From positions 79,838-143,837 of the IMG/VR virus record IMGVR_UViG_3300045988_125079: a stretch of DNA of 64,000 nt; one strand, 5' to 3'. The translations under genes and the position numbers were made by a program. Source of the DNA: a virus. Positions 1 through 64,000 of this stretch are shown here, one piece after another. Position 1 is the first letter of the stretch, and the number at the start of each line of letters is the position of its first letter. The notes under the pieces are model-generated. The model did no database searches. It was given only the letters and a program-made list of their open reading frames with translations, and was not told the origin of the DNA.

Positions 1-185
1 AGATGTTTTGGAATGTTAGATTTATAGCTTGCAAGCTCTTTGAATCCATTTCGTGCCTGCTCAAAAAATTGCGGACTGAGATACGTGTCATTGAGTTTGA
101 CGATTTTCAGGATTTCCAAATTCTCATTGATAACGACGCCAAACATTTCTTCAGCGACGTTTTCATAAATCTCGCTGATTATCAT
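1..185 (-). CDS. hypothetical protein, N-terminal part only (continues past left edge)
   Basis: ATG at 185-183 overlaps the stop of the upstream minus-strand gene (TAAAATG). The frame stays open to the window edge. Confidence 0.35.
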   Translation of the reverse strand, partial: MIISEIYENVAEEMFGVVINENLEILKIVKLNDTYLSPQFFEQARNGFKELASYKSNIPKH

Positions 186-186
186 T

Positions 187-909
187 TTAGAAATCATCCC
201 CTTCTTCGTCTTCGCCAATGTAACACATCTCTTGTTTCAAGCCGACTTCTGGAATCACCTTAACAATGGAAGCCCGGCGGATTCGCCCGACTTTCAATTC
301 GTATTTGAGCAGCTCAAACGTGGATCTTGCCGCTGCTTGAATTGGAAATCGCAATATTTGTTCTTCGCCAGTCAGGTGGATGATGCGAACTTGATATAAC
401 CCCTGCGGCTTAGGCTCTGTCGTGTAATCTTTAGGAAGAGACCGTGCCAGGACTTTATATTTGCCGTCTCCAGTCTTTTCGCAAAGGCACACCGAGTAGC
501 AATTCATATTTTCATTGGCTGTTTTCCAACCAAGAAACTCCTTATTCGCTTCTTCAAGTGTAGAATAGAATTTCTTACTGATACCAGAACCTCTTTTAGA
601 GCCTTTTATAAGTTCGAGCTGAACCATATACTCAGGCGGGGATTTTTTGGTTTGTTGCTGTGTTGCCCTGAGTTCTTGTACTTCGCCATCTTTTAGATTC
701 AGAGCAAAGAACACAGCGGTTTCAGTGGCAGGATTCGAACTAGTGATATAGTTCTCTTTTTTGTCGAGCTCGTCGCAAATTTTTCTGATTTCTTCGAGTT
801 GTTTTAAAGCATTTTCTGCCAGAGAACAGTTACGATATTGGATAGTATTTTCGTATTTGTGTAATGCTCCAAACCATGCAAGTTCAAAGATCTGTTTCAC
901 AGTCAGCAT
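187..909 (-). CDS. hypothetical protein (240 aa)
   Basis: Long ORF in a tightly packed co-directional minus-strand operon with a TAA stop. No domain recognised. Confidence 0.6.
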   Translation of the reverse strand: MLTVKQIFELAWFGALHKYENTIQYRNCSLAENALKQLEEIRKICDELDKKENYITSSNPATETAVFFALNLKDGEVQELRATQQQTKKSPPEYMVQLELIKGSKRGSGISKKFYSTLEEANKEFLGWKTANENMNCYSVCLCEKTGDGKYKVLARSLPKDYTTEPKPQGLYQVRIIHLTGEEQILRFPIQAAARSTFELLKYELKVGRIRRASIVKVIPEVGLKQEMCYIGEDEEGDDF

Positions 910-963
910 TCGATTTTATTCCCCTTTTTCTGCTGCTACCTTGCAGTGTTCTTACTCGTCGGT

Positions 964-1446
964 TTACACATCGCCTCGCACAATGCCCATCACGGGAACA
1001 CGCTGGCCTTCGCCCTGTTCAAACACATGAGCCTCGGTAGCGCGACCACCATAAACTTCACGCTTAGCCAGCTCAAAGTTTTCTTCAGCTTCCTTGTAGC
1101 TTCTGCACGGGTATTCAATTTGACCAAGACAAACCCATTTGATAGCAATAACATAAGGGGCTTCAGCAATCACCTGCTTATATGATTCCCGTCCACGATT
1201 CATGGAATCATTGCGCTCTTTAACTGCTTCTTCAGCCAGCTTGATTGCCATATCGGCACTGGTCGGGTGCTGCTTATGTTTTTCTTTCAGATAGACAGCT
1301 TCGATTGCATTCAAAGTCCCTTCACAGTCTTTTACAAGAGCTGCCGTTTTAGCACAGGGAATCGAATCATAAATAGCGCGTGCCGATTCGTATTCGTTCA
1401 TTGCGCCCTTACGTGCATACTTGAGAATAGTCAGATTATCCAGCAT
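964..1446 (-). CDS. hypothetical protein (160 aa)
   Basis: ORF with GAGAGGT SD upstream of the ATG and a TAA stop. Confidence 0.6.
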   Translation of the reverse strand: MLDNLTILKYARKGAMNEYESARAIYDSIPCAKTAALVKDCEGTLNAIEAVYLKEKHKQHPTSADMAIKLAEEAVKERNDSMNRGRESYKQVIAEAPYVIAIKWVCLGQIEYPCRSYKEAEENFELAKREVYGGRATEAHVFEQGEGQRVPVMGIVRGDV

Positions 1447-1477
1447 TTTTATTTACCTCTCTTTGCTTATATATATA

Positions 1478-2044
1478 TCAGTCTGCTTTAGTGCAGTCAG
1501 ACCACAGAACATCTTCCACGAAATCGTCAGAAAAATCCGGAGTTCCATTTGAATTGATAACGAGTGTCGCACTTTCACCGCGCTGCAGTGGGCAGAACCC
1601 GTAAAAGAACCAGTCTTCACCGTACTGGTCAGAAAACCAGACGCATTCACTTTGATTGTAGATGCCGAAGACAGTTCCCTTCAAAATATAACGGCCAAGC
1701 GGTCCAACGGCCACATTGGCATAGGAACTTTGAATCGGATTTACCGCTACAACTTCGTCGTCGTAGATATACTCGGGTGTACCAGCGTCGCTCATTACGA
1801 GCTCGACTTCTTGCCCAACGATAAAATCAGGGTCGGCATTAAAAGCCCAAAGCTGGCCACGTTCATCCAGCGCAGTAAATTCACCGTCGATTTCGCTCCA
1901 GATTGTTCCGGCTTTGGTGTATGTCTGCTGAGGCATGGTGCCGGCAGCGTTTGCACTAGGAACAGGAATTGCGAATATTGTAGTGATGAGGATAACGGCT
2001 GCGATGATAACAGTCATTCCTCGAAGCGAACGCATTGTTTTCAT
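1478..2044 (-). CDS. secreted protein with N-terminal signal peptide (188 aa)
   Basis: N-terminus MKTMRSLRGMTVIIAAVILITTIFAIPVPSANAAG is a basic-hydrophobic-AxA signal peptide. AAAGGT SD is present. Confidence 0.65.
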   Translation of the reverse strand: MKTMRSLRGMTVIIAAVILITTIFAIPVPSANAAGTMPQQTYTKAGTIWSEIDGEFTALDERGQLWAFNADPDFIVGQEVELVMSDAGTPEYIYDDEVVAVNPIQSSYANVAVGPLGRYILKGTVFGIYNQSECVWFSDQYGEDWFFYGFCPLQRGESATLVINSNGTPDFSDDFVEDVLWSDCTKAD

Positions 2045-2092
2045 AATGATTTACCTTTCTTTAATTCAAATGGATTCGTAACAGTGGCACTT

Positions 2093-2302
2093 TTAACGGC
2101 GGTGCTTCTCTCGCGCTTCGGCTGCAAAGCCCAGCTGCATGAAGAAAATTGCCAGCAGGATCAGCACCATAGCCGTAATAAACGCACCGTCCGAAACGAT
2201 GCCGCCGGTCTGACAGGTGCCCTCAAGGCCCATGCTGTACAGCAGGCCCACGCAAAAGCTGCTCATCGCCAGCAAGTACCAAACGCCAGATTTGATTCTC
2301 AT
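2093..2302 (-). CDS. small membrane protein (69 aa, two hydrophobic segments)
   Basis: ORF with GAAAGGA SD. Hydrophobic composition. Confidence 0.55.
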   Translation of the reverse strand: MRIKSGVWYLLAMSSFCVGLLYSMGLEGTCQTGGIVSDGAFITAMVLILLAIFFMQLGFAAEAREKHRR

Positions 2303-2317
2303 GTGGATTTTCCTTTC

Positions 2318-2455
2318 TTATTCTATCCAGCTTTTTGCGGAGCTTACATAATCAACACCCGCATTCTGCAATGCTTCACGATATACAGTGGCCAGTTCGG
2401 TGTCGCCAAACATAATCGCTAAATCATAGGCGGATTCAATTGCGATAATGGACAT
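2318..2455 (-). CDS. small hypothetical protein (45 aa)
   Basis: ATG..TAA ORF that exactly fills the gap between two genes. Below the ORF-track size cutoff. Confidence 0.35.
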   Translation of the reverse strand: MSIIAIESAYDLAIMFGDTELATVYREALQNAGVDYVSSAKSWIE

Positions 2456-2468
2456 GACATCACACCTC

Positions 2469-2762
2469 TTATGCTTTGTAATTGCGGCACTTCACACCGT
2501 TCTGACGGCGAGAACAAGTCATACGCTTACAACCTTCACAACCGCCACAAGCTGCAACTGAAATCAAATCATACACAGGATGAGCGACAATCAGGTCGTA
2601 ACAGCCGGGTGTACTAGGAGTGTGCCAGCGATTTGGCTCGATTTCGATTGCATTTTCTGGCAGAGAGTCAATCTGAGTGGACAAACCCTCTTCGTCATAG
2701 CGAATCAAAGTGTATCCAGTCAGCCTATAACCGGGTTTAGCCGGAAATTCAAACGATTTCAT
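2469..2762 (-). CDS. Cys-rich hypothetical protein (97 aa)
   Basis: Internal ATG at 2762 preceded by AAAGGAGA SD. The longer track ORF start has no SD. C-terminal CGGCEGCKRMTC cluster. Confidence 0.55.
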   Translation of the reverse strand: MKSFEFPAKPGYRLTGYTLIRYDEEGLSTQIDSLPENAIEIEPNRWHTPSTPGCYDLIVAHPVYDLISVAACGGCEGCKRMTCSRRQNGVKCRNYKA

Positions 2763-2948
2763 AACGGATTCTCCTTTGCTTTTGCATGGGTAAAATGCCT
2801 GCTGGGGCGTACTGGGGCGGTATACTATCTTCCCCGTGACCGCCAATCGCACGGCATAAGAAAAGAGGTAAAAGAAAACGCCAGCACTTGTGTCTTGCGG
2901 ACGCACTTGCTGACGTTGGGGTTGGTTATTAAATTTGGGCGGTTTTAT

Positions 2949-2962
2949 GTCATGCCCGGGAC
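2949..2962. repeat. GTCATGCCCGGGAC motif, copy 1
   Basis: Exact 14-mer repeated at 3922-3935. It lies 8 nt past the stop of the minus-strand gene 2971..3156. Confidence 0.6.
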
Positions 2963-2970
2963 GTGCAGGG

Positions 2971-3156
2971 TCAGAGTTCGTTGATTTCTACTCTTATAAC
3001 GGTTTGGTTTTCACCGTAATTCAGCTTCATAGCATACAAAGTCAAATCACGAAACTCTTCTGCTTCTTTCTTCGTAGCAAAATTAGTTGTCGTTAAGACT
3101 TTCGGTTCGTCTCTAAGGCAACTGATAGTTTTAACTACGAATTTATTTTCAGCCAT
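2971..3156 (-). CDS. hypothetical protein (61 aa)
   Basis: ORF with AGGAGGT SD and a TGA stop. Confidence 0.5.
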   Translation of the reverse strand: MAENKFVVKTISCLRDEPKVLTTTNFATKKEAEEFRDLTLYAMKLNYGENQTVIRVEINEL

Positions 3157-3234
3157 AAATTTACCTCCTGCGCTGGAATGGGATTAAACTAATCGCATTA
3201 TAACGAACAGCGGAAGTAAATTCAAGGCGAAAAT

Positions 3235-3828
3235 TCAACGTTTACCAGATTTTACAGGAAACTGAGGATTAAGAGGACGGTAACCGTCGGTCGTATTGCC
3301 GTCCATATACTGGGCCATCTTATTATCCATAAAACGAATTCGACCATTCACATCAATCTGGCCACCGTAGATTTCTTGGCTCGCAATCTGATACTCTTTC
3401 GAGAGGACAATTGGTGAATTACCGGCACTACGACCGATACCTTTGCCTTTAAACCGACGAATACAAGATTTGCAATTGTCAGAAAACGCACGGTTATACA
3501 TTGCATTTTCACAACGCCTTACAGAATCGGTTTGTTTTTCAGATTTGGATTTGATTTTCCAAACCTGAATACGATGCTGGTGGACTGCTTCAAGAAGGAA
3601 CGCGCTGATTTTAGTGGGACAAATTCGTACCCACTTAGAACCATTGTTCAGGATCACCATAGAAGGATATACACCAACTGCTGTCGCATATGGCTTAGTG
3701 ATGAAATGAACACCACCGAACGAACCATAAAGTTCATTCAAGTTTACAACGTTACCACAGAACAGCGTGGGCGTTTTTGCTTGAATAACCCATGCCTTCT
3801 GCGCATTGTCTCTGTAATTCGTTTTCAT
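3235..3828 (-). CDS. hypothetical protein (197 aa)
   Basis: ORF with GAGAGGT SD and a TGA stop. Confidence 0.6.
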   Translation of the reverse strand: MKTNYRDNAQKAWVIQAKTPTLFCGNVVNLNELYGSFGGVHFITKPYATAVGVYPSMVILNNGSKWVRICPTKISAFLLEAVHQHRIQVWKIKSKSEKQTDSVRRCENAMYNRAFSDNCKSCIRRFKGKGIGRSAGNSPIVLSKEYQIASQEIYGGQIDVNGRIRFMDNKMAQYMDGNTTDGYRPLNPQFPVKSGKR

Positions 3829-3921
3829 TGCGCATTTACCTCTCTTTTCTATCAGAATCTTAGTTTAAAGCCCCCGCGCCACGTCAAGGCGTTCTGAATT
3901 TGCGGGAGTGAGCAGTTTAAC

Positions 3922-3935
3922 GTCATGCCCGGGAC
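3922..3935. repeat. GTCATGCCCGGGAC motif, copy 2
   Basis: Exact repeat of 2949-2962. It lies 7 nt past the stop of the minus-strand gene 3943..4581. Confidence 0.6.
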
Positions 3936-3942
3936 AGCGCTA

Positions 3943-4581
3943 TTAAACAGCAGGAATAACAGACTTGAGTTCGTCTACATCAAGAAGTTCTTTTTCGCTG
4001 ATGAGCCCTCGATTGTACAGTTTGAAATGATGGTCACACTGCTCTTTTGCGAGGGTCAAAATAATATCAGTTAAACCGTATTTGATGCAGGCTTTTTCTG
4101 CATAAGCTAATTTTTTTGCAGAATAAGAATTTGCGTACAATTTATCTGCAAGGTACGCTTTTTTATACTCAGATTCACACTTTCTTACAAATGCACGTTC
4201 ACACAATTTGATTTTGCGCTGGTGCTCTTCTACAGACAGCATACACCACAGCAGCTGCCCCAACAAAATTTCTTTCGTATCGGCGTTGACGACAGGCTTA
4301 TTCTCAGGCCGTGTATACATGATATACCCATCCCTTGCGTTCTCAACGTACTTGACAGGCATACCAGCACTCAGCATCTTGAACACCGTGTCGTCATTCA
4401 CATTGGAAAGCCTCTCTCCGCCTTCCATGACGACATTGTATGCAGGACGAGCGACGATCTCGACATCTGCGCTTGCAAAGTCGTGGGTCAGGTCATAAAC
4501 CATCTCGTCAAGCTGGTAATAACCATGCTCACGAACATGGCCAAAACCGATGTTTTCACGAATGATGTAAGGGCAGGACAT
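3943..4581 (-). CDS. hypothetical protein (212 aa)
   Basis: Start moved to the ATG at 4581 (MSCPYIIREN...), which is preceded by AAAGAGG SD. The upstream part of the track ORF overlaps the neighbour and looks non-coding. Confidence 0.55.
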   Translation of the reverse strand: MSCPYIIRENIGFGHVREHGYYQLDEMVYDLTHDFASADVEIVARPAYNVVMEGGERLSNVNDDTVFKMLSAGMPVKYVENARDGYIMYTRPENKPVVNADTKEILLGQLLWCMLSVEEHQRKIKLCERAFVRKCESEYKKAYLADKLYANSYSAKKLAYAEKACIKYGLTDIILTLAKEQCDHHFKLYNRGLISEKELLDVDELKSVIPAV

Positions 4582-4702
4582 AACGACAACCTCTTTTCTG
4601 AGTGTACAAAATGCGCCACACTCTAAGACGCTACGCATACTGCGTTGGAAAGGGGCCGCTTTGAACGGTGCGACCCCGAAAGGGTATCCGTGAGCTGCGT
4701 GG

Positions 4703-5518
4703 TTACTGCTTATCTTCGGCGGCTTTGGTCTCTTCGGCCTTCTTGGTGCGACCGTACAGAGCGTCCAGAATGGCCTGCTTCTCTTCCTGAGTCGCATGGC
4801 TCTTATTGACGAGGGTCACGACTGCCACAATGTCGATACTGTGGGCTTCGTAGTCGGCCACCTTCTTCTCCAGCTGCGCAATCTTGTCGTCTTTTTCCTT
4901 GGCTTCTTCTGCGGCCTTCTGCTCTTCTGCAGCTTTATCAGCGGCTTTTTTCTCGTTAGCGGCTTTGGTGTCTGCAGCCTTCTTTGCCTTTGCATCGTTG
5001 GCGGCCTTGCGTGCTTTCTTGAAGTCTGCCGCGCTGATACGGGCAAGAGGTTGACCGTTCAGAATGCGGGCGGTCTCAAAGATGAGGTAGTTCAAGAAGC
5101 AGTCAGAAATTTTGCTTGCATCACCCGCGGCATCCGCTCTTGCATCTGCGGACACTTCGCCCATCAGCACAAGGTCAGGCACGGTTACGCTATACAGAGG
5201 ACGCCGCTTCCCGTCTGCCTTGTTAGGGTCGCGACTGCCCAGACCGTAAAACCACATTGCCATAGACTTGCGTGCCTTTTCTTCTGCGGCCTTCAGCGCG
5301 GGGAGATCTTCTTCGGCAGTGCCCTTGCTTTCGCGGAGCATCACCATTGCCGCGATATCAGCATACACTGCATCCGACACTTTCTTGATGCCCTCGACCG
5401 TGCCAACGACACGGAAGTCCTCAAGGGACTTTTTGGTGATAGCGGACACTTCCTGCTCAGGGTCAGCAATTGCCATGACCAGAGTAGCCAGTTCAGTCAG
5501 TTTTACGTTCTTTGCCAT
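4703..5518 (-). CDS. hypothetical protein with Lys/Ala/Glu-rich coiled-coil C-terminal half (271 aa)
   Basis: First gene of the left arm, with GAGAGGT SD and a TAA stop. It is followed by a GC hairpin at ~4640-4670. Confidence 0.65.
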   Translation of the reverse strand: MAKNVKLTELATLVMAIADPEQEVSAITKKSLEDFRVVGTVEGIKKVSDAVYADIAAMVMLRESKGTAEEDLPALKAAEEKARKSMAMWFYGLGSRDPNKADGKRRPLYSVTVPDLVLMGEVSADARADAAGDASKISDCFLNYLIFETARILNGQPLARISAADFKKARKAANDAKAKKAADTKAANEKKAADKAAEEQKAAEEAKEKDDKIAQLEKKVADYEAHSIDIVAVVTLVNKSHATQEEKQAILDALYGRTKKAEETKAAEDKQ

Positions 5519-6861
5519 AATTCTTTACCTCTCTTTTGCGATTGTGTACAGTGCTATCCGTATGATAACACTTGACGCGGTGCAAACTTGCGCTTGCGCC
5601 GTCTCAAGTGCCCGCCATGCTTTTACACATGACGAACACTGAAAAACTGTTATTTTTGTACGCTAAAGTGGTAGTTTTAAGCCTTGCTTTAGCGTAAAAG
5701 TGACTGCACAAATTGCGCTTGTATTCATGCAAGGCATTCCAGCTTTTGACATTTTGCAAGCTTGCGATTGCACGTCCACCACTAAAGAGTATAGTTAGGA
5801 CTTGTGCAACGGCTACTTTTGTGCGTGCCAGCGCTTTTCCGACACTTATCGGGCGGTATCTGGCACATCATCACAGTGCACCCTATTAAGGCGCACCTAT
5901 AGCTTATTTATCCAGTCGGCTATAGTCGGCAAGGTATATGCTATCCCCACGGAAGGCGTTTGAAATGGGACGCAAGACGAATACACACAAGTTGCAACGT
6001 CCGGCATAGTTCCCGCGCCAAAGCGTGGTCGTTCTACCTGTTTAAATTTTCAAAGTGCAACTGCTCCCCGGAAGCGGGTGCCGTTCCGGTGTTTCCCGTT
6101 CCCTCTGGAGTGACTACAGTATAGCCTAAATAATTTTTTTGTGCAACATGTCTACATGCCAGTTATCAGAACGCCAGTATAAAGAATGGCCGTGCCAGCC
6201 TATATATAAATAGGTATAAATTCCGTTCTGCCAGCAAAGTAAATAGCACCTTTTAACGGTAGGTACGATTTTCCGAAAAGCCGCATGATTCCTAGAGAAA
6301 ATGGACATTCGGCGCGGCACGTGGCGGGGGTGGTTAAAAATCGAGAAATGGGGTGTGCCAGCCCTAAAGGGCTAAGTTGTTTCATCTCCCCATCACCAAA
6401 TTATCTCTTCGGTTCCACCTTTAGTGTGCGTCATTTGTACATTAGCTTCGTGCTTCAATTCCTGTCCACGCATCACAACTTTGCTCATTTTATTCAATTA
6501 ATCCGCTTAACAGCCCGCTTTCCTAAATCGCCACAAACTATATCCGAAGCTCCATCCGGAAATCATCGTGTCATCGTTATATTTTATTATGTATTATTTT
6601 GTATATTTTCTGCCATTTGTTGCCATTTATTGTATTTTATCGCTGTTAAAAACGCATTAAATCGCTATATTTTCATCGTATTTTCGCTATTTTTTCGCCA
6701 TTTATTGAATATTTTATTAAATTTCGCCTCATTCCGGAAATATTCATAATTTTACTTGATATTTTGCATATTTAGGGGTATAATTATAAAAACAACTGTT
6801 ATTATCTACCGTATAGAATGGTAGAGTAACATTTATTATAAGAAAGGACTGAATATCTGTT
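5519..6861. promoter_or_regulatory. 1.3-kb non-coding divergent control region
   Basis: No SD-led ORF. It separates the leftward and rightward gene blocks. It contains repeated GTGCAAC and GTGCCAGC motifs, several hairpins, and an AT-rich tract with CGCCATTTATT-like repeats. Confidence 0.6.
6756..6784 (+). promoter_or_regulatory. sigma70-type promoter for the rightward block
   Basis: TTGATA, 17-nt spacer, TATAAT, about 80 nt upstream of the PIN-PhoH start. Confidence 0.6.
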
Positions 6862-8190
6862 ATGAAATTTTATGACACTTCCGCCCTACTCGATCTCGGT
6901 GCTGCAGCATTCACAAGTCAGTTCTTGATTGCAGACATGACTTTGCACGAGTTAGAAGATATTAAAACAAGTGGTAAAAAGAACGAAGAAACTCGTTAGA
7001 AGGCACGTACCGTAACCCGCCTGCTTGCTGAACACCGCGACGATGGTAGCTTCCGAGTAGTAGCCGTTCCCATGTCTTCCCTATTCTACATCTTGGATGG
7101 CAAGCCAATCAGTGACAATAATGACGCGACGATCATGGCAACCGCCTATTGGTATCTGGATGAGCTGTGTCACAATTTGAATGACGCGATTGAAGCCGGT
7201 CTCACAGACGCACAGCGACAGATCCAAGCTGATATCGATTCTTTTAAATTTGTCACCAGCGACTTAAGTTGTGCCAATATCGCCAGCGGTATTCTTGATC
7301 TACCGACTGAGTTCACTTTTCCTAACGCAACAGCTGCGAAAAACGACTATAAAGGATGGATAGAGGTCGCCCTAGAAGATGGCGGCGAAGAAGCGTTGGC
7401 TATGGCCTACTCTAAAGATGTCGAGCAGAAGAACTTGTTTGATACGCCCACTAACGGTTATGTCTTAATCCCAAATGCAGACGCTGATGGTAACACGGCT
7501 GGACTTCGCTGGGATGGCTCGCGCTATGTACCTATTAAGTATAAAAAAATCAGCAACCGCTTCACTGGGGACATTCGCCCTCTCAACAATCAGCAGAAAC
7601 TCGCCTTTGATATGCTGCAGAACGACAACATCACCGTCAAGATGCTTGCTGGAACATTCGGCAGTGGTAAAACGATGCTCATGGTGTCATCCGCTATTGA
7701 TATGATCGAGAAACATAAAATTGACAAACTGATCTGGATTCGCAACAACATCGAAGTCAAGAACACAAAAGAACTGGGAGCACTTCCCGGCACTCTACTA
7801 GAGAAGCTAGGAGCGGCCTCATTTGCTGGACCTCTTGCAGACCATTTGGGCGGAGAAAGCGGTTTGGAGTATTGGATCAAGAATGGGCAAGTAGAGGTGG
7901 CGCATCTCGGCTTCATTCGTGGGCGCGACTATAAGAATGCTATCTTGCTAGTATCAGAAGCAGAGAACTTGACAAAAGAACACATCCAGTTGCTGCTCGG
8001 CCGTGTAGGTGAAGGATCTATGCTGTGGCTTGACGGCGACTTGAAGCAGACGGATGAGGCGGTATTTGAAAATAACAGTGGTATGCGCAAGGCAATCTCT
8101 GCTTTGACTGGAAATCCGCACTTTGCTTATGTGTACATGCCGAAGACAGAACGCAGCGAGACCGCACAGCTTGCCGATCTACTCGATTGA
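6862..8190 (+). CDS. phoH: PIN-domain/PhoH-like ATPase (442 aa, one in-frame TAG at 6997)
   Basis: The N-terminal MKFYDTSALLDL... PIN-like segment continues in frame through the TAG into track ORF 7072..8190. Walker A GTFGSGKT and the PhoH-type FIRGRD...SEAENLT motif are present. TGA stop. Confidence 0.8.
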
Positions 8191-8203
8191 GGCGTCGCGC
8201 AAG

Positions 8204-8638
8204 ATGATAGAAGTAAAAATAAGCGGCCTGAAAGTAGCGGACTACTGGTCTCCTACCGACGGATGGAACTATGACGCCATTGATAGTCTTGCAAAAGAAT
8301 TGTACGACCGCTACCGAGAAGCCGAAGCCGAACAGACAGTGGAGTTATTCAAGAACTACATAGAAAAAATGAGTATACTACATGAAATCGATCCATTCTC
8401 TATTGACTATATCCGCGATCAGATTGAGTGGATGATTCGTCCTTTGATGCATCGTGGAATGACGATGAAAAAACGGTTGCAGATAAACGCATTGACCTAT
8501 GAGATCGTAGAAAAGTTGCTTCCCTCTTATCTTGATAATATGGCTATGCTACATCAGTTACAAAAAGAATTAGAAAATGCGGCTTTGCATCGATATTTGA
8601 TTACGCCATTTGGCAAAAGGACAGCTGTATGGAAATAA
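8204..8638 (+). CDS. hypothetical protein (144 aa)
   Basis: ATG at 8204, just after the phoH stop. The earlier track start overlaps phoH. Confidence 0.5.
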   Translation: MIEVKISGLKVADYWSPTDGWNYDAIDSLAKELYDRYREAEAEQTVELFKNYIEKMSILHEIDPFSIDYIRDQIEWMIRPLMHRGMTMKKRLQINALTYEIVEKLLPSYLDNMAMLHQLQKELENAALHRYLITPFGKRTAVWK

Positions 8639-8934
8639 TGAATGAAGCTAATTTGAATATGTTCTGGGCGATTGATGAGTATTTGACTTATAAGATGTCG
8701 CGATACTTTAATGCGTATATTCTTCTGATTGGTTTAAAAGACGATTCTGGTTTCTTTATGAATTTTGAAGGTGGCAAAGGTGGAGTCGAAGGTCATTTAT
8801 ATAAAGAAAAAGGTCCAGCGGTATTCGCATTTATTGGCGACAATTACAAGATTCTACGAAATGACGATGCAAAGTAGATTGTAGATTTAGCATTAAAACT
8901 ATGCAGTCAATACGAAGATCAATTATTTAATTGA
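8629..8934 (+). CDS. hypothetical protein (101 aa, in-frame TAG at 8875)
   Basis: The frame stays open past the TAG for 18 codons and ends at TGA immediately before the AGGAGG SD of the next gene. Confidence 0.55.
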
Positions 8935-8953
8935 ATAGGAGGTTCCACAGGGT

Positions 8954-9427
8954 ATGTATAAAATATTCGCTCCACGCGGCGGTGGCCGCACCTATCAAAT
9001 ATGTAAATACGCGATTGAAAACGACTGCGACATTATTGTGCCCGCTCTGAATTCTATCCAACACATTATAACGATCATAATGCAAATCTGCTATGATTCT
9101 AATGGTGAATATGAATATATTGATGACAATAACAATTTGCGTGATATCAAAATTAAAACACCAAACGACACGATTGTGATCCACGTTTTTGACGCTGATA
9201 GTTTCCGACATGCACAATTTGGCCCCGCCAGAAGAAAACCCGTGGTGATCGACGATATTGATGAATGTATGAAGCGTATTATAAATTCCGACTTGATTGA
9301 AGCTATTTCTATAGCTACATATGACCCATCTGATGTCGCACTTCATCCTAAAATCACAGATGCAGATGATCCAGCTATAGGAAGACCGGCACTGCAACCG
9401 CAACTGACCTGTAGGAGTTTACTATGA
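8954..9427 (+). CDS. hypothetical protein, CxSLL-tail family member 1 (157 aa)
   Basis: AGGAGG SD. Possible degenerate P-loop (APRGGGRT) and VVIDDID. C-terminus is TCRSLL. ATGA overlap with the next gene. Confidence 0.6.
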   Translation: MYKIFAPRGGGRTYQICKYAIENDCDIIVPALNSIQHIITIIMQICYDSNGEYEYIDDNNNLRDIKIKTPNDTIVIHVFDADSFRHAQFGPARRKPVVIDDIDECMKRIINSDLIEAISIATYDPSDVALHPKITDADDPAIGRPALQPQLTCRSLL

Positions 9428-9768
9428 CAACAGATATTTTTGGAACGAGTAATTTTAAAAAGAACGAAAAGGAAATACTAGACCTGGCTCGACATAAATT
9501 ATATGCAGAACTTAGTGAAGAGCGTGGACGTAAAGTAGATTCAGTAACGATTTATGTTGATATGGATCGCAGATATATACATTATGACTGGGATTTAACT
9601 TTTACTCTTAATCCGAAATATTTTATCAAAGTCGGAATTATATCTGGGTTACGGATGGAAATTATTGAAGGCGACGCTGCAGAACTAATTTATAAGCGAT
9701 ATCTTGAATTGGTTAGCAAGTATACAATGCAATCTAAAAAATCGTTTGTTTGTAGGAGTTTGCTATGA
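9424..9768 (+). CDS. hypothetical protein, CxSLL-tail family member 2 (114 aa)
   Basis: Start is coupled to the upstream stop (ATGA). C-terminus is FVCRSLL. Confidence 0.6.
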   Translation: MTTDIFGTSNFKKNEKEILDLARHKLYAELSEERGRKVDSVTIYVDMDRRYIHYDWDLTFTLNPKYFIKVGIISGLRMEIIEGDAAELIYKRYLELVSKYTMQSKKSFVCRSLL

Positions 9769-10184
9769 ATTACACTGTAACCGCCAGAGTCGCAATGCTG
9801 ACTTCTGTAAATTATAATGCCAAAAATGGAATATACGTCCCATTAAACGATAATAACATGGTATGGGTCATGCCATTCAAATCGTACCGTGATTTTAGAG
9901 CATGGTATTTAAGAGCAGACGATAGTTCAAAAATATTTCATCAGATATGGTTTGGACCCGGATATACCTATGATTCCATGAGTGATGTAGCGACACGGCT
10001 TGCAAAAGAATTTGATCAGCTTAACAATATGGATTATTACCGACTTGTTAATAACGATAGTATTTTAGATTTGATACATCCTATCAAGCTTGACTATACG
10101 TGGACTTTCGATCATGTCGTAAAAATCACAGCGCCATGGTATGAACGAAATAAAAAGAATCTCGTATGCTACAGCCTATTGTAA
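9765..10184 (+). CDS. hypothetical protein, CxSLL-tail family member 3 (139 aa)
   Basis: ATGA-coupled start. C-terminus is LVCYSLL, encoded by different codons (TGC TAC AGC CTA TTG TAA). Confidence 0.6.
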   Translation: MNYTVTARVAMLTSVNYNAKNGIYVPLNDNNMVWVMPFKSYRDFRAWYLRADDSSKIFHQIWFGPGYTYDSMSDVATRLAKEFDQLNNMDYYRLVNNDSILDLIHPIKLDYTWTFDHVVKITAPWYERNKKNLVCYSLL

Positions 10185-10210
10185 ACGTAGTGGGGAAGGA
10201 ACTTCGTAGA

Positions 10211-10483
10211 ATGACACGAGAAGAAACTATAAAGTTAGTTGCTGAGAGCATATTTAGCGATCCAAGTATTAAGGCAACTCAACGGCAAGATGATCTTATT
10301 AAAGTAATAACATGTATGGCTGTGAATGGTGTTGACCATGTTTTGTATAAAGATAAAAAATATAGACTTGATTGCGACGCAGGTTGGTTATTGTCTGACT
10401 TTATTATAAACGATTTTTATACATATCCGAAACCAATATACATAAATAAACAGCAGCCGCTAATTTGCAGGAGTTTATTATGA
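10211..10483 (+). CDS. hypothetical protein, CxSLL-tail family member 4 (90 aa)
   Basis: ATG at 10211 follows GGGGAAGGAA; the track start at 10166 lacks an SD. C-terminus is LICRSLL. Confidence 0.5.
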   Translation: MTREETIKLVAESIFSDPSIKATQRQDDLIKVITCMAVNGVDHVLYKDKKYRLDCDAGWLLSDFIINDFYTYPKPIYINKQQPLICRSLL

Positions 10484-11238
10484 ATAGAATTGATTTTCAA
10501 AATGGATCGTAGATTCAAACGATAGAAACCAATCACGACGAATCTCAGGATGAAGTAATTAATGTTTGGTCTGCAGATGGCAAACCAGTTAGAATCTGTC
10601 GTGAAAGCAATCCGAGCATTCAAGTGGTAAAACAATGTGCTGCAGATTATATAAAAAGATGGGCTGAAGTAAAACATTCAATTTCGACAATGCCTGAAGT
10701 ATCAGACAAGTTTGACTATGAGTTTTATAACTACTCCCCTTCTCCGACTATTAATACGATTGATTTATTTAATCGAGAATATGAAATGATAGTAAATGCA
10801 GAACGACAATCACATAAAGAAGAGGACGATATGAGAATTTTATTTGTAAGTCCAGAAAAATACGATGCCGTATGTTCTTGGTATGATAATTTAGACACTG
10901 TACAAAAACACCGTAAAGTAATCGTAATATGCAAATCGCCGGACGAATTCCGTGAAAAGTTTGACTATAGTAAAATGAATGCACAGTGTACTATGTTCTA
11001 CTTTGATGAATATCTTGGATTGGCTAAGTCGTTTGAATATTGCAAATTATTTACTAAGTTGTATGGAGAAGCTGATGTTAGATACATCTGTGGAAATAAA
11101 ATGCGACAGATAAATATAGATGATTTAATGTGCCGCAATACATTTGATTGGTTTAAAGAGTTTTCTGTCGTGCCAGAATGCTTGGAAGATCTTATTCGAA
11201 ATAGTAAGAGAGCCTTCGTTTGTAAGAGTCTATTATGA
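10480..11238 (+). CDS. hypothetical protein, CxSLL-tail family member 5 (252 aa, in-frame TAG at 10510)
   Basis: The ATGA-coupled ATG at 10480 is in frame with track ORF 10624..11238 through a single TAG. C-terminus is FVCKSLL. Confidence 0.6.
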
Positions 11239-11274
11239 TGTTTAATATAAAAAGCATTAAAGAGGTGAACACAT

Positions 11275-11463
11275 TTGGAACCCATCAGAGCATACGATCT
11301 CATCAACGGTTACTTTACACCAGAAATTAAAACTAATTCGTTTGTAATCGACAGAGCTAAAAATGTACAAGATGAAATTGAAGATTTACGAAAACAGCTT
11401 ATTGCTGTACAACGTGAGTTAGAAAAAATGAAGAAGCCCTTCCGTTGTGAATCGCTTCTATAA
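11275..11463 (+). CDS. hypothetical protein, CxSLL-tail family member 6 (62 aa)
   Basis: TTG start after AAAGAGGTG. C-terminus is FRCESLL, encoded TGT GAA TCG CTT CTA TAA. Confidence 0.5.
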   Translation: MEPIRAYDLINGYFTPEIKTNSFVIDRAKNVQDEIEDLRKQLIAVQRELEKMKKPFRCESLL

Positions 11464-11474
11464 GGAGGTCATTT

Positions 11475-11753
11475 ATGAAAGAAGATAATTTTTCAAAACA
11501 GGATATTTATAATATTGGATTCGCCGTAGTTGATGCGGTACGCGATTACGCAGTTACATATGAAAATATTATTGACGCAATTCAGATTTATGCTGAATGG
11601 CAAGAGTTAATTGGTGGTGCCTCGCTCCACGATACACTCTGGATGGATGATGGAACGCCAATGTCTCCTTCTTTGACGCGATATTTGTATTGTAAGCTAT
11701 ACGGGCTGAAAGAATATGATAACAACGACGAGGAGGATTATGGCGATGAGTGA
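11475..11753 (+). CDS. hypothetical acidic protein (92 aa)
   Basis: AAGGAGG SD and a TGA stop. Confidence 0.6.
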   Translation: MKEDNFSKQDIYNIGFAVVDAVRDYAVTYENIIDAIQIYAEWQELIGGASLHDTLWMDDGTPMSPSLTRYLYCKLYGLKEYDNNDEEDYGDE

Positions 11754-11922
11754 TCGCAAGCGTAATAAGGTTTCGAAGAGTACATATATGCGCGAAGCTC
11801 GTAAACAGCGCATGATTGAAAACCAGTTTATGCACGAAGTTGAGAAGGCTCAGGAAGCCGCGCAGCCCAAACATGATAAGTGGCAGCGTAACAAACGGCG
11901 CGAATGGGATGATGAAGAGTAA
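11740..11922 (+). CDS. small basic protein (60 aa)
   Basis: ATG at 11740 after GAGGAGGA. Lys/Arg-rich. Confidence 0.5.
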   Translation: MAMSDRKRNKVSKSTYMREARKQRMIENQFMHEVEKAQEAAQPKHDKWQRNKRREWDDEE

Positions 11923-11930
11923 GGAAGGAG

Positions 11931-12302
11931 ATGTATCGCAGCATGGATAAAGAGCCTAAAAAGCCGGGCGGAGAGAATGATACAGAGCGAGACGATATTC
12001 AGGAGATCCGTGTCAACTCTATTCCGCTGATGGTGCTTATCGCTGGTGTTTTAAGTTCCGTTGATTTTGTTGATTGGATGTTTACTATCGCAGAAATGCT
12101 GGTTGTATTCGTGCTTACATATCAGATTCTAGGGCGTGTGCTCTTTACTGCTCTGGTGGTTACGCCCATTTTGGTTGTGTTTATCAGCAGGTGTTTGGCG
12201 GCCTACGATGAGATCACGTATAGCGACGACGATATGGGCGGCGATAGCGAAGATAACGATGATGACCATTTTAACGACCACTGGAACAATTTGATTCATT
12301 GA
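11931..12302 (+). CDS. membrane protein with acidic tail (123 aa)
   Basis: AAGGAAGGAG SD. Two or three hydrophobic helices. Confidence 0.6.
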   Translation: MYRSMDKEPKKPGGENDTERDDIQEIRVNSIPLMVLIAGVLSSVDFVDWMFTIAEMLVVFVLTYQILGRVLFTALVVTPILVVFISRCLAAYDEITYSDDDMGGDSEDNDDDHFNDHWNNLIH

Positions 12303-12315
12303 GGAGTGATATTAT

Positions 12316-14859
12316 TTGTTTAGTCCACCATTATATAGCGTACTAAAATTTAACTTGAATTATATCGTTTCTCATAACTATAATTTTAAACTGACACCAG
12401 AAGAGATGGAGCAGTATAAAGTCTTGCAGGGTGACGATATGCTGTTCAGACAGATTCGGCTCATTTCCGACGACTAGAATAAATTCCAGCGCTTTATTAT
12501 CTTTGTTGATGCAACAGGCGGCCAAAACCACCCTGATGCTATCGATCATTTAGTAGAGCATGGATTCAAATTTAATGGTCAAAAATATCTGTTCTGTGAA
12601 CGTAGTGCAAGTATGGTTCGTCAGAGTATGTTGAGTTTTGTTGAGCGACATATCTACCCTGAACTCGATCGCCGTGTAAGCATGGAACTGGATTTTTCTG
12701 AGACACCAACTGTCCTGAGCAAGTATTATGCATATCGTGGTTTGATGCTGAGCAGCTGCCACTGTCTGGAGAACTGGTATCCCAAAATGATTGTTGTTCC
12801 AGATTATATGACAACGATCAAGAATCAGTGGATCGAGTACCTGGTAGACAAAACTGTGACGTTTAATGACCGCAAAACAGGCAAAGAACGTACCTGGACC
12901 CAGAAAGATATCGCCACAAAAACAGTTGACATTGATATCAACGCCTTTGATGGTGCTGGAATATGCCACCCAAGTATCATGCGCGAATTTGAAAAGCGTA
13001 TCGGTACTTCTGAACGGATGAATAGCTTGATTCTACGTGCTCCATATATCAAGGGTTGCTTACACGAGATTGATTACGAGCGTTTTTTTGAAGAGAACGG
13101 CGTTACAAAAATCAAGGATATCTGGGGTATGGAATATGATGTAACACCTGGCAGTGAACCAATGATTATTATTACTGCTTCAATGTACAAGGGTCTCAAA
13201 TATTTCAAGAAAACTGGTACCTATTCTGACTGGGAGAGATACTGGGAACTCTTCAAGAAGTACGATAACTGCCTTGGTGTAGCCAAATGGAACTTTACGC
13301 TTGAACAAGAACCGCTTTCCACCCGTAGCAACTATCAGGTTATTCAAGACCTACAGCTTGACAATGAGTCTTTTAAGCATCTAGCCGACGACAGCATTAC
13401 CTGGTATCAGAATATTGTCAAAGGCGACCCGATTTATACATACTGCTTCCTTGGTTTACTTGCCGAGAACAATGACCCGATGAATCATTACATGGCTGCT
13501 GCCCTGCGTAATCCAGTGATGGTAAAAGAGCCGGCAATCAAAGATTATATTCACTCGCTGCTTGATAAATATCGCAATGAGATGAAGTGCGGTCGGCTTT
13601 GGATGAATGCTACTTTTAAGTTCTGGGCTCCTGACCTTATCGCACTATTGCAGCATATTGGTGGCCTTCCTGTGACTGGCTGCCTTGAAGACGGTGAGTT
13701 CTACAGTTTCGATCGTCGTGGTGTGATGGAAGGAGACCGCTTAATTGAGCGCAATCCCCATATCTCTGTTGCTGAGCATGTAAAGGCCAAGGCCGTAGAC
13801 AACGAATACACCCATAAATACTGCAGCCATCTTCAGAATGTTGCTATGGTGAATATCAAATCCATCGTGGCTTCCAGACTTAATGGTTCAGATTTTGACG
13901 GCGACCTGGTTTTAATCATCGACAATCCGCTGATGATGAGTGGTGTTCCTGATAATATCCCCATTACACTTGATGTTGAAGATAAGATCACTGCGTTAGC
14001 AGAATGTGATATTGTGAAGAACAAAGTTGCTTGCACCATTCGTGGATTGAAAAGTTCTATTGGTGAGATCTCAAACTACGCAACTGCATACCATAATAAG
14101 GTTCCGACCATGGAAAAGACCAAAAAGCTCTATCACGATAATATTTCGCTTTTGAGTATCTGCAACGGAAAAGCTATCGATTATGCCAAAACCGGTGTTC
14201 TGTATCCGATCCCGCGTAATGTAGCAGCTTATGGTCGTCCTCTACCCTACTTTATGAAGTATGCAGGTCCTTACTACGCACGTTTACATAATCTCAGCAA
14301 GGCACATAGCAACATGAACCTGCTTTGCATGAGTCTGGAGCGTTGGGAGCGCGGTGTACGGTGGCGCAAAGAGCCGGCAGGCAGCTTTGATTGGCATATC
14401 ATGTACGACCCAGAGGTCTCCTATGACCAGGCAGTCTTTGATGAGATCGAAGCCATTTTCTTGGATTTCAACAAATGCCGCAAGGAACAGCTTGAGTTCG
14501 AAAAGAAATGCCGCAACTGGCAATTATATCATAAGGACATCGAGTCGCGTATTACCAAAGAAGAAGCCAAGACATATGAAACGAACTGGCAGGCGATCTA
14601 CAATGTCTACCGTAACAAGTGCAAGCTGGTGTGTCCTGATGTGAGAGAGCTGGCGAATATTCTTGTAGTGCTTTGCTATGAGAAGTATCCAAATAAATTT
14701 AAGAAGTTCTTGTGGCACATGGCCGGCGCTGGTGTGGTCGAAAATATCAAGCCGGTTCTTGTTCAGTTACCAGTTCACGACCCGAACGGTGAGTATGAAT
14801 ATCTTGGCCAGCGATATAGTTTGGCTGAACCGAAAACTTATGAAGCGAGGGTGAAATAA
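12316..14859 (+). CDS. YonO/RdRP-like single-subunit two-barrel RNA polymerase (847 aa, in-frame TAG at 12475)
   Basis: TTG start 9 nt after GAGGAG, in frame through the TAG with track ORF 12613..14859. GSDFDGD (13891-13905) is the DxDGD metal-binding signature. ERNPHISVAEHV and ERSASMVRQS resemble cellular-RdRP/YonO family blocks. Confidence 0.7.
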
Positions 14860-14860
14860 T

Positions 14861-15160
14861 ATGGATAATTTGAAAGATCCGGTTACAATGGATAAACCCG
14901 AGCAAATGAATACACTTCATTGTCTATTTTGCTGCTCTACAAAAGTATATCCTGTTGTTGGAAAAGATATAAAATGTAAAAACAAATATCCGCCATATCA
15001 AGAAATTAAAATTCCAAGTATTGATGGACTATATTGCCCTGATTGTAAAACAGCTTATGCTATAGACAAAAATCTTGACGATGTAATTCAGCAGTGTAGA
15101 AATATTTCGGGTGATTTAAATTTTTATCCATCAGAAATAAAGGAGAAAATTGATGTTTAA
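14861..15160 (+). CDS. zinc-ribbon protein (99 aa)
   Basis: SD GAGGGTG. CxxC...CPDC cysteine pairs. Confidence 0.6.
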   Translation: MDNLKDPVTMDKPEQMNTLHCLFCCSTKVYPVVGKDIKCKNKYPPYQEIKIPSIDGLYCPDCKTAYAIDKNLDDVIQQCRNISGDLNFYPSEIKEKIDV

Positions 15161-15413
15161 TCTATTCAAAAAGAAGAAACCACAACAGGAAGAAGCTCCA
15201 CAGCAGATGGAATGCCCCAAGTGTGGCGGAATCATGACACTGACAAATGGACTAACATATACATTCCACTGTCGGGGGCAAGAACTCGAAGCCTCAAATG
15301 TTACCGCCATGAAATGCGCGAATTGCGGCGAAATGATGTTTAGCTGGGACGAGGCTCAACGTATTCAAAAATTCGCTCATGAATCTGTGGGCTGGGAGGA
15401 TAAAACAGAATGA
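15150..15413 (+). CDS. YgiT/MqsA-type zinc-finger protein (87 aa)
   Basis: AAAGGAGA SD. MECPKCGG...KCANCGE pattern. Confidence 0.6.
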   Translation: MMFNLFKKKKPQQEEAPQQMECPKCGGIMTLTNGLTYTFHCRGQELEASNVTAMKCANCGEMMFSWDEAQRIQKFAHESVGWEDKTE

Positions 15414-15694
15414 GTTATCAGTGTTTTAAGACAACGGTTGTCACTTGTGTAATTTTGTTATGTTCACTCTTAGGTTTGGGAATCTGGGCATCCATTCCAC
15501 ATAAAAATGATACTGGCGACAAGTCAGTTTGCAACACAAAGACCTTATATCGTATTTCGGATACAGAATTGATTTATGATGATAACACAAGGATCTTATA
15601 TTATTGTTTATACAACGGTTTTATGTCTCCATACTACAATGCACGTGGCCAGCTTTGCCGCTATGTTAATGGCGAAATTGTACCAATCGAGTAA
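15410..15694 (+). CDS. membrane-anchored small protein (94 aa)
   Basis: GGGAGGA SD. N-terminal transmembrane helix. Confidence 0.6.
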   Translation: MSYQCFKTTVVTCVILLCSLLGLGIWASIPHKNDTGDKSVCNTKTLYRISDTELIYDDNTRILYYCLYNGFMSPYYNARGQLCRYVNGEIVPIE

Positions 15695-15709
15695 GGAGGT
15701 TATGTAAAA

Positions 15710-15862
15710 ATGAATATGGCCGCGTTAATTGCATATTGGAGAGCTAGACCATTTTCGTTCATAGAAAAGTATTTTCATCTTCGTCTATATTGGTATCAAA
15801 AATTATATTTACGAATGATCTATGATAGGAGGTTAAATGGCATATACAACTTTCTACTGTAA
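15710..15862 (+). CDS. possible small ORF (50 aa)
   Basis: ATG 10 nt after AAGGAGG. Overlaps the next gene by 26 nt. Below the track cutoff. Confidence 0.3.
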   Translation: MNMAALIAYWRARPFSFIEKYFHLRLYWYQKLYLRMIYDRRLNGIYNFLL

Positions 15863-16649
15863 TGAAAATATGTTGCTTGATCATTGGCAGGACTATCACG
15901 AGTCAAATCTGATGTTGCGAAACCTGCTAAAGCGAACCTCCCTCTCCCCTATTGAATGCGCCACGTTTTATTATGAGCGGATGAAAAATCCTGAGTCTGT
16001 CAGTTATGATCGCAGCCACTTGATTCAGATGTTCAGCAGAGGTCGTAAAAATAACGCGCCTATATTTGACGTACATCAAGTTGTACTTTATCAGAAAGAT
16101 CTGGACTATATTACAGAGGCGCGCCGAAAATATCATATCAACTACGCACAATTACGTGTTCTGTTTGGGGTGATATTCTTCTGCCGACTATACGGAAGTG
16201 ATACCTTTGCTTTGGACACCGAGTTTAAGATGAAACGTTTTGGTGGCTGTTTTGAAGAGCAGACAGAGATCATGTATTGCGCTGGGAAGAACTAGGATGA
16301 CGGCTATAATACAGTGCGGGGTATGAAGGAAATTTCTGACGACTATCATCTGCTGAACAGGACAGGTACTGACGACATTGGATGCTTATACCAGTACCAG
16401 AATTTCGCTCTTGATAAGAATGACACGATTGCGTACACGTTTAATGTGACGCTTGAAAACAATCGACTGAATCTAAGTGCCATAGTGCGAGAGTTGTTTG
16501 ACCCGAAGGAATGTTATTGCATCGTGTGTGGCGAACAGTATCACTCAGAAAAGCCAAATGCCAGCAGATATTGCAAAGGGTGTGCGGCAAAAAAAGAACA
16601 AGCACGTCTGGCGAAAATCAAGCGAAAACGCAGCAAATGCACGAAATGA
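15837..16649 (+). CDS. hypothetical protein with C-terminal zinc ribbon (270 aa, in-frame TAG at 16293)
   Basis: Track ORFs 15837..16295 and 16314..16649 share one frame and are joined by the TAG. AGGAGG SD. CIVCGE...CKGC motif. Confidence 0.65.
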
Positions 16650-16725
16650 ACTTTAGATTCTTAATATATGAAAGGGTGTTATATATTTCCCTTTCGATTA
16701 TAAATTACAAAGGAGATTTATTATA

Positions 16726-16923
16726 ATGGTTGAAATTACTAAAAACGAAGCTACATATCTGCGGAAGGTTATTCCCAATGTCCATATTACCCGTACCACA
16801 CACAAGTGGTATGCTGAGGAGATTAAGTCTGTTCTGACTCAGCTTCCTGGCAATGTAGAAGCTGAAGCCGCTCTGCGTGAACTGAACCGTACTCAAAGAA
16901 CCATTTCGAACTTCGAAATTTAA
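16726..16923 (+). CDS. hypothetical protein (65 aa)
   Basis: AAAGGAGA SD and a TAA stop. Confidence 0.55.
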   Translation: MVEITKNEATYLRKVIPNVHITRTTHKWYAEEIKSVLTQLPGNVEAEAALRELNRTQRTISNFEI

Positions 16924-16934
16924 CGAGGTGCTGA

Positions 16935-18134
16935 ATGGACGAATTTAAAAAGAATGCTTTTCGTAAGATGGATGATGAATCTTTCGATGAATATATGATG
17001 CGGATTGGTAGCGCGTGCCATGAGCACAATTTGACATAGGATGAAGCTGCCGAGATTCTGAATGATGCAACAGGTTCTAACTATGGTGAATGTCGCTATC
17101 GTAAGACCTATAAAGCATGGAAGGCTGGCTACGACTATGCGCTTGAGCATGAATGCGGAGATGCCGTGGCTAATGATATCCAACGTCTGAAGATTGAACA
17201 GGTAAAAGCCCGCGATGAACGTGCAGCAGCTAACAGAGTGTACCGCAATATGGCCAGAACGGAGTCTATTAAAGATCTGATTGCTGCTGCGGTAGTTCCT
17301 TATGACAAGAATAATTTTCTAAATGTCGTACAATATGAATGCAGTGATCATGATGTGATTGTGTGTCTGTCTGACTTGCACACTGGATCTGGTATTGATA
17401 CTGCATGGAATAAGTTCGATAAAGAAATTCTTAAGTCGCGACTTGAATCCTACATTGCACAGATTTATAACATCGTAGCTCGTCATGCCGCCGAAAAGAT
17501 TCATGTACTATTGCTTGGTGATCTGATCAATGGCCATATCCATATGAATACCCGTATACAAAACAACGAGAACAGTATTGAACAAGTCATGATTGCAGCG
17601 GAGCTTGTGAGTAATTTTGTGGCTGAATTATATAAAGTGTGCAGTCATATCGATGTGTATGCGGTGAGTGGCAATCATTCGCGTGTATTTCCAAATAAGG
17701 ATGAACAGGTTGCAGGAGATGAACTCGAAGCGCTGATTCCGTTCTATATGAAGGCACGGCTACAGAATCTGGCTGGCATTGAAGTAAAAACAGAGAAGCT
17801 CGATCCTACGTTTGGCGGATTTAAGGCTCGTAATAGTTTAGTGATGTATGCACATGGAGATAAAGACTCCCCTGCTAACGTCGTTGAACACTTGACCATG
17901 ATGGTAAAACAGCCGATTGATCTGGTCTTCCTCGGACATCGCCATACAAACGGAATGACAACCGTGCACGGTACAAAGGTTATTGAAAGTGGCTGCGTAT
18001 GTGGCACTGATAGTTTCGCGGTTGGGCTTCGTAAAAATGATGTTCCGCAGCAGGCCGTTGCCGTGATTGATGATGGCGGTCTGGAGTGTTTGTATGATGT
18101 CAAGCTGGAGAAGCCAGCAAAGATAGTAATTTAA
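16935..18134 (+). CDS. metallophosphoesterase (calcineurin-like) with N-terminal HTH-like segment (399 aa, in-frame TAG at 17037)
   Basis: ATG at 16935 is in frame through the TAG with track ORF 17166..18134. Phosphoesterase motifs present: LSDLHTG, GDLINGH, GNHSR, GHRHT. Confidence 0.7.
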
Positions 18135-18156
18135 CATTGTAATTCAATAGATTTAG

Positions 18157-18190
18157 ACGTTCTGGGCTTAACCGCTCAGGGCGTTTTTTT
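18157..18190 (+). terminator. rho-independent terminator
   Basis: 8-bp stem ACGUUCUG/CAGGGCGU followed by a run of seven T. Confidence 0.6.
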
Positions 18191-18208
18191 ATTATAAAGG
18201 AGATTATT

Positions 18209-18388
18209 ATGGACGACATTTGTTCTGTTTTAGCAGGTTCTAAACGTGAGGCTGTTTGTGCTGGTCCTGATAAAGACATTGAAACTAGTCTTAAAGGATT
18301 AGGGATTGATATTAGAAATGCTGATGGAGAATTGAAAACGGTTTATCAGATCTTAAAAGAATTGTCAGATAAATTCCACAATAGATAA
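18209..18388 (+). CDS. small ORF resembling a tape-measure fragment (59 aa)
   Basis: AAAGGAGA SD. LKGLGIDIRNADGELKTVYQILKEL is a typical tape-measure-style segment. The ORF is flanked by hairpins. Confidence 0.4.
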   Translation: MDDICSVLAGSKREAVCAGPDKDIETSLKGLGIDIRNADGELKTVYQILKELSDKFHNR

Positions 18389-18424
18389 ATAAACAGCTTG
18401 TTTGAAAAAGCAAGCTTTATATGT

Positions 18425-18512
18425 CGCAGGTGACAGCGCCGGTGTGCTGGCCAGCCTCATAAGCTGAGACAAGGAGAAATCCAGATGCGTTCGACTCGCA
18501 TACCTGTACCCA
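18425..18512 (+). tRNA. tRNA-like gene, anticodon loop CUCAUAA (CAU), long variable arm, encoded CCA
   Basis: Hand-folded cloverleaf. Acceptor stem is CGCAGGU/ACCUGUA with a C1-A72 mismatch. D stem is CAGC/GCUG with GG in the loop. Anticodon stem is CAGC/GCUG. The variable arm is 17 nt (GGA-GAAA-UCC). T arm is AUGCG-UUCGACU-CGCAU. Discriminator is C, followed by CCA. Non-canonical G8 and G14. Confidence 0.45.
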
Positions 18513-18549
18513 TGAAATTAAATTGTAAAGGAGGTTCCAGAATTCAAAG

Positions 18550-18810
18550 ATGGAAGAAAAATTTCACAAAGATTTAGGAGGCGATTACTTCTACTGTTAT
18601 TCCCGCCGTTGTGCATTCTTTATTCGTGCAATGGGAATTTTCTATGAAGAGATTGGCGAGCATCCAACTACGGGCTCTGTATATACAAAGTTCCACAAAA
18701 CAAAAAAGCTCAATGAAATCTTAAAGCTGTGGGATGATATCAAGTATCGCTTTGACAATATGTCAGATGACGGAACGGTGGTGAAGGACTATGGCCAGAA
18801 CTGCCATTGA
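18550..18810 (+). CDS. hypothetical protein (86 aa)
   Basis: AAAGGAGG SD and a TGA stop. Confidence 0.55.
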   Translation: MEEKFHKDLGGDYFYCYSRRCAFFIRAMGIFYEEIGEHPTTGSVYTKFHKTKKLNEILKLWDDIKYRFDNMSDDGTVVKDYGQNCH

Positions 18811-19789
18811 AAAGAAACCGCCACGCATTAAAGTGCCAGCCTCATGGAGTGGTGGCAAATGTATGTGCTGCGGAAAAATCTATGATGTGCGTAAGGGAAA
18901 TTTCTCGAAAACACAGAGTCAATGGTTTATAGGCAATGATGGATATCTGCCGTGGTGCAACGAGTGCCGCGAACGCATGTTTGAATTCTACGCCAAGAAA
19001 TACAATGACGAGGATGAAGCGATCGACCGTCTGGCTATGATGTTTGATACCTATGTTGATGATAAGCTGTTGGAGGCTTCTGAGCATTCTACCACATCCG
19101 CTTTGAAGATCAACACTTACATGGGACGGCTCAATATGCGTCAGCACGCTGGTAAATCCTATGACGATGTAATCGATCAGAAGAAAAAGGACGCACTTGC
19201 TGCCGGCGATACCAAGGGAACAAAAGTCACTCAGAGAATGATCAAGAATTAGGGGCGTGGCTTGGATGATCAAGATTATCTATTCCTTGAAGACCACTAC
19301 CAGAATCTTATTACACGCCATGAATGCAAGACAGCCGCACAGGAGATTCTGTTTAAGCGCATTGCAAAGGCAGAGCTTAACTGCGAAAAGGCCGATGCGA
19401 CTGGTGACACAAAGAAAATCAAGGAAGCCAATGATAACCTACAGAATCTAATGGGTTCAGCTCAGATCAAGCCGAACCAGACGAATGATAATGCACTGGC
19501 TGAGACGAATACTTTTGGCACGCTAATTCAGAAATAGGAAGAGGAAGAGCCGATTCCAGAACCGTCGCCCGAGTGGCAAGACGTTGATAATATTGGTAAG
19601 TATTTTAGAGTATGGGTGCTGGGCACTTTGCTTAAGATGTTCAACTTAAAGAATCCATATCAAGACGAATTTGATGAAGAGTTTGAACGATATACTGCTC
19701 ATAAACCAGAAACAAATGAGGATGATACCGCAGATACCAGCCTCCGCGAAACTATTTTTGGTATTGGCGAAGGCGGTGGTTCCGCATGA
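18791..19789 (+). CDS. terS: putative small terminase subunit (332 aa, in-frame TAGs at 19250 and 19535)
   Basis: Three same-frame pieces are joined by TAG. It lies immediately upstream of terL and overlaps it (ATGA). N-terminal zinc ribbon CMCCG...CNEC. Confidence 0.5.
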
Positions 19790-20276
19790 GTAAAGAGAAA
19801 TTAACAGATAAGGAAGTAGCGAATACAAAATCAGAAAAGATAATGAACGCAGTAGCTTTAAGAGCGTCTTTTTATCGAGCGAATCCTCAGCGGTTTGCAA
19901 AAGATTATTTAAACCTGACATTGAAACCATTCCAAGAGCTGCTATTGTTTTTGATGGTGAGATGCACAGGTTTCTGCTAGGTCGCCGCACGCGGGTTGGG
20001 CAAGTCCTTTTTGACAGCAGTTTTTTGCGTTATCACATGTATTTTGTGGCCTGGTTCCAAAGTCTGTATTGCGTGTAAAGTGCGAAGTCAGTCCATTAGT
20101 ATTTTGGACGAAAAAATAATGAAAGAAATCTATCCGAACAGCCCACTATTAAGAGCTGAGATAAAAAAAGTAGATATCAATAATCAAAAAGCAGAAATAA
20201 TATTTAGAAACGGTAGCTACATCAAAGTCGTTACTGCAACAGACTCATCACGAGGTTCGCGTGCGACTTTATTGGT
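19786..20276 (+). CDS. terL: terminase large subunit, exon 1 (in-frame TAG at 19978)
   Basis: Walker A AARGLGKSF. Ends ...SRGSRATLLV just before the expected Walker B DE. The downstream frame degenerates into intron sequence. Confidence 0.75.
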
Positions 20277-21327
20277 AAACAAACATGCCAGATTTTATAG
20301 AAACATAAAACCTAGACTGGGCAAAATCGGTAAATGCTAAAAATTTATTTGAAGGAAGGAATAATTATAGCTAAGGTAAATCCGCGAAAGAGAACGAAAG
20401 AACAATTCCAATATCTACTAGATGAGAAATTTGGACCAATTTATGAAGTCACTGGAGAGTACGTTGATAGCCAGACAAAAGTCGGGTTACTTTGCAAGGT
20501 GTGTGGAAATATATTTTATAAAGTACCTAATAAAATGACTTCCTGTGGCGAGGGCTGCTATTTTTGTAGTAAGAAAAATTGGCACAAAACAACCGAAAGC
20601 TTTCAAAAAGAGTTAGACAATAGATTCCCAAACACATACGAAGTTTTGACTGAATATGTAAAAGCACGGAAACCTCTTTTGGTGAAACGGATTCCATGTG
20701 GACATATTTATAAAGTATCACCTGATAATTTGTTGCGTGGAAAAGGTTGCGCTTTATGTACAATACGTCAATCTCATTATATGGATATCGTTGAAGACTA
20801 TTTTAAGAAACACAATATTATTTTTGAAAAAGAAAAAAGATTTGACGATTGCCGTAATATTCGTGTTTTACCTTTCGATTATTATATTCCAGATAAGAAT
20901 TTATGTATCGAGGTCGATGGTGAATTTCATTATCCACATGTCACATACGAAAAAAGTGATTAGACACTCAAAGGTGCTTCCCAGTAGGAGGCAGTCCATG
21001 AGCGTGATTTAATTAAAACCGCATACTGTGAACAAAATGGAATTGATTTACTACGACTTCCATATTTTGAAGAGAAAAATTTTGAAAAAATTCTTGATGA
21101 TAAATTCAATGCTAATACCGAGATAAATGAAGAAATTTCGCAAGGTTCTTCATCATTGTAACGCATAGGAGATGAATAAATATAATTCTCCCACGAGTGT
21201 CCAGCACAACAGTATATAGGACTGTTCGCAGAAATGCGCCTAACGTTAAACGAGGGTGAAAATATATGCTGACCTTACAGGAAACTGTAAGAATCGTTGG
21301 ATAAAAAGCCGACGAGTTAACATATTG
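20277..21327 (+). mobile_element. group I intron in terL (~1051 nt)
   Basis: Removing it joins ATLLV to CDEYRLLSKDVID, restoring the Walker B motif in one frame (491+1267 nt = 586 codons). P1 is UUGGU(20272-20276)/GCCAG(20287-20291) with a U-G wobble at the splice site. P10 is ACAU(20283-20286)/GUGU(21328-21331). The last intron nt, 21327, is G. A GAAA-capped hairpin sits at 21274-21291. Confidence 0.7.
20334..21161 (+). CDS. intron-encoded nuclease: tandem zinc-ribbon repeats plus PD-(D/E)XK (Vsr/DUF559-like) C-terminal domain (in-frame TAGs at 20961 and 20985)
   Basis: Two CxxC...GxGCxxC repeats, then FDYYIP...CIEVDGEFHY...ERD..K...GIDLLRLPY. The start codon is uncertain. Confidence 0.55.
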
Positions 21328-22594
21328 GTGTGATGAGTACCGTTTACTTTCTAAAGATGTTATTGATTTGATCTTGAAGAAGTTCCTGAATATTGTTCGT
21401 CATCCTGGATATTTGGATAAGCCACAATATACACATCTTGCAGAGCGAAACAAAGAATTCTACCTAAGTTCTGCTTGGTTCCAAAACCATTGGAGCTATG
21501 AAAAATGTCAGGACTATTTCGTAAATATGATCGACTTTAATAAAAAATATTTCTGCGTATCTTTCCCGTATCAAATGTCAATTAAGAGCGGTTTGCTGTT
21601 GAAAGAAGCTGTAGAGGACGAAATGAGTGAATCCAGTTTTTCTGATTTGACATTTGCAATGGAGAATGAATGTAAATGGCTTGGTGCTACTGAGGGTGGG
21701 CTATTCCAATTTGATGACATCAACAAAACACGCGTCATTGAAAAGGCGTTTTACGCACCGAATCTTTTACTTAATCAAGCTGCTATGGACGTACCAAAGA
21801 GGAAAAATGGCGAAGTACGAATTCTTACCGCAGATATTGCATTGATGAGCAGCCGCAAAAACGACAACGACGCAACTAGTATCTTTTTGAACTGTATGCT
21901 GCCAAATAAATCAGGGCGCTATACGAGTAATTTCGTTTACTCCGAGAATATAGAAGGTATGAGCATTCAAGACCAAGCGCTAAAACTGCGCCGCTATTTT
22001 GAATATTTTAACTGTGATTATCTTGGTATCGATGCCCGTTCAGTTGGTATTCCATTGATTGACCTACTCATGCGCGATATTTATGATCCTGAAATTGGTG
22101 AAACCTATCCAGCAATCAGTTGCTGCAACAATTCAGAAATCGCCGACCGTTGTTCAGATAAGGCTGCAAGGAAGGTCATTTGGGCTATTATGGGCAGTTC
22201 TCAGTTCAACAGCGATGTAGCCATTGGTTTGCGTAGCGGTTTTCAGCAGGGGCGCATTCACCTTCTGCAAAGTGAATATAGCTGCGAAGATCAGCTACGC
22301 AAGTTGTATAAGGGATACGATAAAATGTCGCCTAGCGAACGAGCTGCTCTACAAATGCCGTATATCAATACAGGTCTTGCAATAAACGAGCTCGTTAATT
22401 TGGGTTACGAAACAGTAAATAATGTAATCAAGGTCAAGGAGAAATCTGGGTGTCGTAAAGACCGTTACTCTTCCCTGTCCTACAATTATTATATCGCACA
22501 GCAAGTTGAGCGAAGTATGGAGAAACGGCACAATAAACCGAAGTTGCTCGATTTTAACTTCCGTGCGCCAGTATTGAAGAAGGGAGGGCTGTAA
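21328..22594 (+). CDS. terL: terminase large subunit, exon 2
   Basis: Begins (V)CDEYRLL and has no SD or start of its own. The nuclease-half region precedes the portal gene. Confidence 0.75.
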
Positions 22595-24114
22595 TGGCTG
22601 AAAATATAATGAATAAAAAGGTCATGGTCACGAATTCCAAAAGTGGAAAGACCTCCTATGTTACATATTCCGACTTGGTAAGTGGAGTTTATGCTAACTT
22701 ATCAAAGATTGGTATTCGTAACCTTGAATCCACATCAGAGACTAATCCGACATACACCAAGTATACGAAAGATCAAATCGTAAAATATCTTTCCAATCCA
22801 GCCAGCTACGAAAAGCAGCTACGAAATATGAGCAAATATCTGTTTAATATTTCAAACTACTATCGTCGGCTGATTCAGTATTTTGCGAATATGTCAACAT
22901 TTTCTTATGAACTTGTTCCCTACGGACTCGACAGATCTAAAAGTATCAACCTAAATAAGTTTAAGAAAGCATACTACGCGAGCTCTACAGCCGTTGAATT
23001 GATGAATATTCCTCACGAAGCAATCAAAATCTTAACGATTGCATTTCGCGACGACGTTTATTATGGATACGCATGGGAGACAAACGACAGCTTTGCTTTC
23101 CAAAATCTCGATGCAGACTATTGTAAGATCAGCAGCATTGAGGATGGTGTATACAATTTTGCATTCAACTTCTCATACTTTGATTCTAACACGGATAAGT
23201 TACCCAACTATCCACCCGAGTTCCAGACCATGTATAACACATACAAAACCAATACACAGTTGTACAAATGGCAAGAGCTGGACAGTTCTAAGTCTATCTG
23301 TATCAAGGTGAATGAGCATGACTATATTCCAATTCCGCCGTTTGTGAGCCTTTTTAGTGCTCTGGCTGACATTGAGGATTATCGTGCCATTAGTAAAAAC
23401 GCCAGTGAGGCAAATAACTATAAAGCCATTGCGATGGAAATTCCTATCAACGACGAAGATGGTACGTTTTTGATTGACTATGACACCGCTAAAGAGTTCT
23501 ACGACATGATGAGTAACGTGTTGCCACCGAATATTGGTGCGATTCTCACCCCCATGAAACTTACTGACTGGAATTTTGACAAGAGCGGTGTAAATAGTGA
23601 TACGAACGAGGTCGCAAAGGCCGAAGCAACACTATTTGCGCAAGCTGGTGTAAACAAAATCTTGTTTGGCGGCGGCGACGATCCGGCTGCTTCTACTCTA
23701 AATCTGTGTACTGTGAATGACCAAATGATCGTATTTGCAGTGATTCGTCAGTTGGAACGCTGGATCAACCGTAAACTCAAGAGCGTATCAAGTTCTTATA
23801 AATTCCGTATCAATTTCTTGCCTGTGACACATTATAACCGCGCCGAAATGCATGAGCGCTATTTAAAAGATGCTCAGTATGGTATTCCAACCCGTAGCGC
23901 TATTCTTGCAACTGCCGGGTTTGCTGGCACAGACTACGAAAATATGGCTTATCTCGAGAACGACGTTCTAAGTTTGAATACTGTTGAAGTTCCGCTTACA
24001 AGTTCCAACACACAGTCTAGTGCTGTTGATGAGGGCGGTAGGCCGTCTAATGCTAGTGAGGGTAAACAGTTAAGTGATGCTGGCGAAGTAACAGCAGATA
24101 GACAGGAGGAGTAA
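22594..24114 (+). CDS. portal protein (506 aa)
   Basis: Size and position directly after terL. GGGAGGG SD. No TAG codons. Confidence 0.7.
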   Translation: MAENIMNKKVMVTNSKSGKTSYVTYSDLVSGVYANLSKIGIRNLESTSETNPTYTKYTKDQIVKYLSNPASYEKQLRNMSKYLFNISNYYRRLIQYFANMSTFSYELVPYGLDRSKSINLNKFKKAYYASSTAVELMNIPHEAIKILTIAFRDDVYYGYAWETNDSFAFQNLDADYCKISSIEDGVYNFAFNFSYFDSNTDKLPNYPPEFQTMYNTYKTNTQLYKWQELDSSKSICIKVNEHDYIPIPPFVSLFSALADIEDYRAISKNASEANNYKAIAMEIPINDEDGTFLIDYDTAKEFYDMMSNVLPPNIGAILTPMKLTDWNFDKSGVNSDTNEVAKAEATLFAQAGVNKILFGGGDDPAASTLNLCTVNDQMIVFAVIRQLERWINRKLKSVSSSYKFRINFLPVTHYNRAEMHERYLKDAQYGIPTRSAILATAGFAGTDYENMAYLENDVLSLNTVEVPLTSSNTQSSAVDEGGRPSNASEGKQLSDAGEVTADRQEE

Positions 24115-24115
24115 C

Positions 24116-24331
24116 ATGACACAATATCTATGCGAAATAGTCGTGCATGGTTCTCGTGCCGCCGGGATGTCGAAGTTTTTGACAGACCGTGGCGCTCTCC
24201 TGCTACGAAAAGATCCACCAAATAACTATGTATTTATCAATGATAATGTATTTGAAAATGCTCTGGCTGAGTTGCAGATTGCAATTCGCCAGGGCTTTTA
24301 TTTTGCGGACGAGGAGGTGAAAACAGAATGA
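24116..24331 (+). CDS. hypothetical protein (71 aa)
   Basis: AGGAGGAG SD. Coupled to its neighbours. Confidence 0.55.
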   Translation: MTQYLCEIVVHGSRAAGMSKFLTDRGALLLRKDPPNNYVFINDNVFENALAELQIAIRQGFYFADEEVKTE

Positions 24332-25962
24332 ATCAACGATATCCAATCTCTTTTTCAAAGAAGAACGAATATGAAACTTCTGATTTTCGCTTCATTGATG
24401 TCTATATTGATGTGATGCATACAGGGACAAACCTTAACAAGACCAGTTTCACGAAAGACGCTATCAATAAGGCCGTCCCAACTATCGCTAATATGCCGAT
24501 TCTTGGCTATGTGGTAAACGAACTAGATGACGAGGATAAAGACTTTAAAGGTCACGAACACGAGCTGAGGATTACCGATACCGATGTTAAATATCTGTAT
24601 GCTGGACAAGCTTATGGCGTAATTCCTGAATCCTGCAATCCACGTTGGGTTATTAAAGATGACGGAACCGGCACAGAACGTGAATATTTGCGTGTTGACG
24701 GGTTGATTTGGACAAAGTTTGGCGACCCAGTTGATATCTTCACTCGTGATGTGACAAAAAACCACAGCGTCGAGCTGACAGATATGATTTGTGGCGTAAA
24801 AGGCGACGATGGGATTACCCCTGTTTTATCTTTTAAGTTTGATGGTTGCTGCATTCTGTCGACCACTGACCCGAAGATTCAGCCTGCAATGACTGGGAGC
24901 TGTGTGACGGCCAATTTTTCCGTTGACGATATCACATCTCAAATTCGAGAGCGACTCTACGAGTATCAGGCTCTCACGCAGAATTATGCTGCACAAAATG
25001 AAAATCCATCCGATGAGGAGAAAGGAGATAAAACACCAATGAATGAAAACGAGAAGAATACGACCGTGGCTGAAAATCCTGAAACCGTGACTCCTCCGGC
25101 AGAAAATACAGTACAGGAGCCCGACGTCCAGACTGCCGAGAATACTACTTCGGCAGATGGCGAAGGTGAGACTCCTGCGGCTGAAAATGCTGCAAAAAAT
25201 GAGGGCGAGGATGAATCTGCTCCGGCTGAAAATACAGCACCGGCATCTGAAGATGAGCCCACCGTTACTGGAAACAAGGAATTTACTCTAACTACGGTTC
25301 AACTGATGGACGAGATCGGTACTAAACTTGCCGAGCACACTCATCCTTCTAGTTGGGATTCTGAGTATATGATTCCAGATTTCTATTTTGAAGATCTGAT
25401 GCCTGAGACAGTGGTGGTTCGTTGCTCCAAGACATGGCAGCTAATGGGCATTCCCTACTCTATGAATGGCGACAATGTTGTTCTGGATTATGAGAATATC
25501 AAGCGCATGAAGGTTACATATGAGGATTGGGATGAGGGTGAAGTGATGCCTGGCACTATTGCCGCCTTTACTACCCTGACTGACAAACTTGTTGAACTGT
25601 CTGATAGCTTTACTAAAGCAGCCAATGAAGTTAGTGAAATCAAACCCAAACTAGAATCATATCAGAAGGCCGAAGCTGAGGCAGCCGCCGCAGCAGAAAA
25701 GGCTAAGCGTGATGAGCTGTTCTCTATTATGGATGAAAAGCTTGGCGCAAATGCGGAATATACCGCACTAAAGGAGAATACGGAGATTACTTATGCCGAG
25801 CTGGAGACTAAGTGCTATGCACTGGTTGGCCGTCAGTCCGCTGAGTTCTCTTATGTTCCCACAACTAACAACAAAGGAACTGTCCGCTTTGGCGTGGGTG
25901 GCACCCAGAACGGTTCAGACGCCGCGTATGGTGGCCTGATGGAACACTATCTCGGCAAGTAA
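24328..25962 (+). CDS. head morphogenesis protein, protease/scaffold-like (544 aa)
   Basis: Sits between the portal and capsid genes. Globular N-terminal domain, acidic Pro/Glu/Thr-rich linker, coiled-coil C-terminus. Confidence 0.5.
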   Translation: MNQRYPISFSKKNEYETSDFRFIDVYIDVMHTGTNLNKTSFTKDAINKAVPTIANMPILGYVVNELDDEDKDFKGHEHELRITDTDVKYLYAGQAYGVIPESCNPRWVIKDDGTGTEREYLRVDGLIWTKFGDPVDIFTRDVTKNHSVELTDMICGVKGDDGITPVLSFKFDGCCILSTTDPKIQPAMTGSCVTANFSVDDITSQIRERLYEYQALTQNYAAQNENPSDEEKGDKTPMNENEKNTTVAENPETVTPPAENTVQEPDVQTAENTTSADGEGETPAAENAAKNEGEDESAPAENTAPASEDEPTVTGNKEFTLTTVQLMDEIGTKLAEHTHPSSWDSEYMIPDFYFEDLMPETVVVRCSKTWQLMGIPYSMNGDNVVLDYENIKRMKVTYEDWDEGEVMPGTIAAFTTLTDKLVELSDSFTKAANEVSEIKPKLESYQKAEAEAAAAAEKAKRDELFSIMDEKLGANAEYTALKENTEITYAELETKCYALVGRQSAEFSYVPTTNNKGTVRFGVGGTQNGSDAAYGGLMEHYLGK

Positions 25963-25992
25963 ATAATTCAAAATTTTAGGAGGTACATAATT

Positions 25993-26502
25993 ATGGCAAA
26001 TACTAAGCATGCTGTTGTGCGCACTGATAATCTGGGTGGCACCAAGAATGGTGAGCAGCTGGCAAGTGTAATTTTCTATTCTAGCGATGCTCCCGCAGCA
26101 ATTGACAACGGCAACATCGTTGTTCTGGGCGAGAAGCTGGGTCGTGAGGCTTACAAGGCTACCGCTCCCGCTGCTGGCGCTGTGGCTGAGGATCTGTATG
26201 TGATTGCAGAAGAGGAACTGTTCTATGATCAGACTGTCGCTCACTATCTGACCGAGTGGGTCAACGAGGCCGGCAAGACTATTCGCGCTTATTCTCTGGA
26301 CTCCAAGGGTGGTTTCTCTGTGACTGCCGAGGCTTTTGACGGTACTCCCGAAGTTGGTAAGACTGTTGGTTTTACTGCTGGTTCTACCAAGATTAAGGTC
26401 GAGGATACTAAGGGTGATGCTACTTTCGGCACTATCCTGGAAAAGGAGACTGTTGGTTTTGGTGAAGGTAAGTACACCTACTTCTACATTGGCCTGAAGT
26501 AA
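25993..26502 (+). CDS. head decoration or auxiliary capsid protein (169 aa)
   Basis: AGGAGG SD. Codon usage looks highly expressed. A terminator follows. Confidence 0.45.
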   Translation: MANTKHAVVRTDNLGGTKNGEQLASVIFYSSDAPAAIDNGNIVVLGEKLGREAYKATAPAAGAVAEDLYVIAEEELFYDQTVAHYLTEWVNEAGKTIRAYSLDSKGGFSVTAEAFDGTPEVGKTVGFTAGSTKIKVEDTKGDATFGTILEKETVGFGEGKYTYFYIGLK

Positions 26503-26529
26503 TCCAAAGTTTATTATGAAATCTACATG

Positions 26530-26565
26530 AAGCCGTCCGTTTGTCGGGCGGCCTTATTTTTGTTT
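26530..26565 (+). terminator. rho-independent terminator
   Basis: Stem GCCGUCCG/CGGGCGGC followed by a T-rich tail. Confidence 0.6.
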
Positions 26566-26579
26566 TAGGAGGTTTAATT

Positions 26580-27575
26580 ATGGCTATTGATTCTAATCTG
26601 ATCAAGCTGGCTGTCGATGGTTACAAGGGCCACGTCGCTGGTGACTACTCTGTTGGAGATACTCAGGAGGCTCTGCGCAATGCACTGGTCGAGGCAAATG
26701 GCGGCTCCACCAAGCTGGATCTGAAGGCAATTCGTGATGGTAAGTGCAATGGTGTGTTTGCTATCGTTGAGGAACTGGTGAATGTCATCCATGAGGAAGG
26801 TCTGAAGGGTGATGAGTTCTTCATGAATATGGTCGAAGACCGCAATACGTCTCTGGGCGACACTAACAAGTTCCATATTGAGAAGGAGTGCCTGTTTGCT
26901 ATTGCAGATATCGCTGAGGGTACTCAGGGTGTTCGTCGTCAGCGCATCGAGGCTGGTACTGACGTTACTGTCAACACCCAGCTGCGTGCCGTTAAGATCT
27001 ATGAGGAACTGAATCGTGTTCTGGCTGGCCGTATCGACTTCAACAAGTTCGTTGACATTGTTGGCAAGTCTTTCACCAAGCAGGAACTGGATGCTGCTTA
27101 TGCTGCTTTTGTTGGTATGTTCTCTAAGCTGCAGGCTCCGTATACTGTGACTGGTACTTATGATGAGGAGAAGCTGCTGGATCTGATCGAGCATGTTGAG
27201 GCTTCTACTGGCGAGAAGGCAACTATTATCGGTACTAAGAAGGCTCTGCGCAAGATCAAGACAGCTAATATGTCTGACTCTGCCAAGGAACAGGCTTATG
27301 CTATGGGTTATATTGGAGCTCTGGCTGGTACTCCCCTGGTGGCTGTTGCACAGCGTCACGCTTATGGTACTGATGACTTTATCCTGGATGACAACACCAT
27401 CTACGTGTTTGCTGGCGATACCAAGCCCATTAAGCGCGTTACCGAGGGTGATGTCACTATGCTGATGGGTAATCCCATGGATAACGCTGATATGACTCAG
27501 GAGTTCCTGATGATGAAGCGTACCGGCATTGCCGTTATCTTTGATCGTGACTTTGGCGTGTATAAGCTGTCCTGA
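26580..27575 (+). CDS. major capsid protein (331 aa)
   Basis: ATG at 26580 after AGGAGG. Position after the scaffold gene. Strongly biased codon usage and flanking terminators. Confidence 0.6.
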   Translation: MAIDSNLIKLAVDGYKGHVAGDYSVGDTQEALRNALVEANGGSTKLDLKAIRDGKCNGVFAIVEELVNVIHEEGLKGDEFFMNMVEDRNTSLGDTNKFHIEKECLFAIADIAEGTQGVRRQRIEAGTDVTVNTQLRAVKIYEELNRVLAGRIDFNKFVDIVGKSFTKQELDAAYAAFVGMFSKLQAPYTVTGTYDEEKLLDLIEHVEASTGEKATIIGTKKALRKIKTANMSDSAKEQAYAMGYIGALAGTPLVAVAQRHAYGTDDFILDDNTIYVFAGDTKPIKRVTEGDVTMLMGNPMDNADMTQEFLMMKRTGIAVIFDRDFGVYKLS

Positions 27576-27598
27576 TCATCAAATTAAAATGTTACATG

Positions 27599-27630
27599 GG
27601 CGGTAGGGGCTTCCCCGCCGCTTCTTATTA
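27599..27630 (+). terminator. rho-independent terminator
   Basis: GC-rich hairpin GGCGG..GGGG/CCCC..CCGCC followed by a T-rich tail. Confidence 0.5.
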
Positions 27631-27644
27631 TATAGGAGGAAATA

Positions 27645-28178
27645 ATGGCAAGACGTGCAACTACAAAACCTGCGGCTCCAAAGGCAACTGCTGCAAAGAC
27701 TCCTGTTGAGCAGCCAGTTGTTTCTGCTGCAGAGATTACAAATGAAACTATGGTCGAGTGTCGAAGTGGCGTCTCTGGCAGCCTGATCTACAAATCCTCA
27801 CTAAACCCCGGCTATGTAGTCGAGTGGAGCGGTCTGGGTGAAATTCAGGAGATGGAGTATCGCGAGCTCGTTTCTATGCGTGGCAATCAGCGCCGTTTCT
27901 TTGAGGAGAATTGGATTTTGATTGATGATCCCGCAGTTATCAAGAAGCTGGGTGTCGGTCGCTACTACCAGAATAGCCTGTCTACTGATGACTTCGAGGA
28001 TGTATTTAATATGTCTGCTGATGAAATCAAGGAGATCGTGCCTACTTTGCCTGGAGGCACTAAGGATGCCATCGCATCTGAGGCCAAGAAAAAGATCGAT
28101 TCTGGCGAGCTGGACAGTCGCAGCGCTATCAAGGCGCTGGAAGACTCTCTGGATATTGAGTTGGAAGATACTATCTAA
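27645..28178 (+). CDS. hypothetical head-associated protein (177 aa)
   Basis: AGGAGGA SD. Lies in the head module. Confidence 0.5.
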   Translation: MARRATTKPAAPKATAAKTPVEQPVVSAAEITNETMVECRSGVSGSLIYKSSLNPGYVVEWSGLGEIQEMEYRELVSMRGNQRRFFEENWILIDDPAVIKKLGVGRYYQNSLSTDDFEDVFNMSADEIKEIVPTLPGGTKDAIASEAKKKIDSGELDSRSAIKALEDSLDIELEDTI

Positions 28179-28194
28179 GTAAAGGAGGCGGGCT

Positions 28195-28629
28195 ATGGCA
28201 ACCACTTTTGAAAGTATCTATGCCCGCTGTCGTGGGCGAATCAAAGATTATGACAAGGAAGGCTACACAGACGAAATGTTTGCGGCTGTTGAAAAAGACC
28301 TGCTGCAAGCAGCGATTGATGACTTCGTAGATATCTGCGCTCAAGATCTGACCGATTATGATGAGGAACTCGAAGAATTCAATATTACGCTGACCCGTAA
28401 AGAGCAGAGTATTCTCGCGCTAAGCATGATTGTTCATTGGTTGGAGCCTTATGTCTATAATTCCGATGCACTGAAAAACGCCATGAGTACAAAGGATTTT
28501 TCTATGTTCTCCCCTGCTAAACTACTCGAACAGATGAAAGGATTGTTAGAGTAGTCACAGAAAAAGCTGAAAGCCGAGATGAATCTATATTCATTCAAGG
28601 TCAACAGTGTTTCTGCGCTGACTGAGTAA
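28195..28629 (+). CDS. head-tail connector candidate (144 aa, in-frame TAG at 28552)
   Basis: The frame continues 24 codons past the TAG to a TAA that abuts the next SD. Confidence 0.5.
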
Positions 28630-28640
28630 GGTGGTGGACT

Positions 28641-29666
28641 ATGACGCGTTCACAGTATCGAAAAATACTTAATCTCAATGGTTCAACTCAGCGTGATAGA
28701 ATTATTAATAAATCAATACACGACCAAAACAAACTGGCACCTGTAAGCCCCTCGTATAAAAATGTTACAATTGATGATGTCCCGCGCAAATTAAACATTA
28801 TCTCTTCTACTGTCATGAATCAGAAAATTATACATACTCTTCCAGGCGAAGACTTCGTTATTGGTAGTATTGTCTATTAGAGCAAGAGCCACTGGTTAAT
28901 TACCGAGCGCGACGCAGAAGATGAGATTACCGTGCGTGGTCGTATTCAGATCTGTCAAAAACAGATTACTTGGCAAGACGACAATACACATGAGATACGA
29001 TCTCTGTGGGCTACAGTTGAAAAGCCGTATTATTCCAATCTGGAGGAGAACAAAACACTTAGTTATTCTACACGCGAATTCCGTATTCAAATGCCTTTTG
29101 ATGAATATTCAGCAAATTTAAATATTGGCAAGCGTCTGATGTTAGAGATCGTTAATGGTGTACCTAAAACATATCGTATAACTTCAATTGACCAGATGAC
29201 AAGTCGAATTGATTACAATGGTGAGCAGGTCGGATTCCTTTCTTTCAATGTCGAGCAGGATTTGTACAACCCTGATACCGATAATACAGAGAAGATGATA
29301 TGCGACTATGTCCCCATTGACGACGCAAAAGAAGATCCGCCTGAAATTGTATATCCGCCCGTGGAAGATGATACGTCTGAATATAAACTATCGATCGATT
29401 TTACCGGAGCACCTACTATTCAAACTGGCGGCTTTGGAAAATTGTTTACGGCAAAAATCGATGATGAAGTCTGCGAAGAAGCCGTTTGGACTTTGACAGG
29501 TGACCATGTTCCTGATGAGATACATTTTAAAAATGCGGCTGATTCTGTGTCTAACGCAAAATGTAAAGTAGTTTGCGCTGATAATCCAAAATTGATTGGG
29601 ACGGCTATTATTTTAAGAGTTCAGTCTGGCAAATTGACCGCCAATATAGAATTGGAGGTGATCTGA
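28641..29666 (+). CDS. structural protein, head-tail joining region (341 aa, in-frame TAG at 28878)
   Basis: Track ORFs 28641..28880 and 28932..29666 share one frame with no other stop between them. Confidence 0.55.
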
Positions 29667-29667
29667 C

Positions 29668-30168
29668 GTGAATCTTGAAGAAGTCGGTTCTTTCAAAAAT
29701 AAAGTCGTATCAAAACTGATAAACGATGACAATGTTCTTGATGTGCTACTTGGTGACATTGATAATGTTGATGACCCTGAAACTATCCTGCTTGGCAAGG
29801 ATGGGTCAGGGAAGGGCGGTTGTGTGTTTAAGTATGAGTATGTGCCCGATACACAAGAAAACTCTAAAACCTTTTTGTGTATTGAGGTTGTACCGCAGGA
29901 GACTGATGGCGATACGATCACAGATATGATTATTTACGTATTTATATATTGTAGTAAAAACCTCATGCAGACATATCACCGTAAAGGACAAGCCGGCACT
30001 CGCGTTGATATTCTCGCCAGTGATATTGATAAGATTCTAAATGGTAACGCAGAGTTTGGAATTGGTCCACTTGAATGGATGGGTAGTAGTATTTATAAAC
30101 CCGCACAGCCCTATTATGGCCGTATGCTCATTTATCGTGTTGGAACTTTTCGGAGGACAAAACGATGA
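29668..30168 (+). CDS. structural protein (166 aa)
   Basis: GTG start after GGAGGTG. Confidence 0.5.
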   Translation: MNLEEVGSFKNKVVSKLINDDNVLDVLLGDIDNVDDPETILLGKDGSGKGGCVFKYEYVPDTQENSKTFLCIEVVPQETDGDTITDMIIYVFIYCSKNLMQTYHRKGQAGTRVDILASDIDKILNGNAEFGIGPLEWMGSSIYKPAQPYYGRMLIYRVGTFRRTKR

Positions 30169-30968
30169 TTCGACTAACTTATATGGACCATATTAGTCCC
30201 TATGGCGTTGCTTTACGAAACATTGGGCGTATTCATTCTCCCGTTTTAGATAACGTATTAAAAATGGGATATAACCAATATCAAAGAATATTAACATTAT
30301 TTTTATATACCCCAGAGAAATATTTTATGGACGCTTCTACTGAAGCAAAAATAGAAAATCCATAGAATCAATTAACAAATGAGCAAAAGAACAATATTAC
30401 GATGTACGATATTCTGACATCAAATGATGAAACCAGGTCCGAATTGATTTCGGGTCTGGCTCTTTTTGTTTCTGGAGATCTTGAGTGGGATGAAAAGCAT
30501 CAGGCTATTTTAATCAATAAGGAAGTTGACGATGAAGGCAAAATGTCTGTTGGTGGTCTTATTGATAAGTCGAACTATAAAATTGTCATTCAAGTTATTT
30601 TACAAATGCTTGATATTTCAGATGACGACATGCCTGAAGAAAATCCAAAATTTAAAAGTGAAAAAGATCGTTTGTTTTAGGAGCGGTTTCAGAAGAAAAA
30701 GAAAGAATTTGCGAAATCAAAAAAAGGCGACCCCAATTTAGAATTGCCCAATATGATTTCGCTTTTATGTACATTTCATCAAAGTTTGAACTACTCGAAT
30801 ATTTGTGAACTCACCATTGGGCAAATACGTGATACGTTTTCCCAACTGATGAAGGCAAAACAATTAAATATTGCAGAAATGAACTATTCCGTTTGGGGCG
30901 GTAAATACGATCCGTCACAATGGATAGAACGAATTGATAAAACACAGGAGGAAAATAACTATGGCTAA
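30165..30968 (+). CDS. structural protein (267 aa, in-frame TAGs at 30363 and 30678)
   Basis: Three same-frame track ORFs are joined by TAG. The gene ends 8 nt into the tail-tube gene. Confidence 0.55.
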
Positions 30969-31692
30969 TAAAAATGCAAATTTCGCCAACCGTGAAGTTG
31001 CCGATCTGATGCTGATGGACTATTCCACTAAGAAGATGTTCCTGAATGTGGATTGGGCTAACGTCACCTCTACTTCTTTTGAGGGTGATCGTGTGTTTGC
31101 TACCGGCGGTCAGGGCGCTCCCAACCGTGTGCAGTTCGACGGCTCTCGTACTGGTACTCTGACCATCGAAGCTCAGGTTTATCCTGTCAAGGTCTTCCAG
31201 ATGCTGTCTGGTAACGATCTGGGCACTGAGGCCAATTTCCTGAAGCGCGAGAAGGTTACTGCTGCTGATGCTACCAAGCTGACTCTGACTGATGCTGCAG
31301 CAGGTACTTACGTCCAGGTCTTTAAGGCTGACGATGATCTGGGTACCGAGCTGACTGCTACCGTTGCTGATAAAGAAGTCACTGTTACTGTCGAGAGTGG
31401 TGTTGAGTACGTTGTGTACTACTACAAAAAGGCCGCCAAACCTCAGGTTGTCCGCCTTGATTCCAAGCACTTCCCCAAGGCATATCATATCGAAGGCTCT
31501 GTTCCCTACAAGACCGAGAACGATGAGATTGTCGAGGCACATCCGATCTGGTATAAGGCCGCTCCTCAAGCTGCTTTCGAGCTGTCTTGGCAGAACACTG
31601 GTGACCCCGTCTCTCTGACCATGACCTTCGACGTTATGGCCGATGCTGATGGCAACATTTATGACATGATCTATGAAAATGGCCAGGAGTAA
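30961..31692 (+). CDS. major tail (tube) protein (243 aa)
   Basis: ATG after AGGAGGA. Position upstream of the chaperone and tape-measure genes. Codon usage looks highly expressed and a terminator follows. Confidence 0.55.
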   Translation: MANKNANFANREVADLMLMDYSTKKMFLNVDWANVTSTSFEGDRVFATGGQGAPNRVQFDGSRTGTLTIEAQVYPVKVFQMLSGNDLGTEANFLKREKVTAADATKLTLTDAAAGTYVQVFKADDDLGTELTATVADKEVTVTVESGVEYVVYYYKKAAKPQVVRLDSKHFPKAYHIEGSVPYKTENDEIVEAHPIWYKAAPQAAFELSWQNTGDPVSLTMTFDVMADADGNIYDMIYENGQE

Positions 31693-31713
31693 TTCCTAAG
31701 CAAATACATCAGA

Positions 31714-31745
31714 GGTAGAGTCTTTCGAGGCTCTACCCCTTTTAT
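31714..31745 (+). terminator. rho-independent terminator
   Basis: Stem GGUAGAG/CUCUACC followed by CCUUUUAU. Confidence 0.6.
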
Positions 31746-31823
31746 GAGCGCACGAGTAATGCAACCATATACAGAATTCGCGCGTTGATATGAGGAAACT
31801 CACGAAGCCAAAAATAAAAGGAA

Positions 31824-32321
31824 GTGTTTATTATAAAAATCTTAGCTTTTGACCAAGCACTGATAAAGACCGGTGTTTGTACATTAGATAACGGCACTGT
31901 ATACCATTCATTGATTGATCTAAGCAAAGTTAAAGACCCAGCCGAACGACGTATTATTATGCGTCAAATGATACAAAGCCGTATCAAAACCAATAACCCT
32001 GATCTTGTCGTAATCGAAGACGTGGCGCTACAAGCATCAGCCAAGACGGTAATCCAGCTCGCACAGTTGCAAGGTGCGATTATTGGAGCGTGTGAATTAT
32101 TCAATATTCCTTATGAAATCATAAAACCGGCTGAATGGCGTAAAACGCTCGATTTTAAACAGGGACGACAAGTAAAACGCCCAGAATTAAAACAGCAAGC
32201 TATTGATTATGTGGCCGAATATTACGGTGAGAATGTCTCTTCTGATGAAGCGGATGCGATGTGTATTGCAACTGCTGCACTGATGAGACTTGAACAAGAT
32301 AAAATTACACAGGAGGACTAA
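31824..32321 (+). CDS. ruvC: RuvC-like Holliday junction resolvase (165 aa)
   Basis: ILAFDQA...VVIEDV...SDEADA acidic catalytic pattern typical of RuvC-fold resolvases. Confidence 0.65.
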   Translation: MFIIKILAFDQALIKTGVCTLDNGTVYHSLIDLSKVKDPAERRIIMRQMIQSRIKTNNPDLVVIEDVALQASAKTVIQLAQLQGAIIGACELFNIPYEIIKPAEWRKTLDFKQGRQVKRPELKQQAIDYVAEYYGENVSSDEADAMCIATAALMRLEQDKITQED

Positions 32322-32326
32322 AAATT

Positions 32327-32854
32327 ATGAGTGAAAAATATAATCTAACTCTCAAGGAGCGAATTGATTTTGTAGACAGTGTAGTGGATCTGTCTAAGCG
32401 TGATGGTTATTATGATCCAGCACTATATGACTACGCATTCCGTATCGCCACTGTAGCGTATTTCACTGATACCAATGTTAATGATTTAGATGGCGAACAA
32501 TTGAGCAATCTTGCTTTTTCCGATGACACAACTAATCTGATGAACGAAGCTCCGCGCAAGTATATTCTGGGTACACTGAATAAGGCTTGTCGTGAGAAAA
32601 TTGAGATTGAGCGTCAGCAGTATATGGCATTGTTCGAGACGACCGCAAAAAATCAGCCGTTTGAGGATCTGATGCAGCTGGCAACCGATGTACTAAATGG
32701 TATTGGTGAGCAGTTTAACATGAAGGAAATAATCAAAACTATCTCTGAAGAGAACATGAAGAACCCTGTGATCGATAACGATTATAGTATTAAAACTCCA
32801 GAAGGGATGCTTGATGGAGCTCCCGTCACAGCGCTTGTTGAAGGCAAGGAGTAA
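32327..32854 (+). CDS. tail assembly chaperone candidate (175 aa, acidic)
   Basis: AGGAGGA SD. Position just upstream of the tape measure. Confidence 0.4.
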   Translation: MSEKYNLTLKERIDFVDSVVDLSKRDGYYDPALYDYAFRIATVAYFTDTNVNDLDGEQLSNLAFSDDTTNLMNEAPRKYILGTLNKACREKIEIERQQYMALFETTAKNQPFEDLMQLATDVLNGIGEQFNMKEIIKTISEENMKNPVIDNDYSIKTPEGMLDGAPVTALVEGKE

Positions 32855-32858
32855 AGCT

Positions 32859-33338
32859 ATGGCAAAGTTTACAGCTACTACGGTTAACGCTCTTCAGACT
32901 GAGATCATGCGGCGAGTGAATAAAGCTATGAAAAATAGTGTCGCTCCTTATGTAGAAGATAAACTCAAACAGCATGTTGAAAAGGACGTATATTCGACTT
33001 ACTCCCCTGTCGAATATGATAGACGTGAAACCGATGGTGGTTTGTTAAACGATTCAAAAGATTCTGGTATAAGCAGTACATATCGAACAGCTGACAGAAC
33101 GTTAACCGTGTTTGAACGAGCGCCAGTCGATCCGCCCAAACTTGAGCACAAAGAATATAATGCTCCTGATGGATTAGCTAGATTAATCGAAGAGGGTGCA
33201 CATAATCCTTGGAACAATCGACATTATAAATGGGAGAATCCACGTCCGTTTGTATCTAAAACGCAAGCAGATATTAATGCACATAATTCTGCAATTGTTA
33301 AGATGCTAAAAAATCAAATTGAGCACGATAAAGAATAA
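32859..33338 (+). CDS. tail-module protein (159 aa)
   Basis: ATG at 32859, directly after the previous stop. Confidence 0.45.
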   Translation: MAKFTATTVNALQTEIMRRVNKAMKNSVAPYVEDKLKQHVEKDVYSTYSPVEYDRRETDGGLLNDSKDSGISSTYRTADRTLTVFERAPVDPPKLEHKEYNAPDGLARLIEEGAHNPWNNRHYKWENPRPFVSKTQADINAHNSAIVKMLKNQIEHDKE

Positions 33339-33349
33339 TTAAAGAGAAG

Positions 33350-33378
33350 AGCAGACTTATTGAAAGCCTGCTTTTTTT
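33350..33378 (+). terminator. rho-independent terminator
   Basis: Hairpin AGCAG..CUU/AAG..CUGCU followed by a run of seven T. Confidence 0.5.
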
Positions 33379-33407
33379 AGATTCGGCTCCAAAAGGAGGA
33401 ATGTGAT

Positions 33408-36400
33408 ATGGCGCGTGAACCAGAGTTAAGCATTAAAGTCAAAGTAGATCCACAAATTAACCCATCAAGCTTAAAAACGAATATTGAGCGTCAGGTAAAA
33501 CAAAGTGGTGAAAAGCCAAAGGTTGAGATTGATCCTAATGTTGATGGTATTAAGGGTAAAATTGAAGAAAAGCTTAAGAATGTCAAAGCGACTGCAACTG
33601 TAACGCCGATTGTTGACACTGAAAAAATTAAAACAGACATTCAGCGACAGATTAACAGCATTAGCGATATGCCAAAGGTTACAGTTGGTGTCGATGTTAA
33701 TAATTTTTCAAATGAGTTAAGTAAGCAGCTAAAGACACAACTGAAAGAAGTCAATCAGCAACTAAGTTATTATTTGAAGAATCTGACAAGAAATACAAGT
33801 AACCTTGGATCTTTTGCAGAAAATATTTTTAGCATTAAAGGAGTCGCGCCTGCAGCACAAAAGGCTGTGAAAAATGCCGTTGATGAGGCTACTCGAGCAG
33901 CCAAAACATCAAAAAAAGAATTTAATATTAACGATTTGTTTAATTTCAAAATTTCAGACAACACAAAAAAGAAAAGCTTATCTGAAATTGAAGACTTGAC
34001 AATGAACGTTACAGAAGGACTGGACGAATTAAGAAAGAGCGTAGAATCCTGGGATCAAAAAAAAATATCAACAAAAGAGTTCAATGATGGTCTTACAAAA
34101 TTAAAATCTAATGCTTTAGAATTAAAAAGTATAATTTCGTCTTTTAACACCGCGCTTAATTCAGATAATTCAGGCGTAAAAACATTTTTGGATTTGCTAA
34201 AACAAAATGGCTTTGATTTAGCAACGAATACTGGTTCTTTTCAGAACCTCGAATCTCTTCTTGAATTATTAACAAACTTCGATGAGAATTTCAAAACTCC
34301 AACTGAAGCATTTAAATTTGTAGATTCTTTAGACGAAGAAGCGAAACACTATGACAAGGATTTACGAAGGCTATGTCAAAATGCTATTTCCGAATTCGGA
34401 GATATCCAGGATAAATCTGCTGAAACAATCAATAATATCAAAGCAATAAATATTGAAACAAAAAAAGCGCAGCAAGAATTAAAAGTGAATAAAGCAGATG
34501 ATAAATCTGGTTATCTTGATGCTTCTACGATTGAAGCTTATGGCAATGCAATTGACAGAGTTCTTGGCAATATTGCTCAAAAGCAAGAAGACATCAATGC
34601 AAAACGACAAGAAGCCATCAATCTTGAAAAAAATATCCTCTCTAATACTGTCTCAACTCGCGAAGGTCTTAGTCATGAACTTGAAGAATACACTAAAGTT
34701 CTAAATAAATTTGATACTGAAAAAATCACTAAACTTGCAGCGAGTCTAAAAGATACAAGAGTAGAGGCCGAACAATCTGTCCCAAAAGAATTAGTCCAGC
34801 CCGTGGCGCAGCCTTCCAAAAAAGAACCCCCCAAATTTGCCGGAGGTGGCATTCCAGATTTTAATGAGGGATTAAAGAATAACAAAAAAACTGAAGAAAC
34901 CGTTATTCCCATTAAGGGTAAAGTAACAATCACAGATGCTGATATCACAGTAGATGTAAAAAATCCTGTCAAGATTCCTAGTGTTGCAGTTATTGATTCA
35001 AGCGCCGCACAGATTGGTAATACAGATGATTTAAAGGTAAGCGCAGATGCTCTCGCTTCGGCTAATAAGAGCTTGAACGGTATTGCTAGTAAGACGGATA
35101 AATACGTTTCTAATATTTCTGCTCTTGGTCCTGCATTTCAGTATGTAGCGCAGGAAGTCGATAATCTCAGCCATTCTTTAGAGAACCAGATTATTGACTT
35201 CGATCGAATTTCTGAGCAGACAAACGCTTATATTGGCAAAGCTGGTTCTATTCTAATTAATACTTCCAATGTTGCGATTACTGGTGAACCGACAACTATT
35301 GATGGTAAAGTTATTCTTACCGCTAACGACATTGTACCACCCGAAGAACCTGTTGATATCAAGGGACATGTTGAGCTAAAGGTTTCCGATATCACTCCCC
35401 CGTCTGAACCTGTTGAGCTTCAGGGCAAGATTGCAAAGACGACTATGGAGTCTACGGCAAAAGGTAAAAAGAAAAAGGGACAGGATGTTGAAAAACCTGA
35501 TGTTGTCGAATTAGCTGGTCATGTTAAGCTTGAGGACAAAGATATTGAGCGACCTGATCCCGTCAAGCTCAATGGTGCCGTTAAAATCAAAGACAGTGAC
35601 ATCAAGGTTGGCGATATTGAAATTTCTAAAAAGAAGTTTGATATTAATGGCAATTTAATTCTGAAGAATGCTGAGATTGTCGATGCGGTTAAAGAAGCGG
35701 CTGGTGAAGCAGCAAAAGCCAAAAAGAAAAACAAAACTACAGAGAATAGTGGTGGAGGATCAGAAGAAAAATCACTTGATTTTGATCGTAAAGCGAAAGA
35801 GGCTCATCTTGGCTGGCTTATTTCCAATATTGGAGAAAATAGAACATATTTACAGAGTGCAATTTCAAATAAAGATTCAAACAAGAGATCTTGGTATGCA
35901 GGAAAAATTGCAGACTATGAAAAGGATTTTGAAGAAACAACAAGAGAACTTATCGAAAATCTTACGGAAGAAGAGCAGGATTGGATCGAGTCCTTAAAGG
36001 GTAAAAAAATAAACCTCAATGATCCAAAACAAATCGATGAACTCATGGCAGATAAAACAATCTTGTGGCCATGGGAAGAAAGCGGCTCTTATTTAAACGG
36101 TACATTAAAAGCTGCCAATATGGCAGGATTTTATAATGTTTCTGAAACTGATAAAGCTAAAAAGAGAAATAGCTATGAAAAAGAATATGTCGAGTTAATA
36201 AAACAAAAACCGGCATTGATTAAAGCTGCCGCAGAAGCAAGAAAACAATATGGCGAAGACAGTGACGCCTATAAGGATGCTGTAAGGGCAAAAAAAGAAA
36301 ATGAAGAAGCTTTACGTGCTATTAATCCTGATAGACAAAAATCTAATGTTCCAAGAGGAATTGTTGATGGTGGCTATTCAAACTCCCCCGCTGTCCAAAG

Positions 36401-38495
36401 CACATTGGCTGACATTCATAAACAGGTGCAAAAACGGCGTTCAGAGCTACTGTTGCAAAAAACAAAAGATTCTAAAGATGTTAATGATAAACAAACTCAA
36501 CAAGCAAAAAAGATTTTATCTGATGCATTTATTGAACAGGTAAGAGCTTATGCTGATGGTTTAAAAGAATCTTCAAAGTACAACGATGATGACGTTTCTG
36601 AATCTGCAAAAACTGCCCGCAAACAGATGCAGGATGCTTTTGATTCTGCCAATGATAAATTTTTAGAATTGCTTGATGTTTTTTCTGGAGACGAAATCGA
36701 TCAGCTTACATTAAAAGCAAAGAAGGAACTTGATTCTGCTAATAGAATTGTAGATCGCCGAATTGCAAATCTCACTGATAACAATAATAAACAAAATTTA
36801 TCTGTTGAAGATCGTCAGAAAGCATTAGATCAAATTCGAGCTGCGATTGAAAAGAATTCAAACAATATGGACCGCGCCAGGAAGAATGGTTCAGCCGGTA
36901 GTGATCTCTATAGTCAATTCAATGCCAAACAGACCATGTACAAAGCACTAGAAGGTGCAGTATCTTCTGGATCTGGCATTAAAGATTGGGCGAAGACATA
37001 TTTTCCTGCTAAAGTTGACGATATCAATAATGTTACCGATGCTCTGAGGGAAATGCGCGGCGAGTTAACAGAAGACCAAATCAAATTAGCACAAGTATCG
37101 GCTGATAAGTCAATTGAACGTTCTACTAACAAAGCAGCTACTGCGGTTGCAAATTTAAAATCTCAAATTCATGACTATCTTGAAACGAACAAGAAAATTC
37201 AAAATAGTGAGCTGGCTCAGCCTTTTAGAGATCTAATGAATGCATTAAATTCTAAAAATGCTCCAGAAAAAATCGGAGAATTACAGAAACAATTTGCTGA
37301 GCTTCGTGCGAGATCTAAAGAACTTGGACTTGAAACCGAAAGTTTGATTGATAAGTTCGAGAAACTCTTCGGAACGCACTTGAGTACAATGATCACCATG
37401 GCAGCGTTACACAAGATGCAAGACGCCCTACGCTTGGTGTATCAGAACGTGGTCGAGATTGATACGGCAGTAACCGAGCTGAGAAAAGTTAGTGAATATA
37501 CAGGCAAATCTCTCGAAGAATATATGGGACGTGCGGCTGAACAGGCTCAAAAGCTAGGTGTCTCTATCAGTGATTATGTCAATTCTACAGCCGATTAGAA
37601 GCGGCTTGGTTATTCTGATGAAGACGCCGAGAATTTAGCAACCTACTCTACCTTGCTCAAAAACGTTGGCGATAATATCGATGACGTTAACACCTCGTCT
37701 TCGTATTTGATTTCTACTCTGCAAGGTTTTGGGCTGTTAGCCGATCAAGCAGAAGATGTCGTTAATAAAATTGACGCTGTGGCAAACACGCAGCCTGTTA
37801 CTGCAAAAGACCTTGGCGAAATCTTGACTCGCAGTTCTGCTGCTATGTCGGCCGCTAATAATACGCTGGAAGAAACTATCGCGCTTGGTACTGCTGCAAA
37901 TGCAGTTATCCAAGATGCAGATACGGTCGGTACAACTTTAAAAAGTTTATCAATGTATCTCCGTGCTGCTAAAAGTGACGCAGAGAATGCAGGTATTGAA
38001 GTTGACGGTATGGCCAATTCTGTGTCTGAGCTCCGCAGTGAACTGAAATCTCTGACTGGCGTTGACATCATGCTGGATAGCAAAAATTTCAAGAGTACAT
38101 ATCAAATCATGAAAGAGCTGTCTCAAGTATGGAGTGGTCTGTCCGATGTAACGCAAGCAAATGTCACTGAAATGATTGGCGGGAAGAGAAACGCAAATGC
38201 AGTTAGTGCTATTCTAAACAATTTTGACGTTGCTGAATCTGCTATGGAATCCGCTGCTAACAGCGCCAACGTGGCATGGGAAGAGAACGAGAAGTATCTC
38301 GACAGTATCCAAGGCCGCCTTGCGCAACTCAATGCAAGCTTCCAAGTCCTTTCTCAAGATGTCCTCTCTTCCGGTCTCGTGAAGAGTGGAGTATCTTTCC
38401 TCACATCAATTGTTAAACTTCTTGATAAAATCATTAATCTCACTGGTGCCCTTCCTGCTGGACTGGGTATCGCAGCATTTGCAACTCAGCTGGGT
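33408..38495 (+). CDS. tape measure protein, exon 1 (1696 codons, in-frame TAG at 37596)
   Basis: AAGGAGGA SD. Long coiled-coil protein with the conserved tape-measure core (...KLGVSISDYVNSTAD-TAG-KRLGYSDEDAE...). Coding quality collapses after ...AFATQLG at 38495. Confidence 0.75.
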
Positions 38496-38782
38496 GAACC
38501 CAAAATGACGGGTTTCATGATTGTGCCCAGCAATACTCCGGGTGGTGACACGGAACAAGTGCTCCGCAGGTATTATATTATATATTCGCGAAGCATGAGG
38601 GAGTATTTAGTAAAACCGACGAACATGGTGACATAGCCACGGCGAGTTTGGGTAATTCTCGTCCGGGAACCGAAAGGAATCCGCAGGCAAGCTCTGTATA
38701 CGCCTACATTATTATAATAGGCGCTGCTAGAGACGCTTCAGAGAGCATAATGTCGGGGTGGATCTTTTATGTGTTGCTTCCA

Positions 38783-38808
38783 CGATTTTGTTGACGTCAA
38801 CAAAATCG
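38783..38808. repeat. perfect 26-bp palindrome CGATTTTGTTGAC/GTCAACAAAATCG
   Basis: Read directly. It lies 112 nt upstream of the island promoter. It could be an intron hairpin (P8-like) or an operator. Confidence 0.8.
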
Positions 38809-38919
38809 CTCGTAACAATACTATAGGTTCACTATGGGGTGCTCCAAATCAGCTGTCGCAAGATAGCAAAAATTACAGGCGGTCTCTCCCCTGCTGTCAA
38901 AAGTGGAGAAATATTTTTG

Positions 38920-38948
38920 TTGACTATCTTAGTATTTCTGGCTATAAT
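38920..38948 (+). promoter_or_regulatory. consensus sigma70 promoter (TTGACT-17-TATAAT)
   Basis: Exact hexamers with a 17-nt spacer, 55 nt upstream of the ATG at 39003. Confidence 0.75.
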
Positions 38949-39002
38949 AAAAATATCAAAAACAATACACAAGCAAAACGTATGTAGTGGAGGTATTTTA
39001 TT

Positions 39003-39335
39003 ATGGCACGTCCTAAAGGAAGCAAGAATAAAGCAAAGGTTCTCGATGGCGTCGATTATGCAGCACAGATCGCTGAGAAAAATACTGCCGCAGAATCTCT
39101 TGCTGAAGAAATTGCAGCACTTGGCACGAATATTGCCGCGCTGAATGCTGAGAGAAAATCCAAAGAAGCAGAACTGAAAAAGCTCAACAAAGAAGTTACG
39201 AAGCTTGAAAAGAAAAAAGCTGAGGCCGATGAAAAGATTGCAGAAGCTGCGAAGAAAGCTGAAGCTGAAGACGTGCTCAAGAAACTACTGTCCAGTGGTA
39301 TGAGCGCAGATGAGATTTTGGAAAAGCTGAAATAA
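39003..39335 (+). CDS. Lys/Ala/Glu-rich coiled-coil protein with AT-hook-like N-terminus (110 aa)
   Basis: GGAGG SD. MARPKGSKNK start. TAA stop followed by a terminator. Confidence 0.65.
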   Translation: MARPKGSKNKAKVLDGVDYAAQIAEKNTAAESLAEEIAALGTNIAALNAERKSKEAELKKLNKEVTKLEKKKAEADEKIAEAAKKAEAEDVLKKLLSSGMSADEILEKLK

Positions 39336-39353
39336 GGTATCATCATAAAACAA

Positions 39354-39392
39354 GCCCGACTTCCCTACTGCTGGGAGGCCGGGCGTTTTAAT
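39354..39392 (+). terminator. rho-independent terminator
   Basis: 12-bp stem GCCCGACUUCCC/GGGAGGCCGGGC followed by UUUUAAUUU. Confidence 0.65.
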
Positions 39393-39449
39393 TTATGGTT
39401 GATTTTGGTAGCAAGCTATGATACACTCTCACAAAAGGAGTGTTGAATC

Positions 39450-39605
39450 ATGGAAAATAAAAACAAGGCAAGCGTAAAGCAGCCTACTAATAATCCAAAT
39501 CACGGACAAATTAGACATGATGGGCATTTTAGCTATCAGCCAGCACCAGAGAAGCCCAAATCTCCAAATACTGTTAAAACAAAATTCAATCCTAAAAAGA
39601 GGTGA
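39450..39605 (+). CDS. small Pro/Lys/Asn-rich protein (51 aa)
   Basis: AAAGGAG SD. TGA stop 4 nt before the next start. Confidence 0.4.
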   Translation: MENKNKASVKQPTNNPNHGQIRHDGHFSYQPAPEKPKSPNTVKTKFNPKKR

Positions 39606-39609
39606 TAAA

Positions 39610-40173
39610 ATGAATCCAAAAGATTTAATCTCTATTCTTCCGGATTTTTTATCTTATTTTATTCCCGGTGCGACATGTCTTATCATTTACAATTTTTTGT
39701 TTTTAAAGAAATCAGATCATGACAAATTCTTGTTTTGGTCTATTATAATCAGCTATACTTCAAAAATTTTCATTGATACTTTTATCCATAGCCGATTCAA
39801 TTTATTTCTTCATGCTATCTTTTGTATTTTTGCTCCAATTCTATTATTTAGTATCAAAAGAGTCGGTATTAGCGATTGGTTTGATAAAATCACCGGCTTA
39901 TCTAGCGAAGAAAACATTTGGTTAAAAACTATTGACTGGGGTAACGATAATTATATTGCTCTTCATCTTTCGGACAATTCCATATATACAGGTATCATTT
40001 ATTCCGTTGATTGTGACTGGATTATCTTGAAATCTTACGATGACGACAAAGGGAGTAATTCCAGTGATGAAGTCGATTATAAAATTCTTTGTATCCCGAT
40101 TTCTAAGGTTGAGCGATTCGAAATGTCGTATATTGACAATGACAAAATGAAGAAAAAATTCTATCCTGAATAA
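39610..40173 (+). CDS. membrane protein (187 aa, about 3 N-terminal TM helices)
   Basis: ATG at 39610 after AAGAGGTG. Hydrophobic N-terminal half. Confidence 0.6.
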   Translation: MNPKDLISILPDFLSYFIPGATCLIIYNFLFLKKSDHDKFLFWSIIISYTSKIFIDTFIHSRFNLFLHAIFCIFAPILLFSIKRVGISDWFDKITGLSSEENIWLKTIDWGNDNYIALHLSDNSIYTGIIYSVDCDWIILKSYDDDKGSNSSDEVDYKILCIPISKVERFEMSYIDNDKMKKKFYPE

Positions 40174-40182
40174 TAATTTCAA

Positions 40183-40220
40183 GTCCGTATGAGCATTATG
40201 CTTGTGCGGGCTTTTATTTC
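40183..40220. terminator. hairpin terminator between convergent island operons
   Basis: 13-bp stem (with G-U pairs) at 40183-40211, followed by UUUUAUUU on the plus strand. Confidence 0.55.
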
Positions 40221-40235
40221 TATATTACTACGCAG

Positions 40236-40580
40236 CTAATCCTTGATTTCATTATCAAGACGTTTGATATAATCTGCTTCCAGCTGGTCGAAGTTTAAAT
40301 TATAGCGAGTTTCCAAGTAGTTCAGCACAGAGTCCAGTGCACTTCCTATGAAATATTTGTTTGCACCAAATTCATATCTCAGGCTCCCAATCGTTTCTGG
40401 CATGATTGGATATCCATCTCTTCCGTCAAACAGGTCGTTATTACAAGCGGGATTTCTGTAAGCAACAGGATAATGATAAAACCCGCCCTTGCCGTAGTTA
40501 TTGGACTTGTTATATGTCCACTCAGCAGCAAAGTCCTCAAGTATCGCTATAAGTTCTGCACGTTCTTGTGACATACTCAT
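40236..40580 (-). CDS. hypothetical protein (114 aa), terminates at TAG
   Basis: GGAG SD. The stop codon is TAG, and the terminator hairpin follows immediately. Confidence 0.6.
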   Translation of the reverse strand: MSMSQERAELIAILEDFAAEWTYNKSNNYGKGGFYHYPVAYRNPACNNDLFDGRDGYPIMPETIGSLRYEFGANKYFIGSALDSVLNYLETRYNLNFDQLEADYIKRLDNEIKD

Positions 40581-40689
40581 AATTGATTTCTCCGTAAAGA
40601 ATTAGAAATTCGAATTACAGTTTTTGCAATGCCATTGTTTTCCGATTTTCCCGCTGGCAGCGCCCACGAGAGATACAGACACTGTGCGG

Positions 40690-41598
40690 CTATGGACGTT
40701 CTAGTTTTGCATCGATCGTTTTCTTCTGTGTGCAATAATCCAATACGTATTTCAAATCATCTCGAACTTTTTTAGTCGCATCGTCGCCGTGCCAACCCGT
40801 ATCGAGATATTGTTCGTAGAAGTATTGAATTATTTCCGTTTCGGTATGTTTCCCTGTGTCAATAAAATCTCGGAGGATTCGCTGTCTTTGTGTTGCTGAC
40901 TTTGTTGTTGTGTACCCATCTTTATTTATAGTTGTTTGTTGGGCAAAGTCGTCAAAGATTTCGTTCTGATCTTCATAATAACTCGCCCACAATGCAAGTT
41001 CTCTACCATGCTTAGACATAGATGAGTCAAACTCAGTCGATAAATAATATTGATAACTGCCACCTTTTGCAGCAAAAATTTCTTTTGTTACAAAATATTT
41101 GTCGCATTTATCACAGTGAATAACATCAACAGTGGTTGGATCGGTGAAAGCCTCGTATTCCGGTTTAGGTTTAATTCTAGCTCTATACGCCGTGCAATGG
41201 TGCTTCTGTCTGAAACATTTATTTGATTTAAAATAAAATATAACTGTGTGGAGTTTATCATCAGTCCAGTCGATATCTTGAGGTATCTGATACTGGGCTG
41301 CCAATGCTTGATCTACCTGTTTTGTTTCAAGGATAGTGTATTTTAAAGTCCGTCCGTCTTTCTCGATCTGAAAGGAATCTGCTCCTGTCGCAGCTGCTTT
41401 CATAGCCGCATCAAACAAATTCTTCATCTTTTCATCGCCACGCAAAACAAACACGGGATATTCATAGCATCCAGGCTCTGGCAAAACACTAAATTCGTAA
41501 TCCGACAAAATTATCTTATAAATTTCAGGATCGTCTACATTCTCATCCTCTGAAAAGTAGGCATATAATATCGCATAGACTGGATTATATGCTTCCAT
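40690..41598 (-). CDS. hypothetical protein (302 aa), terminates at TAG (25 more codons if TAG is read as sense, ending at 40615)
   Basis: Long ORF with GAGGAAAA SD. The stop codon is TAG. Confidence 0.6.
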   Translation of the reverse strand: MEAYNPVYAILYAYFSEDENVDDPEIYKIILSDYEFSVLPEPGCYEYPVFVLRGDEKMKNLFDAAMKAAATGADSFQIEKDGRTLKYTILETKQVDQALAAQYQIPQDIDWTDDKLHTVIFYFKSNKCFRQKHHCTAYRARIKPKPEYEAFTDPTTVDVIHCDKCDKYFVTKEIFAAKGGSYQYYLSTEFDSSMSKHGRELALWASYYEDQNEIFDDFAQQTTINKDGYTTTKSATQRQRILRDFIDTGKHTETEIIQYFYEQYLDTGWHGDDATKKVRDDLKYVLDYCTQKKTIDAKLERP

Positions 41599-41613
41599 GA
41601 TTTTTCCTCGATA

Positions 41614-42246
41614 TCAAAAGTTACTATTACAATTCTTACAGTGCCATTGTTTACCTAACTTCGGAGACGCGATACCGAATGCGTAAATTGATATACCACG
41701 GCTTACTCCAGAGATCTTCTCGGTATTTGCGGACTTACAGTAGGGGCAGACGACACGCTTGCCGTTGGCGAGGTCTTGCTGCTCTTGACGTGCGGCCTGT
41801 TGCGCCTCGGCTTCGTGTTGCTCGTGAAGATGAGCCATTTGTTGACGATGAGCTTCTTTGTTCTGTCTACGGATTGCTTCTTCTACACACAAAATCCCCG
41901 GATGATCTTTCTCTCGAAGTTGGTCATAGTAGAATTGAAGAAACTCTGAATTATTTCTTTTATAATGGATTTTATTGTCTCCAAATAATTTTCTATTGCT
42001 TGTTTTAATTTGTTTGTAGCGTCCTCTCAACTCTTTATGATCTTTTAAAATACAATCAGTTAAATATGCCCTTGTAACATTTTCATAATACTCTTCTAAT
42101 GTTTTTGTATCAGGGTCTTCTTTTAGATATTCATAGTCCGGGTATATTTTAAGAATTCTTTTTGCCTCATTCCACCAAGATAGCCTTTGAAAGTACCCTT
42201 CTGGTTTTGGAAATGGTATATCTTTTTTTATGATTCCTATTTTCAT
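41614..42246 (-). CDS. hypothetical protein with C-terminal zinc ribbon (210 aa)
   Basis: GAGAGGA SD. CPYCKS...WHCKNCNSNF. First gene downstream of the minus-strand island promoter. Confidence 0.6.
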   Translation of the reverse strand: MKIGIIKKDIPFPKPEGYFQRLSWWNEAKRILKIYPDYEYLKEDPDTKTLEEYYENVTRAYLTDCILKDHKELRGRYKQIKTSNRKLFGDNKIHYKRNNSEFLQFYYDQLREKDHPGILCVEEAIRRQNKEAHRQQMAHLHEQHEAEAQQAARQEQQDLANGKRVVCPYCKSANTEKISGVSRGISIYAFGIASPKLGKQWHCKNCNSNF

Positions 42247-42293
42247 AGCATCCTCTCAATCGTGACAAATAATCTTAACCGACCATTTTGATT

Positions 42294-42322
42294 ATTATAC
42301 GATATGACAGTCAATAAGTCAA
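42294..42322 (-). promoter_or_regulatory. consensus sigma70 promoter (TTGACT-17-TATAAT) reading leftward into the island
   Basis: On the minus strand, TTGACT is at 42322-42317 and TATAAT at 42299-42294. The -35 hexamer lies inside tape-measure exon 2. Confidence 0.7.
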
Positions 42323-45300
42323 TGATTGAGCTTGGAAATAGCCTTGACGGAACAATCAAAAATGCTGTTGACTCTGTAAAAAAATTAGAAGGCATTCCAA
42401 AGGCATACCAGAAATTCATGGTATCTGGAGATTTTGTCTGGGGAAATGGGCAAAAAGTTGATATATCTTCTTATGGAAATAGTTCAAAGGAACTTAACAA
42501 TTATATTGCTCAAGTTTCCACATTAAACAAAGAGCAACAAAAAGTCGTTTTCTCTATGACAAATTTCAGTGATGGGCAAAAAGAAATTATCACTAATACA
42601 TTGAATGAAATTTCAACAGGGGAAAAACTAAACGGCATCATCGCAGAGCAGGTGTTAAGAGAAAAAGGATTTGGCGAAGCTGCCGTAAAAGGATTGACTT
42701 CTATTTACAAACTAAGTGACGGAGCTGGAAATTATGGAGTTGCTCTCACTTCCAAAGTTATTCCTGCAATGGAAGGATGGATTAACAAGCATACAGAATT
42801 AATTGATGCGAATGAATTATTAAAAAACAACATCATTACTGGAACTGCGGGGAACTATAAATTTTCTGATTCTTTTATTCAACTTATTTCCAATGAACAA
42901 AATGCCGTTGTTGTAACCAAAGCACTTACCGCAACTCAAAAAGCGTGGAATATTGCAACACAATTTAGTAAACAACTTCTCCTCTCTCTTGGCGTAGCCG
43001 CTGTTGCCTTTATTGCAACCAAAATTGTCGATTATCTGATGAACCTAAAAACTCGTTCTGAAGAACTTGTTGATGCAATGAATGATTCTCACGATGCTGC
43101 ACAGCAAGCAACTAAGGATGTTGAAGAGATCCAGTCTAAAATTGACGAGCTGAACAAATCTCTGAAGGACGCGGGCGTTAAAAAGATTGAAGACATCGTT
43201 GATCCTGCCGAGCGCGAGCGTCTGCAAGCCATCAACGATATGTTGCAGGCTCAACTCGAACTCAAGAAGCAGCTGGAGAAGGATGCGAACGATAAAGCAA
43301 ATGCCGACACAAGTGCTGTTGTGAATGATAAGACAGAAGACAGTATTGTGAAATCCCGCACAGTAAATGTTTCTTATGCCGAGGGTGGTGCAAATGCTGG
43401 CACTCATCAGGTTGCAGAGAAAGTCTCTAAGACTGAATCTCTTGAAGAGCACGCTGCTGCACTTAACGACCTAATCGATAAACGGCGCGAACTAGCTACT
43501 GCTGGCAAAGAAGATACTCAAGAGTACAAAGACAATGAGGCTGCAATCGTGTCCGAAACCGAGAAGGTTGAAGAGCTCTCCTCTGCTGTGTCTGAGCAAA
43601 TGGACGGTTATGAGACAAATGCCGACAGTTTCGCTAGGTACAAAGATGAGTATGTTACAGGCACGAATGCAATGACTGCAGCCACTAAAGCTCTGGCGAA
43701 TGCACAAGATAATACAGGCATTGATACTACCAATCTTGATATATTCTCAGAAAAAGTAAAACAAATCAAGAATGATATCGACAATGGTGATTCTCAGCAA
43801 AGCGATTGGAAAACATTCAATGGGCTTGACGCATTTAGTGGAATGACTGGCGAGGCAATAATCAACATCGATAAAGACTCTTCTCATCAAACCGAGACCG
43901 AAACAGCTGCGCTTGAAAAACTCCATAAAACTGCAGACGAGAATAAAATATCATTTGAGTCTCTAATTGGTGTGTTTGAAAGTTTCGGTCTTGTGCAAAT
44001 TAGTAACTCTGCAACTGCTGACGATTACGCCGATAAACTCGAAAAAACAATGGGCGTCATCGACAATATTCAATCAGCATACAAAGCCTGTTCTAGTGCT
44101 GTTGAAGAATATAACCAGTATGGATACATGAGCGTTGACTCGTTGCAAGCTCTTTTGCAAATGGATGACCAGTATCTTAATACTCTTGAACTTGTTAATG
44201 GAAAGCTCCAAGTCAATCAAAGTGCGTATGCAGATTTATTGGCAACTCAATACGCAGAAGCTCAAACGGAAGCTATTTCTCAGGCGATATCAGAACTAAA
44301 TGCGATTGCAAAGGGAGACGCCGCAGAAAAAGCCGAGACATTTACTGAAGCAACTGAAGATGAAAAGAATAAGCTTACTGCTTTATGCCCCGCTTTGAAA
44401 GATGCTACTGTTGGAACAGGCGAACTTGCTGCCGCATTAGCCGCTGCACAGGGAGCAGCCAACGGGGAAGACGCTGACGCTATTCAAGCTAAAATTGACG
44501 GTGTTATGAACGCATTAAACACCAGATTAAAGCTTATTGGAAATAATATGTCTGCCGCAATGAATGGCGCTGCCGGTTTACGCAATCAGCTCGATGGCTT
44601 TAGCAATTCTTCGAACAAGGCTGCGGATTCTTCGAGAAAGGCAGCGGATTCTTCTAAAACACTTCTTGACGCATGGTCTACCCTTACCTCTGCGATGAAA
44701 GAATACAACGAGCAAGGTTATATCACTTTCCAAACCCTGAAGAGTTTGACCGACCTTGAAGATAAGTATTCTTCTATGCTCAAAAAGAATGACGTTACTG
44801 GTCAGCTTGAAATACGCACAGATGACTTTTATAAGTTAATGAAAGCCGAGCTGAAAGAAGCGCAGATAAAAGGTGACGGTGCAAGTGAAGCACAGTACAA
44901 TAAGATTCTTGAGTGGACAAACCGTAACATCAAAAATCAGATCATGTCCTACTGGGATCTGGTCGCTGCAATTGAAGGTTACACTGCTGCTCTCTCAGGT
45001 GCTAAAGAAATCACTGACACATTCAAAGATGCATGGGATAATGGCAAAACTGTCAAGGAAAAGCAAGAAAAGAGTCGTGCCGGCGCACTTGATTATGAAG
45101 GTACTGAAGCACAATCCTCTGCTCTGCAAGCCCTGATGAAGTACAGCGAATATGACCCTGAATTGATTGGCAAGGCGTTCAATAAGGAAACTGGCAAAAT
45201 TGATTTGAGCGGAGACATGCTGAAAACCGCCGTTACAGAATCGCTAAAGCAGCAGGCTGCCGCAGCTCGTACTGAAGGTGGAGCAGCTGCTGAAGCTATT

Positions 45301-47418
45301 GCTGCAAGCTATGAGAAGTCTGCCGAGAATATTGAGAATGACGTCATTTCCGTACAGGATTATTTTGACGGTCTTGGCTCTACGATCGAAGAAGCCAACT
45401 CGAAGATTGATGAGCTGCAGAGCGCGTACACAGATCTCGAAGATACTGCCAGCGAATATAATACTTATGGCGGCTTAAGCGTTGATAGTTTGCAAAAGTT
45501 GCTTACAATGTCTCCTGAGTATCTTGCATGTCTCGAAATGAATGGCGATCAACTTGTTTTCAACCGTGACAAAATGCAAGAACTTTTGATTCTCCAGCTT
45601 GAGAGTAGAAAAGAATTCTTGACATCTAAGAAAGAAACAGAAGATCAGGCTCAGATTATCCAGGCCATTATAGATTCTATTCGAACTAATGGTGTCAATG
45701 CTATTAAAGGAATGGGCACAGAAGCCGGACGAGTAAAATCAATCCTTTCAGATATGAAAGACATCTTCTCTTCCTTTCTTGATCTGATTGAAAGTGCAAA
45801 CTCGAAAAAGGATAACGACCTCAAACTTTGGGGCGAGGCCATGACCGAGGATATAGATAAGCGAATCGATGCCCTAAACAAGCAGAAAGAAGCTCTTCAA
45901 GAAGCCAATGACGAAGAGGAACGCGCGATTACCCTGGCTAAGCTAAAGGCCGAACTTGAAAAGGCTCGCACTCAGCGTACTGTTCGCAAGTTGACCAGCA
46001 ATGGCTATGAGTGGGTTGCTGACGAATCCGCAGTCAAGGAAGCTCAGGATAATCTGAATGACCAACAACGTGAGTGGCGCAAGGAAGATGCCGAGAAAGC
46101 TATTGATGACCAGATTGATAAACTGAACGAACTGAAAGATAAGTATAGCGAGATTATCGGTCTAATTGGAACTGACTGGGATGACTATAATAAAAAGCTG
46201 AAATATGCATCCGAAATCGCCGATATGACTTTCACAGAAATGGAAGGTCGTGTCGATGTTTTTAAGGGCAATGTTTTAGCTTCTATGCAAGCCGCCAATC
46301 CAATTTCTACTATTAAGAAGATTATTAGTGGACTTGAGTCTCTAATTAGTACGCTTGAAAAAGTCGGAAATGTCTTAGATAAGCTGGATGGCGGTAGTGG
46401 CAACGGCGGAATTACCACTTTATGGAATAAAATCACCAACTTGTTTAATGGAAAGAACACGAACAATACGCAGACCGCTTTTGGTAATTTCTGGAATAGC
46501 CTTAGTCAGGTTGGCAGAAATGGCGTAAATAAACTTCAAGAAGTAATTTTTGGTGGTTGGAATAAAATAACATCAGGAACCAGTGGTTTTCTTTCTAATG
46601 TAGGAAACTTCTTTGGTGGAGCGTAGAATAAAATTTCAACTTCGACCAGTTTACTGTTTGGCGATATTGGATCATTCTTTTCTCAGGGTTTTAGTTCATT
46701 AGTTGGGCTTGCACAAAACGGATTAGGAAGCGTTGTATCTGTTGTTGGTAGCCTCTTTACTCCGATTGCAAATGGAGCTATGTCTATTGGCAGTGCAATA
46801 AGCTCTGGCATTGTATCGTTCTTCCCTTCGATTTTTATGGCGCTTGGAACATTGGTTTCTACTGTTGGTGCTGCAATGAGTGGCATGTTAATGCAAATTG
46901 CTACCGCATTAGCTTCAATCCCGGTTGTAGGATGGATAGCAGCAGCAGTTGCAGTTGCAGGCGCTGTTGCTCTAATTGCGTCCATCGCTGCTACTGCATC
47001 AAAGACTAGTAAAACAACAGTAGATCAACCGAAGCCTTCATTCAAAGCAAAAAAATATGCGAAGGGCTCAAAAACAATTGATAAGGATCAGTTGGCTAAT
47101 GTCGATGAACAAGGTTCTGAGCTTGTTGTTCGTCAACCAGAATCTGGTCGTTATACATATTTAGAAACTGGTGATGGTGTTGTTCCGGCAGACATAACAT
47201 CTCGGTTGTTTGAAATGGGAGGAAATCCCGACGAATGGTTCAATAAACAACTCGCAAAGCACGTTGCGTTAAGTAATGTTCAGAATCATACCGTTGGAGG
47301 AGCAGTCTCTGTTGGAGATATTTATATTCAAAATCCTGTTGGAAATACAAATGAACTCGCAAAAGAGATTGTTTTAAAACTGCCAAATGCCTTGCTGCAA
47401 TATCAAAGCAAGCGATGA
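42307..47418 (+). CDS. tape measure protein, exon 2 (1703 aa, in-frame TAG at 46624)
   Basis: No SD precedes the ATG at 42304. Coiled-coil rich. Track ORFs 42304..46626 and 46780..47418 are joined in frame by the TAG. Gly/Ala-rich hydrophobic segment and a typical tape-measure C-terminus. Confidence 0.75.
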
Positions 47419-47436
47419 GTAACGGAGGTGTTATTT

Positions 47437-47691
47437 ATGACTGAAGTTGAACGTGCAGTGGAGACTCTTACAAAATCGATTATTCAAGGAGCAAAACATG
47501 AAGTAAATAATGCTTCTTATGACGTAACATCGTTTGGTGTTATAAAAAGCAAAGTAAATAATGGTTATGTAGTTACATTGTTTGGATCTGATTATACAGT
47601 AAGGTCTTCACAGGACTTCCAGCCGTGTGAAAGAGTGGCTGTTACCGCTCCGCAAGGGAACTATAATAATTTACTACTCCACAAAATATAA
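47437..47691 (+). CDS. small tail protein (84 aa)
   Basis: ATG after ACGGAGG. Confidence 0.5.
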   Translation: MTEVERAVETLTKSIIQGAKHEVNNASYDVTSFGVIKSKVNNGYVVTLFGSDYTVRSSQDFQPCERVAVTAPQGNYNNLLLHKI

Positions 47692-47757
47692 TCGATCTAT
47701 ACAGGTAGTTCCGTAATTGCGGATAACCCTGTATTTTACTTAGGAGGTGAATACCTA

Positions 47758-48891
47758 TTGGCTAAACCAGTTTTATCCTCGATTGATATTTTTGATGCGT
47801 CAATTGGCGGAAGAGTTAATTTTCAGATTTATACAAGTAATACTGAAATTAAGAGTTACGAATATGAGATTTATAGTGGAAGTAATTTTATCCTTTCACA
47901 TTCTGGAGAATCATCCGATCTATCTTATAATTCAAACACGGGATATAGTTTTGCAATTATCCCAAACGAAAAATTAAAGAATCAATCTTCAAACTATTCT
48001 ATTAGAGTTAGGGTAAAACTATCAAGCGAAGATACGTTTGGAACATATAGTTCTCTAATGACGTTTTATTGTAAGAGCAGGCCAGTTTTATCTTTTAACG
48101 GTCTTACTCCTACAGGAGAGAATACTTTTGAAACTTCTTCTATTATTTTCGAATTAAAATATTCTTATGCTTCATCCGAAAATGAATTGCTCAAAAATTA
48201 TAAATACCAATTATATAACGCAGACAAAATTCTACTTGATGAATCAGATACGTATTATGGATCAATATCCAATTCGTTTTCTGCATATAATTTAGAAAAC
48301 GGAAACAAGTATTTTATTAGAGGTATTGGGGAAACCAGAAATGGTTATAAACTGGATACTGGATTTTATTTGGTGAAAATTGGATACTCTGGGAGAGATA
48401 ACACATTCGCTTTAAATGCAACAAATAATAAAGATAACGGTTGCATTGATATCACGAGTCATTTTATTTCAGTCACAGGTGTACCTAATGGAGAATTTTC
48501 TTACGTACAATCAGATGATGGAAATTATTATATTGACTTGACAAATAGGACATCAGTTACGTACTCAATTCCATCAACTTATAAAGAATTACATGATTTT
48601 GATATTAAATTATTCACAAAATCCAGTTCCCCTAATGAGTTGGCAACGCTAGTGTGGCAAAACGATTCATACAACGTGGTTGGGAAAATTAAATTAAATA
48701 CTAGAAAATTTACTGATCGCGACTCAGATTCAAACTTAACATACGCTATCTTCCAGTTGTTTGTTAACGAAAAGCAATATTTGATCATTCAAAGCAACTA
48801 TTTAGAAAATCATGATAGTTCTAAGGTGGTGCTTATTGATCTTGCGTTACGTGATAAGTTGTTTGACATTCACATAAATTCAATCAATTAA
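47758..48891 (+). CDS. distal tail protein candidate (377 aa)
   Basis: TTG start after AGGAGGTG. First large gene after the tape measure. Confidence 0.5.
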   Translation: MAKPVLSSIDIFDASIGGRVNFQIYTSNTEIKSYEYEIYSGSNFILSHSGESSDLSYNSNTGYSFAIIPNEKLKNQSSNYSIRVRVKLSSEDTFGTYSSLMTFYCKSRPVLSFNGLTPTGENTFETSSIIFELKYSYASSENELLKNYKYQLYNADKILLDESDTYYGSISNSFSAYNLENGNKYFIRGIGETRNGYKLDTGFYLVKIGYSGRDNTFALNATNNKDNGCIDITSHFISVTGVPNGEFSYVQSDDGNYYIDLTNRTSVTYSIPSTYKELHDFDIKLFTKSSSPNELATLVWQNDSYNVVGKIKLNTRKFTDRDSDSNLTYAIFQLFVNEKQYLIIQSNYLENHDSSKVVLIDLALRDKLFDIHINSIN

Positions 48892-48912
48892 ATATTACGA
48901 AAGGAGTGTATT

Positions 48913-51240
48913 ATGTTTCTTGGATGTGATATTTTAAACGATTCCACTTCTTTCAATTACAAGGGTTTTAATTCAAAATTATTGTCCTTTTCTGTTAAAA
49001 ATGCAATTTTTGACAAGGTTTACCTATCTTCTAATTGTAACGATTATAAGAAGACAGACATTGAATGGAATTCAGATGTATTGGTTTTGGCTACTTTCGA
49101 TTCTAAAAACTTGGAAGGTGGAAATATTGGAGATTTAGGCCCAAAACTACAGTCGATGCAGTTGAAACGTCGTGAAGTTGGAAGCTCGAAGTGGACTTCT
49201 TTAGCGGGATATCTCATAACAGACTTAGATAATTTAAATTTTGCTTTTGCAGATTACTTTGCAAGAGGTAGAGATACAAAATATGAGTATTCTGTTACAT
49301 ACGTTTTAAAAGACGGAACTGAACTTCCGTATATTTCAGCATCTGCTGTTAGTGATTTTTACGGAGCCGTAATTTCCGATGGAGTAATTTCTTATCATAT
49401 ATTTCTCGATCCTAAAATCACTTCTGTTACAAGAAATCGCGAATCTAATGTTGTTACGACATTAAATAGTAGATATCCGTATGTGTTTTTTGGAAGCGAA
49501 GCAAACTATGATTCTGGAACATTTTCCGGAACCATTATAAAGCGTATTGGTTATGATAATTGGGACATTGCTAATTCATATCAATATAGAGAAGATTATG
49601 TTGATTGGTTAACCAATGGACAGGCAAAAATTTTAAAGATCGAAGATGGTAGAGAATGGTTGATGACCGTTAGTGATGAGGTTACTATTGACAACGAAGA
49701 TCATCCTGACAAGGTAAACATTGGTTTTAAATTTATCCAAACCGGAGATTACAATAGCACTGATGATCTCGCTGATAGCGGCTTAACTTCTTTTGACGAG
49801 CAACAATATGGAGTTTATTATAGTGTGACTTACAACCTAACAAACACTTCTTCCACAAATAATATTGTTGCAGTTAAGAGCAATTCTTCTTTTTCAACTA
49901 CCATCTCTGCATTTTTTGGATATGCTATTGCTGATGTTTCTGTAGTCGTGAACAATACTGTTGTTACGAACAATGTGTATAATGACGCAACTGGAGAAAT
50001 TAGCATTCCAAATGTTTCTGGCGATATAATCATTTCAGCATCTGCGATTAGAATCAAAGCAAGTAAAATTGCATTAAACTACACACATTTATACTTAAAA
50101 AAGGGAACCAGAAAAGAATTCAAATTATATTACTTGCCTGAAAATATAAAACTCAGCAAAGTATCATGGACATCCTCTAACACAAATATTGTTATCGTTG
50201 TTGATGGTAAAGTACAGGCAATATCTGAAGGTTCTACGTTTATCACAGCAACAGTAGATAATATTTCCGTCAGATGTCCAATTGATGTTATTTCTGTAGA
50301 TTCCGGCGTTCGTTTGGATGATCTTTCTGAAGGAACAGTGGTAGGCTTTACTGAAGAGGGGCAAATCGCAGAATTTTATATTGCAAAACATAATTACGAA
50401 GAGAGTCTTAACTATACAGGAAATATGCTTTTAGTTAGAAAAGACGTATATTCAGAAACTGTAGAGTTTGATAAAAATAAGAGCATTGAATATTCGTCAA
50501 GTACAATTGATAAATGGTGCTCTGACTATAAAACAAAGCTAGACAATTCCGTTTCAAGTAAAATCACACCAACGTCATTTTATTATACACCTAAAAACAA
50601 TTACAATTCAACAGATCAAAACTATAAGCCCGATCAAATTGCAACTTTAACAAGAGATGTTTTTATATTGTCGGTTACTGAACTAGGTGTAAAAAATTGG
50701 ACTGGCTCTTGTAATGTGGAAGGCTCTTTATTGCCAATTGCCAGCAAGATAGCAGATGCACCTGACGTAGGTCTTTGGGGAGAAGATTATGGCGAGCAGC
50801 TAACTCGCTCTCGTATAGTTAATCAAGGAGTTTTTGGACTTGGTGAAAATTATAAAGATAGATATATTGCAGTTTCAAAAATAAATAAAAACACAAAAGA
50901 TACCTATGTCGAGCCGATTCTTCCAACGGGTAAACTCTATTTCCGTCCAGCATTTGCATTGCCCTGCTCGTTTAGAATAAGCTCAGAGAATTTTATCGGA
51001 GTAAAAAATATAACAGCTACTTCAATTGGGTATGCATTGGCGATTGGTGAAAGTAAAAAGATTACATATACACTTTCTCCTGCGGATGTAACGTATCCGA
51101 TTCTAAACTTTCAGACATCAAATCCTTTTGTAGCGACAGTTGACAAAGATGGTATGGTTACTGGAATTGGAGTCGGAGAATGTTTTATTACTATAACTCT
51201 TGATGACGCAAGTACAACATGCTCTGTTAAGGTTGTTTAA
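48913..51240 (+). CDS. tail/baseplate protein with two Big_2-like Ig domains (775 aa)
   Basis: AAGGAG SD. Segments ...KIALNYTHLYLKKGTRKEFKLYYLP...VSWTSSN...ISEGSTFITAT... and ...ITYTLSPADV...FQTSNPFVATVDKDGMVTGIGVGECFITI... match the bacterial Ig-like group 2 pattern. Confidence 0.6.
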   Translation: MFLGCDILNDSTSFNYKGFNSKLLSFSVKNAIFDKVYLSSNCNDYKKTDIEWNSDVLVLATFDSKNLEGGNIGDLGPKLQSMQLKRREVGSSKWTSLAGYLITDLDNLNFAFADYFARGRDTKYEYSVTYVLKDGTELPYISASAVSDFYGAVISDGVISYHIFLDPKITSVTRNRESNVVTTLNSRYPYVFFGSEANYDSGTFSGTIIKRIGYDNWDIANSYQYREDYVDWLTNGQAKILKIEDGREWLMTVSDEVTIDNEDHPDKVNIGFKFIQTGDYNSTDDLADSGLTSFDEQQYGVYYSVTYNLTNTSSTNNIVAVKSNSSFSTTISAFFGYAIADVSVVVNNTVVTNNVYNDATGEISIPNVSGDIIISASAIRIKASKIALNYTHLYLKKGTRKEFKLYYLPENIKLSKVSWTSSNTNIVIVVDGKVQAISEGSTFITATVDNISVRCPIDVISVDSGVRLDDLSEGTVVGFTEEGQIAEFYIAKHNYEESLNYTGNMLLVRKDVYSETVEFDKNKSIEYSSSTIDKWCSDYKTKLDNSVSSKITPTSFYYTPKNNYNSTDQNYKPDQIATLTRDVFILSVTELGVKNWTGSCNVEGSLLPIASKIADAPDVGLWGEDYGEQLTRSRIVNQGVFGLGENYKDRYIAVSKINKNTKDTYVEPILPTGKLYFRPAFALPCSFRISSENFIGVKNITATSIGYALAIGESKKITYTLSPADVTYPILNFQTSNPFVATVDKDGMVTGIGVGECFITITLDDASTTCSVKVV

Positions 51241-51248
51241 AATGGGAG

Positions 51249-52874
51249 GTGATGTTTTTGTATACTCCTACTTCAAAAGAATTGCGCCTCTTAAAAACAC
51301 ATACCAAAGAATTGCACTGCAAGTTAGAGTTGTTAGATAAAAATTTAAACGTGATCGATTCTCTTGAGGGTATTGCCATTGATGGTTCATTATCTATAGA
51401 TGCAAACTCTGACATCAGAAGAACTTTTTCAGGTACTATTCATTTAAATCCAAGAAAAAGAATAAGCAGATATGAGATCAACGAATAGACGGATAAGATG
51501 GTACGAGTATATATAGGCATGAGTGTAAATAAAGCAAATATTTATTGGTATCCTCAAGGCGTATTTGCTTTTAGTCAAAATGGATTTACGTATAGTTCTT
51601 CTGAGCATACTGTTTCTATTTCGTGTGTAGATCTCGTTGCGTTACTTGATGGAACTCTCGGAGGAACACTTACTGGTTACAAGACAACAATAAGTATTGG
51701 TACAAACATTCGTTCTGCGATTGAGGATACTTATAAATTAAGTGGTATGACTGATTGTTCTATTGACTATTAGAATCGTAAAGTTCCAAACGATATTGAT
51801 TTTCAAACGGGAACAACGATTTGGTCTATTCTAACACAGTTGCGCGATTTGTATTATCCATTTGAGATGTTTTTTAACAACACTACTTTTGTATGTCAAG
51901 AAATTCCGTCTGGTTTTGATGACCCTATCGCTCTAAAAAACGATACTTTCCAAGATCTTGTTATTTCAGAAGATTGTACAATAGATTATAGCGAAGTAAA
52001 GAATTGTGTTGAATTGTTTGGCGCGAGTATTGAGTACGATCAATTTGTCTCAGATGATAAAATGGAAACTTCAAACGAAGAGGATACGACTAACATTACA
52101 CTTAATACTGTAGACCTTGAAACAAATAATGACGTGCTAATTGCATTCACAACTCCCCTCCCTGGTCTAACCAAGCGTATCAATATTACGATTGTCAATT
52201 CAATGACCGAGACTGATGATGACAACAACACAAGTGTAAAGAAATATTGGCATGGTCCTTATACTTTATATGAAAGTGACGTTGACGAAAATGGACTTGA
52301 TGTTGCTATTGATGGAACTACTATTCCATGTGATACGATGGTAGTTGTAAAATATAGTCCATCGAATAAAGCTTTCTATTATCGTGGAGAACAACAAATT
52401 CATACCATGGTGAAGCTTGTAGATAAATATCCTACCGATGATGAAATCGAGCTGGATAAAAAAGAGGAATCTTGCAATTATATTAAATATATTTGTTTAA
52501 CAAATTCCGAATCTAAATCTTTAACTGATGTAGATTCATATTTTACCATCGATAAAATCGGAAGACGAAATCTTGTTTGTTCTGGAAGTGATTATGAAAT
52601 TTACAATACCAGCGCTTCAGCATTACAATGCACAGAGTATGAGCATTAGAAAGCTTGTCGTTTAACTGATAGTGTAAGTGTCGAATGTCTCCTTGTTCCA
52701 TGGCTGGATGTTAATCAAAAGATATCTTATATTCCCAAATATATAAATTCAAATGATGAAGAACTGGAATTCATCATAAAACAAATTAATATTTCTTTGG
52801 GTTCAGGAACGATGAGTTTAACACTAAGCAGGTATTATCCGTATTATCCATATATTGTCGAAAATAAATATTAA
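51249..52874 (+). CDS. tail-associated/baseplate hub-like structural protein (in-frame TAGs at 51486, 51771, 52647)
   Basis: Four same-frame pieces are joined only by TAG. The start is ambiguous (GTG 51249, ATG 51252, TTG 51258) after GGGAGG. Confidence 0.6.
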
Positions 52875-52908
52875 ATACTTTCGTCTATAACAATAGGAGG
52901 TGACTTCA

Positions 52909-53700
52909 TTGAGTTACGAAAAAAATCCAGATGGTACATATGTAGATTTGGAATTCACATCATTTCCCGCTCAAATAGATAGTTAGCAAAACAGCGAAAA
53001 TGTAAGCTCAGAGTTGCTATCGGATGTAAACGATTATAAAAAAGCAATTCAAAATGGAAATTATGCGCTTGCACAAAGTATTTTAGAAGCGAACCCAAAG
53101 ATCAAGAACACAATTATCGATGCAACCGATATCAATGAGCTGAAACATAGCACAATGGCACTGGAACGAATGTTCAAAGAAGACATTGAATTGTATATTG
53201 AGAGTTTTACAAACAAAGCAAGTGATTTTTCAGCAAAAGCTGCAACGTCTGCTAATAATGCGGCATTATCGGAAAGCAATTCAAAAGAAATTCAAAAAGA
53301 TCTCACAGCTCGATATGATAATATTCAGGCTACTCTTGATACTGCTAATCAGCTTTCTACTGAAGCAAAAGATAGCGCAAAAAGGGCTGAAGCATCCGTA
53401 AAATACGTCCAGCAGTATGTTGGTGGTTATTATAATTCGTACACTTTTGAGATTTCACCTGAAAATTAGGGAACATCTTCTTTTGAAAGTTTTAAGTATC
53501 AGTACGTAGCTTCTTGTGATGCCGCTACAGAAGATAGAATTCCGATGGCGTCAGTTTATCCCGAAAATATGGATGTTGCTACAGCGGCTGGCGTATGTCG
53601 TACATGTCTAACTGGTGATAAAACTATTACTTTCTATTCCAAAGAAATTCCAGCTAATACAATTAAGATTCAAGTGACGTTGTTTAGCAAAACAGCTTAA
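52909..53700 (+). CDS. baseplate upper/fibre-anchor-like protein (263 aa, in-frame TAGs at 52984 and 53467)
   Basis: TTG start after AGGAGGTG. Three same-frame pieces. The C-terminal ..ISPEN-TAG-GTSSFESFKYQYV.. resembles a conserved fibre domain. Confidence 0.55.
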
Positions 53701-53718
53701 TAAGGAAGGAGTGAGCAA

Positions 53719-53985
53719 ATGGCACTTTCTTTTGAGCAGTCCAGACGTATAGTTGCAGAAAATTCAATAATGACGATAGAGGCGTCTATGGAAGCCGCTC
53801 GTCCAGTAGTTGATTCTGATGAAGATGTAGATGAGCTTGCTGTAACGGAACAAACCTTTACCAGAAGCGGCAATTATGCATATCGTGATCATAAGATGCA
53901 TGATTTGTTTTTAAAGAAGAAGCTTGAAGAGAATCAGATTTCGTCAGACGAGTATAAATATATTGTGGTTGGGAAGGAGGTGTAA
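53719..53985 (+). CDS. hypothetical protein (88 aa)
   Basis: AAGGAAGGAG SD. Confidence 0.55.
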   Translation: MALSFEQSRRIVAENSIMTIEASMEAARPVVDSDEDVDELAVTEQTFTRSGNYAYRDHKMHDLFLKKKLEENQISSDEYKYIVVGKEV

Positions 53986-53987
53986 AT

Positions 53988-54632
53988 ATGTATACATTTT
54001 TAATTAACGAGGACAACACGTTAACTGCTAGTGTTGTTGAACGCATCATGCAAAGAAGTAAACTTGTTGATAATCTTCATTTTTTGGCTGACACGACCTA
54101 TAAAGGAATCGATATGTCCAACTACACTGTAATGCTAGAATACGTTCTACCTGTAAGTAAAAATTATAAAACTGAGATTCTACAAAAATCTGCAGAACTG
54201 TACAAGAATAAGTTAGAATAGGTTCTTCCTTTTGATACAGAGTTAACAAGTGAAGTTGGTGATATTGAGATTCAGCTTACCTTTGCAAACACAGAAATGG
54301 ACTCCGAAGGCAGAATCACACAATATGTTCGCAAGGTTGGACCAGGTGTGATTCACGTTGTTTCTATCAATAACTGGTCTGATATGATTCCTGATTCGGC
54401 ACTTAGCTCTTTAGATCAACGACTTCTGGTGATGATTAGTCAGACGAAGGCTTTAAATGACCAAATGAATACTGTCATCAACAACAAAGCAGATGGACTC
54501 AGTTACAAGAATAGTGTTTTACGACTTCTTTCTCAAGGTAATCCGATTGGTAATGCAGTAAAGTTGTCTAGCGATTCTTCGGGAGATTCTTCTGGTGGAC
54601 AAGATGGAACTATCCGGGTGGTTGAATTCTAA
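53988..54632 (+). CDS. tail-module protein (214 aa, in-frame TAG at 54219)
   Basis: Track ORFs 53988..54221 and 54297..54632 share one frame with no other stop between them. Confidence 0.55.
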
Positions 54633-54659
54633 TCACCCTTTTATTTTGGAGGTGATAGA

Positions 54660-55016
54660 ATGGCAACTCACTCAAAACTTGGTTATGGCAACTCTACTGA
54701 TGTAGACAGTGCAATAGAGAATGGTGTGATTGATGGCAAGGACCTTGTCATCACAAAAGATACATCTGAATTCATTTATATTCGTGACGATAAAACAAAA
54801 CAAATCATTCGTCCTAGAGAAAGGTTATTCGACACTGAAAATGCAGCGCTTGTAACGCTAAATGCAGATTCAGATACCTATGCCGGTCAAACCGTGAAGA
54901 TTCTTGGAACCAACGGGAAATATCTTCCTTATATCGTTCAAAAGTCTTCAACGGGTAAATTTATTATTGAACCATTTGCTGCCGAAACAACCGGTTTCGT
55001 GTGGCAAGAATTTTAA
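54660..55016 (+). CDS. tail-module protein (118 aa)
   Basis: GGAGGTG SD. Confidence 0.55.
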   Translation: MATHSKLGYGNSTDVDSAIENGVIDGKDLVITKDTSEFIYIRDDKTKQIIRPRERLFDTENAALVTLNADSDTYAGQTVKILGTNGKYLPYIVQKSSTGKFIIEPFAAETTGFVWQEF

Positions 55017-55037
55017 TGCTATAAGGAGGATTATATT

Positions 55038-56123
55038 ATGGCATCTGTTAAATTTTTGTATGGCACTAAAGCTAATTATGACGCACTGCAGGTAAAGGAT
55101 AATGATACCCTGTATTTCCTGACTGATACTCTGCAGTTCTTTAAGGGTACCAGCGAGTACACTAAGAGCGTGAAGAATGTAAGCGCCCTTCCTTCTTCTG
55201 GACAGATTCAGGGCGTGATCTATTTCCGTATGACTGATTACACCATGCATATCTGGAATGGCACTGAGTTCATTCAGATGAATAAGCAGACTGTAACTCA
55301 GATTCCTGCAAGCGATGCGACCGATGACAATGTGCCTACTACCAAGGCTGTTGCTGATTACGTTAATGCTAAGATTGCATCTGTCGAAGGTATCAAGGGC
55401 AAGTTTGTTACTGATGTCACCTATGATGCTGGTGTTTTGAGCGTTGCAAAAGGTGGCGAGCCTGTTACTACTACTCTGACAGGTGTTGTTCATGAGCCCA
55501 CCTATGATTCTAACACTCGCACAATTAAGCTGCCCGTGTTTGGCGGTGACACTCTGACTATTGCCCTTGGTAAGGATCTGGTTGTTACCAGCGGAACTTA
55601 CAATGCAAAGGATAAAAATATTGAGCTGACCATCACTAGTGGTGACGTAATTAAGATTCCTGTAGGTTCTTTGATTGACATTTATGTTGGTGTTGCAACT
55701 TCTACTGCTGAGGTTGCTGTGTCTTCTGATAATAAGATCAGCGTGAATGTTCGTGTGTCTGCAAAGGCTAACAACTCCATTGTCATTGAAGAGGATGGTC
55801 TTTATGTGGCCGTGCCGGATGCTTACACCAAAGCCGAGATTGATAAGAAGATCAAGGCAATCAACGATGCTGCTACTGCTCATACTGGTGATAAGGTTGC
55901 ACATATTACTGCAGAAGAACGTACTGCATGGAATGCCAAGATTGATGCAACTCAGCTGGCAACTGCAAAGTCCGAAGCAATTTCTGCCGCTGCTGCTGAT
56001 GCAACTAAGAAGGCAGATGCCGCACTGTCTGGTGCTAAGACCTATGCTGACGGTCTTAACACTGCTATGGATACCCGTATGAAGAGTGTCGAAGGTGCGA
56101 TTACCTGGAAGACTATTGCTTAA
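55038..56123 (+). CDS. tail fibre protein (361 aa)
   Basis: AAGGAGGA SD. Fibre-type N-terminus MASVKFLYGTKANYDAL..DTLYFLTDT. Confidence 0.6.
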   Translation: MASVKFLYGTKANYDALQVKDNDTLYFLTDTLQFFKGTSEYTKSVKNVSALPSSGQIQGVIYFRMTDYTMHIWNGTEFIQMNKQTVTQIPASDATDDNVPTTKAVADYVNAKIASVEGIKGKFVTDVTYDAGVLSVAKGGEPVTTTLTGVVHEPTYDSNTRTIKLPVFGGDTLTIALGKDLVVTSGTYNAKDKNIELTITSGDVIKIPVGSLIDIYVGVATSTAEVAVSSDNKISVNVRVSAKANNSIVIEEDGLYVAVPDAYTKAEIDKKIKAINDAATAHTGDKVAHITAEERTAWNAKIDATQLATAKSEAISAAAADATKKADAALSGAKTYADGLNTAMDTRMKSVEGAITWKTIA

Positions 56124-56196
56124 TTAAACTTACATTACCTGCCATGTCAATTTTGATGTGGCAGGCTTATTTTTTTATATCGAAAAGGAGTATACG

Positions 56197-57378
56197 ATGT
56201 CAAAGTTATCGTTATTAGAGATAGCACAGTCTCAACTCGACACGACTCCAGTGGTTGATGGACAATTGATTGTCTGCCTTGACACCGGAAACGCCTATCG
56301 AGACAATTCTGTAGCTCATGTAAAAATCGGCAACGATTTAGAGGTTGTGAGTGAACTTCCTTTGGCTCCTCTCGCCGAAAAACTTTATTACTTAAAGCCG
56401 GATAAACTGTATTTAAACCTCGGCGGCAACTAGGTTTTATTAAATGAGCGTTCTGTTATTCAAGATAATCTCACTTCAGATAGTTCAACAAATTCTTTGA
56501 GTGCAAAACAAGGCAAGGTATTAAAGAATTTGATTGACAAGAAACCAGACGAAATGAAGCTCTACCCAATCACGATTCCTGCAGAAGGATGGAAATCCGA
56601 TGGTTCGATATCGTATCCATATTATATCGATCTTCAAATTTCTGGTATTAAGGAATCCGATTGTATTGCAGTTACGATTTCACCAGAAGATATTGACGTT
56701 GCTAAAGCAGCTTATTTTACAACAACAGAAGCAAAAAATAATGTACTAAGACTTCGTGCAAAATATACTCCCCAAAAAGAAATTAGTGCTTTTTATTATT
56801 TTGTACGTGAAGATGTCGTGAAAGCTTTCGGGTTAGAAACTTTAAATGTAAATCCTTATACTCTTCCACCTGCAACAAAGAGTGAACTTGGCGGTGTGAT
56901 TGTTGGCAATGGTTTATCTATAACTAATGCAGGCCGTTTATCTGTTTCGTTTACTTATAAAGATATTATGCTATTAGCGTATCCTGTCGGAAGTGCATTC
57001 TTTACTATCAAGGATGATAACCCAGCGGAGCTATTTGGCGGTACGTAGAAAAAAATTGCAGAAAATAGAGCTATCATGGGAGCATCTGGTACCCATGCAG
57101 CAGGCAGCACAATGGAAGCCGGTCTGCCAGATCTTAATTTAGATTTATTGTATCGGCAAGATGCAACTTCATCTGGTTCGTATGATAGTAAATATGGTCA
57201 TGACGGTATGACTGTATCATGGAGTAATACGAGTGGAACGGACGAGTATATGCAAAGTATAAGTAACAGCTATACTAACGCTCCATTAGGATTGGAAATC
57301 GGAAATCCTATCTATGGACGCAGCAGTACCGTGCAGCCACCAGCTTATTATATGAACATTTGGCTTCGTACAGCTTAA
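56197..57378 (+). CDS. tail fibre/receptor-binding protein (393 aa, in-frame TAGs at 56431 and 57046)
   Basis: ATG at 56197 after AAAGGAG. LPPATKSELGGVIVG fibre repeat. The C-terminal AYPVGS...ELFGGT-TAG-KKI...GRSSTVQPPAYYMNIWLRTA domain is present. Confidence 0.65.
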
Positions 57379-57397
57379 TAAAGGAGGTAATTTATAT

Positions 57398-58375
57398 ATG
57401 GCATTTGGTCCAGTATCAATCGGAGGTAGTTCATACGTATTACCTCCTGCAACTGCCGACACACTTGGTGGTGTGGTCATTGGCGATAATTTAACTGTAG
57501 ATGAACAAGGAAAGGTTAATTTGCCTGTTGCCGCCGCGACCACGCTGGGCGGTATTAAATTAGGAAAGGGTTTGAAAATCAGTGCGGATGGTACGGCATC
57601 AATTGACGCTTATAATACAGCTGAAACAGACGCCATGCTAGATGAGCTGCAGGAACAGGTGTCAAAGATGGGGGCAAGCGGCCAGCCTATCGCGGTGTGG
57701 AGCGGGTATAAATCTTTCAGTAGCTTACATCTTCATACATTCAATATTCCAGACTCGGTTGATTATATCGTCGTAAAAAAAGATCCAAGTATGGATGTGT
57801 CTCAAGTTATCGTCCCCCGTGGAAAAAGCGGTGTAATGGGGTATTTCAGCGTCGACTTCTCAGATAGCAAAACCCTTAAGCTATATGCTGACAGTCCTTC
57901 AGGACATACTCTGTACTTTGTAGGATACCACTACCTGACTGCAGCTGATGGCGTGAAATTTCCATATGCTGTCAATACAAAATCGTTTGAAGTTAACCAA
58001 TATTATGGAACATCTTTTACCGTAGATGCTAACGTCGATTACATCGTAATGGAGTGGACTACAGAACAAAACACAAGTAACAACAGTGATTCTGTTACAG
58101 TGCGCGCCAGATATTCAGAGATTATCGTGAGAGGAACTCTTGATAATGCTACGGACAGCTTTTCAAGCTCTGGTACGGTTAAAATCTGGTCAAATGGCGG
58201 CAAATACGTCAATATCACCATGTACCACTACGCAACGCCCGAGGAACTGAACAATAGACTCATCGCTGCAGAATCCGCACAGGCCGACGCCGACGCGCTG
58301 AACCTTGACCAGGACTACCGCCTGACTCTCTTAGAGCTGGGCGCTTCAGAATCTGAAAACGAAAAGATGGAATAA
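57398..58375 (+). CDS. tail fibre protein (325 aa)
   Basis: AAAGGAGG SD. LPPATADTLGGVVIG and TTLGGIKLG repeats. Confidence 0.6.
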   Translation: MAFGPVSIGGSSYVLPPATADTLGGVVIGDNLTVDEQGKVNLPVAAATTLGGIKLGKGLKISADGTASIDAYNTAETDAMLDELQEQVSKMGASGQPIAVWSGYKSFSSLHLHTFNIPDSVDYIVVKKDPSMDVSQVIVPRGKSGVMGYFSVDFSDSKTLKLYADSPSGHTLYFVGYHYLTAADGVKFPYAVNTKSFEVNQYYGTSFTVDANVDYIVMEWTTEQNTSNNSDSVTVRARYSEIIVRGTLDNATDSFSSSGTVKIWSNGGKYVNITMYHYATPEELNNRLIAAESAQADADALNLDQDYRLTLLELGASESENEKME

Positions 58376-58393
58376 CAAAATGGAGATTAGTAT

Positions 58394-58921
58394 ATGAGTA
58401 TTTATGAATTATGTAAAAGCGTAATTGCTTCTGGTAAAACAAACGGGTTGACTGAAAAGCTCGATACTTTTTATTTGGCGGGCAAATTGACAAAAGACGA
58501 GTATACAGAGCTCACAGAGAGTAACCCTGAAAACACATTGGAACTAAGTAAGAACAAAAAGGTCGAAAAATCTAAAACCGCGCTCGCTACATATCTTGCC
58601 GAGCATCCGTTGCAGTAGGTTGATGGCAAGTATTATAGCGTAACAAGTGAAAAACAAACTCTTCTTACTTCCAATCTAGCTCTGTACCAACTTGCCGTCG
58701 CAAGTAATCAGCCTTTTGTCTTAAAATGGAACACTACTGGTGATGAATGTACCGAGTGGACCTATGAAAATCTGGCCGCACTGGCTCTTGCAATCGGAAC
58801 TTATGTGCAGCCTTTTGTATCTCGGCAGCAGGAACTTGAGCTTGCTATTAAAGCATGTAAGTCACTGGAACAGGTCAACGCTGTTAATATTACGTATGAT
58901 GATGTCGGTCAGGTGAGTTAA
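58394..58921 (+). CDS. fibre-associated protein (175 aa, in-frame TAG at 58616)
   Basis: The frame continues 100 codons past the TAG to a TAA 3 nt before the next ATG. Confidence 0.55.
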
Positions 58922-58924
58922 TAT

Positions 58925-59350
58925 ATGTCGATTCGACAAAAAGAATACTTAAAATGCGCCATTCTCTGGTTGATCGGAGGGGTGCTTTATTATTGCATCG
59001 AGATTTTATGGCGAGGTCATTCACACTGGACAATGGCTGTTGTAGGTGGTACTTGCTTTGTGGTCATCGGAGGCTTGAACAATTATATTCCATGGGAAAT
59101 GGCGTTGCATAATCAGGCAGTTATTGGCGCATTGTTCGTAACTGCAATGGAACTTGTCGTGGGTATCCCGCTGAACTTGATGCTGGGGTTACACATTTGG
59201 GACTACTCTTCCCTGCCCTTCAATCTGCTAGGTCAAATCTGCCTGCCATTTACAGTGCTATAGTTCTTTTTAGCTTTATTATGCATTTTCATCGATGACT
59301 GGTTAAGGTACATTCTTTTCAAGGAAGAACGTCCACACTATCACTGGTAA
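58925..59350 (+). CDS. polytopic membrane protein (141 aa, in-frame TAG at 59261)
   Basis: Hydrophobic helices continue across the TAG (..PFTVL-TAG-FFLALLCIF..). A terminator follows. Confidence 0.55.
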
Positions 59351-59354
59351 TAGA

Positions 59355-59396
59355 AAAGACCCAGAGTTGTTATACTCCAGGTCTTTCCTTTTTATT
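59355..59396 (+). terminator. rho-independent terminator
   Basis: Imperfect 12-bp hairpin followed by CCUUUUUAUU. Confidence 0.5.
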
Positions 59397-59488
59397 GTCA
59401 TTCTCTTCCTGCTCGATGAAGGGATAAGACAATTTTAATATACCATATTGTCGAATTTTGTCAATAGAATCGAGGTGATGAAAGTTAA

Positions 59489-59971
59489 ATGGAAGAGATT
59501 CTTGATTTTTGTTTAAATCATCTTGGATCTGTTATGGCTGGTAGTAGTGGTTTGATTGTCGCAGTTATGTCTATTATTCAAGTATCGAAAATCGAAATCA
59601 ATCCGTAGTCTTGGATAGCCACCCAATTGGGTAACGCTCTTAACGCTGGTGTAATGAAAGAAATTAAAGATATCAAAACAGAACAGGAAGAAACTAGAAA
59701 GAAGCTTGACGCACACATTGAAGAAGGTGAAGAACGTAAAGCGGATAATTATCGTAGCCGTGTTCTTCGTTTCAATAATGAGCTTGTCAGAGGACTTGGA
59801 CATACTGAAGAGGACTACGATGAGATTCTTGATGTTATTTGGAAATACAATGAATATTGTAAAACGCACCCCAAGTATAAAAATAATAAGATGCCACATG
59901 CCATCAAGAATGTGGAGCGTATGTACGATGAAATGCTGCACACGAATGGATTCTTAAAAACAGAAGAATAA
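59489..59971 (+). CDS. membrane-anchored lysis-region protein (160 aa, in-frame TAG at 59606)
   Basis: ATG after GAGGTGATG. N-terminal TM helix, then ..KIEINP-TAG-SWIATQLG.. in frame with track ORF 59627..59971. Confidence 0.55.
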
Positions 59972-60036
59972 ACACATGAATCGTTGACCCGGTTGGCTTA
60001 GTGCCACCGGGTCTTTTATTTATCAGGAGGTATATT

Positions 60037-60357
60037 ATGATGGATTATATGAATCAGATTATTTCTGTTGTTGTCAAACTGGTTATCACTGGTGCAGGCA
60101 CTGCTTTTATCGCCTATGGGATTCCTTACCTGAAGCAGATCGGTATGTATAAGATTGTCCAGATGGCTGTCCGTGCAGCTGAAAAGCTTGGCCTTACTGG
60201 AGCGATCAAGAAAGCCGATAAGAAGAAGTACGTTATTACTATTCTGGAGAAGATGGGTGTAAAGGTAACTCCTGTTATTGAGATGATGATTGAAGCTGCC
60301 GTTAAAGAGCTGGACATTCAGAACGAAAAAATTGAAACCGAACTCAAGAAGGATTGA
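60037..60357 (+). CDS. holin-like small membrane protein (106 aa)
   Basis: ATG after AGGAGG. One N-terminal TM helix plus a charged C-terminus. Lies immediately upstream of the endolysin. Confidence 0.55.
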   Translation: MMDYMNQIISVVVKLVITGAGTAFIAYGIPYLKQIGMYKIVQMAVRAAEKLGLTGAIKKADKKKYVITILEKMGVKVTPVIEMMIEAAVKELDIQNEKIETELKKD

Positions 60358-60369
60358 AGGTGTGGCTCT

Positions 60370-61017
60370 ATGAGCATTATTACATATTCTATGAAGAAGG
60401 ACTGGAATAAAAAGCTGTCCAAGAACTTCTGCGCCTATGAGTTTGCTTGCAATGACCGGAGCGACGAATTCAAGGTGGCAACTGAGCTGGTGGAAACTCT
60501 GCAGCAGATTCGTGACCACTTTGGAAAGCCGGTTCTGATTAGTTCTGCCTACCGTACTCCTGCATATAACATTTCAATCGGTGGCAGTTCTCGCAGTCAG
60601 CATTGTCTGGGCACGGCAGCGGATATTCACATCGCTGGTATTGATCCAATTCGTATTGCACTATACGTAGCCTCCCTCCCCTACTTCCAGAAACATGGCG
60701 GTATTGGCTATTATAGTCGTGCACAAGTGACGGGCGGCTTTGTTCATGTCGATGTACGTGAGACTCCTAGCCGTTGGATCAGTAAAAGTGGCACAGCATA
60801 TCAGGTCGTGAGTAAAATCATGCCTACGATTCGTCAGGGCTCTAAGGATTGCACTAGTGGCGTGTCTTATGCTGTGACCGTATTGCAGCGGCATTTAGGC
60901 TTGAAGGCAGATGGCGTCTTTGGCGCTGGCACAAAAGCTAAGCTAGTGGAATGGCAGAAAGCACATGGATTGGCGGCTGACGGCATCTGCGGAATGGCAA
61001 CATGGGGTTCGTTTTAA
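60370..61017 (+). CDS. endolysin: M15-type peptidase domain plus C-terminal peptidoglycan-binding repeat (215 aa)
   Basis: SAYRTP..N...GGS..SQH..G.AADI and HVD metal-site pattern. C-terminal LQRHLGLKADGVFGAGT...GLAADGICG (PG_binding_1-like). Confidence 0.7.
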   Translation: MSIITYSMKKDWNKKLSKNFCAYEFACNDRSDEFKVATELVETLQQIRDHFGKPVLISSAYRTPAYNISIGGSSRSQHCLGTAADIHIAGIDPIRIALYVASLPYFQKHGGIGYYSRAQVTGGFVHVDVRETPSRWISKSGTAYQVVSKIMPTIRQGSKDCTSGVSYAVTVLQRHLGLKADGVFGAGTKAKLVEWQKAHGLAADGICGMATWGSF

Positions 61018-61253
61018 TGGCAAGTAACCAGAACACATTGCGTGCAGGAGACAAAATTAAATTAGACGGAGTATTATTTTCAAACAGCCAGACTCACTGC
61101 GGTATGCGCCGCAGCGGTGAGTAGTTCATCTACGATGGGAAACTAGTCAATGGACGCTATCGAGTGACAAATCTTGAAAGCCGAATTGGCAAGTATCCAA
61201 TTTCGATAAATGTGTCGGGTTATGTCGAACCGAGCGATATTGAACTAGTATAA
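61017..61253 (+). CDS. small SH3-like protein (78 aa, in-frame TAG at 61122)
   Basis: TAATG-coupled start. The frame stays open through the TAG to a TAA just before the terminator. Confidence 0.45.
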
Positions 61254-61258
61254 AAACG

Positions 61259-61300
61259 AATGGGGTATTGTTCCTTAACTGGACCAGTACCCCATTTTTT
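61259..61300. terminator. terminator between convergent blocks
   Basis: Stem AUGGGGUA/UACCCCAU followed by a run of six T. Confidence 0.6.
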
Positions 61301-61305
61301 AGCGT

Positions 61306-61464
61306 TTATTTCTTTTCAGCGTAACTACAGAAATCGTCAGGTTTGGTATATATAGGTCTGGAATCATCTAGCGTGAAGTGAGCACAGCTACATAGATTTC
61401 CCTGTTTGTCCCATGCGTTCCAAAGATCGCAGTCCTTACAACAAATCACTTCTATTTTATTCAT
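61306..61464 (-). CDS. small Cys-rich protein (52 aa)
   Basis: ATGA-coupled to the upstream gene. CCKDCD...CSC...C pattern. Below the track cutoff. Confidence 0.45.
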   Translation of the reverse strand: MNKIEVICCKDCDLWNAWDKQGNLCSCAHFTLDDSRPIYTKPDDFCSYAEKK

Positions 61465-61688
61465 TTTATTTCCTCAGACAGCCATTCCTTCCATCCGCTC
61501 ACTGTATTTGGGCAGTTATCCTGCTGTGCAACGAGCTCATTTAAGAACGCGGCCATTTCTTCATCTGACAGCTCGCGGATGGCTTGTGCTTTATTATTTT
61601 TACGACCAAATTCATCCCGGCTATGTTTGTGCAGAACGAAGCCGAGTGCGATATCAAGGATTGCTGGATTATTCATTGGAGTTGTCAT
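61461..61688 (-). CDS. hypothetical protein (75 aa)
   Basis: ORF in the co-directional right-arm operon with a TGA stop. Confidence 0.55.
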   Translation of the reverse strand: MTTPMNNPAILDIALGFVLHKHSRDEFGRKNNKAQAIRELSDEEMAAFLNELVAQQDNCPNTVSGWKEWLSEEIK

Positions 61689-62262
61689 CTCCTAATATTT
61701 TATTGATTTCTTCTAACCGAGCAAGAAGTTTTTCTCTTTCGATAATAAGACTTTTATAGTCTTGAATTTTGTCATCTTGTATTGTTTTATAAGTGACACC
61801 ATCCGGTAACTCGCTGTCTAATAAAGTCTCCGGGACATTATAAACGGTAGCGATTGCACCTGCTGGAATAATCGTTATATAGTTTGCCCGGCTTCCTCCA
61901 CTGGTTGGTTTTCCCTCTGTAAAAATAACATCCTCGCCAACCATTGCGCCAGTATCACGCCCTCGTGCTCGTGCGATTTCTTTTTGGAATATTAAAATAG
62001 GAGCACAAGAGTTGCTGCGACACTCTTCATCAAAATGGAGCTCTACTGTCACGTATTTTATATCCTCTGGTAAATCGCATTCGCCATAGACCTGACGCAT
62101 CATATTTCGTGCCAGATCAATATGCTCTGCTGGAATTTGCCATACCTTTTTTGATGGATTCCAACGTGCCGCACCAATTGTTTTTATTTTGCTGATAAAC
62201 TCTGTGTTATATGGAGATTCTATATATGCGAGCGTCTTATCATCATTAAGTGTGATTTTCAT
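61669..62262 (-). CDS. hypothetical protein (197 aa)
   Basis: ATGA-coupled start. The N-terminal ..IKTIGAARWNPSKKVWQIP.. motif is of a kind seen in phage replication-associated proteins. Confidence 0.55.
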   Translation of the reverse strand: MKITLNDDKTLAYIESPYNTEFISKIKTIGAARWNPSKKVWQIPAEHIDLARNMMRQVYGECDLPEDIKYVTVELHFDEECRSNSCAPILIFQKEIARARGRDTGAMVGEDVIFTEGKPTSGGSRANYITIIPAGAIATVYNVPETLLDSELPDGVTYKTIQDDKIQDYKSLIIEREKLLARLEEINKILGDDNSNE

Positions 62263-63302
62263 TGTTCCACCTTGTGAAATACAATAGGAGCGTCTTCTGG
62301 GTCAGCTGCAACCGCCATAGGAGACAACCATTTTAATATGAGTTTTCTCTCTTTCGGTTTTGCTTTAGGTCCAGTCCAAAAATGATGCCAATGACCACGA
62401 CGCATATGAGGGCGTGGACTTGCATGACTGCCATTTTTATTTTGATTCTCTGTGTTTCTTAATTTTTCCGTTTCTTCATATAAACGAATAGCGGACCCAG
62501 TACGGAAACCAACATCCCACTTACGAATCTCAGAATATTTATCTTTAATGATTACCCCGCGTTTTGTGATAGCTTTTTGTTCTTCATCAGGGGCGATTTC
62601 TGCGTTTTGAGCTAAAATATAGAGGACAATTTGCATAACTTGTTTTATAAATGTAATCGTCTCACTATCTTTTGCAGGATCTGATTTGGCATACTCTTCA
62701 AGTTCTTTATCTCCTTTAGCGTATGCGACAAGCTGATCGTTTAGTTTTTTAATACTTTTTTCAATAGATCCAGCATCAAGATCAATTGGATAGCTGAAAA
62801 CATCTTCCTTTTCAGAAAGAAATGTCAGTTTTAAATCGCGTTCTTTTAACTTAATATTATAATCAAGAGACACAAAGAAACCATGAATTTTTTCACTATC
62901 AAAATAAGTGTTTGGTAGTTCAATATAAAAGCATTGATATGGAAGATGAAGTAAAATATCAGTAGGAATCTCCACATCGTCTTTCTGCTCAAAGAGAAGA
63001 TCCTTTATTTTTTCATCTATAATATAAACTTCTTTACTGAGACGCCACGGAGCCAGAACGGAAATTAGTTGCGCACACGATACAACTGCACCTTTCTGCT
63101 TTGGGGTAAGCATGTTAAGATTATTTCCATCAGAAGCAATTGTTAGTGCTGCTTCAATTGGCGCGTAGCACCAATCAGGCCAATTCGCATAACTTGATGT
63201 TCCATTCATATTATGGAACTCTTCCATCTCTTTCCAAATAACAGGATACAGTTTGGTAAGATAGTTAATCATTTTAAGCGGAAGATAAACATTTTGTTTC
63301 AT
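62259..63302 (-). CDS. hypothetical protein (347 aa)
   Basis: Long ORF with a TGA stop. No domain recognised. Confidence 0.6.
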   Translation of the reverse strand: MKQNVYLPLKMINYLTKLYPVIWKEMEEFHNMNGTSSYANWPDWCYAPIEAALTIASDGNNLNMLTPKQKGAVVSCAQLISVLAPWRLSKEVYIIDEKIKDLLFEQKDDVEIPTDILLHLPYQCFYIELPNTYFDSEKIHGFFVSLDYNIKLKERDLKLTFLSEKEDVFSYPIDLDAGSIEKSIKKLNDQLVAYAKGDKELEEYAKSDPAKDSETITFIKQVMQIVLYILAQNAEIAPDEEQKAITKRGVIIKDKYSEIRKWDVGFRTGSAIRLYEETEKLRNTENQNKNGSHASPRPHMRRGHWHHFWTGPKAKPKERKLILKWLSPMAVAADPEDAPIVFHKVEQ

Positions 63303-63314
63303 GATATTTATACC

Positions 63315-63668
63315 TTATACATTCTCTTTTGCGGATAACATAATTTTATGACGGAATCCATCATTAAAGAGAGCACCTTCCCACCATTTATGCAGCCCAG
63401 AATTTTTAAGTTCTTCGATATCTACATAACCAGCGCATCCAGTAAGCTTATCATAGATTGCGCATAGTCGAACGACTCTATTAGGTTCCAACCCAATTTC
63501 GCGAGTTGTACGGCCATATTCGTCAAACTGATCTTCACACAACCATTCTAGTGCGTCAATAAAATTTTCTACAGTAATGGAGGAATGTTCTTTCCAATTA
63601 TTAAAAATTCTACTGTTTCCAGCCAACACAATTTTCTTTTTGATTTCAAAATTTGTTGATTGTTTCAT
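63315..63668 (-). CDS. hypothetical protein (117 aa)
   Basis: ATG at 63668 after GGAGGTG. First gene of the right arm. Confidence 0.55.
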   Translation of the reverse strand: MKQSTNFEIKKKIVLAGNSRIFNNWKEHSSITVENFIDALEWLCEDQFDEYGRTTREIGLEPNRVVRLCAIYDKLTGCAGYVDIEELKNSGLHKWWEGALFNDGFRHKIMLSAKENV

Positions 63669-63740
63669 TGCAGGACACCTCCAATTTGCTTTAATAATAT
63701 TGTAGCACATCTTGTAGCGCTGTTCAAGAAAAGTAAATGA

Positions 63741-63770
63741 AAAGGCGCAGGTTGCCCCGCGCCTTTAAAA
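63741..63770 (-). terminator. terminator-like hairpin in the leader of the right-arm operon
   Basis: Stem AAAGGCGC/GCGCCUUU followed by UUUUCAUUU on the minus strand. Lies between the promoter and the first gene. Confidence 0.45.
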
Positions 63771-63957
63771 GTACATCGTTTCAAATGCGATTTTCAATTT
63801 TAAGAGCAAGCTAAGATTGTCACATCGGAGCTCTTTGGTTTAAGACTCAAAATCGGATTTGATGGCGTAACGAGTAAATTGGTGTAGTAGTGGTGTAGTA
63901 ACAGTCGTTTCTGCCAATGTTTTATCGCTGTTACGTTATTTTTGAAAAATTGGTTTT

Positions 63958-63986
63958 ATTATACTGAATTTTCCATAAAAATGCAA
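63958..63986 (-). promoter_or_regulatory. sigma70-type promoter (TTGCAT-17-TATAAT) for the right arm
   Basis: On the minus strand, the -35 is at 63986-63981 and the -10 at 63963-63958. Confidence 0.65.
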
Positions 63987-64000
63987 GAGCTTCTATAAAA

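What the first reader, a model, noticed from the sequence alone, without database searches (positions are those of the whole stretch)
6862..61253. TAG is a sense codon throughout the plus-strand backbone, and context points to Trp rather than Gln
At least 29 in-frame TAGs interrupt otherwise continuous, SD-led genes. Their first nucleotides are at 6997, 8875, 10510, 12475, 16293, 17037, 19250, 19535, 19978, 20961, 20985, 28552, 28878, 30363, 30678, 37596, 46624, 51486, 51771, 52647, 52984, 53467, 54219, 56431, 57046, 58616, 59261, 59606 and 61122.

In every case three things hold. The same frame stays open across the TAG. The downstream piece has no SD or start of its own. The merged ORF ends at TAA or TGA right before the next gene's SD. 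No TAA or TGA behaves this way, and no backbone gene terminates at TAG.

The residue looks like Trp. TAG falls where related families, as I recall them, carry a conserved Trp:
- ..AELFGGT-TAG-KKIAEN.. (fibre C-terminal FGGTW motif)
- ..LYLNLGGN-TAG-VLLNE..
- ..KIEINP-TAG-SWIA.. (NPWSW)
- ..HNLT-TAG-DEAAEILN..
- ..MIKN-TAG-GRGLDDQDYLFLE..
- ..ISPEN-TAG-GTSSF..
- ..STAD-TAG-KRLGYS..

Phage recodings I know of are TAG to Gln and TGA to Trp. The only TAG to Trp precedent I know is the Balanophoraceae plastid code (table 32).
Basis: partly seen in the sequence, partly recalled or inferred. Interest (0 to 1): 0.95.

Follow-up and report, generated by a model that had tools for sequence, protein, structure and literature searches.

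The report
Gut phage reads TAG as tryptophan
A large SPbeta-like phage or prophage of human-gut Firmicutes uses the stop codon TAG as a tryptophan codon, mainly in its late genes and most likely through its own anticodon-mutated tryptophan tRNA; this reassignment was firmly known only from a parasitic plant's plastids, and public databases currently mistranslate it as glutamine.

Summary
All 29 listed coordinates are in-frame TAGs, and I found two more, at 38634 and 38985. That gives 31 TAGs in 23 of 57 plus-strand genes. None of these genes ends in TAG.

The interpretation, Trp rather than Gln, is strongly supported:
- In about 300 related loci, the codon under the window's TAGs is mainly TGG. 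TGG leads in 15 of 20 informative columns.
- Relatives replace the window's TGG by TAG about 60-100 times more often than they replace CAG or CAA.
- Homologues down to 38% identity keep W at the tested columns.
- A BLOSUM62 sum over the columns gives W 154.8, Y 48.9 and Q -32.1.

The window holds no tRNA. Walking about 45 kb leftward in relatives found a tRNA(CUA). It sits in the slot where sister phages have tRNA-Trp(CCA), and it is most similar to that tRNA.

Presence of tRNA(CUA) matches in-frame TAG use perfectly: 28 of 28 contigs with it, 0 of 14 without it (p = 2e-11).

Minus-strand early and lysogeny-type genes avoid TAG, and two of them end in TAG.

Not shown: mass-spectrometric proof of the inserted residue, the charging enzyme, and the tRNA on the window's own contig.

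This is a new variant of phage stop-codon recoding. One paper had hinted at it, from tRNA isotype prediction only.

The parts
6862..8190 (+). PIN-PhoH-like gene with an in-frame TAG at 6997
   Evidence: Pfam PhoH and PIN_4. Relatives have TAT/TAC 32, GCT 9 and TTT 3 at this column, so it is an aromatic but variable position.
8629..8934 (+). Small gene with an in-frame TAG at 8875
   Evidence: Relatives have TGG 11 and TAG 2. The relatives without tRNA(CUA) have TGG 6 of 6.
10465..11238 (+). Gene with an in-frame TAG at 10510
   Evidence: The frame is open across the TAG. Few relatives cover it (TAG 2, GAA 1), so the column is uninformative.
12316..14859 (+). YonO-like RNA polymerase gene with an in-frame TAG at 12475
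   Evidence: Pfam RdRP PF05183. The column has TAG 15, TAC/TAT 15 and GAC/GAT 15, so it is variable.
15837..16649 (+). Gene with an in-frame TAG at 16293
   Evidence: Relatives have TAG 34 and TGG 17. All 14 relatives without tRNA(CUA) have TGG.
16935..18134 (+). YonJ-like metallophosphatase gene with an in-frame TAG at 17037
   Evidence: Relatives have TAG 27 and TGG 18. In 120 database homologues down to 38% identity the column has W 72, Y 8 and Q 20. The Q residues are code-15 translations of TAG. Alicyclobacillus phage KKP_3916 has W here.
18791..19789 (+). YonG-like gene with in-frame TAGs at 19250 and 19535
   Evidence: Relatives have TGG 43 / TAG 3 and TGG 24 / TAG 19. Homologues below 70% identity have W 27 / F 15 and W 37.
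19786..20340 (+). N-terminal (Walker A) part of the large terminase, with an in-frame TAG at 19978
   Evidence: Relatives have TTC/TTT 46, TAG 3, TAT 2 and TGG 1. Sundance has F and KKP_3916 has A.
20334..21161 (+). Inserted endonuclease-like ORF with in-frame TAGs at 20961 and 20985
   Evidence: It is present in about 5% of relatives. The columns have TGG 2 / TAG 1 and TAG 3.
28195..28629 (+). Head-region gene with an in-frame TAG at 28552
   Evidence: This is the only Q-leaning column: CAG 21, TAT 12, CAA 7, TGG 1. The position is variable.
28641..29666 (+). Gene with an in-frame TAG at 28878
   Evidence: Relatives have TGG 34 and TAG 1.
30165..30968 (+). Gene with in-frame TAGs at 30363 and 30678
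   Evidence: The columns have TGG 22 / TAG 5 and TGG 21 / TAT 15 / TAG 1.
33408..38717 (+). Tape-measure gene with in-frame TAGs at 37596 and 38634
38769..39335 (+).
   Evidence: The ORF is open across the TAG. No relatives covered it.
42304..47418 (+). Second giant tape-measure-like gene with an in-frame TAG at 46624
   Evidence: A 1704-codon frame is open across the TAG. The fetched loci did not cover it.
51249..52874 (+). Tail/baseplate-region gene with in-frame TAGs at 51486, 51771 and 52647
   Evidence: Few relatives cover it: TAG 1; TAG 1 / TGG 1; TGG 2 / TAG 2.
52900..53700 (+). Gene with in-frame TAGs at 52984 and 53467
   Evidence: The columns have TAG 2 / TGG 1 and TAG 3.
53988..54632 (+). 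Gene with an in-frame TAG at 54219
   Evidence: Relatives have TAT 7 and TAG 2.
56158..57378 (+). Tail-fibre gene with in-frame TAGs at 56431 and 57046
   Evidence: The columns have TGG 17 / TAG 2 / CTT 2 and TGG 11 / TAG 3 / ACA+ACG 3. The product in relatives hits Pfam Phage_fiber_rpt.
58394..58921 (+). Tail-fibre-associated gene with an in-frame TAG at 58616
   Evidence: Relatives have TGG 19 and TAG 4. PHROGs gives tail-fibre hits.
58925..59350 (+). Membrane-protein gene with an in-frame TAG at 59261
   Evidence: Relatives have TGG 26 and TAG 3.
59489..59971 (+). Gene with an in-frame TAG at 59606
   Evidence: Relatives have TGG 8 and TAG 4.
61002..61253 (+). Small gene with an in-frame TAG at 61122
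   Evidence: Relatives have TGG 21 and TAG 2.
187..5518 (-). Early-type minus-strand gene block that is compatible with the standard code (no in-frame TAG)
   Evidence: Nine ORFs hold TGG codons and no TAG, and end in TAA or TGA.
40236..42246 (-). Minus-strand island between the two tape-measure-like genes; two of its genes use TAG as terminator
   Evidence: 40236-40580 and 40690-41598 end in TAG. Read-through would add 18 and 24 codons. There were no Pfam or PHROGs hits.
61461..63710 (-). Minus-strand block at the prophage end (includes an AcrVA2-like gene) with no in-frame TAG
   Evidence: 17 TGG and 0 TAG; terminators are TAA/TGA. AcrVA2-like Pfam hit. Host-like DNA follows in L081/L082.

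Best explanation
The window is the late half of a roughly 140-150 kb SPbeta/Sundance-like temperate siphovirus of a gut Clostridia host. The flanking gene points to Faecalibacterium or a relative.

In this phage UAG is a sense codon for tryptophan. The decoder is a phage-encoded tRNA with anticodon CUA. It lies outside the window, about 45 kb to the left, in the second of two tRNA arrays. It descends from a phage-borne tRNA-Trp(CCA) by a C35-to-U change plus acceptor-stem changes.

Once that tRNA is present, TGG-to-TAG transitions are synonymous, and they have accumulated to 16% of Trp codons in the late (plus-strand) genes. Genes on the opposite strand avoid TAG and can still use it as a stop. 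These include the early genes, the island between the two tape-measure-like genes and the end block with the AcrVA2-like gene.

Shown:
- TAG is read through.
- TAG is exchangeable with TGG and not with CAG or CAA.
- W is the conserved residue at these positions.
- The tRNA(CUA) exists in the three closest relatives. Its presence matches TAG use perfectly, and it shares slot, sequence and identity features with tRNA-Trp.

Inferred:
- The host TrpRS charges the tRNA with Trp.
- The window's own genome carries the tRNA.
- The strand bias reflects timing, so that full-length late proteins are made only once the suppressor tRNA is available. Alternatively it could be neutral drift.
For: 1. In-frame TAGs.
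- There are 31 in 23 of 57 plus-strand genes. None of these genes ends in TAG.
- Frames stay open far longer after TAG than after TAA or TGA.

2. Codon columns.
- W leads in 15 of 20 informative columns.
- The BLOSUM62 sum is W 154.8, Y 48.9, F 26.1 and Q -32.1 half-bits.
- In the 14 relatives that lack tRNA(CUA), the codons at the window's TAG columns are TGG 73, TAT 12, TTC 9, and CAG+CAA 2.

3. Reciprocal test.
- Window TGG aligns to TAG in relatives in 232 of 5244 cases. The figures are 4 of 9344 for CAG and 1 of 4954 for CAA.
- The deduplicated figures are 142/4021, 5/8018 and 1/5257.

4. Deep homologues have W at the tested columns. The Q residues in databases are TAG codons translated under code 15.

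5. The tRNA(CUA).
- It was found in 44 loci of tRNA array 2, always between tRNA-Lys(UUU) and tRNA-Ser(UGA). Thirteen sister contigs have tRNA-Trp(CCA) in that slot.
- The three closest relatives of the window have it (L466, L467, L468). So do five ENA contigs that carry a neighbouring protein identical to that of relative _137781.

6. Association.
- 28 of 28 contigs with CUA have 3-12 in-frame TAGs in the region equivalent to window 7-28 kb.
- 14 of 14 contigs without it have none that behaves so. Fisher p = 1.9e-11.

7. Identity features.
- All CUA tRNAs have a purine at position 1 paired with U72, G73, and the loop CUCUAAA. That is the tRNA-Trp loop with C35 changed to U.
- tRNA-Gln genes in the same phages have U1-A72 and the loop CUUUGAC.
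- For three of the four CUA types, the best match among 493 distinct tRNAs is tRNA-Trp(CCA), at up to 77% identity.
- The cloverleaf is kept: 20 pairs, 15 with compensatory changes.
- G73 and the anticodon are the major TrpRS identity elements in E. coli (Hughes & Ellington 2010).

8. Strand bias.
- Minus-strand genes have 0 TAG among 40 Trp codons (p = 9e-4 at a 16% rate), and two end in TAG.
- The left arm of relative _137781 has at most 5.7% TAG.
Against: - No peptide evidence exists. The inserted residue is inferred from substitution patterns.
- In E. coli a tRNA-Trp with a CUA anticodon loses TrpRS recognition and is charged with Gln by GlnRS (Yaniv et al. 1974, as cited). Descent from tRNA-Trp therefore does not by itself prove Trp insertion.
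- Five of the 20 informative columns are not W-led. Y leads in three (one of them tied with D) and F in one. The fifth, at 28552, leans to Q.
- One suppressor type (type A, e.g. L488) is no closer to tRNA-Trp than to tRNA-Lys or tRNA-Gln.
- The tRNA was not seen on the window's own contig. The window has no tRNA, and NODE_22 of ERZ1304294 could not be read beyond 10 kb from the window.
- No phage TrpRS, RF2 or anti-RF1 function was found in the parts examined. How competition from RF1 is handled is unknown.
- The holin and endolysin genes carry no TAG. A role in timing lysis is not supported here.
Confidence: 0.85

Rival explanations
1. This is ordinary 'code 15' recoding. TAG is read as glutamine, as in crAss-like, Lak and phAss-type gut phages, and the tRNA(CUA) is glutaminylated.
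For: - Public gene callers already translate these TAGs as Q.
- phAss-1 and the crAss-like phages are TAG to Gln.
- An E. coli tRNA-Trp(CUA) is charged by GlnRS.
- The column at 28552 has CAG/CAA 28.
Against: - TAG almost never exchanges with CAG or CAA (0.02-0.06%), against 3.5-4.4% with TGG.
- W leads in 15 of 20 columns and Q in one. The BLOSUM sum for Q is -32 against +155 for W.
- Deep homologues have W and never Q.
- The database Q residues are TAG codons.
- The tRNA has purine1-U72 and an A38 loop like tRNA-Trp. The same phages' tRNA-Gln genes have U1-A72.
Confidence: 0.04
2. TAG is decoded as another aromatic residue (Tyr or Phe), or ambiguously as several residues, rather than specifically as Trp.
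For: - Tyr codons lead at 6997, 12475 (tied with Asp) and 54219. Phe codons lead at 19978.
- TAT and TAC are single-step neighbours of TAG.
- Kienbeck et al. list rare Tyr- and Ile-isotype suppressors.
Against: - The BLOSUM sum is W 154.8 against Y 48.9 and F 26.1.
- Window TAT or TAC codons are almost never TAG in relatives (2 of 17201 and 0 of 6928).
- Strictly conserved W columns carry TAG (19250, 28878, 17037).
- The tRNA has G73, whereas the tRNA-Tyr and tRNA-Phe genes of these phages have A73.
Confidence: 0.04
3. No tRNA-based reassignment takes place. Either the TAGs are repaired at the RNA level (A-to-I editing of UAG to UIG, read as UGG), or they are read through by near-cognate tRNA, or they are G-to-A damage or pseudogenes.
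For: - Editing would give exactly a TGG-TAG equivalence.
- TGG to TAG is the commonest nonsense transition.
- The window itself has no tRNA.
Against: - TAG use is tied perfectly to the presence of a tRNA(CUA) gene across 42 contigs.
- The same TAGs are shared by dozens of diverged genomes, with conserved sequence downstream. That excludes random damage.
- No sequence motif or TadA-like context surrounds the 29 TAGs.
- The affected genes include essential terminase, tape-measure and fibre genes.
Confidence: 0.03
4. The host, not the phage, has the altered code or supplies the suppressor.
For: No tRNA(CUA) was demonstrated on the window's own contig. Some recoded phages lack suppressor tRNAs.
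Against: - The tRNA(CUA) is inside the phage's tRNA array in every recoded relative. It is absent from sister phages without in-frame TAG.
- Phage minus-strand genes use TAG as a stop.
- The suppressor pattern is absent from 185,579 representative genomes.
Confidence: 0.02

Closest known systems
TAG-to-Gln ('code 15') recoded gut phages: crAss-like, Lak, Garnet/Topaz, phAss-1 (Borges et al.; Peters et al. 2022; Babkin et al. 2023)
   Same: - In-frame amber codons occur in conserved, mostly late genes.
- The phage encodes the tRNA(CUA).
- The host presumably uses the standard code.
- Early and lysogeny genes are free of in-frame stops.
- Related lineages that use the standard code exist.
   Different: - The residue is Trp, not Gln.
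- The suppressor descends from tRNA-Trp, not tRNA-Gln.
- The phage is an SPbeta-like siphovirus of Firmicutes.
- The lysis genes carry no recoded codon here.
TGA-to-Trp ('code 4') recoded Firmicutes phages (Jade, Agate; Borges et al.)
   Same: A stop codon becomes Trp through a tRNA-Trp derivative with one anticodon change. The hosts are gut Firmicutes and the genomes are large.
   Different: - The codon is UAG (C35 to U) rather than UGA (C34 to U).
- UGA remains a stop here (18 terminators).
- No phage TrpRS or release factor was found in the parts examined.
NCBI translation table 32, Balanophoraceae plastid code (TAG = Trp)
   Same: The codon assignment is the same: TAG = Trp, with TAA and TGA as stops.
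   Different: The plastid code arose independently in a reduced, extremely AT-rich plant organelle and applies to the whole genome. Here it is a virus-borne, tRNA-gene-dependent and strand-biased recoding inside a cell with the standard code.
E. coli su7 (supU) amber suppressor, a tRNA-Trp with anticodon CUA (Yaniv et al. 1974)
   Same: It is a tRNA-Trp turned into an amber suppressor by the same C35-to-U change.
   Different: su7 is charged mainly with Gln by GlnRS. The phage tRNA appears to deliver Trp. It also carries consistent acceptor-stem changes (G1-U72 and C2-G71 in all nine CUA types aligned) that may preserve Trp identity or block other synthetases. That last point is inference.
Trp-isotype tRNA-Sup(CUA) noted by Kienbeck et al. 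2024 (theta-ribozyme study)
   Same: These are gut-phage amber suppressor tRNAs. A bacterial isotype model scored 19.4% of 180 of them as Trp ('rarely reported code 32').
   Different: That study did no codon-level test and concluded code 15. No HDV-like ribozyme was detected next to the tRNA here by Rfam. Theta ribozymes themselves may not be in Rfam.

Membership tests
Phage stop-codon recoding by a suppressor tRNA | In-frame stop codons of one type inside conserved genes, with conservation continuing downstream | tested here: met
   There are 31 in-frame TAGs in 23 genes, and relatives align across them.
Phage stop-codon recoding by a suppressor tRNA | A phage-encoded tRNA whose anticodon matches the recoded stop | tested here: met
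   tRNA(CUA) is present in 44 related loci, including the three closest relatives, and in five ENA contigs. It was not seen on the window's own contig, which could not be read that far.
Phage stop-codon recoding by a suppressor tRNA | The recoded codon is no longer used as terminator by the recoded genes | tested here: met
   Plus-strand terminators are TAA 39, TGA 18 and TAG 0. In the left arm of relative _137781, 0 of 53 ORFs end in TAG.
Phage stop-codon recoding by a suppressor tRNA | Early and lysogeny genes remain compatible with the standard code | tested here: met
   Minus-strand genes have 0 TAG among 40 Trp codons and two TAG terminators. That these genes are early or lysogenic is inferred from position and strand only.
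Genetic code 15 (TAG = Gln) | TAG columns align with Gln in homologues | tested here: not met
   Q leads in 1 of 20 columns. The BLOSUM sum for Q is -32.1. Deep homologues have W.
Genetic code 15 (TAG = Gln) | The suppressor tRNA has tRNA-Gln features (U1-A72, Gln-type anticodon loop) | tested here: not met
   The CUA tRNAs have G1-U72 and the loop CUCUAAA. The phages' tRNA-Gln genes have U1-A72 (A1-U72 in 2 of 9) and the loop CUUUGAC.
Genetic code 32-type assignment (TAG = Trp; TAA and TGA are stops) | TAG columns align with Trp in homologues | tested here: met
   W leads in 15 of 20 columns. W scores 154.8 against a runner-up of 48.9. W is conserved down to 38% identity.
Genetic code 32-type assignment (TAG = Trp; TAA and TGA are stops) | Trp is actually incorporated at UAG | not testable with these tools
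   This needs proteomics or charging assays.
tRNA-Trp-derived suppressor | Homology and synteny with tRNA-Trp(CCA) | tested here: met
   It occupies the same slot between tRNA-Lys and tRNA-Ser. The best match is the syntenic tRNA-Trp for three of four types, at 71-77% identity. Type A is ambiguous.
tRNA-Trp-derived suppressor | Bacterial TrpRS identity elements: G73, the acceptor-stem top, and the anticodon CCA | tested here: inconclusive
   G73 and purine1-U72 are present in all. C35, a major element in E. coli, is necessarily lost. The rules of the host enzyme are unknown.
SPbeta-like phages | Shared late-gene set and order (PhoH, YonO-like RNAP, YonJ, YonG, TerL, portal, YonD, YonB, tape measure) | tested here: met
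   Pfam YonJ_N, YonG_N/C, YonD_N, YonB and RdRP hits on relatives' genes. The portal is 42% identical to that of Brevibacillus phage Sundance, with the same gene order.

The most novel reading that the evidence does not exclude
A widespread clade of human-gut Firmicutes phages has reassigned UAG to tryptophan by mutating the anticodon of a phage-borne tRNA-Trp. This would be the first well-supported UAG = Trp code outside Balanophoraceae plastids and the first in a virus.

The clade preserves the stages of the change side by side:
- an empty tRNA slot with no in-frame TAG;
- tRNA-Trp(CCA) with no in-frame TAG;
- tRNA(CUA) with few to many TGG-to-TAG replacements.

Its tRNA would be a natural amber suppressor that keeps Trp identity, unlike E. 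coli su7.
Probability: 0.8. Interest if true: 0.85.

Novelty: new variant of a known kind. Interest (0 to 1): 0.8.

Why it matters
- **Annotation.** Gene callers and public protein collections currently treat every amber-recoded phage as code 15. For this clade that puts Q at about one in six Trp positions of late proteins (shown for P0001). It corrupts alignments, structure predictions and mass-spectrometry search databases. One neighbouring protein of the tRNA array, P0241, is on record on 364 contigs.
- **Evolution of the code.** The clade offers closely related genomes with and without the suppressor, and with graded TAG use. That makes the order of events in a codon reassignment directly testable.
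- **tRNA identity and synthetic biology.** A natural tRNA-Trp(CUA) that apparently stays a Trp tRNA in a bacterial cell, with consistent acceptor-stem changes, is a lead for Trp-specific amber suppression. It also bears on what decides Gln versus Trp outcomes of phage recoding in different hosts.

Tried and rejected
- **tRNA search inside the window.** ARAGORN found none and Rfam found nothing at gathering thresholds. The one weak tRNA-like hit, at 18426-18507, has a CAU loop and is not a suppressor.
- **First tRNA array.** It lies 10-16 kb left of the window and holds Pro, tmRNA, Met, three Leu and Gly, with no CUA. I checked its odd long tRNAs (92-nt Met, 91-nt 'Ile') for a misread anticodon. 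They are not CUA.
- **Gene-content differences within window 7-28 kb.** Comparing recoded and non-recoded relatives gave no determinant there.
- **Overall similarity of the first three CUA types to other tRNAs.** It was indecisive until the syntenic tRNA-Trp(CCA) genes were fetched.
- **Exact-pattern scan for the suppressor in 185,579 representative genomes.** It gave no match, so the host could not be named that way. The host-flank GDPD gene gave only 68-76% matches to Faecalibacterium MAGs, without synteny.
- **RNA-editing motif around the TAGs.** There is none.
- **HDV-like or theta ribozyme next to the suppressor.** Rfam found nothing.
- **Phage TrpRS, RF2 or other code-change proteins.** None turned up in the ORFs I ran through Pfam or in the precomputed Pfam hits of fetched loci. 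About 7 kb of the genome stayed unread, and many small ORFs were not scanned.
- **The window's own contig.** I tried to reach its tRNA region (ERZ1304294 NODE_22) through exact-protein look-ups. It was not among the places returned.
- **Close complete genomes in GenBank phages.** Only three short fragments matched.
- **Pfam and PHROGs on the minus-strand island genes.** There were no informative hits.

Full report
**1. The observation**

I called ORFs with only TAA and TGA as stops. Each TAG then lies inside a long plus-strand ORF that begins behind a Shine-Dalgarno-like sequence and ends at TAA or TGA.

On a curated set of 57 plus-strand genes (6285-61253) I count 31 in-frame TAGs in 23 genes. 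These are the 29 listed plus 38634 and 38985. There are 162 TGG codons. Terminators are TAA 39, TGA 18 and TAG 0.

The reading frame stays open for a median of 109 codons after an in-frame TAG, against 9 after the terminal TAA or TGA. ARAGORN and Rfam find no tRNA in the window.

**2. What the window is**

Pfam and synteny identify the late half of an SPbeta-like siphovirus. The gene order is PIN-PhoH, a YonO-like RNA polymerase (Pfam RdRP), a YonJ-like metallophosphatase, YonG-like, a split large terminase, portal, YonD/YonB-like head genes, two giant tape-measure-like genes, tail fibres, holin and endolysin.

The portal is 42% identical to that of Brevibacillus phage Sundance, which has the same gene order. 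GenBank phages hold only three short close fragments, all from human faeces.

The window is 100% identical to parts of a 154.5 kb ENA contig (L082) and a Logan contig (L079). IMG/VR holds hundreds of relatives on contigs of 100-150 kb.

Beyond the window's right end, the identical ENA contigs continue into genes absent from all viral relatives: GDPD, a MalT/LuxR-type regulator and a Flg_new protein. The GDPD gene matches Faecalibacterium MAGs at 68-76%. In circularly permuted viral contigs a tyrosine integrase sits there instead. The phage is therefore probably temperate, and its host is a Faecalibacterium-like Clostridium. The host assignment is tentative.

**3. Which amino acid**

I aligned the window's proteins, with TAG written as X, against all fetched loci by tblastn. 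I then read the codon under each X.

After removing identical sequence contexts, the totals are TGG 305, TAG 144, TAT 66, TTC 42, CAG 21, TAC 12 and CAA 6. Of 20 columns with at least three informative relatives, W leads in 15, Y in 3, F in 1 and Q in 1. The summed column-mean BLOSUM62 scores are W 154.8, Y 48.9, F 26.1 and Q -32.1 half-bits.

The reverse test is as clear. Where the window has TGG, relatives have TAG in 232 of 5244 aligned codons, which makes TAG the commonest replacement of TGG. The figures are 4 of 9344 for CAG, 1 of 4954 for CAA and 2 of 17201 for TAT (deduplicated). TAG-CAG and TAG-TGG are both single transitions, so mutation bias cannot explain a difference of about 60-100-fold.

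Distant homologues that use the standard code agree:
- In the YonJ-like family the column has W 72 and Y 8, down to 38% identity.
- In the YonG-like family the two columns have W 27 / F 15 and W 37 among sequences below 70% identity.
- Alicyclobacillus phage KKP_3916 has W at 17037. Sundance and KKP_3916 have F, A or I at three other columns.

The 20-30 'Q' residues in these database alignments occur only in close relatives. For P0001 the underlying codon is TAG, and the look-up tool reports that the gene does not translate to the stored protein. The source pipeline had assumed code 15.

**4. The decoder**

The first tRNA array, 10-16 kb left of the window, has no suppressor. I walked further through relatives. 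This reached a second array, about 45 kb left of the window start.

In that array a tRNA with anticodon CUA lies between tRNA-Lys(UUU) and tRNA-Ser(UGA) in 44 loci. The three closest relatives of the window are among them: L466, L467 and L468, which are 91-99% identical in late genes. In 13 sister contigs the same slot holds tRNA-Trp(CCA), and in others it is empty.

Five ENA contigs that encode a neighbouring protein identical to that of relative _137781 also have the tRNA(CUA). So do several large metagenome contigs, one of 1.5 Mb.

I linked loci by contig name. All 28 contigs with tRNA(CUA) have 3-12 in-frame TAGs in the region equivalent to window 7-28 kb. All 14 contigs without it have none (Fisher p = 1.9e-11). 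Their few apparent 'stops' are TGA or TAA at gene ends, plus one stray TAG.

Features of the CUA tRNAs:
- All have G1-U72, G73 and the anticodon loop CUCUAAA, which is the tRNA-Trp loop with C35 changed to U.
- The phages' tRNA-Trp(CCA) genes have A1-U72 or G1-U72, G73 and the loop (C/U)UCCAAA.
- Their tRNA-Gln genes have U1-A72 and the loop CUUUGAC.
- Among 493 distinct tRNAs in the fetched loci, the best match of three of the four CUA types is tRNA-Trp(CCA), at up to 77%. For two of them it is the syntenic one. The fourth type is ambiguous.
- The joint alignment folds into a cloverleaf with 20 pairs, 15 of which show compensatory changes.
- All nine CUA types aligned have C2-G71, where the CCA tRNAs have G2-C71 or G2-U71.

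**5. How it most likely works**

Shown:
- UAG is translated.
- It is exchangeable with UGG.
- A phage tRNA(CUA) of tRNA-Trp descent accompanies it without exception.

Inferred: the host TrpRS charges that tRNA.

This is the weakest link. In E. coli the analogous su7 tRNA is charged by GlnRS, because C35 is a TrpRS identity element and U35 is a GlnRS one. The codon data argue that in this system the delivered residue is acceptable at strictly conserved Trp positions and is not interchangeable with Gln. The fixed acceptor-stem changes may be what keeps or restores Trp identity, but that is speculation.

No phage TrpRS, release factor or RF1 antagonist was seen in the examined parts. About 7 kb was not read.

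**6. Distribution of TAG within the genome**

- TAG makes up 16% of Trp codons in the window's plus-strand genes.
- It makes up at most 5.7% in the 57 kb left arm of relative _137781.
- It makes up 0 of 40 in the window's minus-strand genes (p = 9e-4).
- Two genes of a minus-strand island between the tape-measure-like genes end in TAG. Read-through would add only 18 and 24 codons.

This fits the published idea that recoding separates early or lysogenic expression from late expression. Here, though, the holin and endolysin carry no TAG. A role in timing lysis is therefore not supported. Neutral accumulation of synonymous TGG-to-TAG changes in late genes is an equally good reading.

**7. Comparison with what is known**

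- Borges et al. state that in phages whose code differs from the host's they observed only TAG to Gln and TGA to Trp.
- phAss-1 and the crAss-like phages are TAG to Gln.
- Full-text searches for TAG/UAG to Trp in phages found nothing, with one exception. Kienbeck et al. 2024 remark that 19.4% of 180 theta-ribozyme-associated tRNA-Sup had a Trp isotype ('rarely reported code 32'). They nevertheless concluded code 15.
- From my own knowledge, the TAG = Trp assignment is otherwise known only from Balanophoraceae plastids (NCBI table 32).

I therefore rate this as a new variant of a known kind. The mechanism class, phage suppressor-tRNA recoding, is known. The assignment, the tRNA's ancestry and the within-clade series of intermediate states are new or previously only hinted at.

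**8. Limits**

- There is no proteomic evidence.
- The tRNA is not shown on the window's own contig.
- The host is identified only approximately.
- Counts of relatives are not phylogenetically independent, although identical contexts were collapsed and columns were weighted equally.
- tRNA identity rules are taken from E. coli.

Noticed in passing
window 19786-22594: The large terminase looks split. A Walker-A-containing N-terminal ORF (19786-20340) and the remainder (21368-22594) are separated by an endonuclease-like ORF (20334-21161, weak DUF4379 zinc-finger hit). About 5% of relatives have this insert. Other relatives carry a LAGLIDADG gene at the same place (L550) or a GIY-YIG gene inside the RNA polymerase gene (L549). 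This suggests mobile introns or homing endonucleases.
   Followed up: partly
window 12316-14859: An 847-residue protein hits Pfam RdRP (PF05183, E = 8e-17). This is a YonO-like single-subunit RNA polymerase, as in SPbeta, and it sits at the head of the late gene block.
   Followed up: no
window 18426-18507 (+): A degenerate tRNA-like element (Rfam tRNA-Sec model, 31.3 bits, below gathering) with a CUCAUAA anticodon loop. Some relatives have an intact tRNA-Met(CAU) at this place (L021, L022, L041). It is not the suppressor.
   Followed up: yes
L085 11629-12012 (about 11.5 kb left of the window start); also L086-L091, L185-L189: A phage-encoded tmRNA (Rfam 89.7 bits) with tag peptide ANNNSYRCAA sits inside the first tRNA array. 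It is present in some relatives only and does not track recoding.
   Followed up: partly
window 4639-4691 (-); L085 4352-4432: A near-threshold RAGATH-5 ribozyme-like hit in the window (47.4 bits against a gathering score of 50), and a Type-P5 twister ribozyme above threshold in the left arm of a close relative.
   Followed up: no
L162 2128-2219 and 2536-2626; second position of tRNA array 2 (e.g. L484 10827-10899): Unusual tRNA genes: a 92-nt tRNA-Met(CAU) with a long variable arm, a 91-nt 'tRNA-Ile(UAU)' with a weak anticodon stem, and a tRNA-like gene with a UUU...AAA acceptor stem whose anticodon ARAGORN reads as AUA, AUG or a two-base 'AU'.
   Followed up: partly
window 39517-42246: An island between the two giant tape-measure-like genes holds one plus-strand and three minus-strand ORFs. 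They have no Pfam or PHROGs matches apart from a weak PaaD zinc ribbon. Two of the minus-strand genes end in TAG. This is possibly a moron cassette expressed under the standard code.
   Followed up: partly
window 62259-63302 (-) and beyond the window end (L081/L082 1-9300; L122 8236-9462): An AcrVA2-like protein lies near the genome end. In ENA contigs identical or nearly identical to the window, host-like genes follow (GDPD, MalT/LuxR regulator, Flg_new). In circularly permuted viral contigs a tyrosine integrase follows. Together these indicate a prophage boundary just right of the window.
   Followed up: partly
protein clusters P0001, P0121 and about 50 others: Public protein collections store these genes translated with TAG = Q. 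The codon under the Q of P0001 is TAG (L551 1103-1105). The clade is thus systematically mistranslated in the database.
   Followed up: yes
left arm of relatives (L156, L299, L416, L552, L564): Cargo and replication genes lie here: a reverse transcriptase next to a small integrase-family protein, NAMPT plus a nicotinamidase (NAD salvage), a PemK toxin, PspA, an OmpA-domain protein, DnaB, a primase, DNA Pol III alpha and a THF dehydrogenase/cyclohydrolase.
   Followed up: no
L557-L561: Five independent Logan contigs all end about 555 bp after the p213 gene, at the start of tRNA array 2. This suggests a repeat or a variable region that breaks assemblies there.
   Followed up: no

What the first reader, a model, noticed from the sequence alone, without database searches (positions are those of the whole stretch)
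9410..11463. Six consecutive, otherwise unrelated small proteins end in the same C-x-S-L-L carboxy terminus
The six C-termini are:
- ..LTCRSLL (9427)
- ..KKSFVCRSLL (9768)
- ..KKNLVCYSLL (10184)
- ..QQPLICRSLL (10483)
- ..KRAFVCKSLL (11238)
- ..KKPFRCESLL (11463)

In four cases the tail overlaps a conserved junction, TGTAGGAGTTTAnTATGA, which supplies the SD and the ATGA-coupled start of the next gene. The motif is also kept where the nucleotides differ completely. Ser is AGT, AGC or TCG. Leu is TTA, TTG, CTA or CTT. In those cases the next gene has its own separate SD.

The conservation therefore appears to act on the peptide, with a basic-hydrophobic-Cys-x-Ser-Leu-Leu end. No other protein in the window ends this way.

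It could be a shared C-terminal docking, degradation, packaging or modification signal. It could also be a recombination linker that shuffles gene cassettes.
Basis: seen in the sequence. Interest (0 to 1): 0.75.

Follow-up and report, generated by a model that had tools for sequence, protein, structure and literature searches.

The report
Shared C-terminal tail on phage gene cassettes
In a group of uncultured gut phages, a gap-free run of 4-9 otherwise unrelated small proteins all end in the same short peptide (hydrophobic-x-Cys/Phe-x-Ser-Leu-Leu), conserved as protein rather than as DNA; it looks like a common address tag whose reader is still unknown.

Summary
The six consecutive genes (8954-11463) all end C-x-S-L-L-stop, and no other ORF in the 64 kb does.

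Every relative I could fetch (about 80 loci) has an uninterrupted run of 4-9 such genes at the same place, upstream of a YonO-like RNA polymerase gene.

Selection is on the peptide. Across 174 distinct tail sequences, Leu(-2) is invariant and uses all six Leu codons. Ser(-3) uses all six Ser codons. Stops are TGA or TAA.

At least 15 families carry the tail and show no detectable homology to one another. Remote homologues of one family lack it. AlphaFold leaves it unstructured, on a linker of variable length in the family where this was examined.

The tail comes in three genome-wide flavours: basic-Cys (the window), acidic Cys-x-Cys, and Phe. Orthologous bodies carry the flavour of their genome.

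The tail-coding DNA often also holds the Shine-Dalgarno and ATGA start of the next gene. Cassette order is permuted at these junctions.

My best reading is a C-terminal docking motif read by one common partner that co-evolves with it and is probably phage-encoded. The partner and the purpose (virion loading, timed degradation or hub recruitment) are unresolved. I found no described equivalent.

The parts
8954..9427 (+). Array gene 1 (family 0, 157 aa). It has a small ASCE/P-loop-like core (PRGGGRT ... VVIDDID), then a roughly 30-aa flexible linker and the tail ...QPQLTCRSLL.
   Evidence: alignment A2: the linker varies in length, S155 and L156 are conserved; AlphaFold2: core confident, residues 127-157 largely below pLDDT 50; segments 127-138 and 149-157; Foldseek: large-terminase ATPase domains, E about 1e-3, TM 0.53.
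9410..9427 (+). Tail 1 and junction: TGT AGG AGT TTA CTA TGA. It encodes C-R-S-L-L-stop, contains the AGGAG SD, and overlaps the next gene's start as ATGA.
9424..9768 (+). Array gene 2 (family 1, 114 aa), tail ...KKSFVCRSLL.
9751..9768 (+). Tail 2 and junction: TGT AGG AGT TTG CTA TGA (SD plus ATGA start of gene 3).
9765..10184 (+). Array gene 3 (family 8, 139 aa), tail ...KKNLVCYSLL.
10167..10184 (+). Tail 3: TGC TAC AGC CTA TTG TAA. The peptide is the same, but 9 of 18 bases differ from the junction consensus. The next gene has its own SD downstream.
10211..10483 (+). Array gene 4 (family 6, 90 aa from ATG 10211; an alternative ATG lies at 10166), tail ...QQPLICRSLL.
10466..10483 (+). Tail 4 and junction: TGC AGG AGT TTA TTA TGA (SD plus ATGA start of gene 5).
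10480..11238 (+). Array gene 5 (family 4, 252 aa). It has an in-frame TAG at 10510-10512 that is read through. The conserved core is about 130 aa, with a short linker and the tail ...KRAFVCKSLL.
   Evidence: alignment A4; AlphaFold2: tail is coil, pLDDT about 31-45.
11221..11238 (+). Tail 5: TGT AAG AGT CTA TTA TGA. This is a decayed copy of the junction (SD weakened; the ATGA opens only a 31-codon ORF).
11275..11463 (+). Array gene 6 (family 12, 62 aa, a short helical protein; TTG start with its own SD), tail ...KKPFRCESLL.
11446..11463 (+). Tail 6: TGT GAA TCG CTT CTA TAA. The peptide is kept with unrelated codons, and the next gene has its own GGAGG SD. The left edge of a 3.4-kb mosaic patch (11445-14864, 92% identical to the A-type locus L001) falls here.
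8629..8934 (+). Former array member (101 aa with a read-through TAG at 8875-8877). Its orthologue in acidic-type genomes ends ...EQCVCETLL. The window copy ends ...QLFN and has lost the tail.

Best explanation
The tail is a short linear C-terminal recognition motif: hydrophobic(-7)-x-[Cys/Phe](-5)-x-[Ser/Thr/Pro](-3)-Leu(-2)-[Leu/Ile/Val](-1)-COOH. It sits at the end of a C-terminal segment that AlphaFold2 leaves unstructured, preceded in family 0 by a linker of variable length. It has been appended to many unrelated proteins encoded in one contiguous cassette array. I infer that it works as an address tag: an extended, alternately hydrophobic strand with a free carboxylate that docks into one common receptor. 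All products of the array would thereby be brought to the same place or fate. All tails of a genome share one flavour (basic, acidic or Phe), and like-charged tails should not bind one another. I therefore infer that the receptor is a separate molecule that co-evolves with the tails, most likely phage-encoded. The purpose I favour, weakly, is loading of a swappable set of effector proteins into or onto the virion or another phage machine. This would resemble T4 internal proteins or encapsulin cargo. The same DNA has two secondary roles. In about half of the junctions the codons for x-Ser (AGG AGY, GAG AGY) form the Shine-Dalgarno, and the stop overlaps the next start (ATGA). The shared 18-30 nt also serve as the crossover point at which cassettes are added, lost and reordered. 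Shown: peptide-level selection, modularity, array restriction, concerted flavours and junction-located rearrangements. Inferred: docking to a common receptor, that the receptor is phage-encoded, and the purpose.
For: Peptide-level selection:
- Across 174 distinct tails, Leu(-2) is invariant with all 6 Leu codons. Ser(-3) uses all 6 Ser codons, with a few Thr and Pro. Cys uses both codons, and stops are TGA 90 / TAA 84.
- The test is not circular. 116 of 120 database homologues of family 0 were retrieved through their bodies and end [CF]-x-[SN]-[LM]-[LI]. All 16 homologues of family 4 end C[RK]SLL.

Restriction to the array:
- 529 tail-bearing ORFs fill the array intervals of 80 loci, and only 6 other ORFs lie inside them.
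- The relaxed motif is absent from the rest of the window. In 17,150 ORFs of 70 head-region loci it gives 3 hits, all in minus-strand ORFs that I read as spurious.

Modularity:
- There are at least 15 BLAST families, and none merges in profile-profile comparison once the tails are removed.
- Remote family-0 homologues of 123-134 aa stop right after the core and lack both linker and tail.
- In two families AlphaFold2 leaves the tail unpacked (largely below pLDDT 50), and the family-0 linker varies by 0-20 aa.

Concerted flavours:
- Every genome is uniformly B, A or F.
- Net charge at -10..-4 is +2.1 (B), -1.6 (A) and +0.4 (F).
- Orthologous bodies of families 0, 1 and 4 carry the flavour of their genome.

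Receptor not the neighbouring genes:
- The window has B tails but an A-like RNA polymerase, and the three small genes upstream of that polymerase gene are not flavour-linked.

Linkage to the head module:
- Despite mosaicism in between, tail flavour separates perfectly with alleles of the major-capsid-like gene 26541-27575, genes 27645-28178 and 24116-24331, and an 86-aa protein at 18550-18810.
- The fixed differences in the 86-aa protein change charge by +3 from B to A, which is the complementary direction.

Dual use of the DNA.
Against: - No receptor was identified, and no binding was tested. Complex prediction was not possible with these tools.
- The association with head genes may only reflect lineage structure. 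Only about 5 of about 30 conserved genes separate. Fixed differences in the capsid-like protein show no charge complementarity.
- The array lies upstream of the YonO-like polymerase gene, with no promoter or terminator signal above chance. Its timing of expression relative to head assembly is therefore unknown.
- The array proteins have no common charge or size. One is ATPase-like, which is not typical of packaged internal proteins.
- A non-polar C-terminus fits a proteolysis tag equally well.
Confidence: 0.55

Rival explanations
1. The tail is a C-terminal degron. The invariant S-L-[L/I/V]-COOH would be engaged by a host AAA+ protease such as ClpXP, as LAA-COOH of the SsrA tag is. The lineage-specific upstream part would bind an adaptor, as AANDENY binds SspB. 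This would make all array proteins short-lived, for example toxic takeover proteins of a temperate phage.
For: The extreme C-terminus is non-polar, lies on an unstructured linker, and the final position is conserved. Established knowledge: non-polar C-terminal pentapeptides destabilise proteins in bacteria, and the SsrA tag has a two-part adaptor-plus-protease architecture. The SPbeta-like gene order (YonO, YonJ_N) is compatible with a temperate lifestyle.
Against: The genome-wide flavour switches (Cys to Phe, acidic to basic) are hard to explain with a conserved host protease. They would need different hosts or adaptors for each lineage, yet A and B lineages have exchanged DNA (a 3.4-kb patch at 92%). 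It is also unclear why exactly the contiguous array genes, and no others, would need a degron.
Confidence: 0.2
2. The tails bind one another. The translationally coupled array products would assemble into one hetero-oligomeric complex through their C-terminal strands, so the tails co-evolve with each other rather than with a separate receptor.
For: Concerted flavours occur within genomes. ATGA coupling suggests stoichiometric co-expression. The core order (family 3), 0, 1, 6 is partly conserved between the B and F lineages.
Against: All tails of a genome carry the same charge sign (B +1..+4, A mostly -1..-3), which disfavours self-association. Array content and order vary between close relatives (4-9 members, permuted), which is unlike a fixed complex.
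Confidence: 0.1
3. The tail docks onto a conserved host hub such as the sliding clamp, or a PDZ-type carboxylate-binding domain. The clamp motif is QL[SD]LF, often C-terminal, and S-L-[L/F] matches its positions 3-5. A PDZ class I ligand is [S/T]-x-hydrophobic-COOH.
For: At sequence level, S/T at -3 and L/I/V at -1 are exactly the class I PDZ degeneracy. S-L-L matches the last three clamp-motif positions. This is a resemblance recalled from established knowledge, not a test.
Against: The defining Gln of the clamp motif is never present; the position holds Cys or Phe. Pro occupies -3 in 15 of 174 tails. No PDZ domain was found in the roughly 40 window proteins scanned against Pfam. The flavour switches argue against a conserved host pocket.
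Confidence: 0.07
4. The peptide is a by-product. What is selected is the DNA/RNA junction (Shine-Dalgarno, ATGA coupling and a recombination linker), or else the tail is a remnant of common ancestry of paralogous genes.
For: Three or four window junctions share TGTAGGAGTTTRYTATGA. In overlap junctions x is R or E and Ser is mostly AGY, which forms AGGAG or GAGAG. Cassettes are permuted at these junctions.
Against: In 96 of 98 distinct non-overlap junctions the SD lies downstream of the stop, yet the peptide is kept with TCN Ser codons and any Leu codon. Leu(-2) is invariant over six codons. The bodies show no homology in hhalign, and the two that were modelled gave different fold-search results: family 0 resembles terminase ATPase domains and family 4 has no significant match. 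Homologues outside the group lack the tail.
Confidence: 0.05

Closest known systems
T4-type internal proteins (IPI, IPII, IPIII, Alt) with the capsid targeting sequence, in hyperplastic IP loci
   Same: A highly diverse set of small phage proteins shares only a short terminal peptide that addresses them to one destination (PMC3012670). The genes lie in variable cassette-like loci.
   Different: The T4 signal is N-terminal, directs proteins to the scaffolding core, and is removed by the prohead protease. Here the signal is the extreme C-terminus with a different sequence. No protease site and no packaging have been shown.
Encapsulin cargo targeting peptides
   Same: A short C-terminal peptide specifies loading of unrelated cargo proteins into an HK97-fold shell (PMC7925596). 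Targeting peptides and shells vary in specificity.
   Different: The sequence consensus is different, and a free terminal carboxylate is not known to be required. Here the only HK97-type candidate is the phage capsid itself, and binding is untested.
SsrA-type and other C-terminal degrons (LAA-COOH for ClpX, with an upstream SspB-binding part)
   Same: A non-polar extreme C-terminus on an unstructured segment, with an invariant terminal part and a more variable upstream part.
   Different: The residues are different. The tail is genome-encoded on a defined gene set rather than added by tmRNA. Lineage-specific flavours are not expected for a host protease.
Class I PDZ ligands ([S/T]-x-hydrophobic-COOH) and beta-clamp-binding motifs (QL[SD]LF)
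   Same: The terminal S/T-L-[L/I/V]-COOH matches the PDZ class I rule and the last three clamp-motif positions. Both are docking peptides shared by many unrelated clients.
   Different: There is no Gln. Leu(-2) and the position -5 residue are also constrained, and Pro is tolerated at -3. No PDZ protein was seen in the window.
Cassette-shuffling junction repeats in phages and integrons (lambdoid boundary sequences, T4 promoter-stem-loops, attC sites)
   Same: Short repeated sequences at gene boundaries are where cassettes are exchanged or reordered.
   Different: Here the repeat lies inside the coding region and is conserved as protein. The DNA similarity is partial (9 of 18 bases differ in two window tails), and no recombinase or structured site is implied.

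Membership tests
T4-like capsid targeting sequence (internal proteins) | N-terminal roughly 10-residue signal removed by the prohead protease at an L/I-x-E site | tested here: not met
   The shared peptide is at the extreme C-terminus. The N-termini of the six proteins share nothing.
T4-like capsid targeting sequence (internal proteins) | The proteins are present inside the capsid and are ejected with the DNA | not testable with these tools
   This needs virion proteomics. The only evidence here is a linkage of tail flavour with head-gene alleles.
Encapsulin cargo targeting peptide | C-terminal peptide on a flexible linker, appended to unrelated cargo | tested here: met
   The family-0 linker varies in length (A2), the tail is unstructured in both models (A4), and the bodies are unrelated.
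Encapsulin cargo targeting peptide | Consensus of the Gly/Ser/Leu/Ile-rich type (for example LGIGSL) that binds a pocket on the inner face of an HK97-fold shell | tested here: not met
   The tail consensus is hydrophobic-x-[C/F]-x-S-L-[L/I/V]. Binding to the capsid protein was not testable.
SsrA-like ClpX degron | Terminal L-A-A-COOH (or a close variant) recognised by ClpX | tested here: not met
   The terminal residues are S-L-L/I/V in 158 of 174 tails, and never LAA.
SsrA-like ClpX degron | Confers rapid proteolysis | not testable with these tools
   This needs stability assays.
Class I PDZ ligand | Ser/Thr at P-2 and a hydrophobic residue at P0 with a free carboxylate | tested here: inconclusive
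   The rule is met in 159 of 174 tails, but Pro is at P-2 in 15. No PDZ domain was found among the scanned window proteins.
Bacterial sliding-clamp binding motif | Q-L-[S/D]-L-[F/L] with a conserved Gln at position 1 | tested here: not met
   Position -5 is Cys (159) or Phe (15), never Gln.
CaaX-type prenylation or other Cys-dependent modification signal | An obligatory Cys at a fixed distance from the C-terminus (-4 for CaaX) | tested here: not met
   The Cys is at -5, and it is replaced by Phe in all tails of the F lineage.
Nucleotide-level cassette junction (SD/ATGA coupling repeat) | Conservation of the nucleotide sequence rather than of the peptide | tested here: not met
   All synonymous codons are used, and 9 of 18 bases differ in two window tails. 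In 96 of 98 distinct non-overlap junctions the SD is downstream.

The most novel reading that the evidence does not exclude
The tail is a cargo-loading peptide for the phage's own capsid, or another virion part. It would be an encapsulin-like C-terminal targeting system in a bona fide tailed phage. A recombining array could then load a changeable set of effector proteins, such as anti-defence or takeover factors, into the particle for delivery with the DNA. The three flavours would be matched lock-and-key pairs with lineage-specific head proteins.
Probability: 0.2. Interest if true: 0.9.

Novelty: new variant of a known kind. Interest (0 to 1): 0.72.

Why it matters
If the tail is an address tag, it defines a previously undescribed protein-targeting system in abundant human-gut phages. 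It also comes with a ready-made list of at least 18 client families and three specificity variants. It would assign a shared fate to a block of proteins of unknown function. It would also show how a coding motif can serve at once as targeting signal, ribosome-binding site and recombination site, which lets a phage swap effector cassettes without losing their targeting. A portable 8-10-residue tag could also be used to engineer phage cargo.

Tried and rejected
- **Family searches.** Pfam and PHROGs scans of the six proteins and their neighbours gave nothing informative. PDB sequence searches gave nothing.
- **Fold searches.** Family 0 gave only a generic terminase-like ASCE ATPase fold. Family 4 gave nothing.
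- **Cultured relatives.** Nucleotide search of cultured phages found only one uncultured fragment. The closest cultured relatives by RNA polymerase (Thomasclavelia phages TR-TP1/TP2 at 41%, SPbeta-like at 24%) and Clostridia MAG prophages (48-57%) have no shared tails. They could therefore not inform function.
- **Cys chemistry.** Lipidation, metal binding, lanthionine and S-glycosylation were considered and are unlikely as the shared mechanism, because the F lineage replaces Cys with Phe in every tail.
- **Self-association.** Tail self-association was down-weighted because the tails of a genome are like-charged.
- **Nearby genes as receptor.** The RNA polymerase and the three small genes at 11475-12302 were rejected as flavour-specific receptors. 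RNA polymerase, PhoH and the genes at 11475-12302 do not separate by tail flavour, and for the RNA polymerase and gene 11931-12302 the window, which has B tails, carries A-like alleles.
- **Association mapping.** Comparing tail flavour with alleles of about 30 conserved genes gave only weak leads: the 86-aa protein at 18550-18810, the capsid-like gene, 27645-28178 and 24116-24331. This is confounded by lineage structure.
- **Regulatory signals.** The promoter and terminator scan was at chance level.
- **Literature.** Searches for the motif strings and for shared C-terminal motifs in phage arrays found nothing relevant.
- **A circular count.** The per-position synonymous/non-synonymous count is partly circular, because the sequences had been selected by the motif. 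I do not rely on it for positions -5 and -3.
Full report
**1. The observation**

The six + strand ORFs end exactly as reported:

| ORF | C-terminus |
|---|---|
| 8954-9427 | ...LTCRSLL |
| 9424-9768 | ...FVCRSLL |
| 9765-10184 | ...LVCYSLL |
| 10166/10211-10483 | ...LICRSLL |
| 10480-11238 | ...FVCKSLL |
| 11275-11463 | ...FRCESLL |

- No other ORF of at least 40 aa in any frame of the 64-kb window ends C.SLL.
- From the window's own amino-acid frequencies, the chance of this ending is 5e-6 per gene. Six of about 80 genes has P of about 7e-24.
- The junction TGTAGGAGTTTRYTATGA is present twice exactly, once with one mismatch and once with two.

Two details need correcting.
- The gene after the third junction carries an in-frame TAG (10510). 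It is a real 252-aa gene only because this phage reads TAG as sense.
- The fourth junction is decayed. Its SD is AAGAG and its ATGA opens a 31-codon ORF. The sixth gene uses a TTG start at 11275 with its own SD.

**2. It is a property of a whole phage group**

I used the downstream 748-aa protein (Pfam RdRP PF05183, a YonO-like single-subunit RNA polymerase) as a handle. This fetched 75 loci from 75-150-kb human-gut viral contigs.

- Every locus has 3-8 ORFs upstream of the polymerase gene ending C-x-S-L-[LVI]. With a slightly relaxed pattern the count is 4-9.
- The arrays are gap-free. 529 tail-bearing ORFs fill the array intervals of 80 loci, with only 6 other non-overlapping ORFs inside.
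- The motif is absent elsewhere. There are none in the rest of the window. In 17,150 ORFs from 70 loci around the head genes there are 3 hits, all in minus-strand ORFs that I read as spurious.
- The closest cultured relatives by polymerase lack any shared tail. These are Thomasclavelia phages TR-TP1/TP2 (41%), SPbeta-type Bacillus phages (24%) and prophage-like loci in Clostridia MAGs (48-57%).
- One 8.6-kb contig binned with an Oscillospiraceae MAG carries a window-like array (L130). This is a weak hint at the host.

**3. Selection is on the peptide**

Codon use across 174 distinct 36-nt tail sequences:

| Position | Residue | Codons used |
|---|---|---|
| -5 | Cys 159, Phe 15 | TGT/TGC or TTT/TTC |
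| -3 | Ser 158, Pro 15, Thr 1 | Ser uses all six codons, across both codon families |
| -2 | Leu, invariant | all six Leu codons |
| -1 | Leu 158, Ile 11, Val 5 | several |
| stop | | TGA 90, TAA 84, never TAG |

This is not circular. Homologues of family 0 were retrieved from a 5.8-billion-protein collection through their bodies. Of these, 116 of 120 end [CF]-x-[SN]-[LM]-[LI], and the remaining 4 include 2 fragments. All 16 homologues of family 4 end C[RK]SLL.

The relation to the ribosome-binding site is clear.
- In stop/start-overlap junctions, x is Arg or Glu and Ser is mostly AGY, so that AGGAG or GAGAG lies inside the tail.
- In 96 of 98 distinct non-overlap junctions the SD lies downstream of the stop. 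There x is free (E, H, K, R, D, N, A, Y, Q) and Ser may be TCN.
- The peptide is therefore kept whether or not the DNA has a second job.

**4. The tail is a portable add-on at the end of an unstructured segment**

- With the last ten residues removed, the tail-bearing proteins fall into 15 BLAST families. None merges in profile-profile comparison. The F lineage adds three more.
- In family 0 the folded core ends at ...YDPSDVAL. It is followed by 0-20 variable residues and then the conserved tail (A2).
- AlphaFold2 models the family 0 core confidently, as an ASCE/P-loop-like fold. The nearest PDB folds are large-terminase ATPase domains (E about 1e-3). It leaves residues 127-157 largely below pLDDT 50 (segments 127-138 and 149-157).
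- Family 4 behaves the same way.
- Remote family-0 homologues of 123-134 aa from other phages stop right after the core and have neither linker nor tail.

**5. Three genome-wide flavours**

| Flavour | Pattern | Loci | Net charge at -10..-4 |
|---|---|---|---|
| B (the window) | KKxF-x-C-[RKH]-SLL | 23 | +2.1 (range +1 to +4) |
| A | x-N-E-C-x-C-E-SLL | 54 | -1.6 (range -3 to +1) |
| F | ...F-[RHEK]-S-L-[LI] | 4 | +0.4 |

The F lineage was found through family-0 homologues.

- Each genome carries only one flavour.
- Orthologous bodies (families 0, 1, 4) carry the flavour of the genome they sit in.
- The tails of one genome differ at synonymous sites, so this is not simple ongoing gene conversion. 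It looks like co-adaptation of the whole set to one partner.
- The Cys to Phe replacement argues against thiol chemistry as the shared mechanism.
- Like-charged tails argue against tail-tail assembly.

**6. The junction is also where cassettes move**

- Among B-type genomes the order of families is permuted. Examples are 0-1-8-6-4-12, 0-1-6-10-9-4-7, 0-1-6-8-4-10-9-7 and 0-8-4-7.
- A given downstream cassette follows different upstream families through the same junction sequence. Family 8 follows 0, 1 or 6. Family 10 follows 4 or 6. Family 4 follows 6, 8 or 9.
- The left edge of a 3.4-kb mosaic patch in the window falls exactly at the last tail. This patch (11445-14864) is 92% identical to the A-type locus L001. 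The rest of the window is 97% identical to the B-type locus L021.

**7. Looking for the reader of the tag**

- No PDZ, protease or clamp domain was detected among the roughly 40 window proteins scanned.
- The window has B tails with an A-like polymerase, and the three small genes at 11475-12302 do not separate by flavour. None of these is therefore likely to be the flavour-specific partner.
- Across about 30 conserved genes, only these separate perfectly by flavour:
  - family 0 itself;
  - an 86-aa protein (18550-18810, weak DUF5659 match);
  - a 71-aa protein (24116-24331);
  - the 344-aa protein 26541-27575, which I take from its position to be the major capsid protein (its PHROG family has no assigned function);
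  - the 177-aa protein after it (27645-28178).
- The portal nearly separates.
- The genes in between do not separate. These are the polymerase, 15837-16649, 18791-20340 and the gene 21368-22594, a weak large-terminase match.
- Only the 86-aa protein shows fixed differences in the complementary direction, +3 net charge from B to A.
- These are leads, not findings, because lineage structure could produce the same pattern.

**8. Interpretation**

Shown:
- a peptide-level conserved, modular C-terminal motif;
- it is restricted to one contiguous array;
- it evolves in concert within genomes;
- it is encoded by DNA that doubles as a coupling site and a crossover site.

Inferred:
- It is a docking or address signal read by one common partner that co-evolves with it and is probably phage-encoded (confidence about 0.55).
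- Within that reading I weakly favour recruitment to the virion or another phage machine. This rests on the linkage with head genes and on analogy with the T4 internal-protein targeting sequence (PMC3012670) and with encapsulin C-terminal targeting peptides (PMC7925596).
- The main rival is a C-terminal degron (0.2).
- Smaller rivals are tail-tail assembly, a host hub, and a pure nucleotide by-product. The last is essentially excluded by codon usage.

**9. Novelty**

- Literature searches for the motif and for shared C-terminal motifs in phage arrays found nothing.
- The six proteins have no Pfam match above the curated cut-off, and their only PHROG matches are weak hits to families of unknown function.
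- The concept of a shared terminal address on diverse phage proteins is known. This motif, its C-terminal position, its three matched flavours and its triple use of the coding sequence are not.
- I classify it as a new variant of a known kind, with a 0.2 chance of being an encapsulin-like cargo-loading system in a tailed phage.

**10. Side observation: the genetic code**

- About a quarter of naive gene calls end in TAG and read through in frame.
- At 17 in-frame TAG sites of the window, relatives carry TGG at 11.
- At 20 sites where relatives have TAG, the window has Trp at 14.
- Gln is rare at these sites.
- This points to TAG read as Trp rather than the Gln reported for gut phages (PMC10607447, PMC9523058).
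- No tRNA gene lies in the window.

Noticed in passing
Whole window, + strand about 5.8-61 kb; e.g. TAG at 8875, 10510, 37596-37598; genes 33360-38717, 42304-47418: TAG is read as sense. 25 of 91 naive gene calls end in TAG and continue in frame; the tape measure protein, for example, becomes 1785 aa with 3 TAGs. The aligned codon in relatives is mostly TGG (Trp): 11 of 17 window TAG sites, and the window has Trp at 14 of 20 sites where relatives have TAG. Tyr and Phe occur sometimes, and Gln is rare. This suggests TAG read as Trp rather than the TAG-to-Gln code reported for gut phages. The minus-strand genes at both ends of the window have no in-frame TAG. The window has no tRNA gene.
   Followed up: partly
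Window 12316-14859 (RdRP-like), 16935-18134 (metallophosphatase; its orthologue in relatives carries a YonJ_N domain), 21368-24114 (weak large-terminase match, then portal): The gene order YonO-like RNA polymerase, YonJ-like phosphoesterase, terminase, portal, together with distant similarity to Bacillus SPbeta yonO (24%) and Thomasclavelia phage TR-TP1/2 (41%), marks this as an uncultured SPbeta-like phage of gut Clostridia. One window-like array lies on a contig binned with an Oscillospiraceae MAG (L130).
   Followed up: partly
Window 11445-14864: This is a mosaic patch. It covers three small genes and the RNA polymerase gene and is 92% identical to A-type genomes (L001). The flanks are 97% identical to the B-type L021, whose polymerase region is only 75% identical. 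The left breakpoint is at the last tail.
   Followed up: yes
Window 18550-18810: This 86-aa protein (weak DUF5659 / phrog_21297 match) is 98-100% identical in all B-type genomes and 81-84% identical in all A-type genomes, although flanking genes are shuffled between types. Its fixed differences remove two Asp and add one Arg in the A type, complementary to the acidic A tails. It is a candidate partner of the tails, but the lead is weak.
   Followed up: partly
L113 13277-16653; also L066, L127 and L128, where the polymerase match is about 0.9 kb longer: In some relatives the polymerase gene is interrupted exactly at the catalytic NGSDFDGD motif by an HNH_3 endonuclease gene (526-aa ORF, then HNH, then 320-aa ORF). 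This looks like a homing-endonuclease or intron-like insertion. Rfam found no group I intron at gathering threshold.
   Followed up: partly
L066 2370-2423 (minus strand): There is a RAGATH-5 RNA match at the gathering score (50.4 bits) in an A-type relative, upstream of the array region. No match was found in the window.
   Followed up: no
Window 8629-8934: The gene just upstream of the array is an array member in A-type genomes, where it ends ...EQCVCETLL. In the window it ends ...QLFN. This is an example of tail loss at the edge of the array.
   Followed up: partly
Window 11475-12302: Three small genes conserved in all lineages follow the array directly. They are a very acidic 92-aa protein (pI 4.1), a very basic 60-aa protein ending WDDEE, and a 123-aa protein with a hydrophobic core and acidic ends. 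Their function is unknown, and their alleles are not linked to tail flavour.
   Followed up: no

What the first reader, a model, noticed from the sequence alone, without database searches (positions are those of the whole stretch)
12316..14859. Phage-encoded YonO/cellular-RdRP-like single-subunit RNA polymerase
The 847-aa ORF carries GSDFDGDLVLIID. This is the DxDGD catalytic loop of double-psi beta-barrel polymerases: NADFDGD in beta-prime, DxDGD in eukaryotic RdRPs and in SPbeta YonO. It also carries RNPHISxxxH and SASMVRQS blocks reminiscent of the RdRP/YonO family.

A phage-owned polymerase could explain how late transcription passes the many intrinsic terminators seen in the structural operon, including those inside the tape-measure intron. 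The gene itself contains a sense TAG, so it cannot be made in full before suppression is active.
Basis: partly seen in the sequence, partly recalled or inferred. Interest (0 to 1): 0.65.

Follow-up and report, generated by a model that had tools for sequence, protein, structure and literature searches.

The report
YonO-type phage RNA polymerase gene
This gene encodes a single-chain RNA polymerase of the known YonO family, most likely the late-gene transcriptase of an SPbeta-like gut prophage; the unusual part is that its reading frame contains a TAG "stop" that this phage lineage appears to read as tryptophan.

Summary
ORF 12316-14859 (+) has 847 codons, one in-frame TAG at codon 54, and all three quoted motifs.

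The interpretation also holds.
- Pfam RdRP matches at E 9.5e-17.
- SPbeta yonO is hit directly, and a profile comparison gives 99.9% probability over 680 columns.
- A confident AlphaFold model matches QDE-1 and RDR2 along its whole length.
- The downstream genes follow the order of the SPbeta late operon.

The family is large and already described, so the polymerase is a new member of a known kind.

The TAG is a sense codon. It is conserved in about 25 relatives under strong purifying selection on both sides. Other subclades carry TAG at other codons of the same gene, and never TAA or TGA. Two of those codons are Trp in every aligned TAG-free relative.

Across neighbouring genes, 17 of 31 TAG-containing columns are Trp in TAG-free relatives and only 2 are Gln. 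TAG is therefore most likely read as Trp, not as Gln under code 15.

Related genomes carry a tRNA(CUA) about 51 kb away, and it was found only in genomes that use sense TAG.

A single-copy 20-nt motif at 16658-16677 is a candidate late promoter.

The parts
12303..12306 (+). Ribosome-binding site (GGAG), 9 nt upstream of the TTG start
   Evidence: Read directly from the sequence. Homologues begin MFSPPLY or MFAPPLY at the equivalent position.
12316..14859 (+). YonO-type single-subunit two-barrel RNA polymerase gene: 847 codons plus TAA
12475..12477 (+). In-frame TAG at codon 54, read as a sense codon and most likely as Trp. In the model it lies in a loop between a helix and a strand.
   Evidence: The same TAG is present in L001, L014 and 22 IMG/VR loci. 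Sister genomes L028 and L032 have TAC at this codon. Codons 1-53 show only synonymous differences against L001.
12604..12627 (+). SASMVRQS block. S97, S99, M100 and R102 are invariant. It aligns to SSAGQIRT of YonO.
13036..13056 (+). RAPYIKG block. R241, P243, K246 and G247 are invariant. It aligns to RLPWVKG of YonO. I infer it to be the basic motif of the first barrel.
   Evidence: The assignment to barrel 1 is an inference.
13750..13779 (+). RNPHISVAEH block. R479-H482, E487 and H488 are invariant. It aligns to RSPHLFREH of YonO.
13891..13905 (+). Catalytic DFDGD loop (D526, D528, D530). It aligns to DNDGD of YonO.
   Evidence: Forrest et al. 2017 (PMC5467207) showed that the 3D>3N mutant of YonO is inactive.
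6756..6784 (+). Best sigma-70-like promoter (TTGATA-17-TATAAT, 11 of 12) ahead of the rightward operon that contains the polymerase gene. Candidate only.
   Evidence: The total number of such sites is not above shuffled expectation.
16649..16677 (+). Conserved single-copy non-coding motif AACTTTAGATTCTTAATATATGAAAGGGT, upstream of the yonK-position gene at 16726. It is a candidate late promoter for this polymerase.
   Evidence: It occurs once in each of 63 of 83 polymerase loci and nowhere in 5.7 Mb of other related loci.
18155..18186 (+). Strongest intrinsic-terminator-like hairpin after the polymerase gene: 13-bp stem followed by a T-run. It follows the YonJ-like exonuclease gene.

Best explanation
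The gene encodes a YonO-type, single-polypeptide, two-barrel DNA-dependent RNA polymerase of an SPbeta-like temperate phage. The phage is integrated in an Oscillospiraceae genome.

Inferred mechanism:
1. Host RNA polymerase transcribes the rightward operon that starts near 6.8 kb and includes the polymerase gene.
2. The mRNA is translated from TTG 12316 through the TAG at codon 54. A phage-encoded tRNA(CUA), found in related genomes about 51 kb away, reads that codon, most likely as Trp.
3. The full-length enzyme uses the D526/D528/D530 triad to transcribe the roughly 45-kb late structural and lysis operon as a long unit.
4. Late transcription probably starts near the conserved motif at 16649-16677, upstream of the yonK/yonJ-like genes.

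Shown here: family membership, fold, synteny, that the TAG is a sense codon, and the Trp signal.

Inferred only: DNA template specificity, the late-gene role, the promoter, and the identity and timing of the suppressor in this particular genome.
For: Family and fold:
- Pfam RdRP matches at E 9.5e-17, above the curated cut-off. phrog_8308 matches at 3e-92.
- SPBc2 yonO is hit at E 3e-19 with 23.6% identity over 82% of the query. hhalign of the family profile against YonO gives probability 99.9%, E 2e-31, over 680 columns, and all four motif blocks are aligned.
- The AlphaFold2 model of the 99%-identical P0001 has pLDDT 91.8 and pTM 0.87.
- Foldseek against the PDB puts RDR2 and QDE-1 on top, at E 7e-21 to 1e-18 and TM 0.50-0.57 over 800-900 columns. 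The best viral matches are annotated RdRP-like phage proteins.

Context:
- SPbeta has the order yonO, yonK, yonJ, yonG, yonF, yonE, yonD, yonC, yonB.
- The genes downstream of the polymerase follow the same order in the window and its relatives. YonJ_N, YonG_N, YonD_N and YonB Pfam families are on record in the relatives. YonG-like and terminase proteins hit SPbeta at 1e-40 and 3e-39.

Function by homology: YonO is a strict DNA-dependent RNA polymerase. It is essential and transcribes 37 late genes as one operon starting upstream of yonK (PMC5467207).

The TAG is a sense codon:
- 99 synonymous against 6 non-synonymous codon differences relative to L001. Codons 1-53 show 4 synonymous and 0 non-synonymous differences.
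- Only TAG ever interrupts the gene in 80 relatives. It occurs at codons 20, 54, 114, 306, 325, 447 and 638.
- PHROG matches run across TAGs in late genes.

Suppressor: a tRNA(CUA) is present in 17 of 26 TAG-using genomes and in 0 of 8 TAG-free genomes.
Against: - No biochemical data exist for this protein. Template specificity cannot be read from sequence, and databases name the family 'RNA-dependent RNA polymerase'.
- The window and the 9.8 kb to its left contain no tRNA(CUA). The suppressor is inferred from related genomes.
- SPbeta has a terminator directly after yonO. Here none appears before 18155, so operon boundaries differ.
- The candidate promoter motif has no counterpart in SPbeta.
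- It is also absent from relatives whose polymerase is 56% identical or less.
Confidence: 0.85

Rival explanations
1. The protein is an RNA-dependent RNA polymerase, as the Pfam and NCBI names say. It would amplify or copy RNA, for example in small-RNA or anti-defence functions, rather than transcribe phage DNA.
For: The best structural and profile matches are eukaryotic RNA-dependent enzymes: QDE-1, RDR2 and Pfam RdRP. GenBank relatives are annotated 'RNA-dependent RNA polymerase'.
Against: YonO is the only characterised bacterial or phage member, and it strongly prefers DNA templates (PMC5467207). The gene sits immediately upstream of a syntenic late operon, as yonO does. The RdRP names are transferred from the Pfam family name and do not come from experiments.
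Confidence: 0.05
2. The TAG is a true nonsense mutation, so the gene is a pseudogene in a decaying prophage.
For: Under the standard code the frame is interrupted at codon 54. No suppressor tRNA lies in the window.
Against: The TAG is retained in about 25 genomes, some as divergent as 92% nucleotide identity, while substitutions on both sides are almost all synonymous. No TAA or TGA ever interrupts the gene in 80 relatives. Dozens of other essential genes carry in-frame TAGs at conserved Trp positions. TAG-using genomes carry a tRNA(CUA).
Confidence: 0.02
3. Translation stops at the TAG. The working enzyme is a shorter protein re-initiated downstream at ATG 12613 (codon 100, 748 aa).
For: ATG 12613 is the first start codon after the TAG, and standard gene callers report that ORF.
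Against: Such a product would lack invariant residues D40, R45, R48, G83, S97 and S99, and the ERSAS part of the ERSASM block. Homologues from standard-code bacterial genomes are colinear from residue 1. Codons 1-53 are under purifying selection.
Confidence: 0.03
4. The TAG is read as glutamine (standard code 15), as public gene callers assumed for this lineage, and not as tryptophan.
For: Code 15 is the usual phage amber reassignment (Borges et al. preprint; PMC9523058). P0001 was deposited with Q at this site. Two of 31 TAG-containing columns are Gln-dominated. At codon 54 itself the TAG-free relatives have D, Y, T, S or N, which does not discriminate.
Against: In 17 of 31 TAG-containing columns the TAG-free relatives have Trp, mostly in 100% of sequences. 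These include polymerase residues 306 (83 of 83) and 325 (78 of 78). Close relatives swap TAG with TGG at 8 sites and with CAG at 1 site. The tRNA(CUA) shares G1.U72, G73 and the CUCNAAA anticodon loop with a phage tRNA-Trp(CCA). About 19% of phage tRNA-Sup(CUA) genes in the theta-ribozyme-associated set of PMC10879173 were predicted to have Trp isotype.
Confidence: 0.1

Closest known systems
YonO of Bacillus subtilis prophage SPbeta (Forrest et al. 2017, PMC5467207)
   Same: Single chain of about 840 aa. Homologous over 680 columns. It shares the DxDGD triad and the R-x-P-x-x-K-G, R-x-PH and IGExSN blocks. It occupies the same position, upstream of a syntenic yonK-to-yonB late operon in a large temperate siphophage.
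   Different: Only about 24% identity. The host is a gut Oscillospiraceae, not Bacillus. The gene carries a sense TAG. There is no terminator or HU-like yonN directly downstream; instead there are small zinc-ribbon genes. The candidate promoter motif is not found in SPbeta.
Eukaryotic cellular RNA-dependent RNA polymerases (Neurospora QDE-1, plant RDR2; Pfam PF05183)
   Same: They are the best solved-structure matches, at E about 1e-20 and TM 0.50-0.57 over the whole chain. Same Pfam family, same catalytic loop.
   Different: 13-15% identity. Those enzymes copy RNA (QDE-1 also copies ssDNA) in silencing pathways. This one is phage-borne and, by homology to YonO, is expected to transcribe dsDNA.
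Annotated relatives in cultured phages: Thomasclavelia phage TR-TP1/TP2, Enterocloster phages PMBT24 and CB457/473, Clostridium phages c-st and D-1873
   Same: 40.8% identity over 99% of the query for TR-TP1, with the same downstream order: DNA-binding protein, exonuclease, terminase, portal.
   Different: The TR-TP1 polymerase gene has no in-frame stop. The genetic code of these phages was not examined further.
Virion-packaged RNA polymerase gp66 of crAss-like phage phi14:2 (PDB 6VR4)
   Same: Two-barrel catalytic core; weak structural match.
   Different: E 4e-4 and TM 0.21. gp66 is a protein of more than 2,100 aa that is injected with the DNA for early transcription. This gene is not a member of that family.
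Stop-codon-recoded gut phages and prophages (Borges et al. 2021 preprint; Peters et al. 2022, PMC9523058)
   Same: In-frame TAG concentrated in the lytic arm of a prophage whose flanking host genes (7 examined) contain no in-frame TAG. The suppressor tRNA is phage-encoded. Closely related standard-code genomes avoid TAG stops altogether.
   Different: Those studies report only TAG-to-Gln and TGA-to-Trp. Here the alignment evidence points to TAG-to-Trp, as in NCBI table 32, which PMC10879173 calls 'rarely reported'. The phage's own late RNA polymerase is among the recoded genes.

Membership tests
Two-barrel RNA polymerase / Pfam RdRP (PF05183) | Profile match above the curated threshold | tested here: met
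   61.3 bits against a cut-off of 23.8, E 9.5e-17, covering profile positions 56-558 of 582.
Two-barrel RNA polymerase / Pfam RdRP (PF05183) | Catalytic D-x-D-G-D metal-binding loop | tested here: met
   DFDGD at residues 526-530. D526, D528, G529 and D530 are invariant in 64 sequences. The loop aligns to DNDGD of YonO.
Two-barrel RNA polymerase / Pfam RdRP (PF05183) | Fold with two double-psi beta-barrels, as in QDE-1 | tested here: met
   The model has pLDDT 91.8. It aligns along its whole length with QDE-1 and RDR2 structures (E 7e-21, TM up to 0.57, 800-900 columns). I did not count the barrels on coordinates, so this evidence is indirect.
YonO-like phage single-subunit RNA polymerase | Detectable homology to SPbeta YonO over most of the chain | tested here: met
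   tblastn E 3e-19 over 82% of the query. hhalign probability 99.9%, E 2e-31, 680 columns.
YonO-like phage single-subunit RNA polymerase | Encoded just upstream of the structural (late) operon of an SPbeta-like phage | tested here: met
   Gene order matches yonO-yonK-yonJ-yonG-yonF-yonE-yonD-yonC-yonB.
YonO-like phage single-subunit RNA polymerase | DNA-dependent RNA synthesis and requirement for late-gene transcription | not testable with these tools
   Needs biochemistry and genetics. Known only for YonO itself (PMC5467207).
crAss-like virion RNA polymerase (gp66 type) | Very large virion-packaged protein (more than 2,000 aa) with the two-barrel core embedded | tested here: not met
   The protein has 847 aa. 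The Foldseek match to 6VR4 is only E 4e-4 with TM 0.21.
Code-15 (TAG=Gln) recoded phage | In-frame TAG in conserved, selected genes | tested here: met
Code-15 (TAG=Gln) recoded phage | TAG positions align with Gln in standard-code homologues | tested here: not met
   Trp is the majority residue in 17 of 31 columns and Gln in 2. TAG swaps with TGG at 8 sites and with CAG at 1 site.
Code-15 (TAG=Gln) recoded phage | Phage-encoded tRNA with CUA anticodon | tested here: inconclusive
   None lies in the window or its fetched flanks. It is present in 9 of 16 genomes of the same clade, for example L323:19223-19299, and is tied to TAG use at 17 of 26 against 0 of 8.

The most novel reading that the evidence does not exclude
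In this lineage of SPbeta-like Oscillospiraceae prophages, TAG has been reassigned to tryptophan by a phage tRNA-Trp-like tRNA(CUA). This resembles table 32 and is not the code-15 Gln reassignment assumed by gene callers.

The TAG inside the YonO-type polymerase gene would then act as a checkpoint. The polymerase, and therefore all late transcription, can appear only after the oppositely oriented left arm of the genome has produced the suppressor. That would chain a translational code switch to a transcriptional switch.
Probability: 0.3. Interest if true: 0.75.

Novelty: new member of a known kind. Interest (0 to 1): 0.45.

Why it matters
The polymerase itself adds little. YonO homologues number in the thousands, and several cultured gut phages already carry annotated copies. 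Three by-products are more useful.

1. The promoter of YonO-type polymerases has been unknown since 2017. The 20-nt motif found here occurs once per genome, at the position equivalent to the YonO start site. It is conserved across polymerases that have diverged to 64% identity. It is a concrete, testable candidate.

2. The lineage offers alignment evidence for a TAG-to-Trp reassignment in phages, where only TAG-to-Gln has been validated. Public protein sets translated with code 15 therefore probably carry Gln where Trp belongs.

3. The phage's own late transcriptase is among the recoded genes. That bears on the proposal that recoding times lytic gene expression.

Tried and rejected
- A sequence search of the PDB found nothing with the single protein. 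With the family profile it gave only marginal QDE-1 hits at E 0.4. Structure comparison was needed.
- BFVD holds no YonO entry, so a direct YonO fold comparison was not possible.
I modelled the 99%-identical P0001 instead; it lacks residues 1-30.
- Suppressor tRNA searches were negative in several places:
  - the window (ARAGORN; Rfam at the gathering and E-value thresholds);
  - 58 loci within 10 kb of the polymerase gene;
  - the first phage tRNA cluster;
  - 5.1 Mb of loci.
  It was found only after walking about 50 kb leftward.
- I considered site-specific A-to-I mRNA editing (UAG to UIG, read as Trp). I set it aside because the 26 TAG sites share no sequence context beyond a mild purine preference at +1, and a tRNA(CUA) exists.
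- I considered a host-wide TAG reassignment. I set it aside because 7 flanking host genes are intact under the standard code. That is a small sample.
- The 65-aa gene at the yonK position shows no BLASTP similarity to YonK.
- The Pfam copy available for scanning lacks the Yon* families, so synteny rests on precomputed hits in relatives and on tblastn to SPbeta.
- A search for the promoter motif in SPbeta gave only chance-level matches.
- Overall sequence similarity of the tRNA(CUA) to other tRNAs does not settle its isotype.
- Sigma-70 promoter and terminator counts are at or near shuffled expectation.
Full report
**Observation.** Window 12316-14859 (+) translates to 847 codons followed by TAA. 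There is one internal stop, TAG at 12475-12477, which is codon 54. The start is TTG, 9 nt after a GGAG that follows the stop of the preceding gene. The quoted blocks are all present: SASMVRQS (97-104), ERNPHISVAEH (478-488) and GSDFDGDLVLIID (524-536). After the TAG, the first possible start codon is ATG 12613, codon 100.

**Identity by sequence.**
- Pfam RdRP (PF05183) matches the part after the TAG at E 9.5e-17, 61.3 bits against a cut-off of 23.8.
- PHROGs gives phrog_8308, a family of unknown function, at 3e-92.
- The word-indexed protein search found 407 relatives below 1e-5. Most are 820-880 aa long and colinear with the whole read-through protein, including the 53 residues before the TAG. 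Two come from cultured Clostridia genomes, where NCBI calls them 'RNA dependent RNA polymerase'.
- The exhaustive search of 50%-identity representatives found 1,539 clusters below 1e-3 and 230 below 1e-30.
- In the phage collection the protein hits Thomasclavelia phage TR-TP1 at 40.8% identity. It also hits Enterocloster and Clostridium phages, and directly hits yonO of SPbeta/SPBc2 at E 3e-19 with 23.6% identity over 82%.
- A profile of 64 family members aligns to YonO with probability 99.9%, E 2e-31, over 680 columns. The aligned pairs are DFDGD with DNDGD, RAPYIKG with RLPWVKG, RNPHI with RSPHL, and IGEISN with IGEYSN.
- Invariant residues in the family include D526, D528, G529, D530, R241, P243, K246, G247 and R479-H482.

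**Identity by structure.** I therefore modelled P0001, a 99%-identical relative that covers residues 31-847. The model has pLDDT 91.8 and pTM 0.87.
- Foldseek against the PDB returns plant RDR2 and fungal QDE-1 first, at E 7e-21 to 1e-18 and TM 0.50-0.57 over 800-900 columns.
- crAss-like gp66 follows at E 4e-4. Beta-prime and Rpb1 chains appear only at marginal scores.
- Against viral models the best hits are phage proteins annotated as RdRP.
- No solved YonO structure turned up.

It did not occur. I did not inspect coordinates, so the two-barrel statement rests on the whole-chain match to QDE-1 and RDR2.

**Context.** The phage is SPbeta-like.
- In SPbeta the gene order is yonO, yonN, yonK, yonJ, yonG, yonF, yonE, yonD, yonC, yonB.
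- In the window the polymerase is followed by three small genes, two of them zinc-ribbon proteins, and then a 270-aa gene.
- Next come a 65-aa gene at the yonK position and a metallophosphatase exonuclease like YonJ.
- After these come a YonG-like gene, the terminase, a 506-aa gene at the YonE position, and genes at the YonD, YonC and YonB positions.
- Relatives carry the YonJ_N, YonG_N, YonD_N and YonB Pfam families.
- The right end of the window abuts bacterial genes in two long contigs, so the element is an integrated prophage.
- The closest genome record is an uncultured Oscillospiraceae MAG.
- IMG/VR relatives are 75-150 kb long.

**The TAG is a sense codon.** Five lines of evidence support this.
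1. The same TAG is present in L001 (92% nucleotide identity), in L014 (97%), and in the 22 IMG/VR loci whose polymerase is at least 98.7% identical. The sister genomes L028 and L032 have TAC there.
2. Against L001 the gene has 108 nucleotide differences. They fall in 99 codons with synonymous changes and 6 with non-synonymous changes. In codons 1-53 all 4 are synonymous.
3. D40, R45 and R48, upstream of the TAG, are invariant in the family.
4. In other subclades the same gene is interrupted at codons 20, 114, 306, 325, 447 or 638. The interrupting codon is always TAG and never TAA or TGA.
5. PHROG profile matches run straight across TAGs in at least six late genes.

**Which amino acid.**
- I tallied the genes between 6 and 25 kb across 84 related loci. 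Thirty-one alignment columns hold a TAG in some genome.
- In 17 of them the TAG-free genomes have Trp, usually in 100% of sequences. These include polymerase residues 306 (83 of 83) and 325 (78 of 78).
- Gln dominates in 2 columns, Tyr in 2, and Phe, His and Arg in 1 each. Seven columns are mixed.
- SPbeta itself has Trp at one of these sites.
- Between near-identical genomes, TAG alternates with TGG at eight sites, with CAG once and with TAT once.
- Trp makes up about 1% of codons, so this is a very strong signal that TAG is read as Trp.
- At codon 54 of the polymerase the TAG-free relatives have D, Y, T, S or N. The model places the residue in a loop. The site is therefore permissive and does not itself identify the residue.
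- Public gene callers translated this lineage with code 15, giving Gln. That is probably wrong.
- Borges et al. report only TAG-to-Gln and TGA-to-Trp in phages. Kienbeck et al. predicted a Trp isotype for 19% of 180 phage tRNA-Sup examples associated with theta ribozymes, nearly all with a CUA anticodon. They called this 'rarely reported code 32'.

**Suppressor.**
- The window contains no tRNA. It has only a weak tRNA-like element with a CAU loop at 18426-18507.
- Walking leftward through related genomes first found a phage tRNA cluster. It holds tRNA-Pro, a Met or Ile tRNA, three tRNA-Leu, tRNA-Gly and, in some genomes, a genuine tmRNA. It holds no tRNA with a CUA anticodon.
- A second cluster lies about 51 kb from the polymerase gene and on the opposite strand. 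It carries a tRNA(CUA) in 29 of 69 loci. Nine of the 16 genomes of the window's own clade have it.
- Genomes with two or more sense TAGs near the polymerase have it in 17 of 26 cases. Genomes with one or none have it in 0 of 8 cases.
- The tRNA shares G1.U72, G73 and a CUCNAAA anticodon loop with a phage tRNA-Trp(CCA) in a relative. Overall similarity does not settle the isotype.
- TAG-free relatives also never use TAG as a stop: 0 of 50 genes.
- Seven host genes beside the prophage are intact under the standard code.

**What this means for expression.** However, the polymerase is not uniquely gated. The first gene of the same rightward operon, the PhoH-like gene at 6862-8190, has a TAG at codon 46, and gene 8629-8934 has one at codon 83. 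Relatives also have TAGs in other pre-polymerase genes. Sense TAGs are rare in the leftward arm. The pattern fits the model of a lytic arm recoded and a lysogeny or early arm in the standard code. Whether the polymerase TAG is an adaptive checkpoint or a neutral result of the reassignment remains open.

**Terminators and promoter.**
- Terminator-like sites number 13 against 11.9 expected in 5.5-22 kb, 23 against 15.5 ± 3.6 in 22-42 kb, and 13 against 12.7 in 42-62 kb. About seven are strong sense-strand hairpins between late genes. The excess is therefore modest.
- The SPbeta record also lists stem-loops inside its late operon, and YonO transcribes that operon as one unit with little pausing.
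- The YonO promoter is unknown. Upstream of the yonK-position gene, the motif TTCTTAATATATGAAAGGGT (16658-16677) is conserved. It occurs exactly once in 63 of 83 polymerase loci, and it is identical in 56 of them, although polymerases in that set have diverged to 64% identity.
- It is absent from relatives with 56% identity or less, from L002, and from two loci that are cut short. It is also absent from 5.7 Mb of other loci from the same phages. It is a candidate late promoter, by inference only.
- The best sigma-70-like site lies at 6756-6784, ahead of the rightward operon.

**Verdict.** The gene is a genuine YonO-type polymerase and a new member of a known, large family. The recoding to Trp and the promoter candidate are the parts worth following up.

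**Limits.**
- There are no experimental data.
- Residues 1-30 were not modelled.
- The suppressor was not seen in this exact genome.
- The Trp assignment is by alignment, not by proteomics.

Noticed in passing
Window-wide, e.g. 16293-16295, 17037-17039, 19250-19252, 19535-19537, 52647-52649, 52984-52986, 57046-57048: In-frame TAG codons sit at positions where TAG-free relatives have Trp (17 of 31 columns, against 2 for Gln). In near-identical genomes they alternate with TGG. The lineage seems to read TAG as Trp (table-32-like), not as Gln under code 15 as public gene calls assume.
   Followed up: yes
L323:19223-19299 (IMG/VR contig 3300029790_000127), and 28 other loci among L312-L380: A phage-encoded tRNA with a CUA anticodon lies in a second tRNA cluster about 51 kb left of the polymerase gene, on the opposite strand. 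It was found only in genomes that use sense TAG (17 of 26 against 0 of 8). It shares G1.U72, G73 and the anticodon-loop context with a phage tRNA-Trp(CCA).
   Followed up: yes
window 16649-16677: The single-copy non-coding motif AACTTTAGATTCTTAATATATGAAAGGGT lies upstream of the yonK-position gene. It is identical in 56 related genomes and absent elsewhere in 5.7 Mb of related DNA. It is a candidate promoter for the phage polymerase.
   Followed up: partly
window 18426-18507 (+): A tRNA-like element with a CUCAUAA loop (CAU anticodon) follows two terminator-like hairpins (18155-18186, 18395-18416). It scores 31 bits against the Rfam tRNA-Sec model, below the gathering score. Relatives L060 and L061 have a tRNA-Met(CAU) call, also a few kb downstream of the polymerase gene.
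   Followed up: partly
window 14861-15160 and 15150-15413 (+): Two small Cys-rich genes lie directly after the polymerase gene. The 87-aa product has weak MqsA, TFIIB and RPB9-type zinc-ribbon Pfam hits (best E 1.4e-05); the 99-aa product, with two CxxC pairs, matched no family. They are conserved in some relatives (L001, L005) but not in L002. They could be polymerase cofactors.
   Followed up: no
window 19786-22594 (+): The terminase large-subunit gene appears split. The N-terminal part (19786-20340) and the downstream ORF taken to be its C-terminal part (21527-22594) flank an insert of about 1.2 kb. The insert holds a 275-aa ORF (20334-21161) with a weak DUF723 and a faint DUF4379 hit in L001. 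Relative L005 has one uninterrupted 585-aa gene. This suggests an intron or homing-endonuclease insertion.
   Followed up: partly
window 33408-38717 (+): The tape-measure-like ORF continues through a TAG at codon 1397, where relatives have Phe. It ends in sequence that does not look protein-like. Thomasclavelia phage TR-TP1 has HNH endonuclease genes inserted in its tape-measure gene, so an intron here is plausible.
   Followed up: no
L012:19742-20396 (about 8.8-9.5 kb left of window position 1), and L012:12039-12119: The phage carries a genuine tmRNA (Rfam 92 bits, tag ANNNSYRCAA) next to tRNA-Pro(UGG). Both are conserved in divergent relatives. It also carries a twister-P5 ribozyme.
   Followed up: partly
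window 4639-4691 (-): A RAGATH-5 ribozyme-like match scores 47.4 bits, just under the gathering score of 50.
   Followed up: no
window 9410, 9751, 10466, 11221 (+): The gene junction TGTAGGAGTTTRYTATGA (RBS plus an overlapping ATGA stop and start) is repeated. It explains why several small upstream ORFs end in C-[KR]-S-L-L. It is a translational-coupling cassette between paralogous small genes.
   Followed up: yes
window 62259-63302 (-); L008 and L009: An AcrVA2-like (anti-CRISPR family) gene lies near the right end. In two long contigs, bacterial genes (GDPD, a MalT-like regulator) begin about 0.7 kb beyond 63668, which marks the prophage boundary.
   Followed up: partly
L005 and L002 (relatives with 70% and 66% identical polymerase): These genomes have no sense TAG, and none of their 50 called genes ends in TAG. 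TAG seems to be avoided altogether in the standard-code sister lineages.
   Followed up: partly
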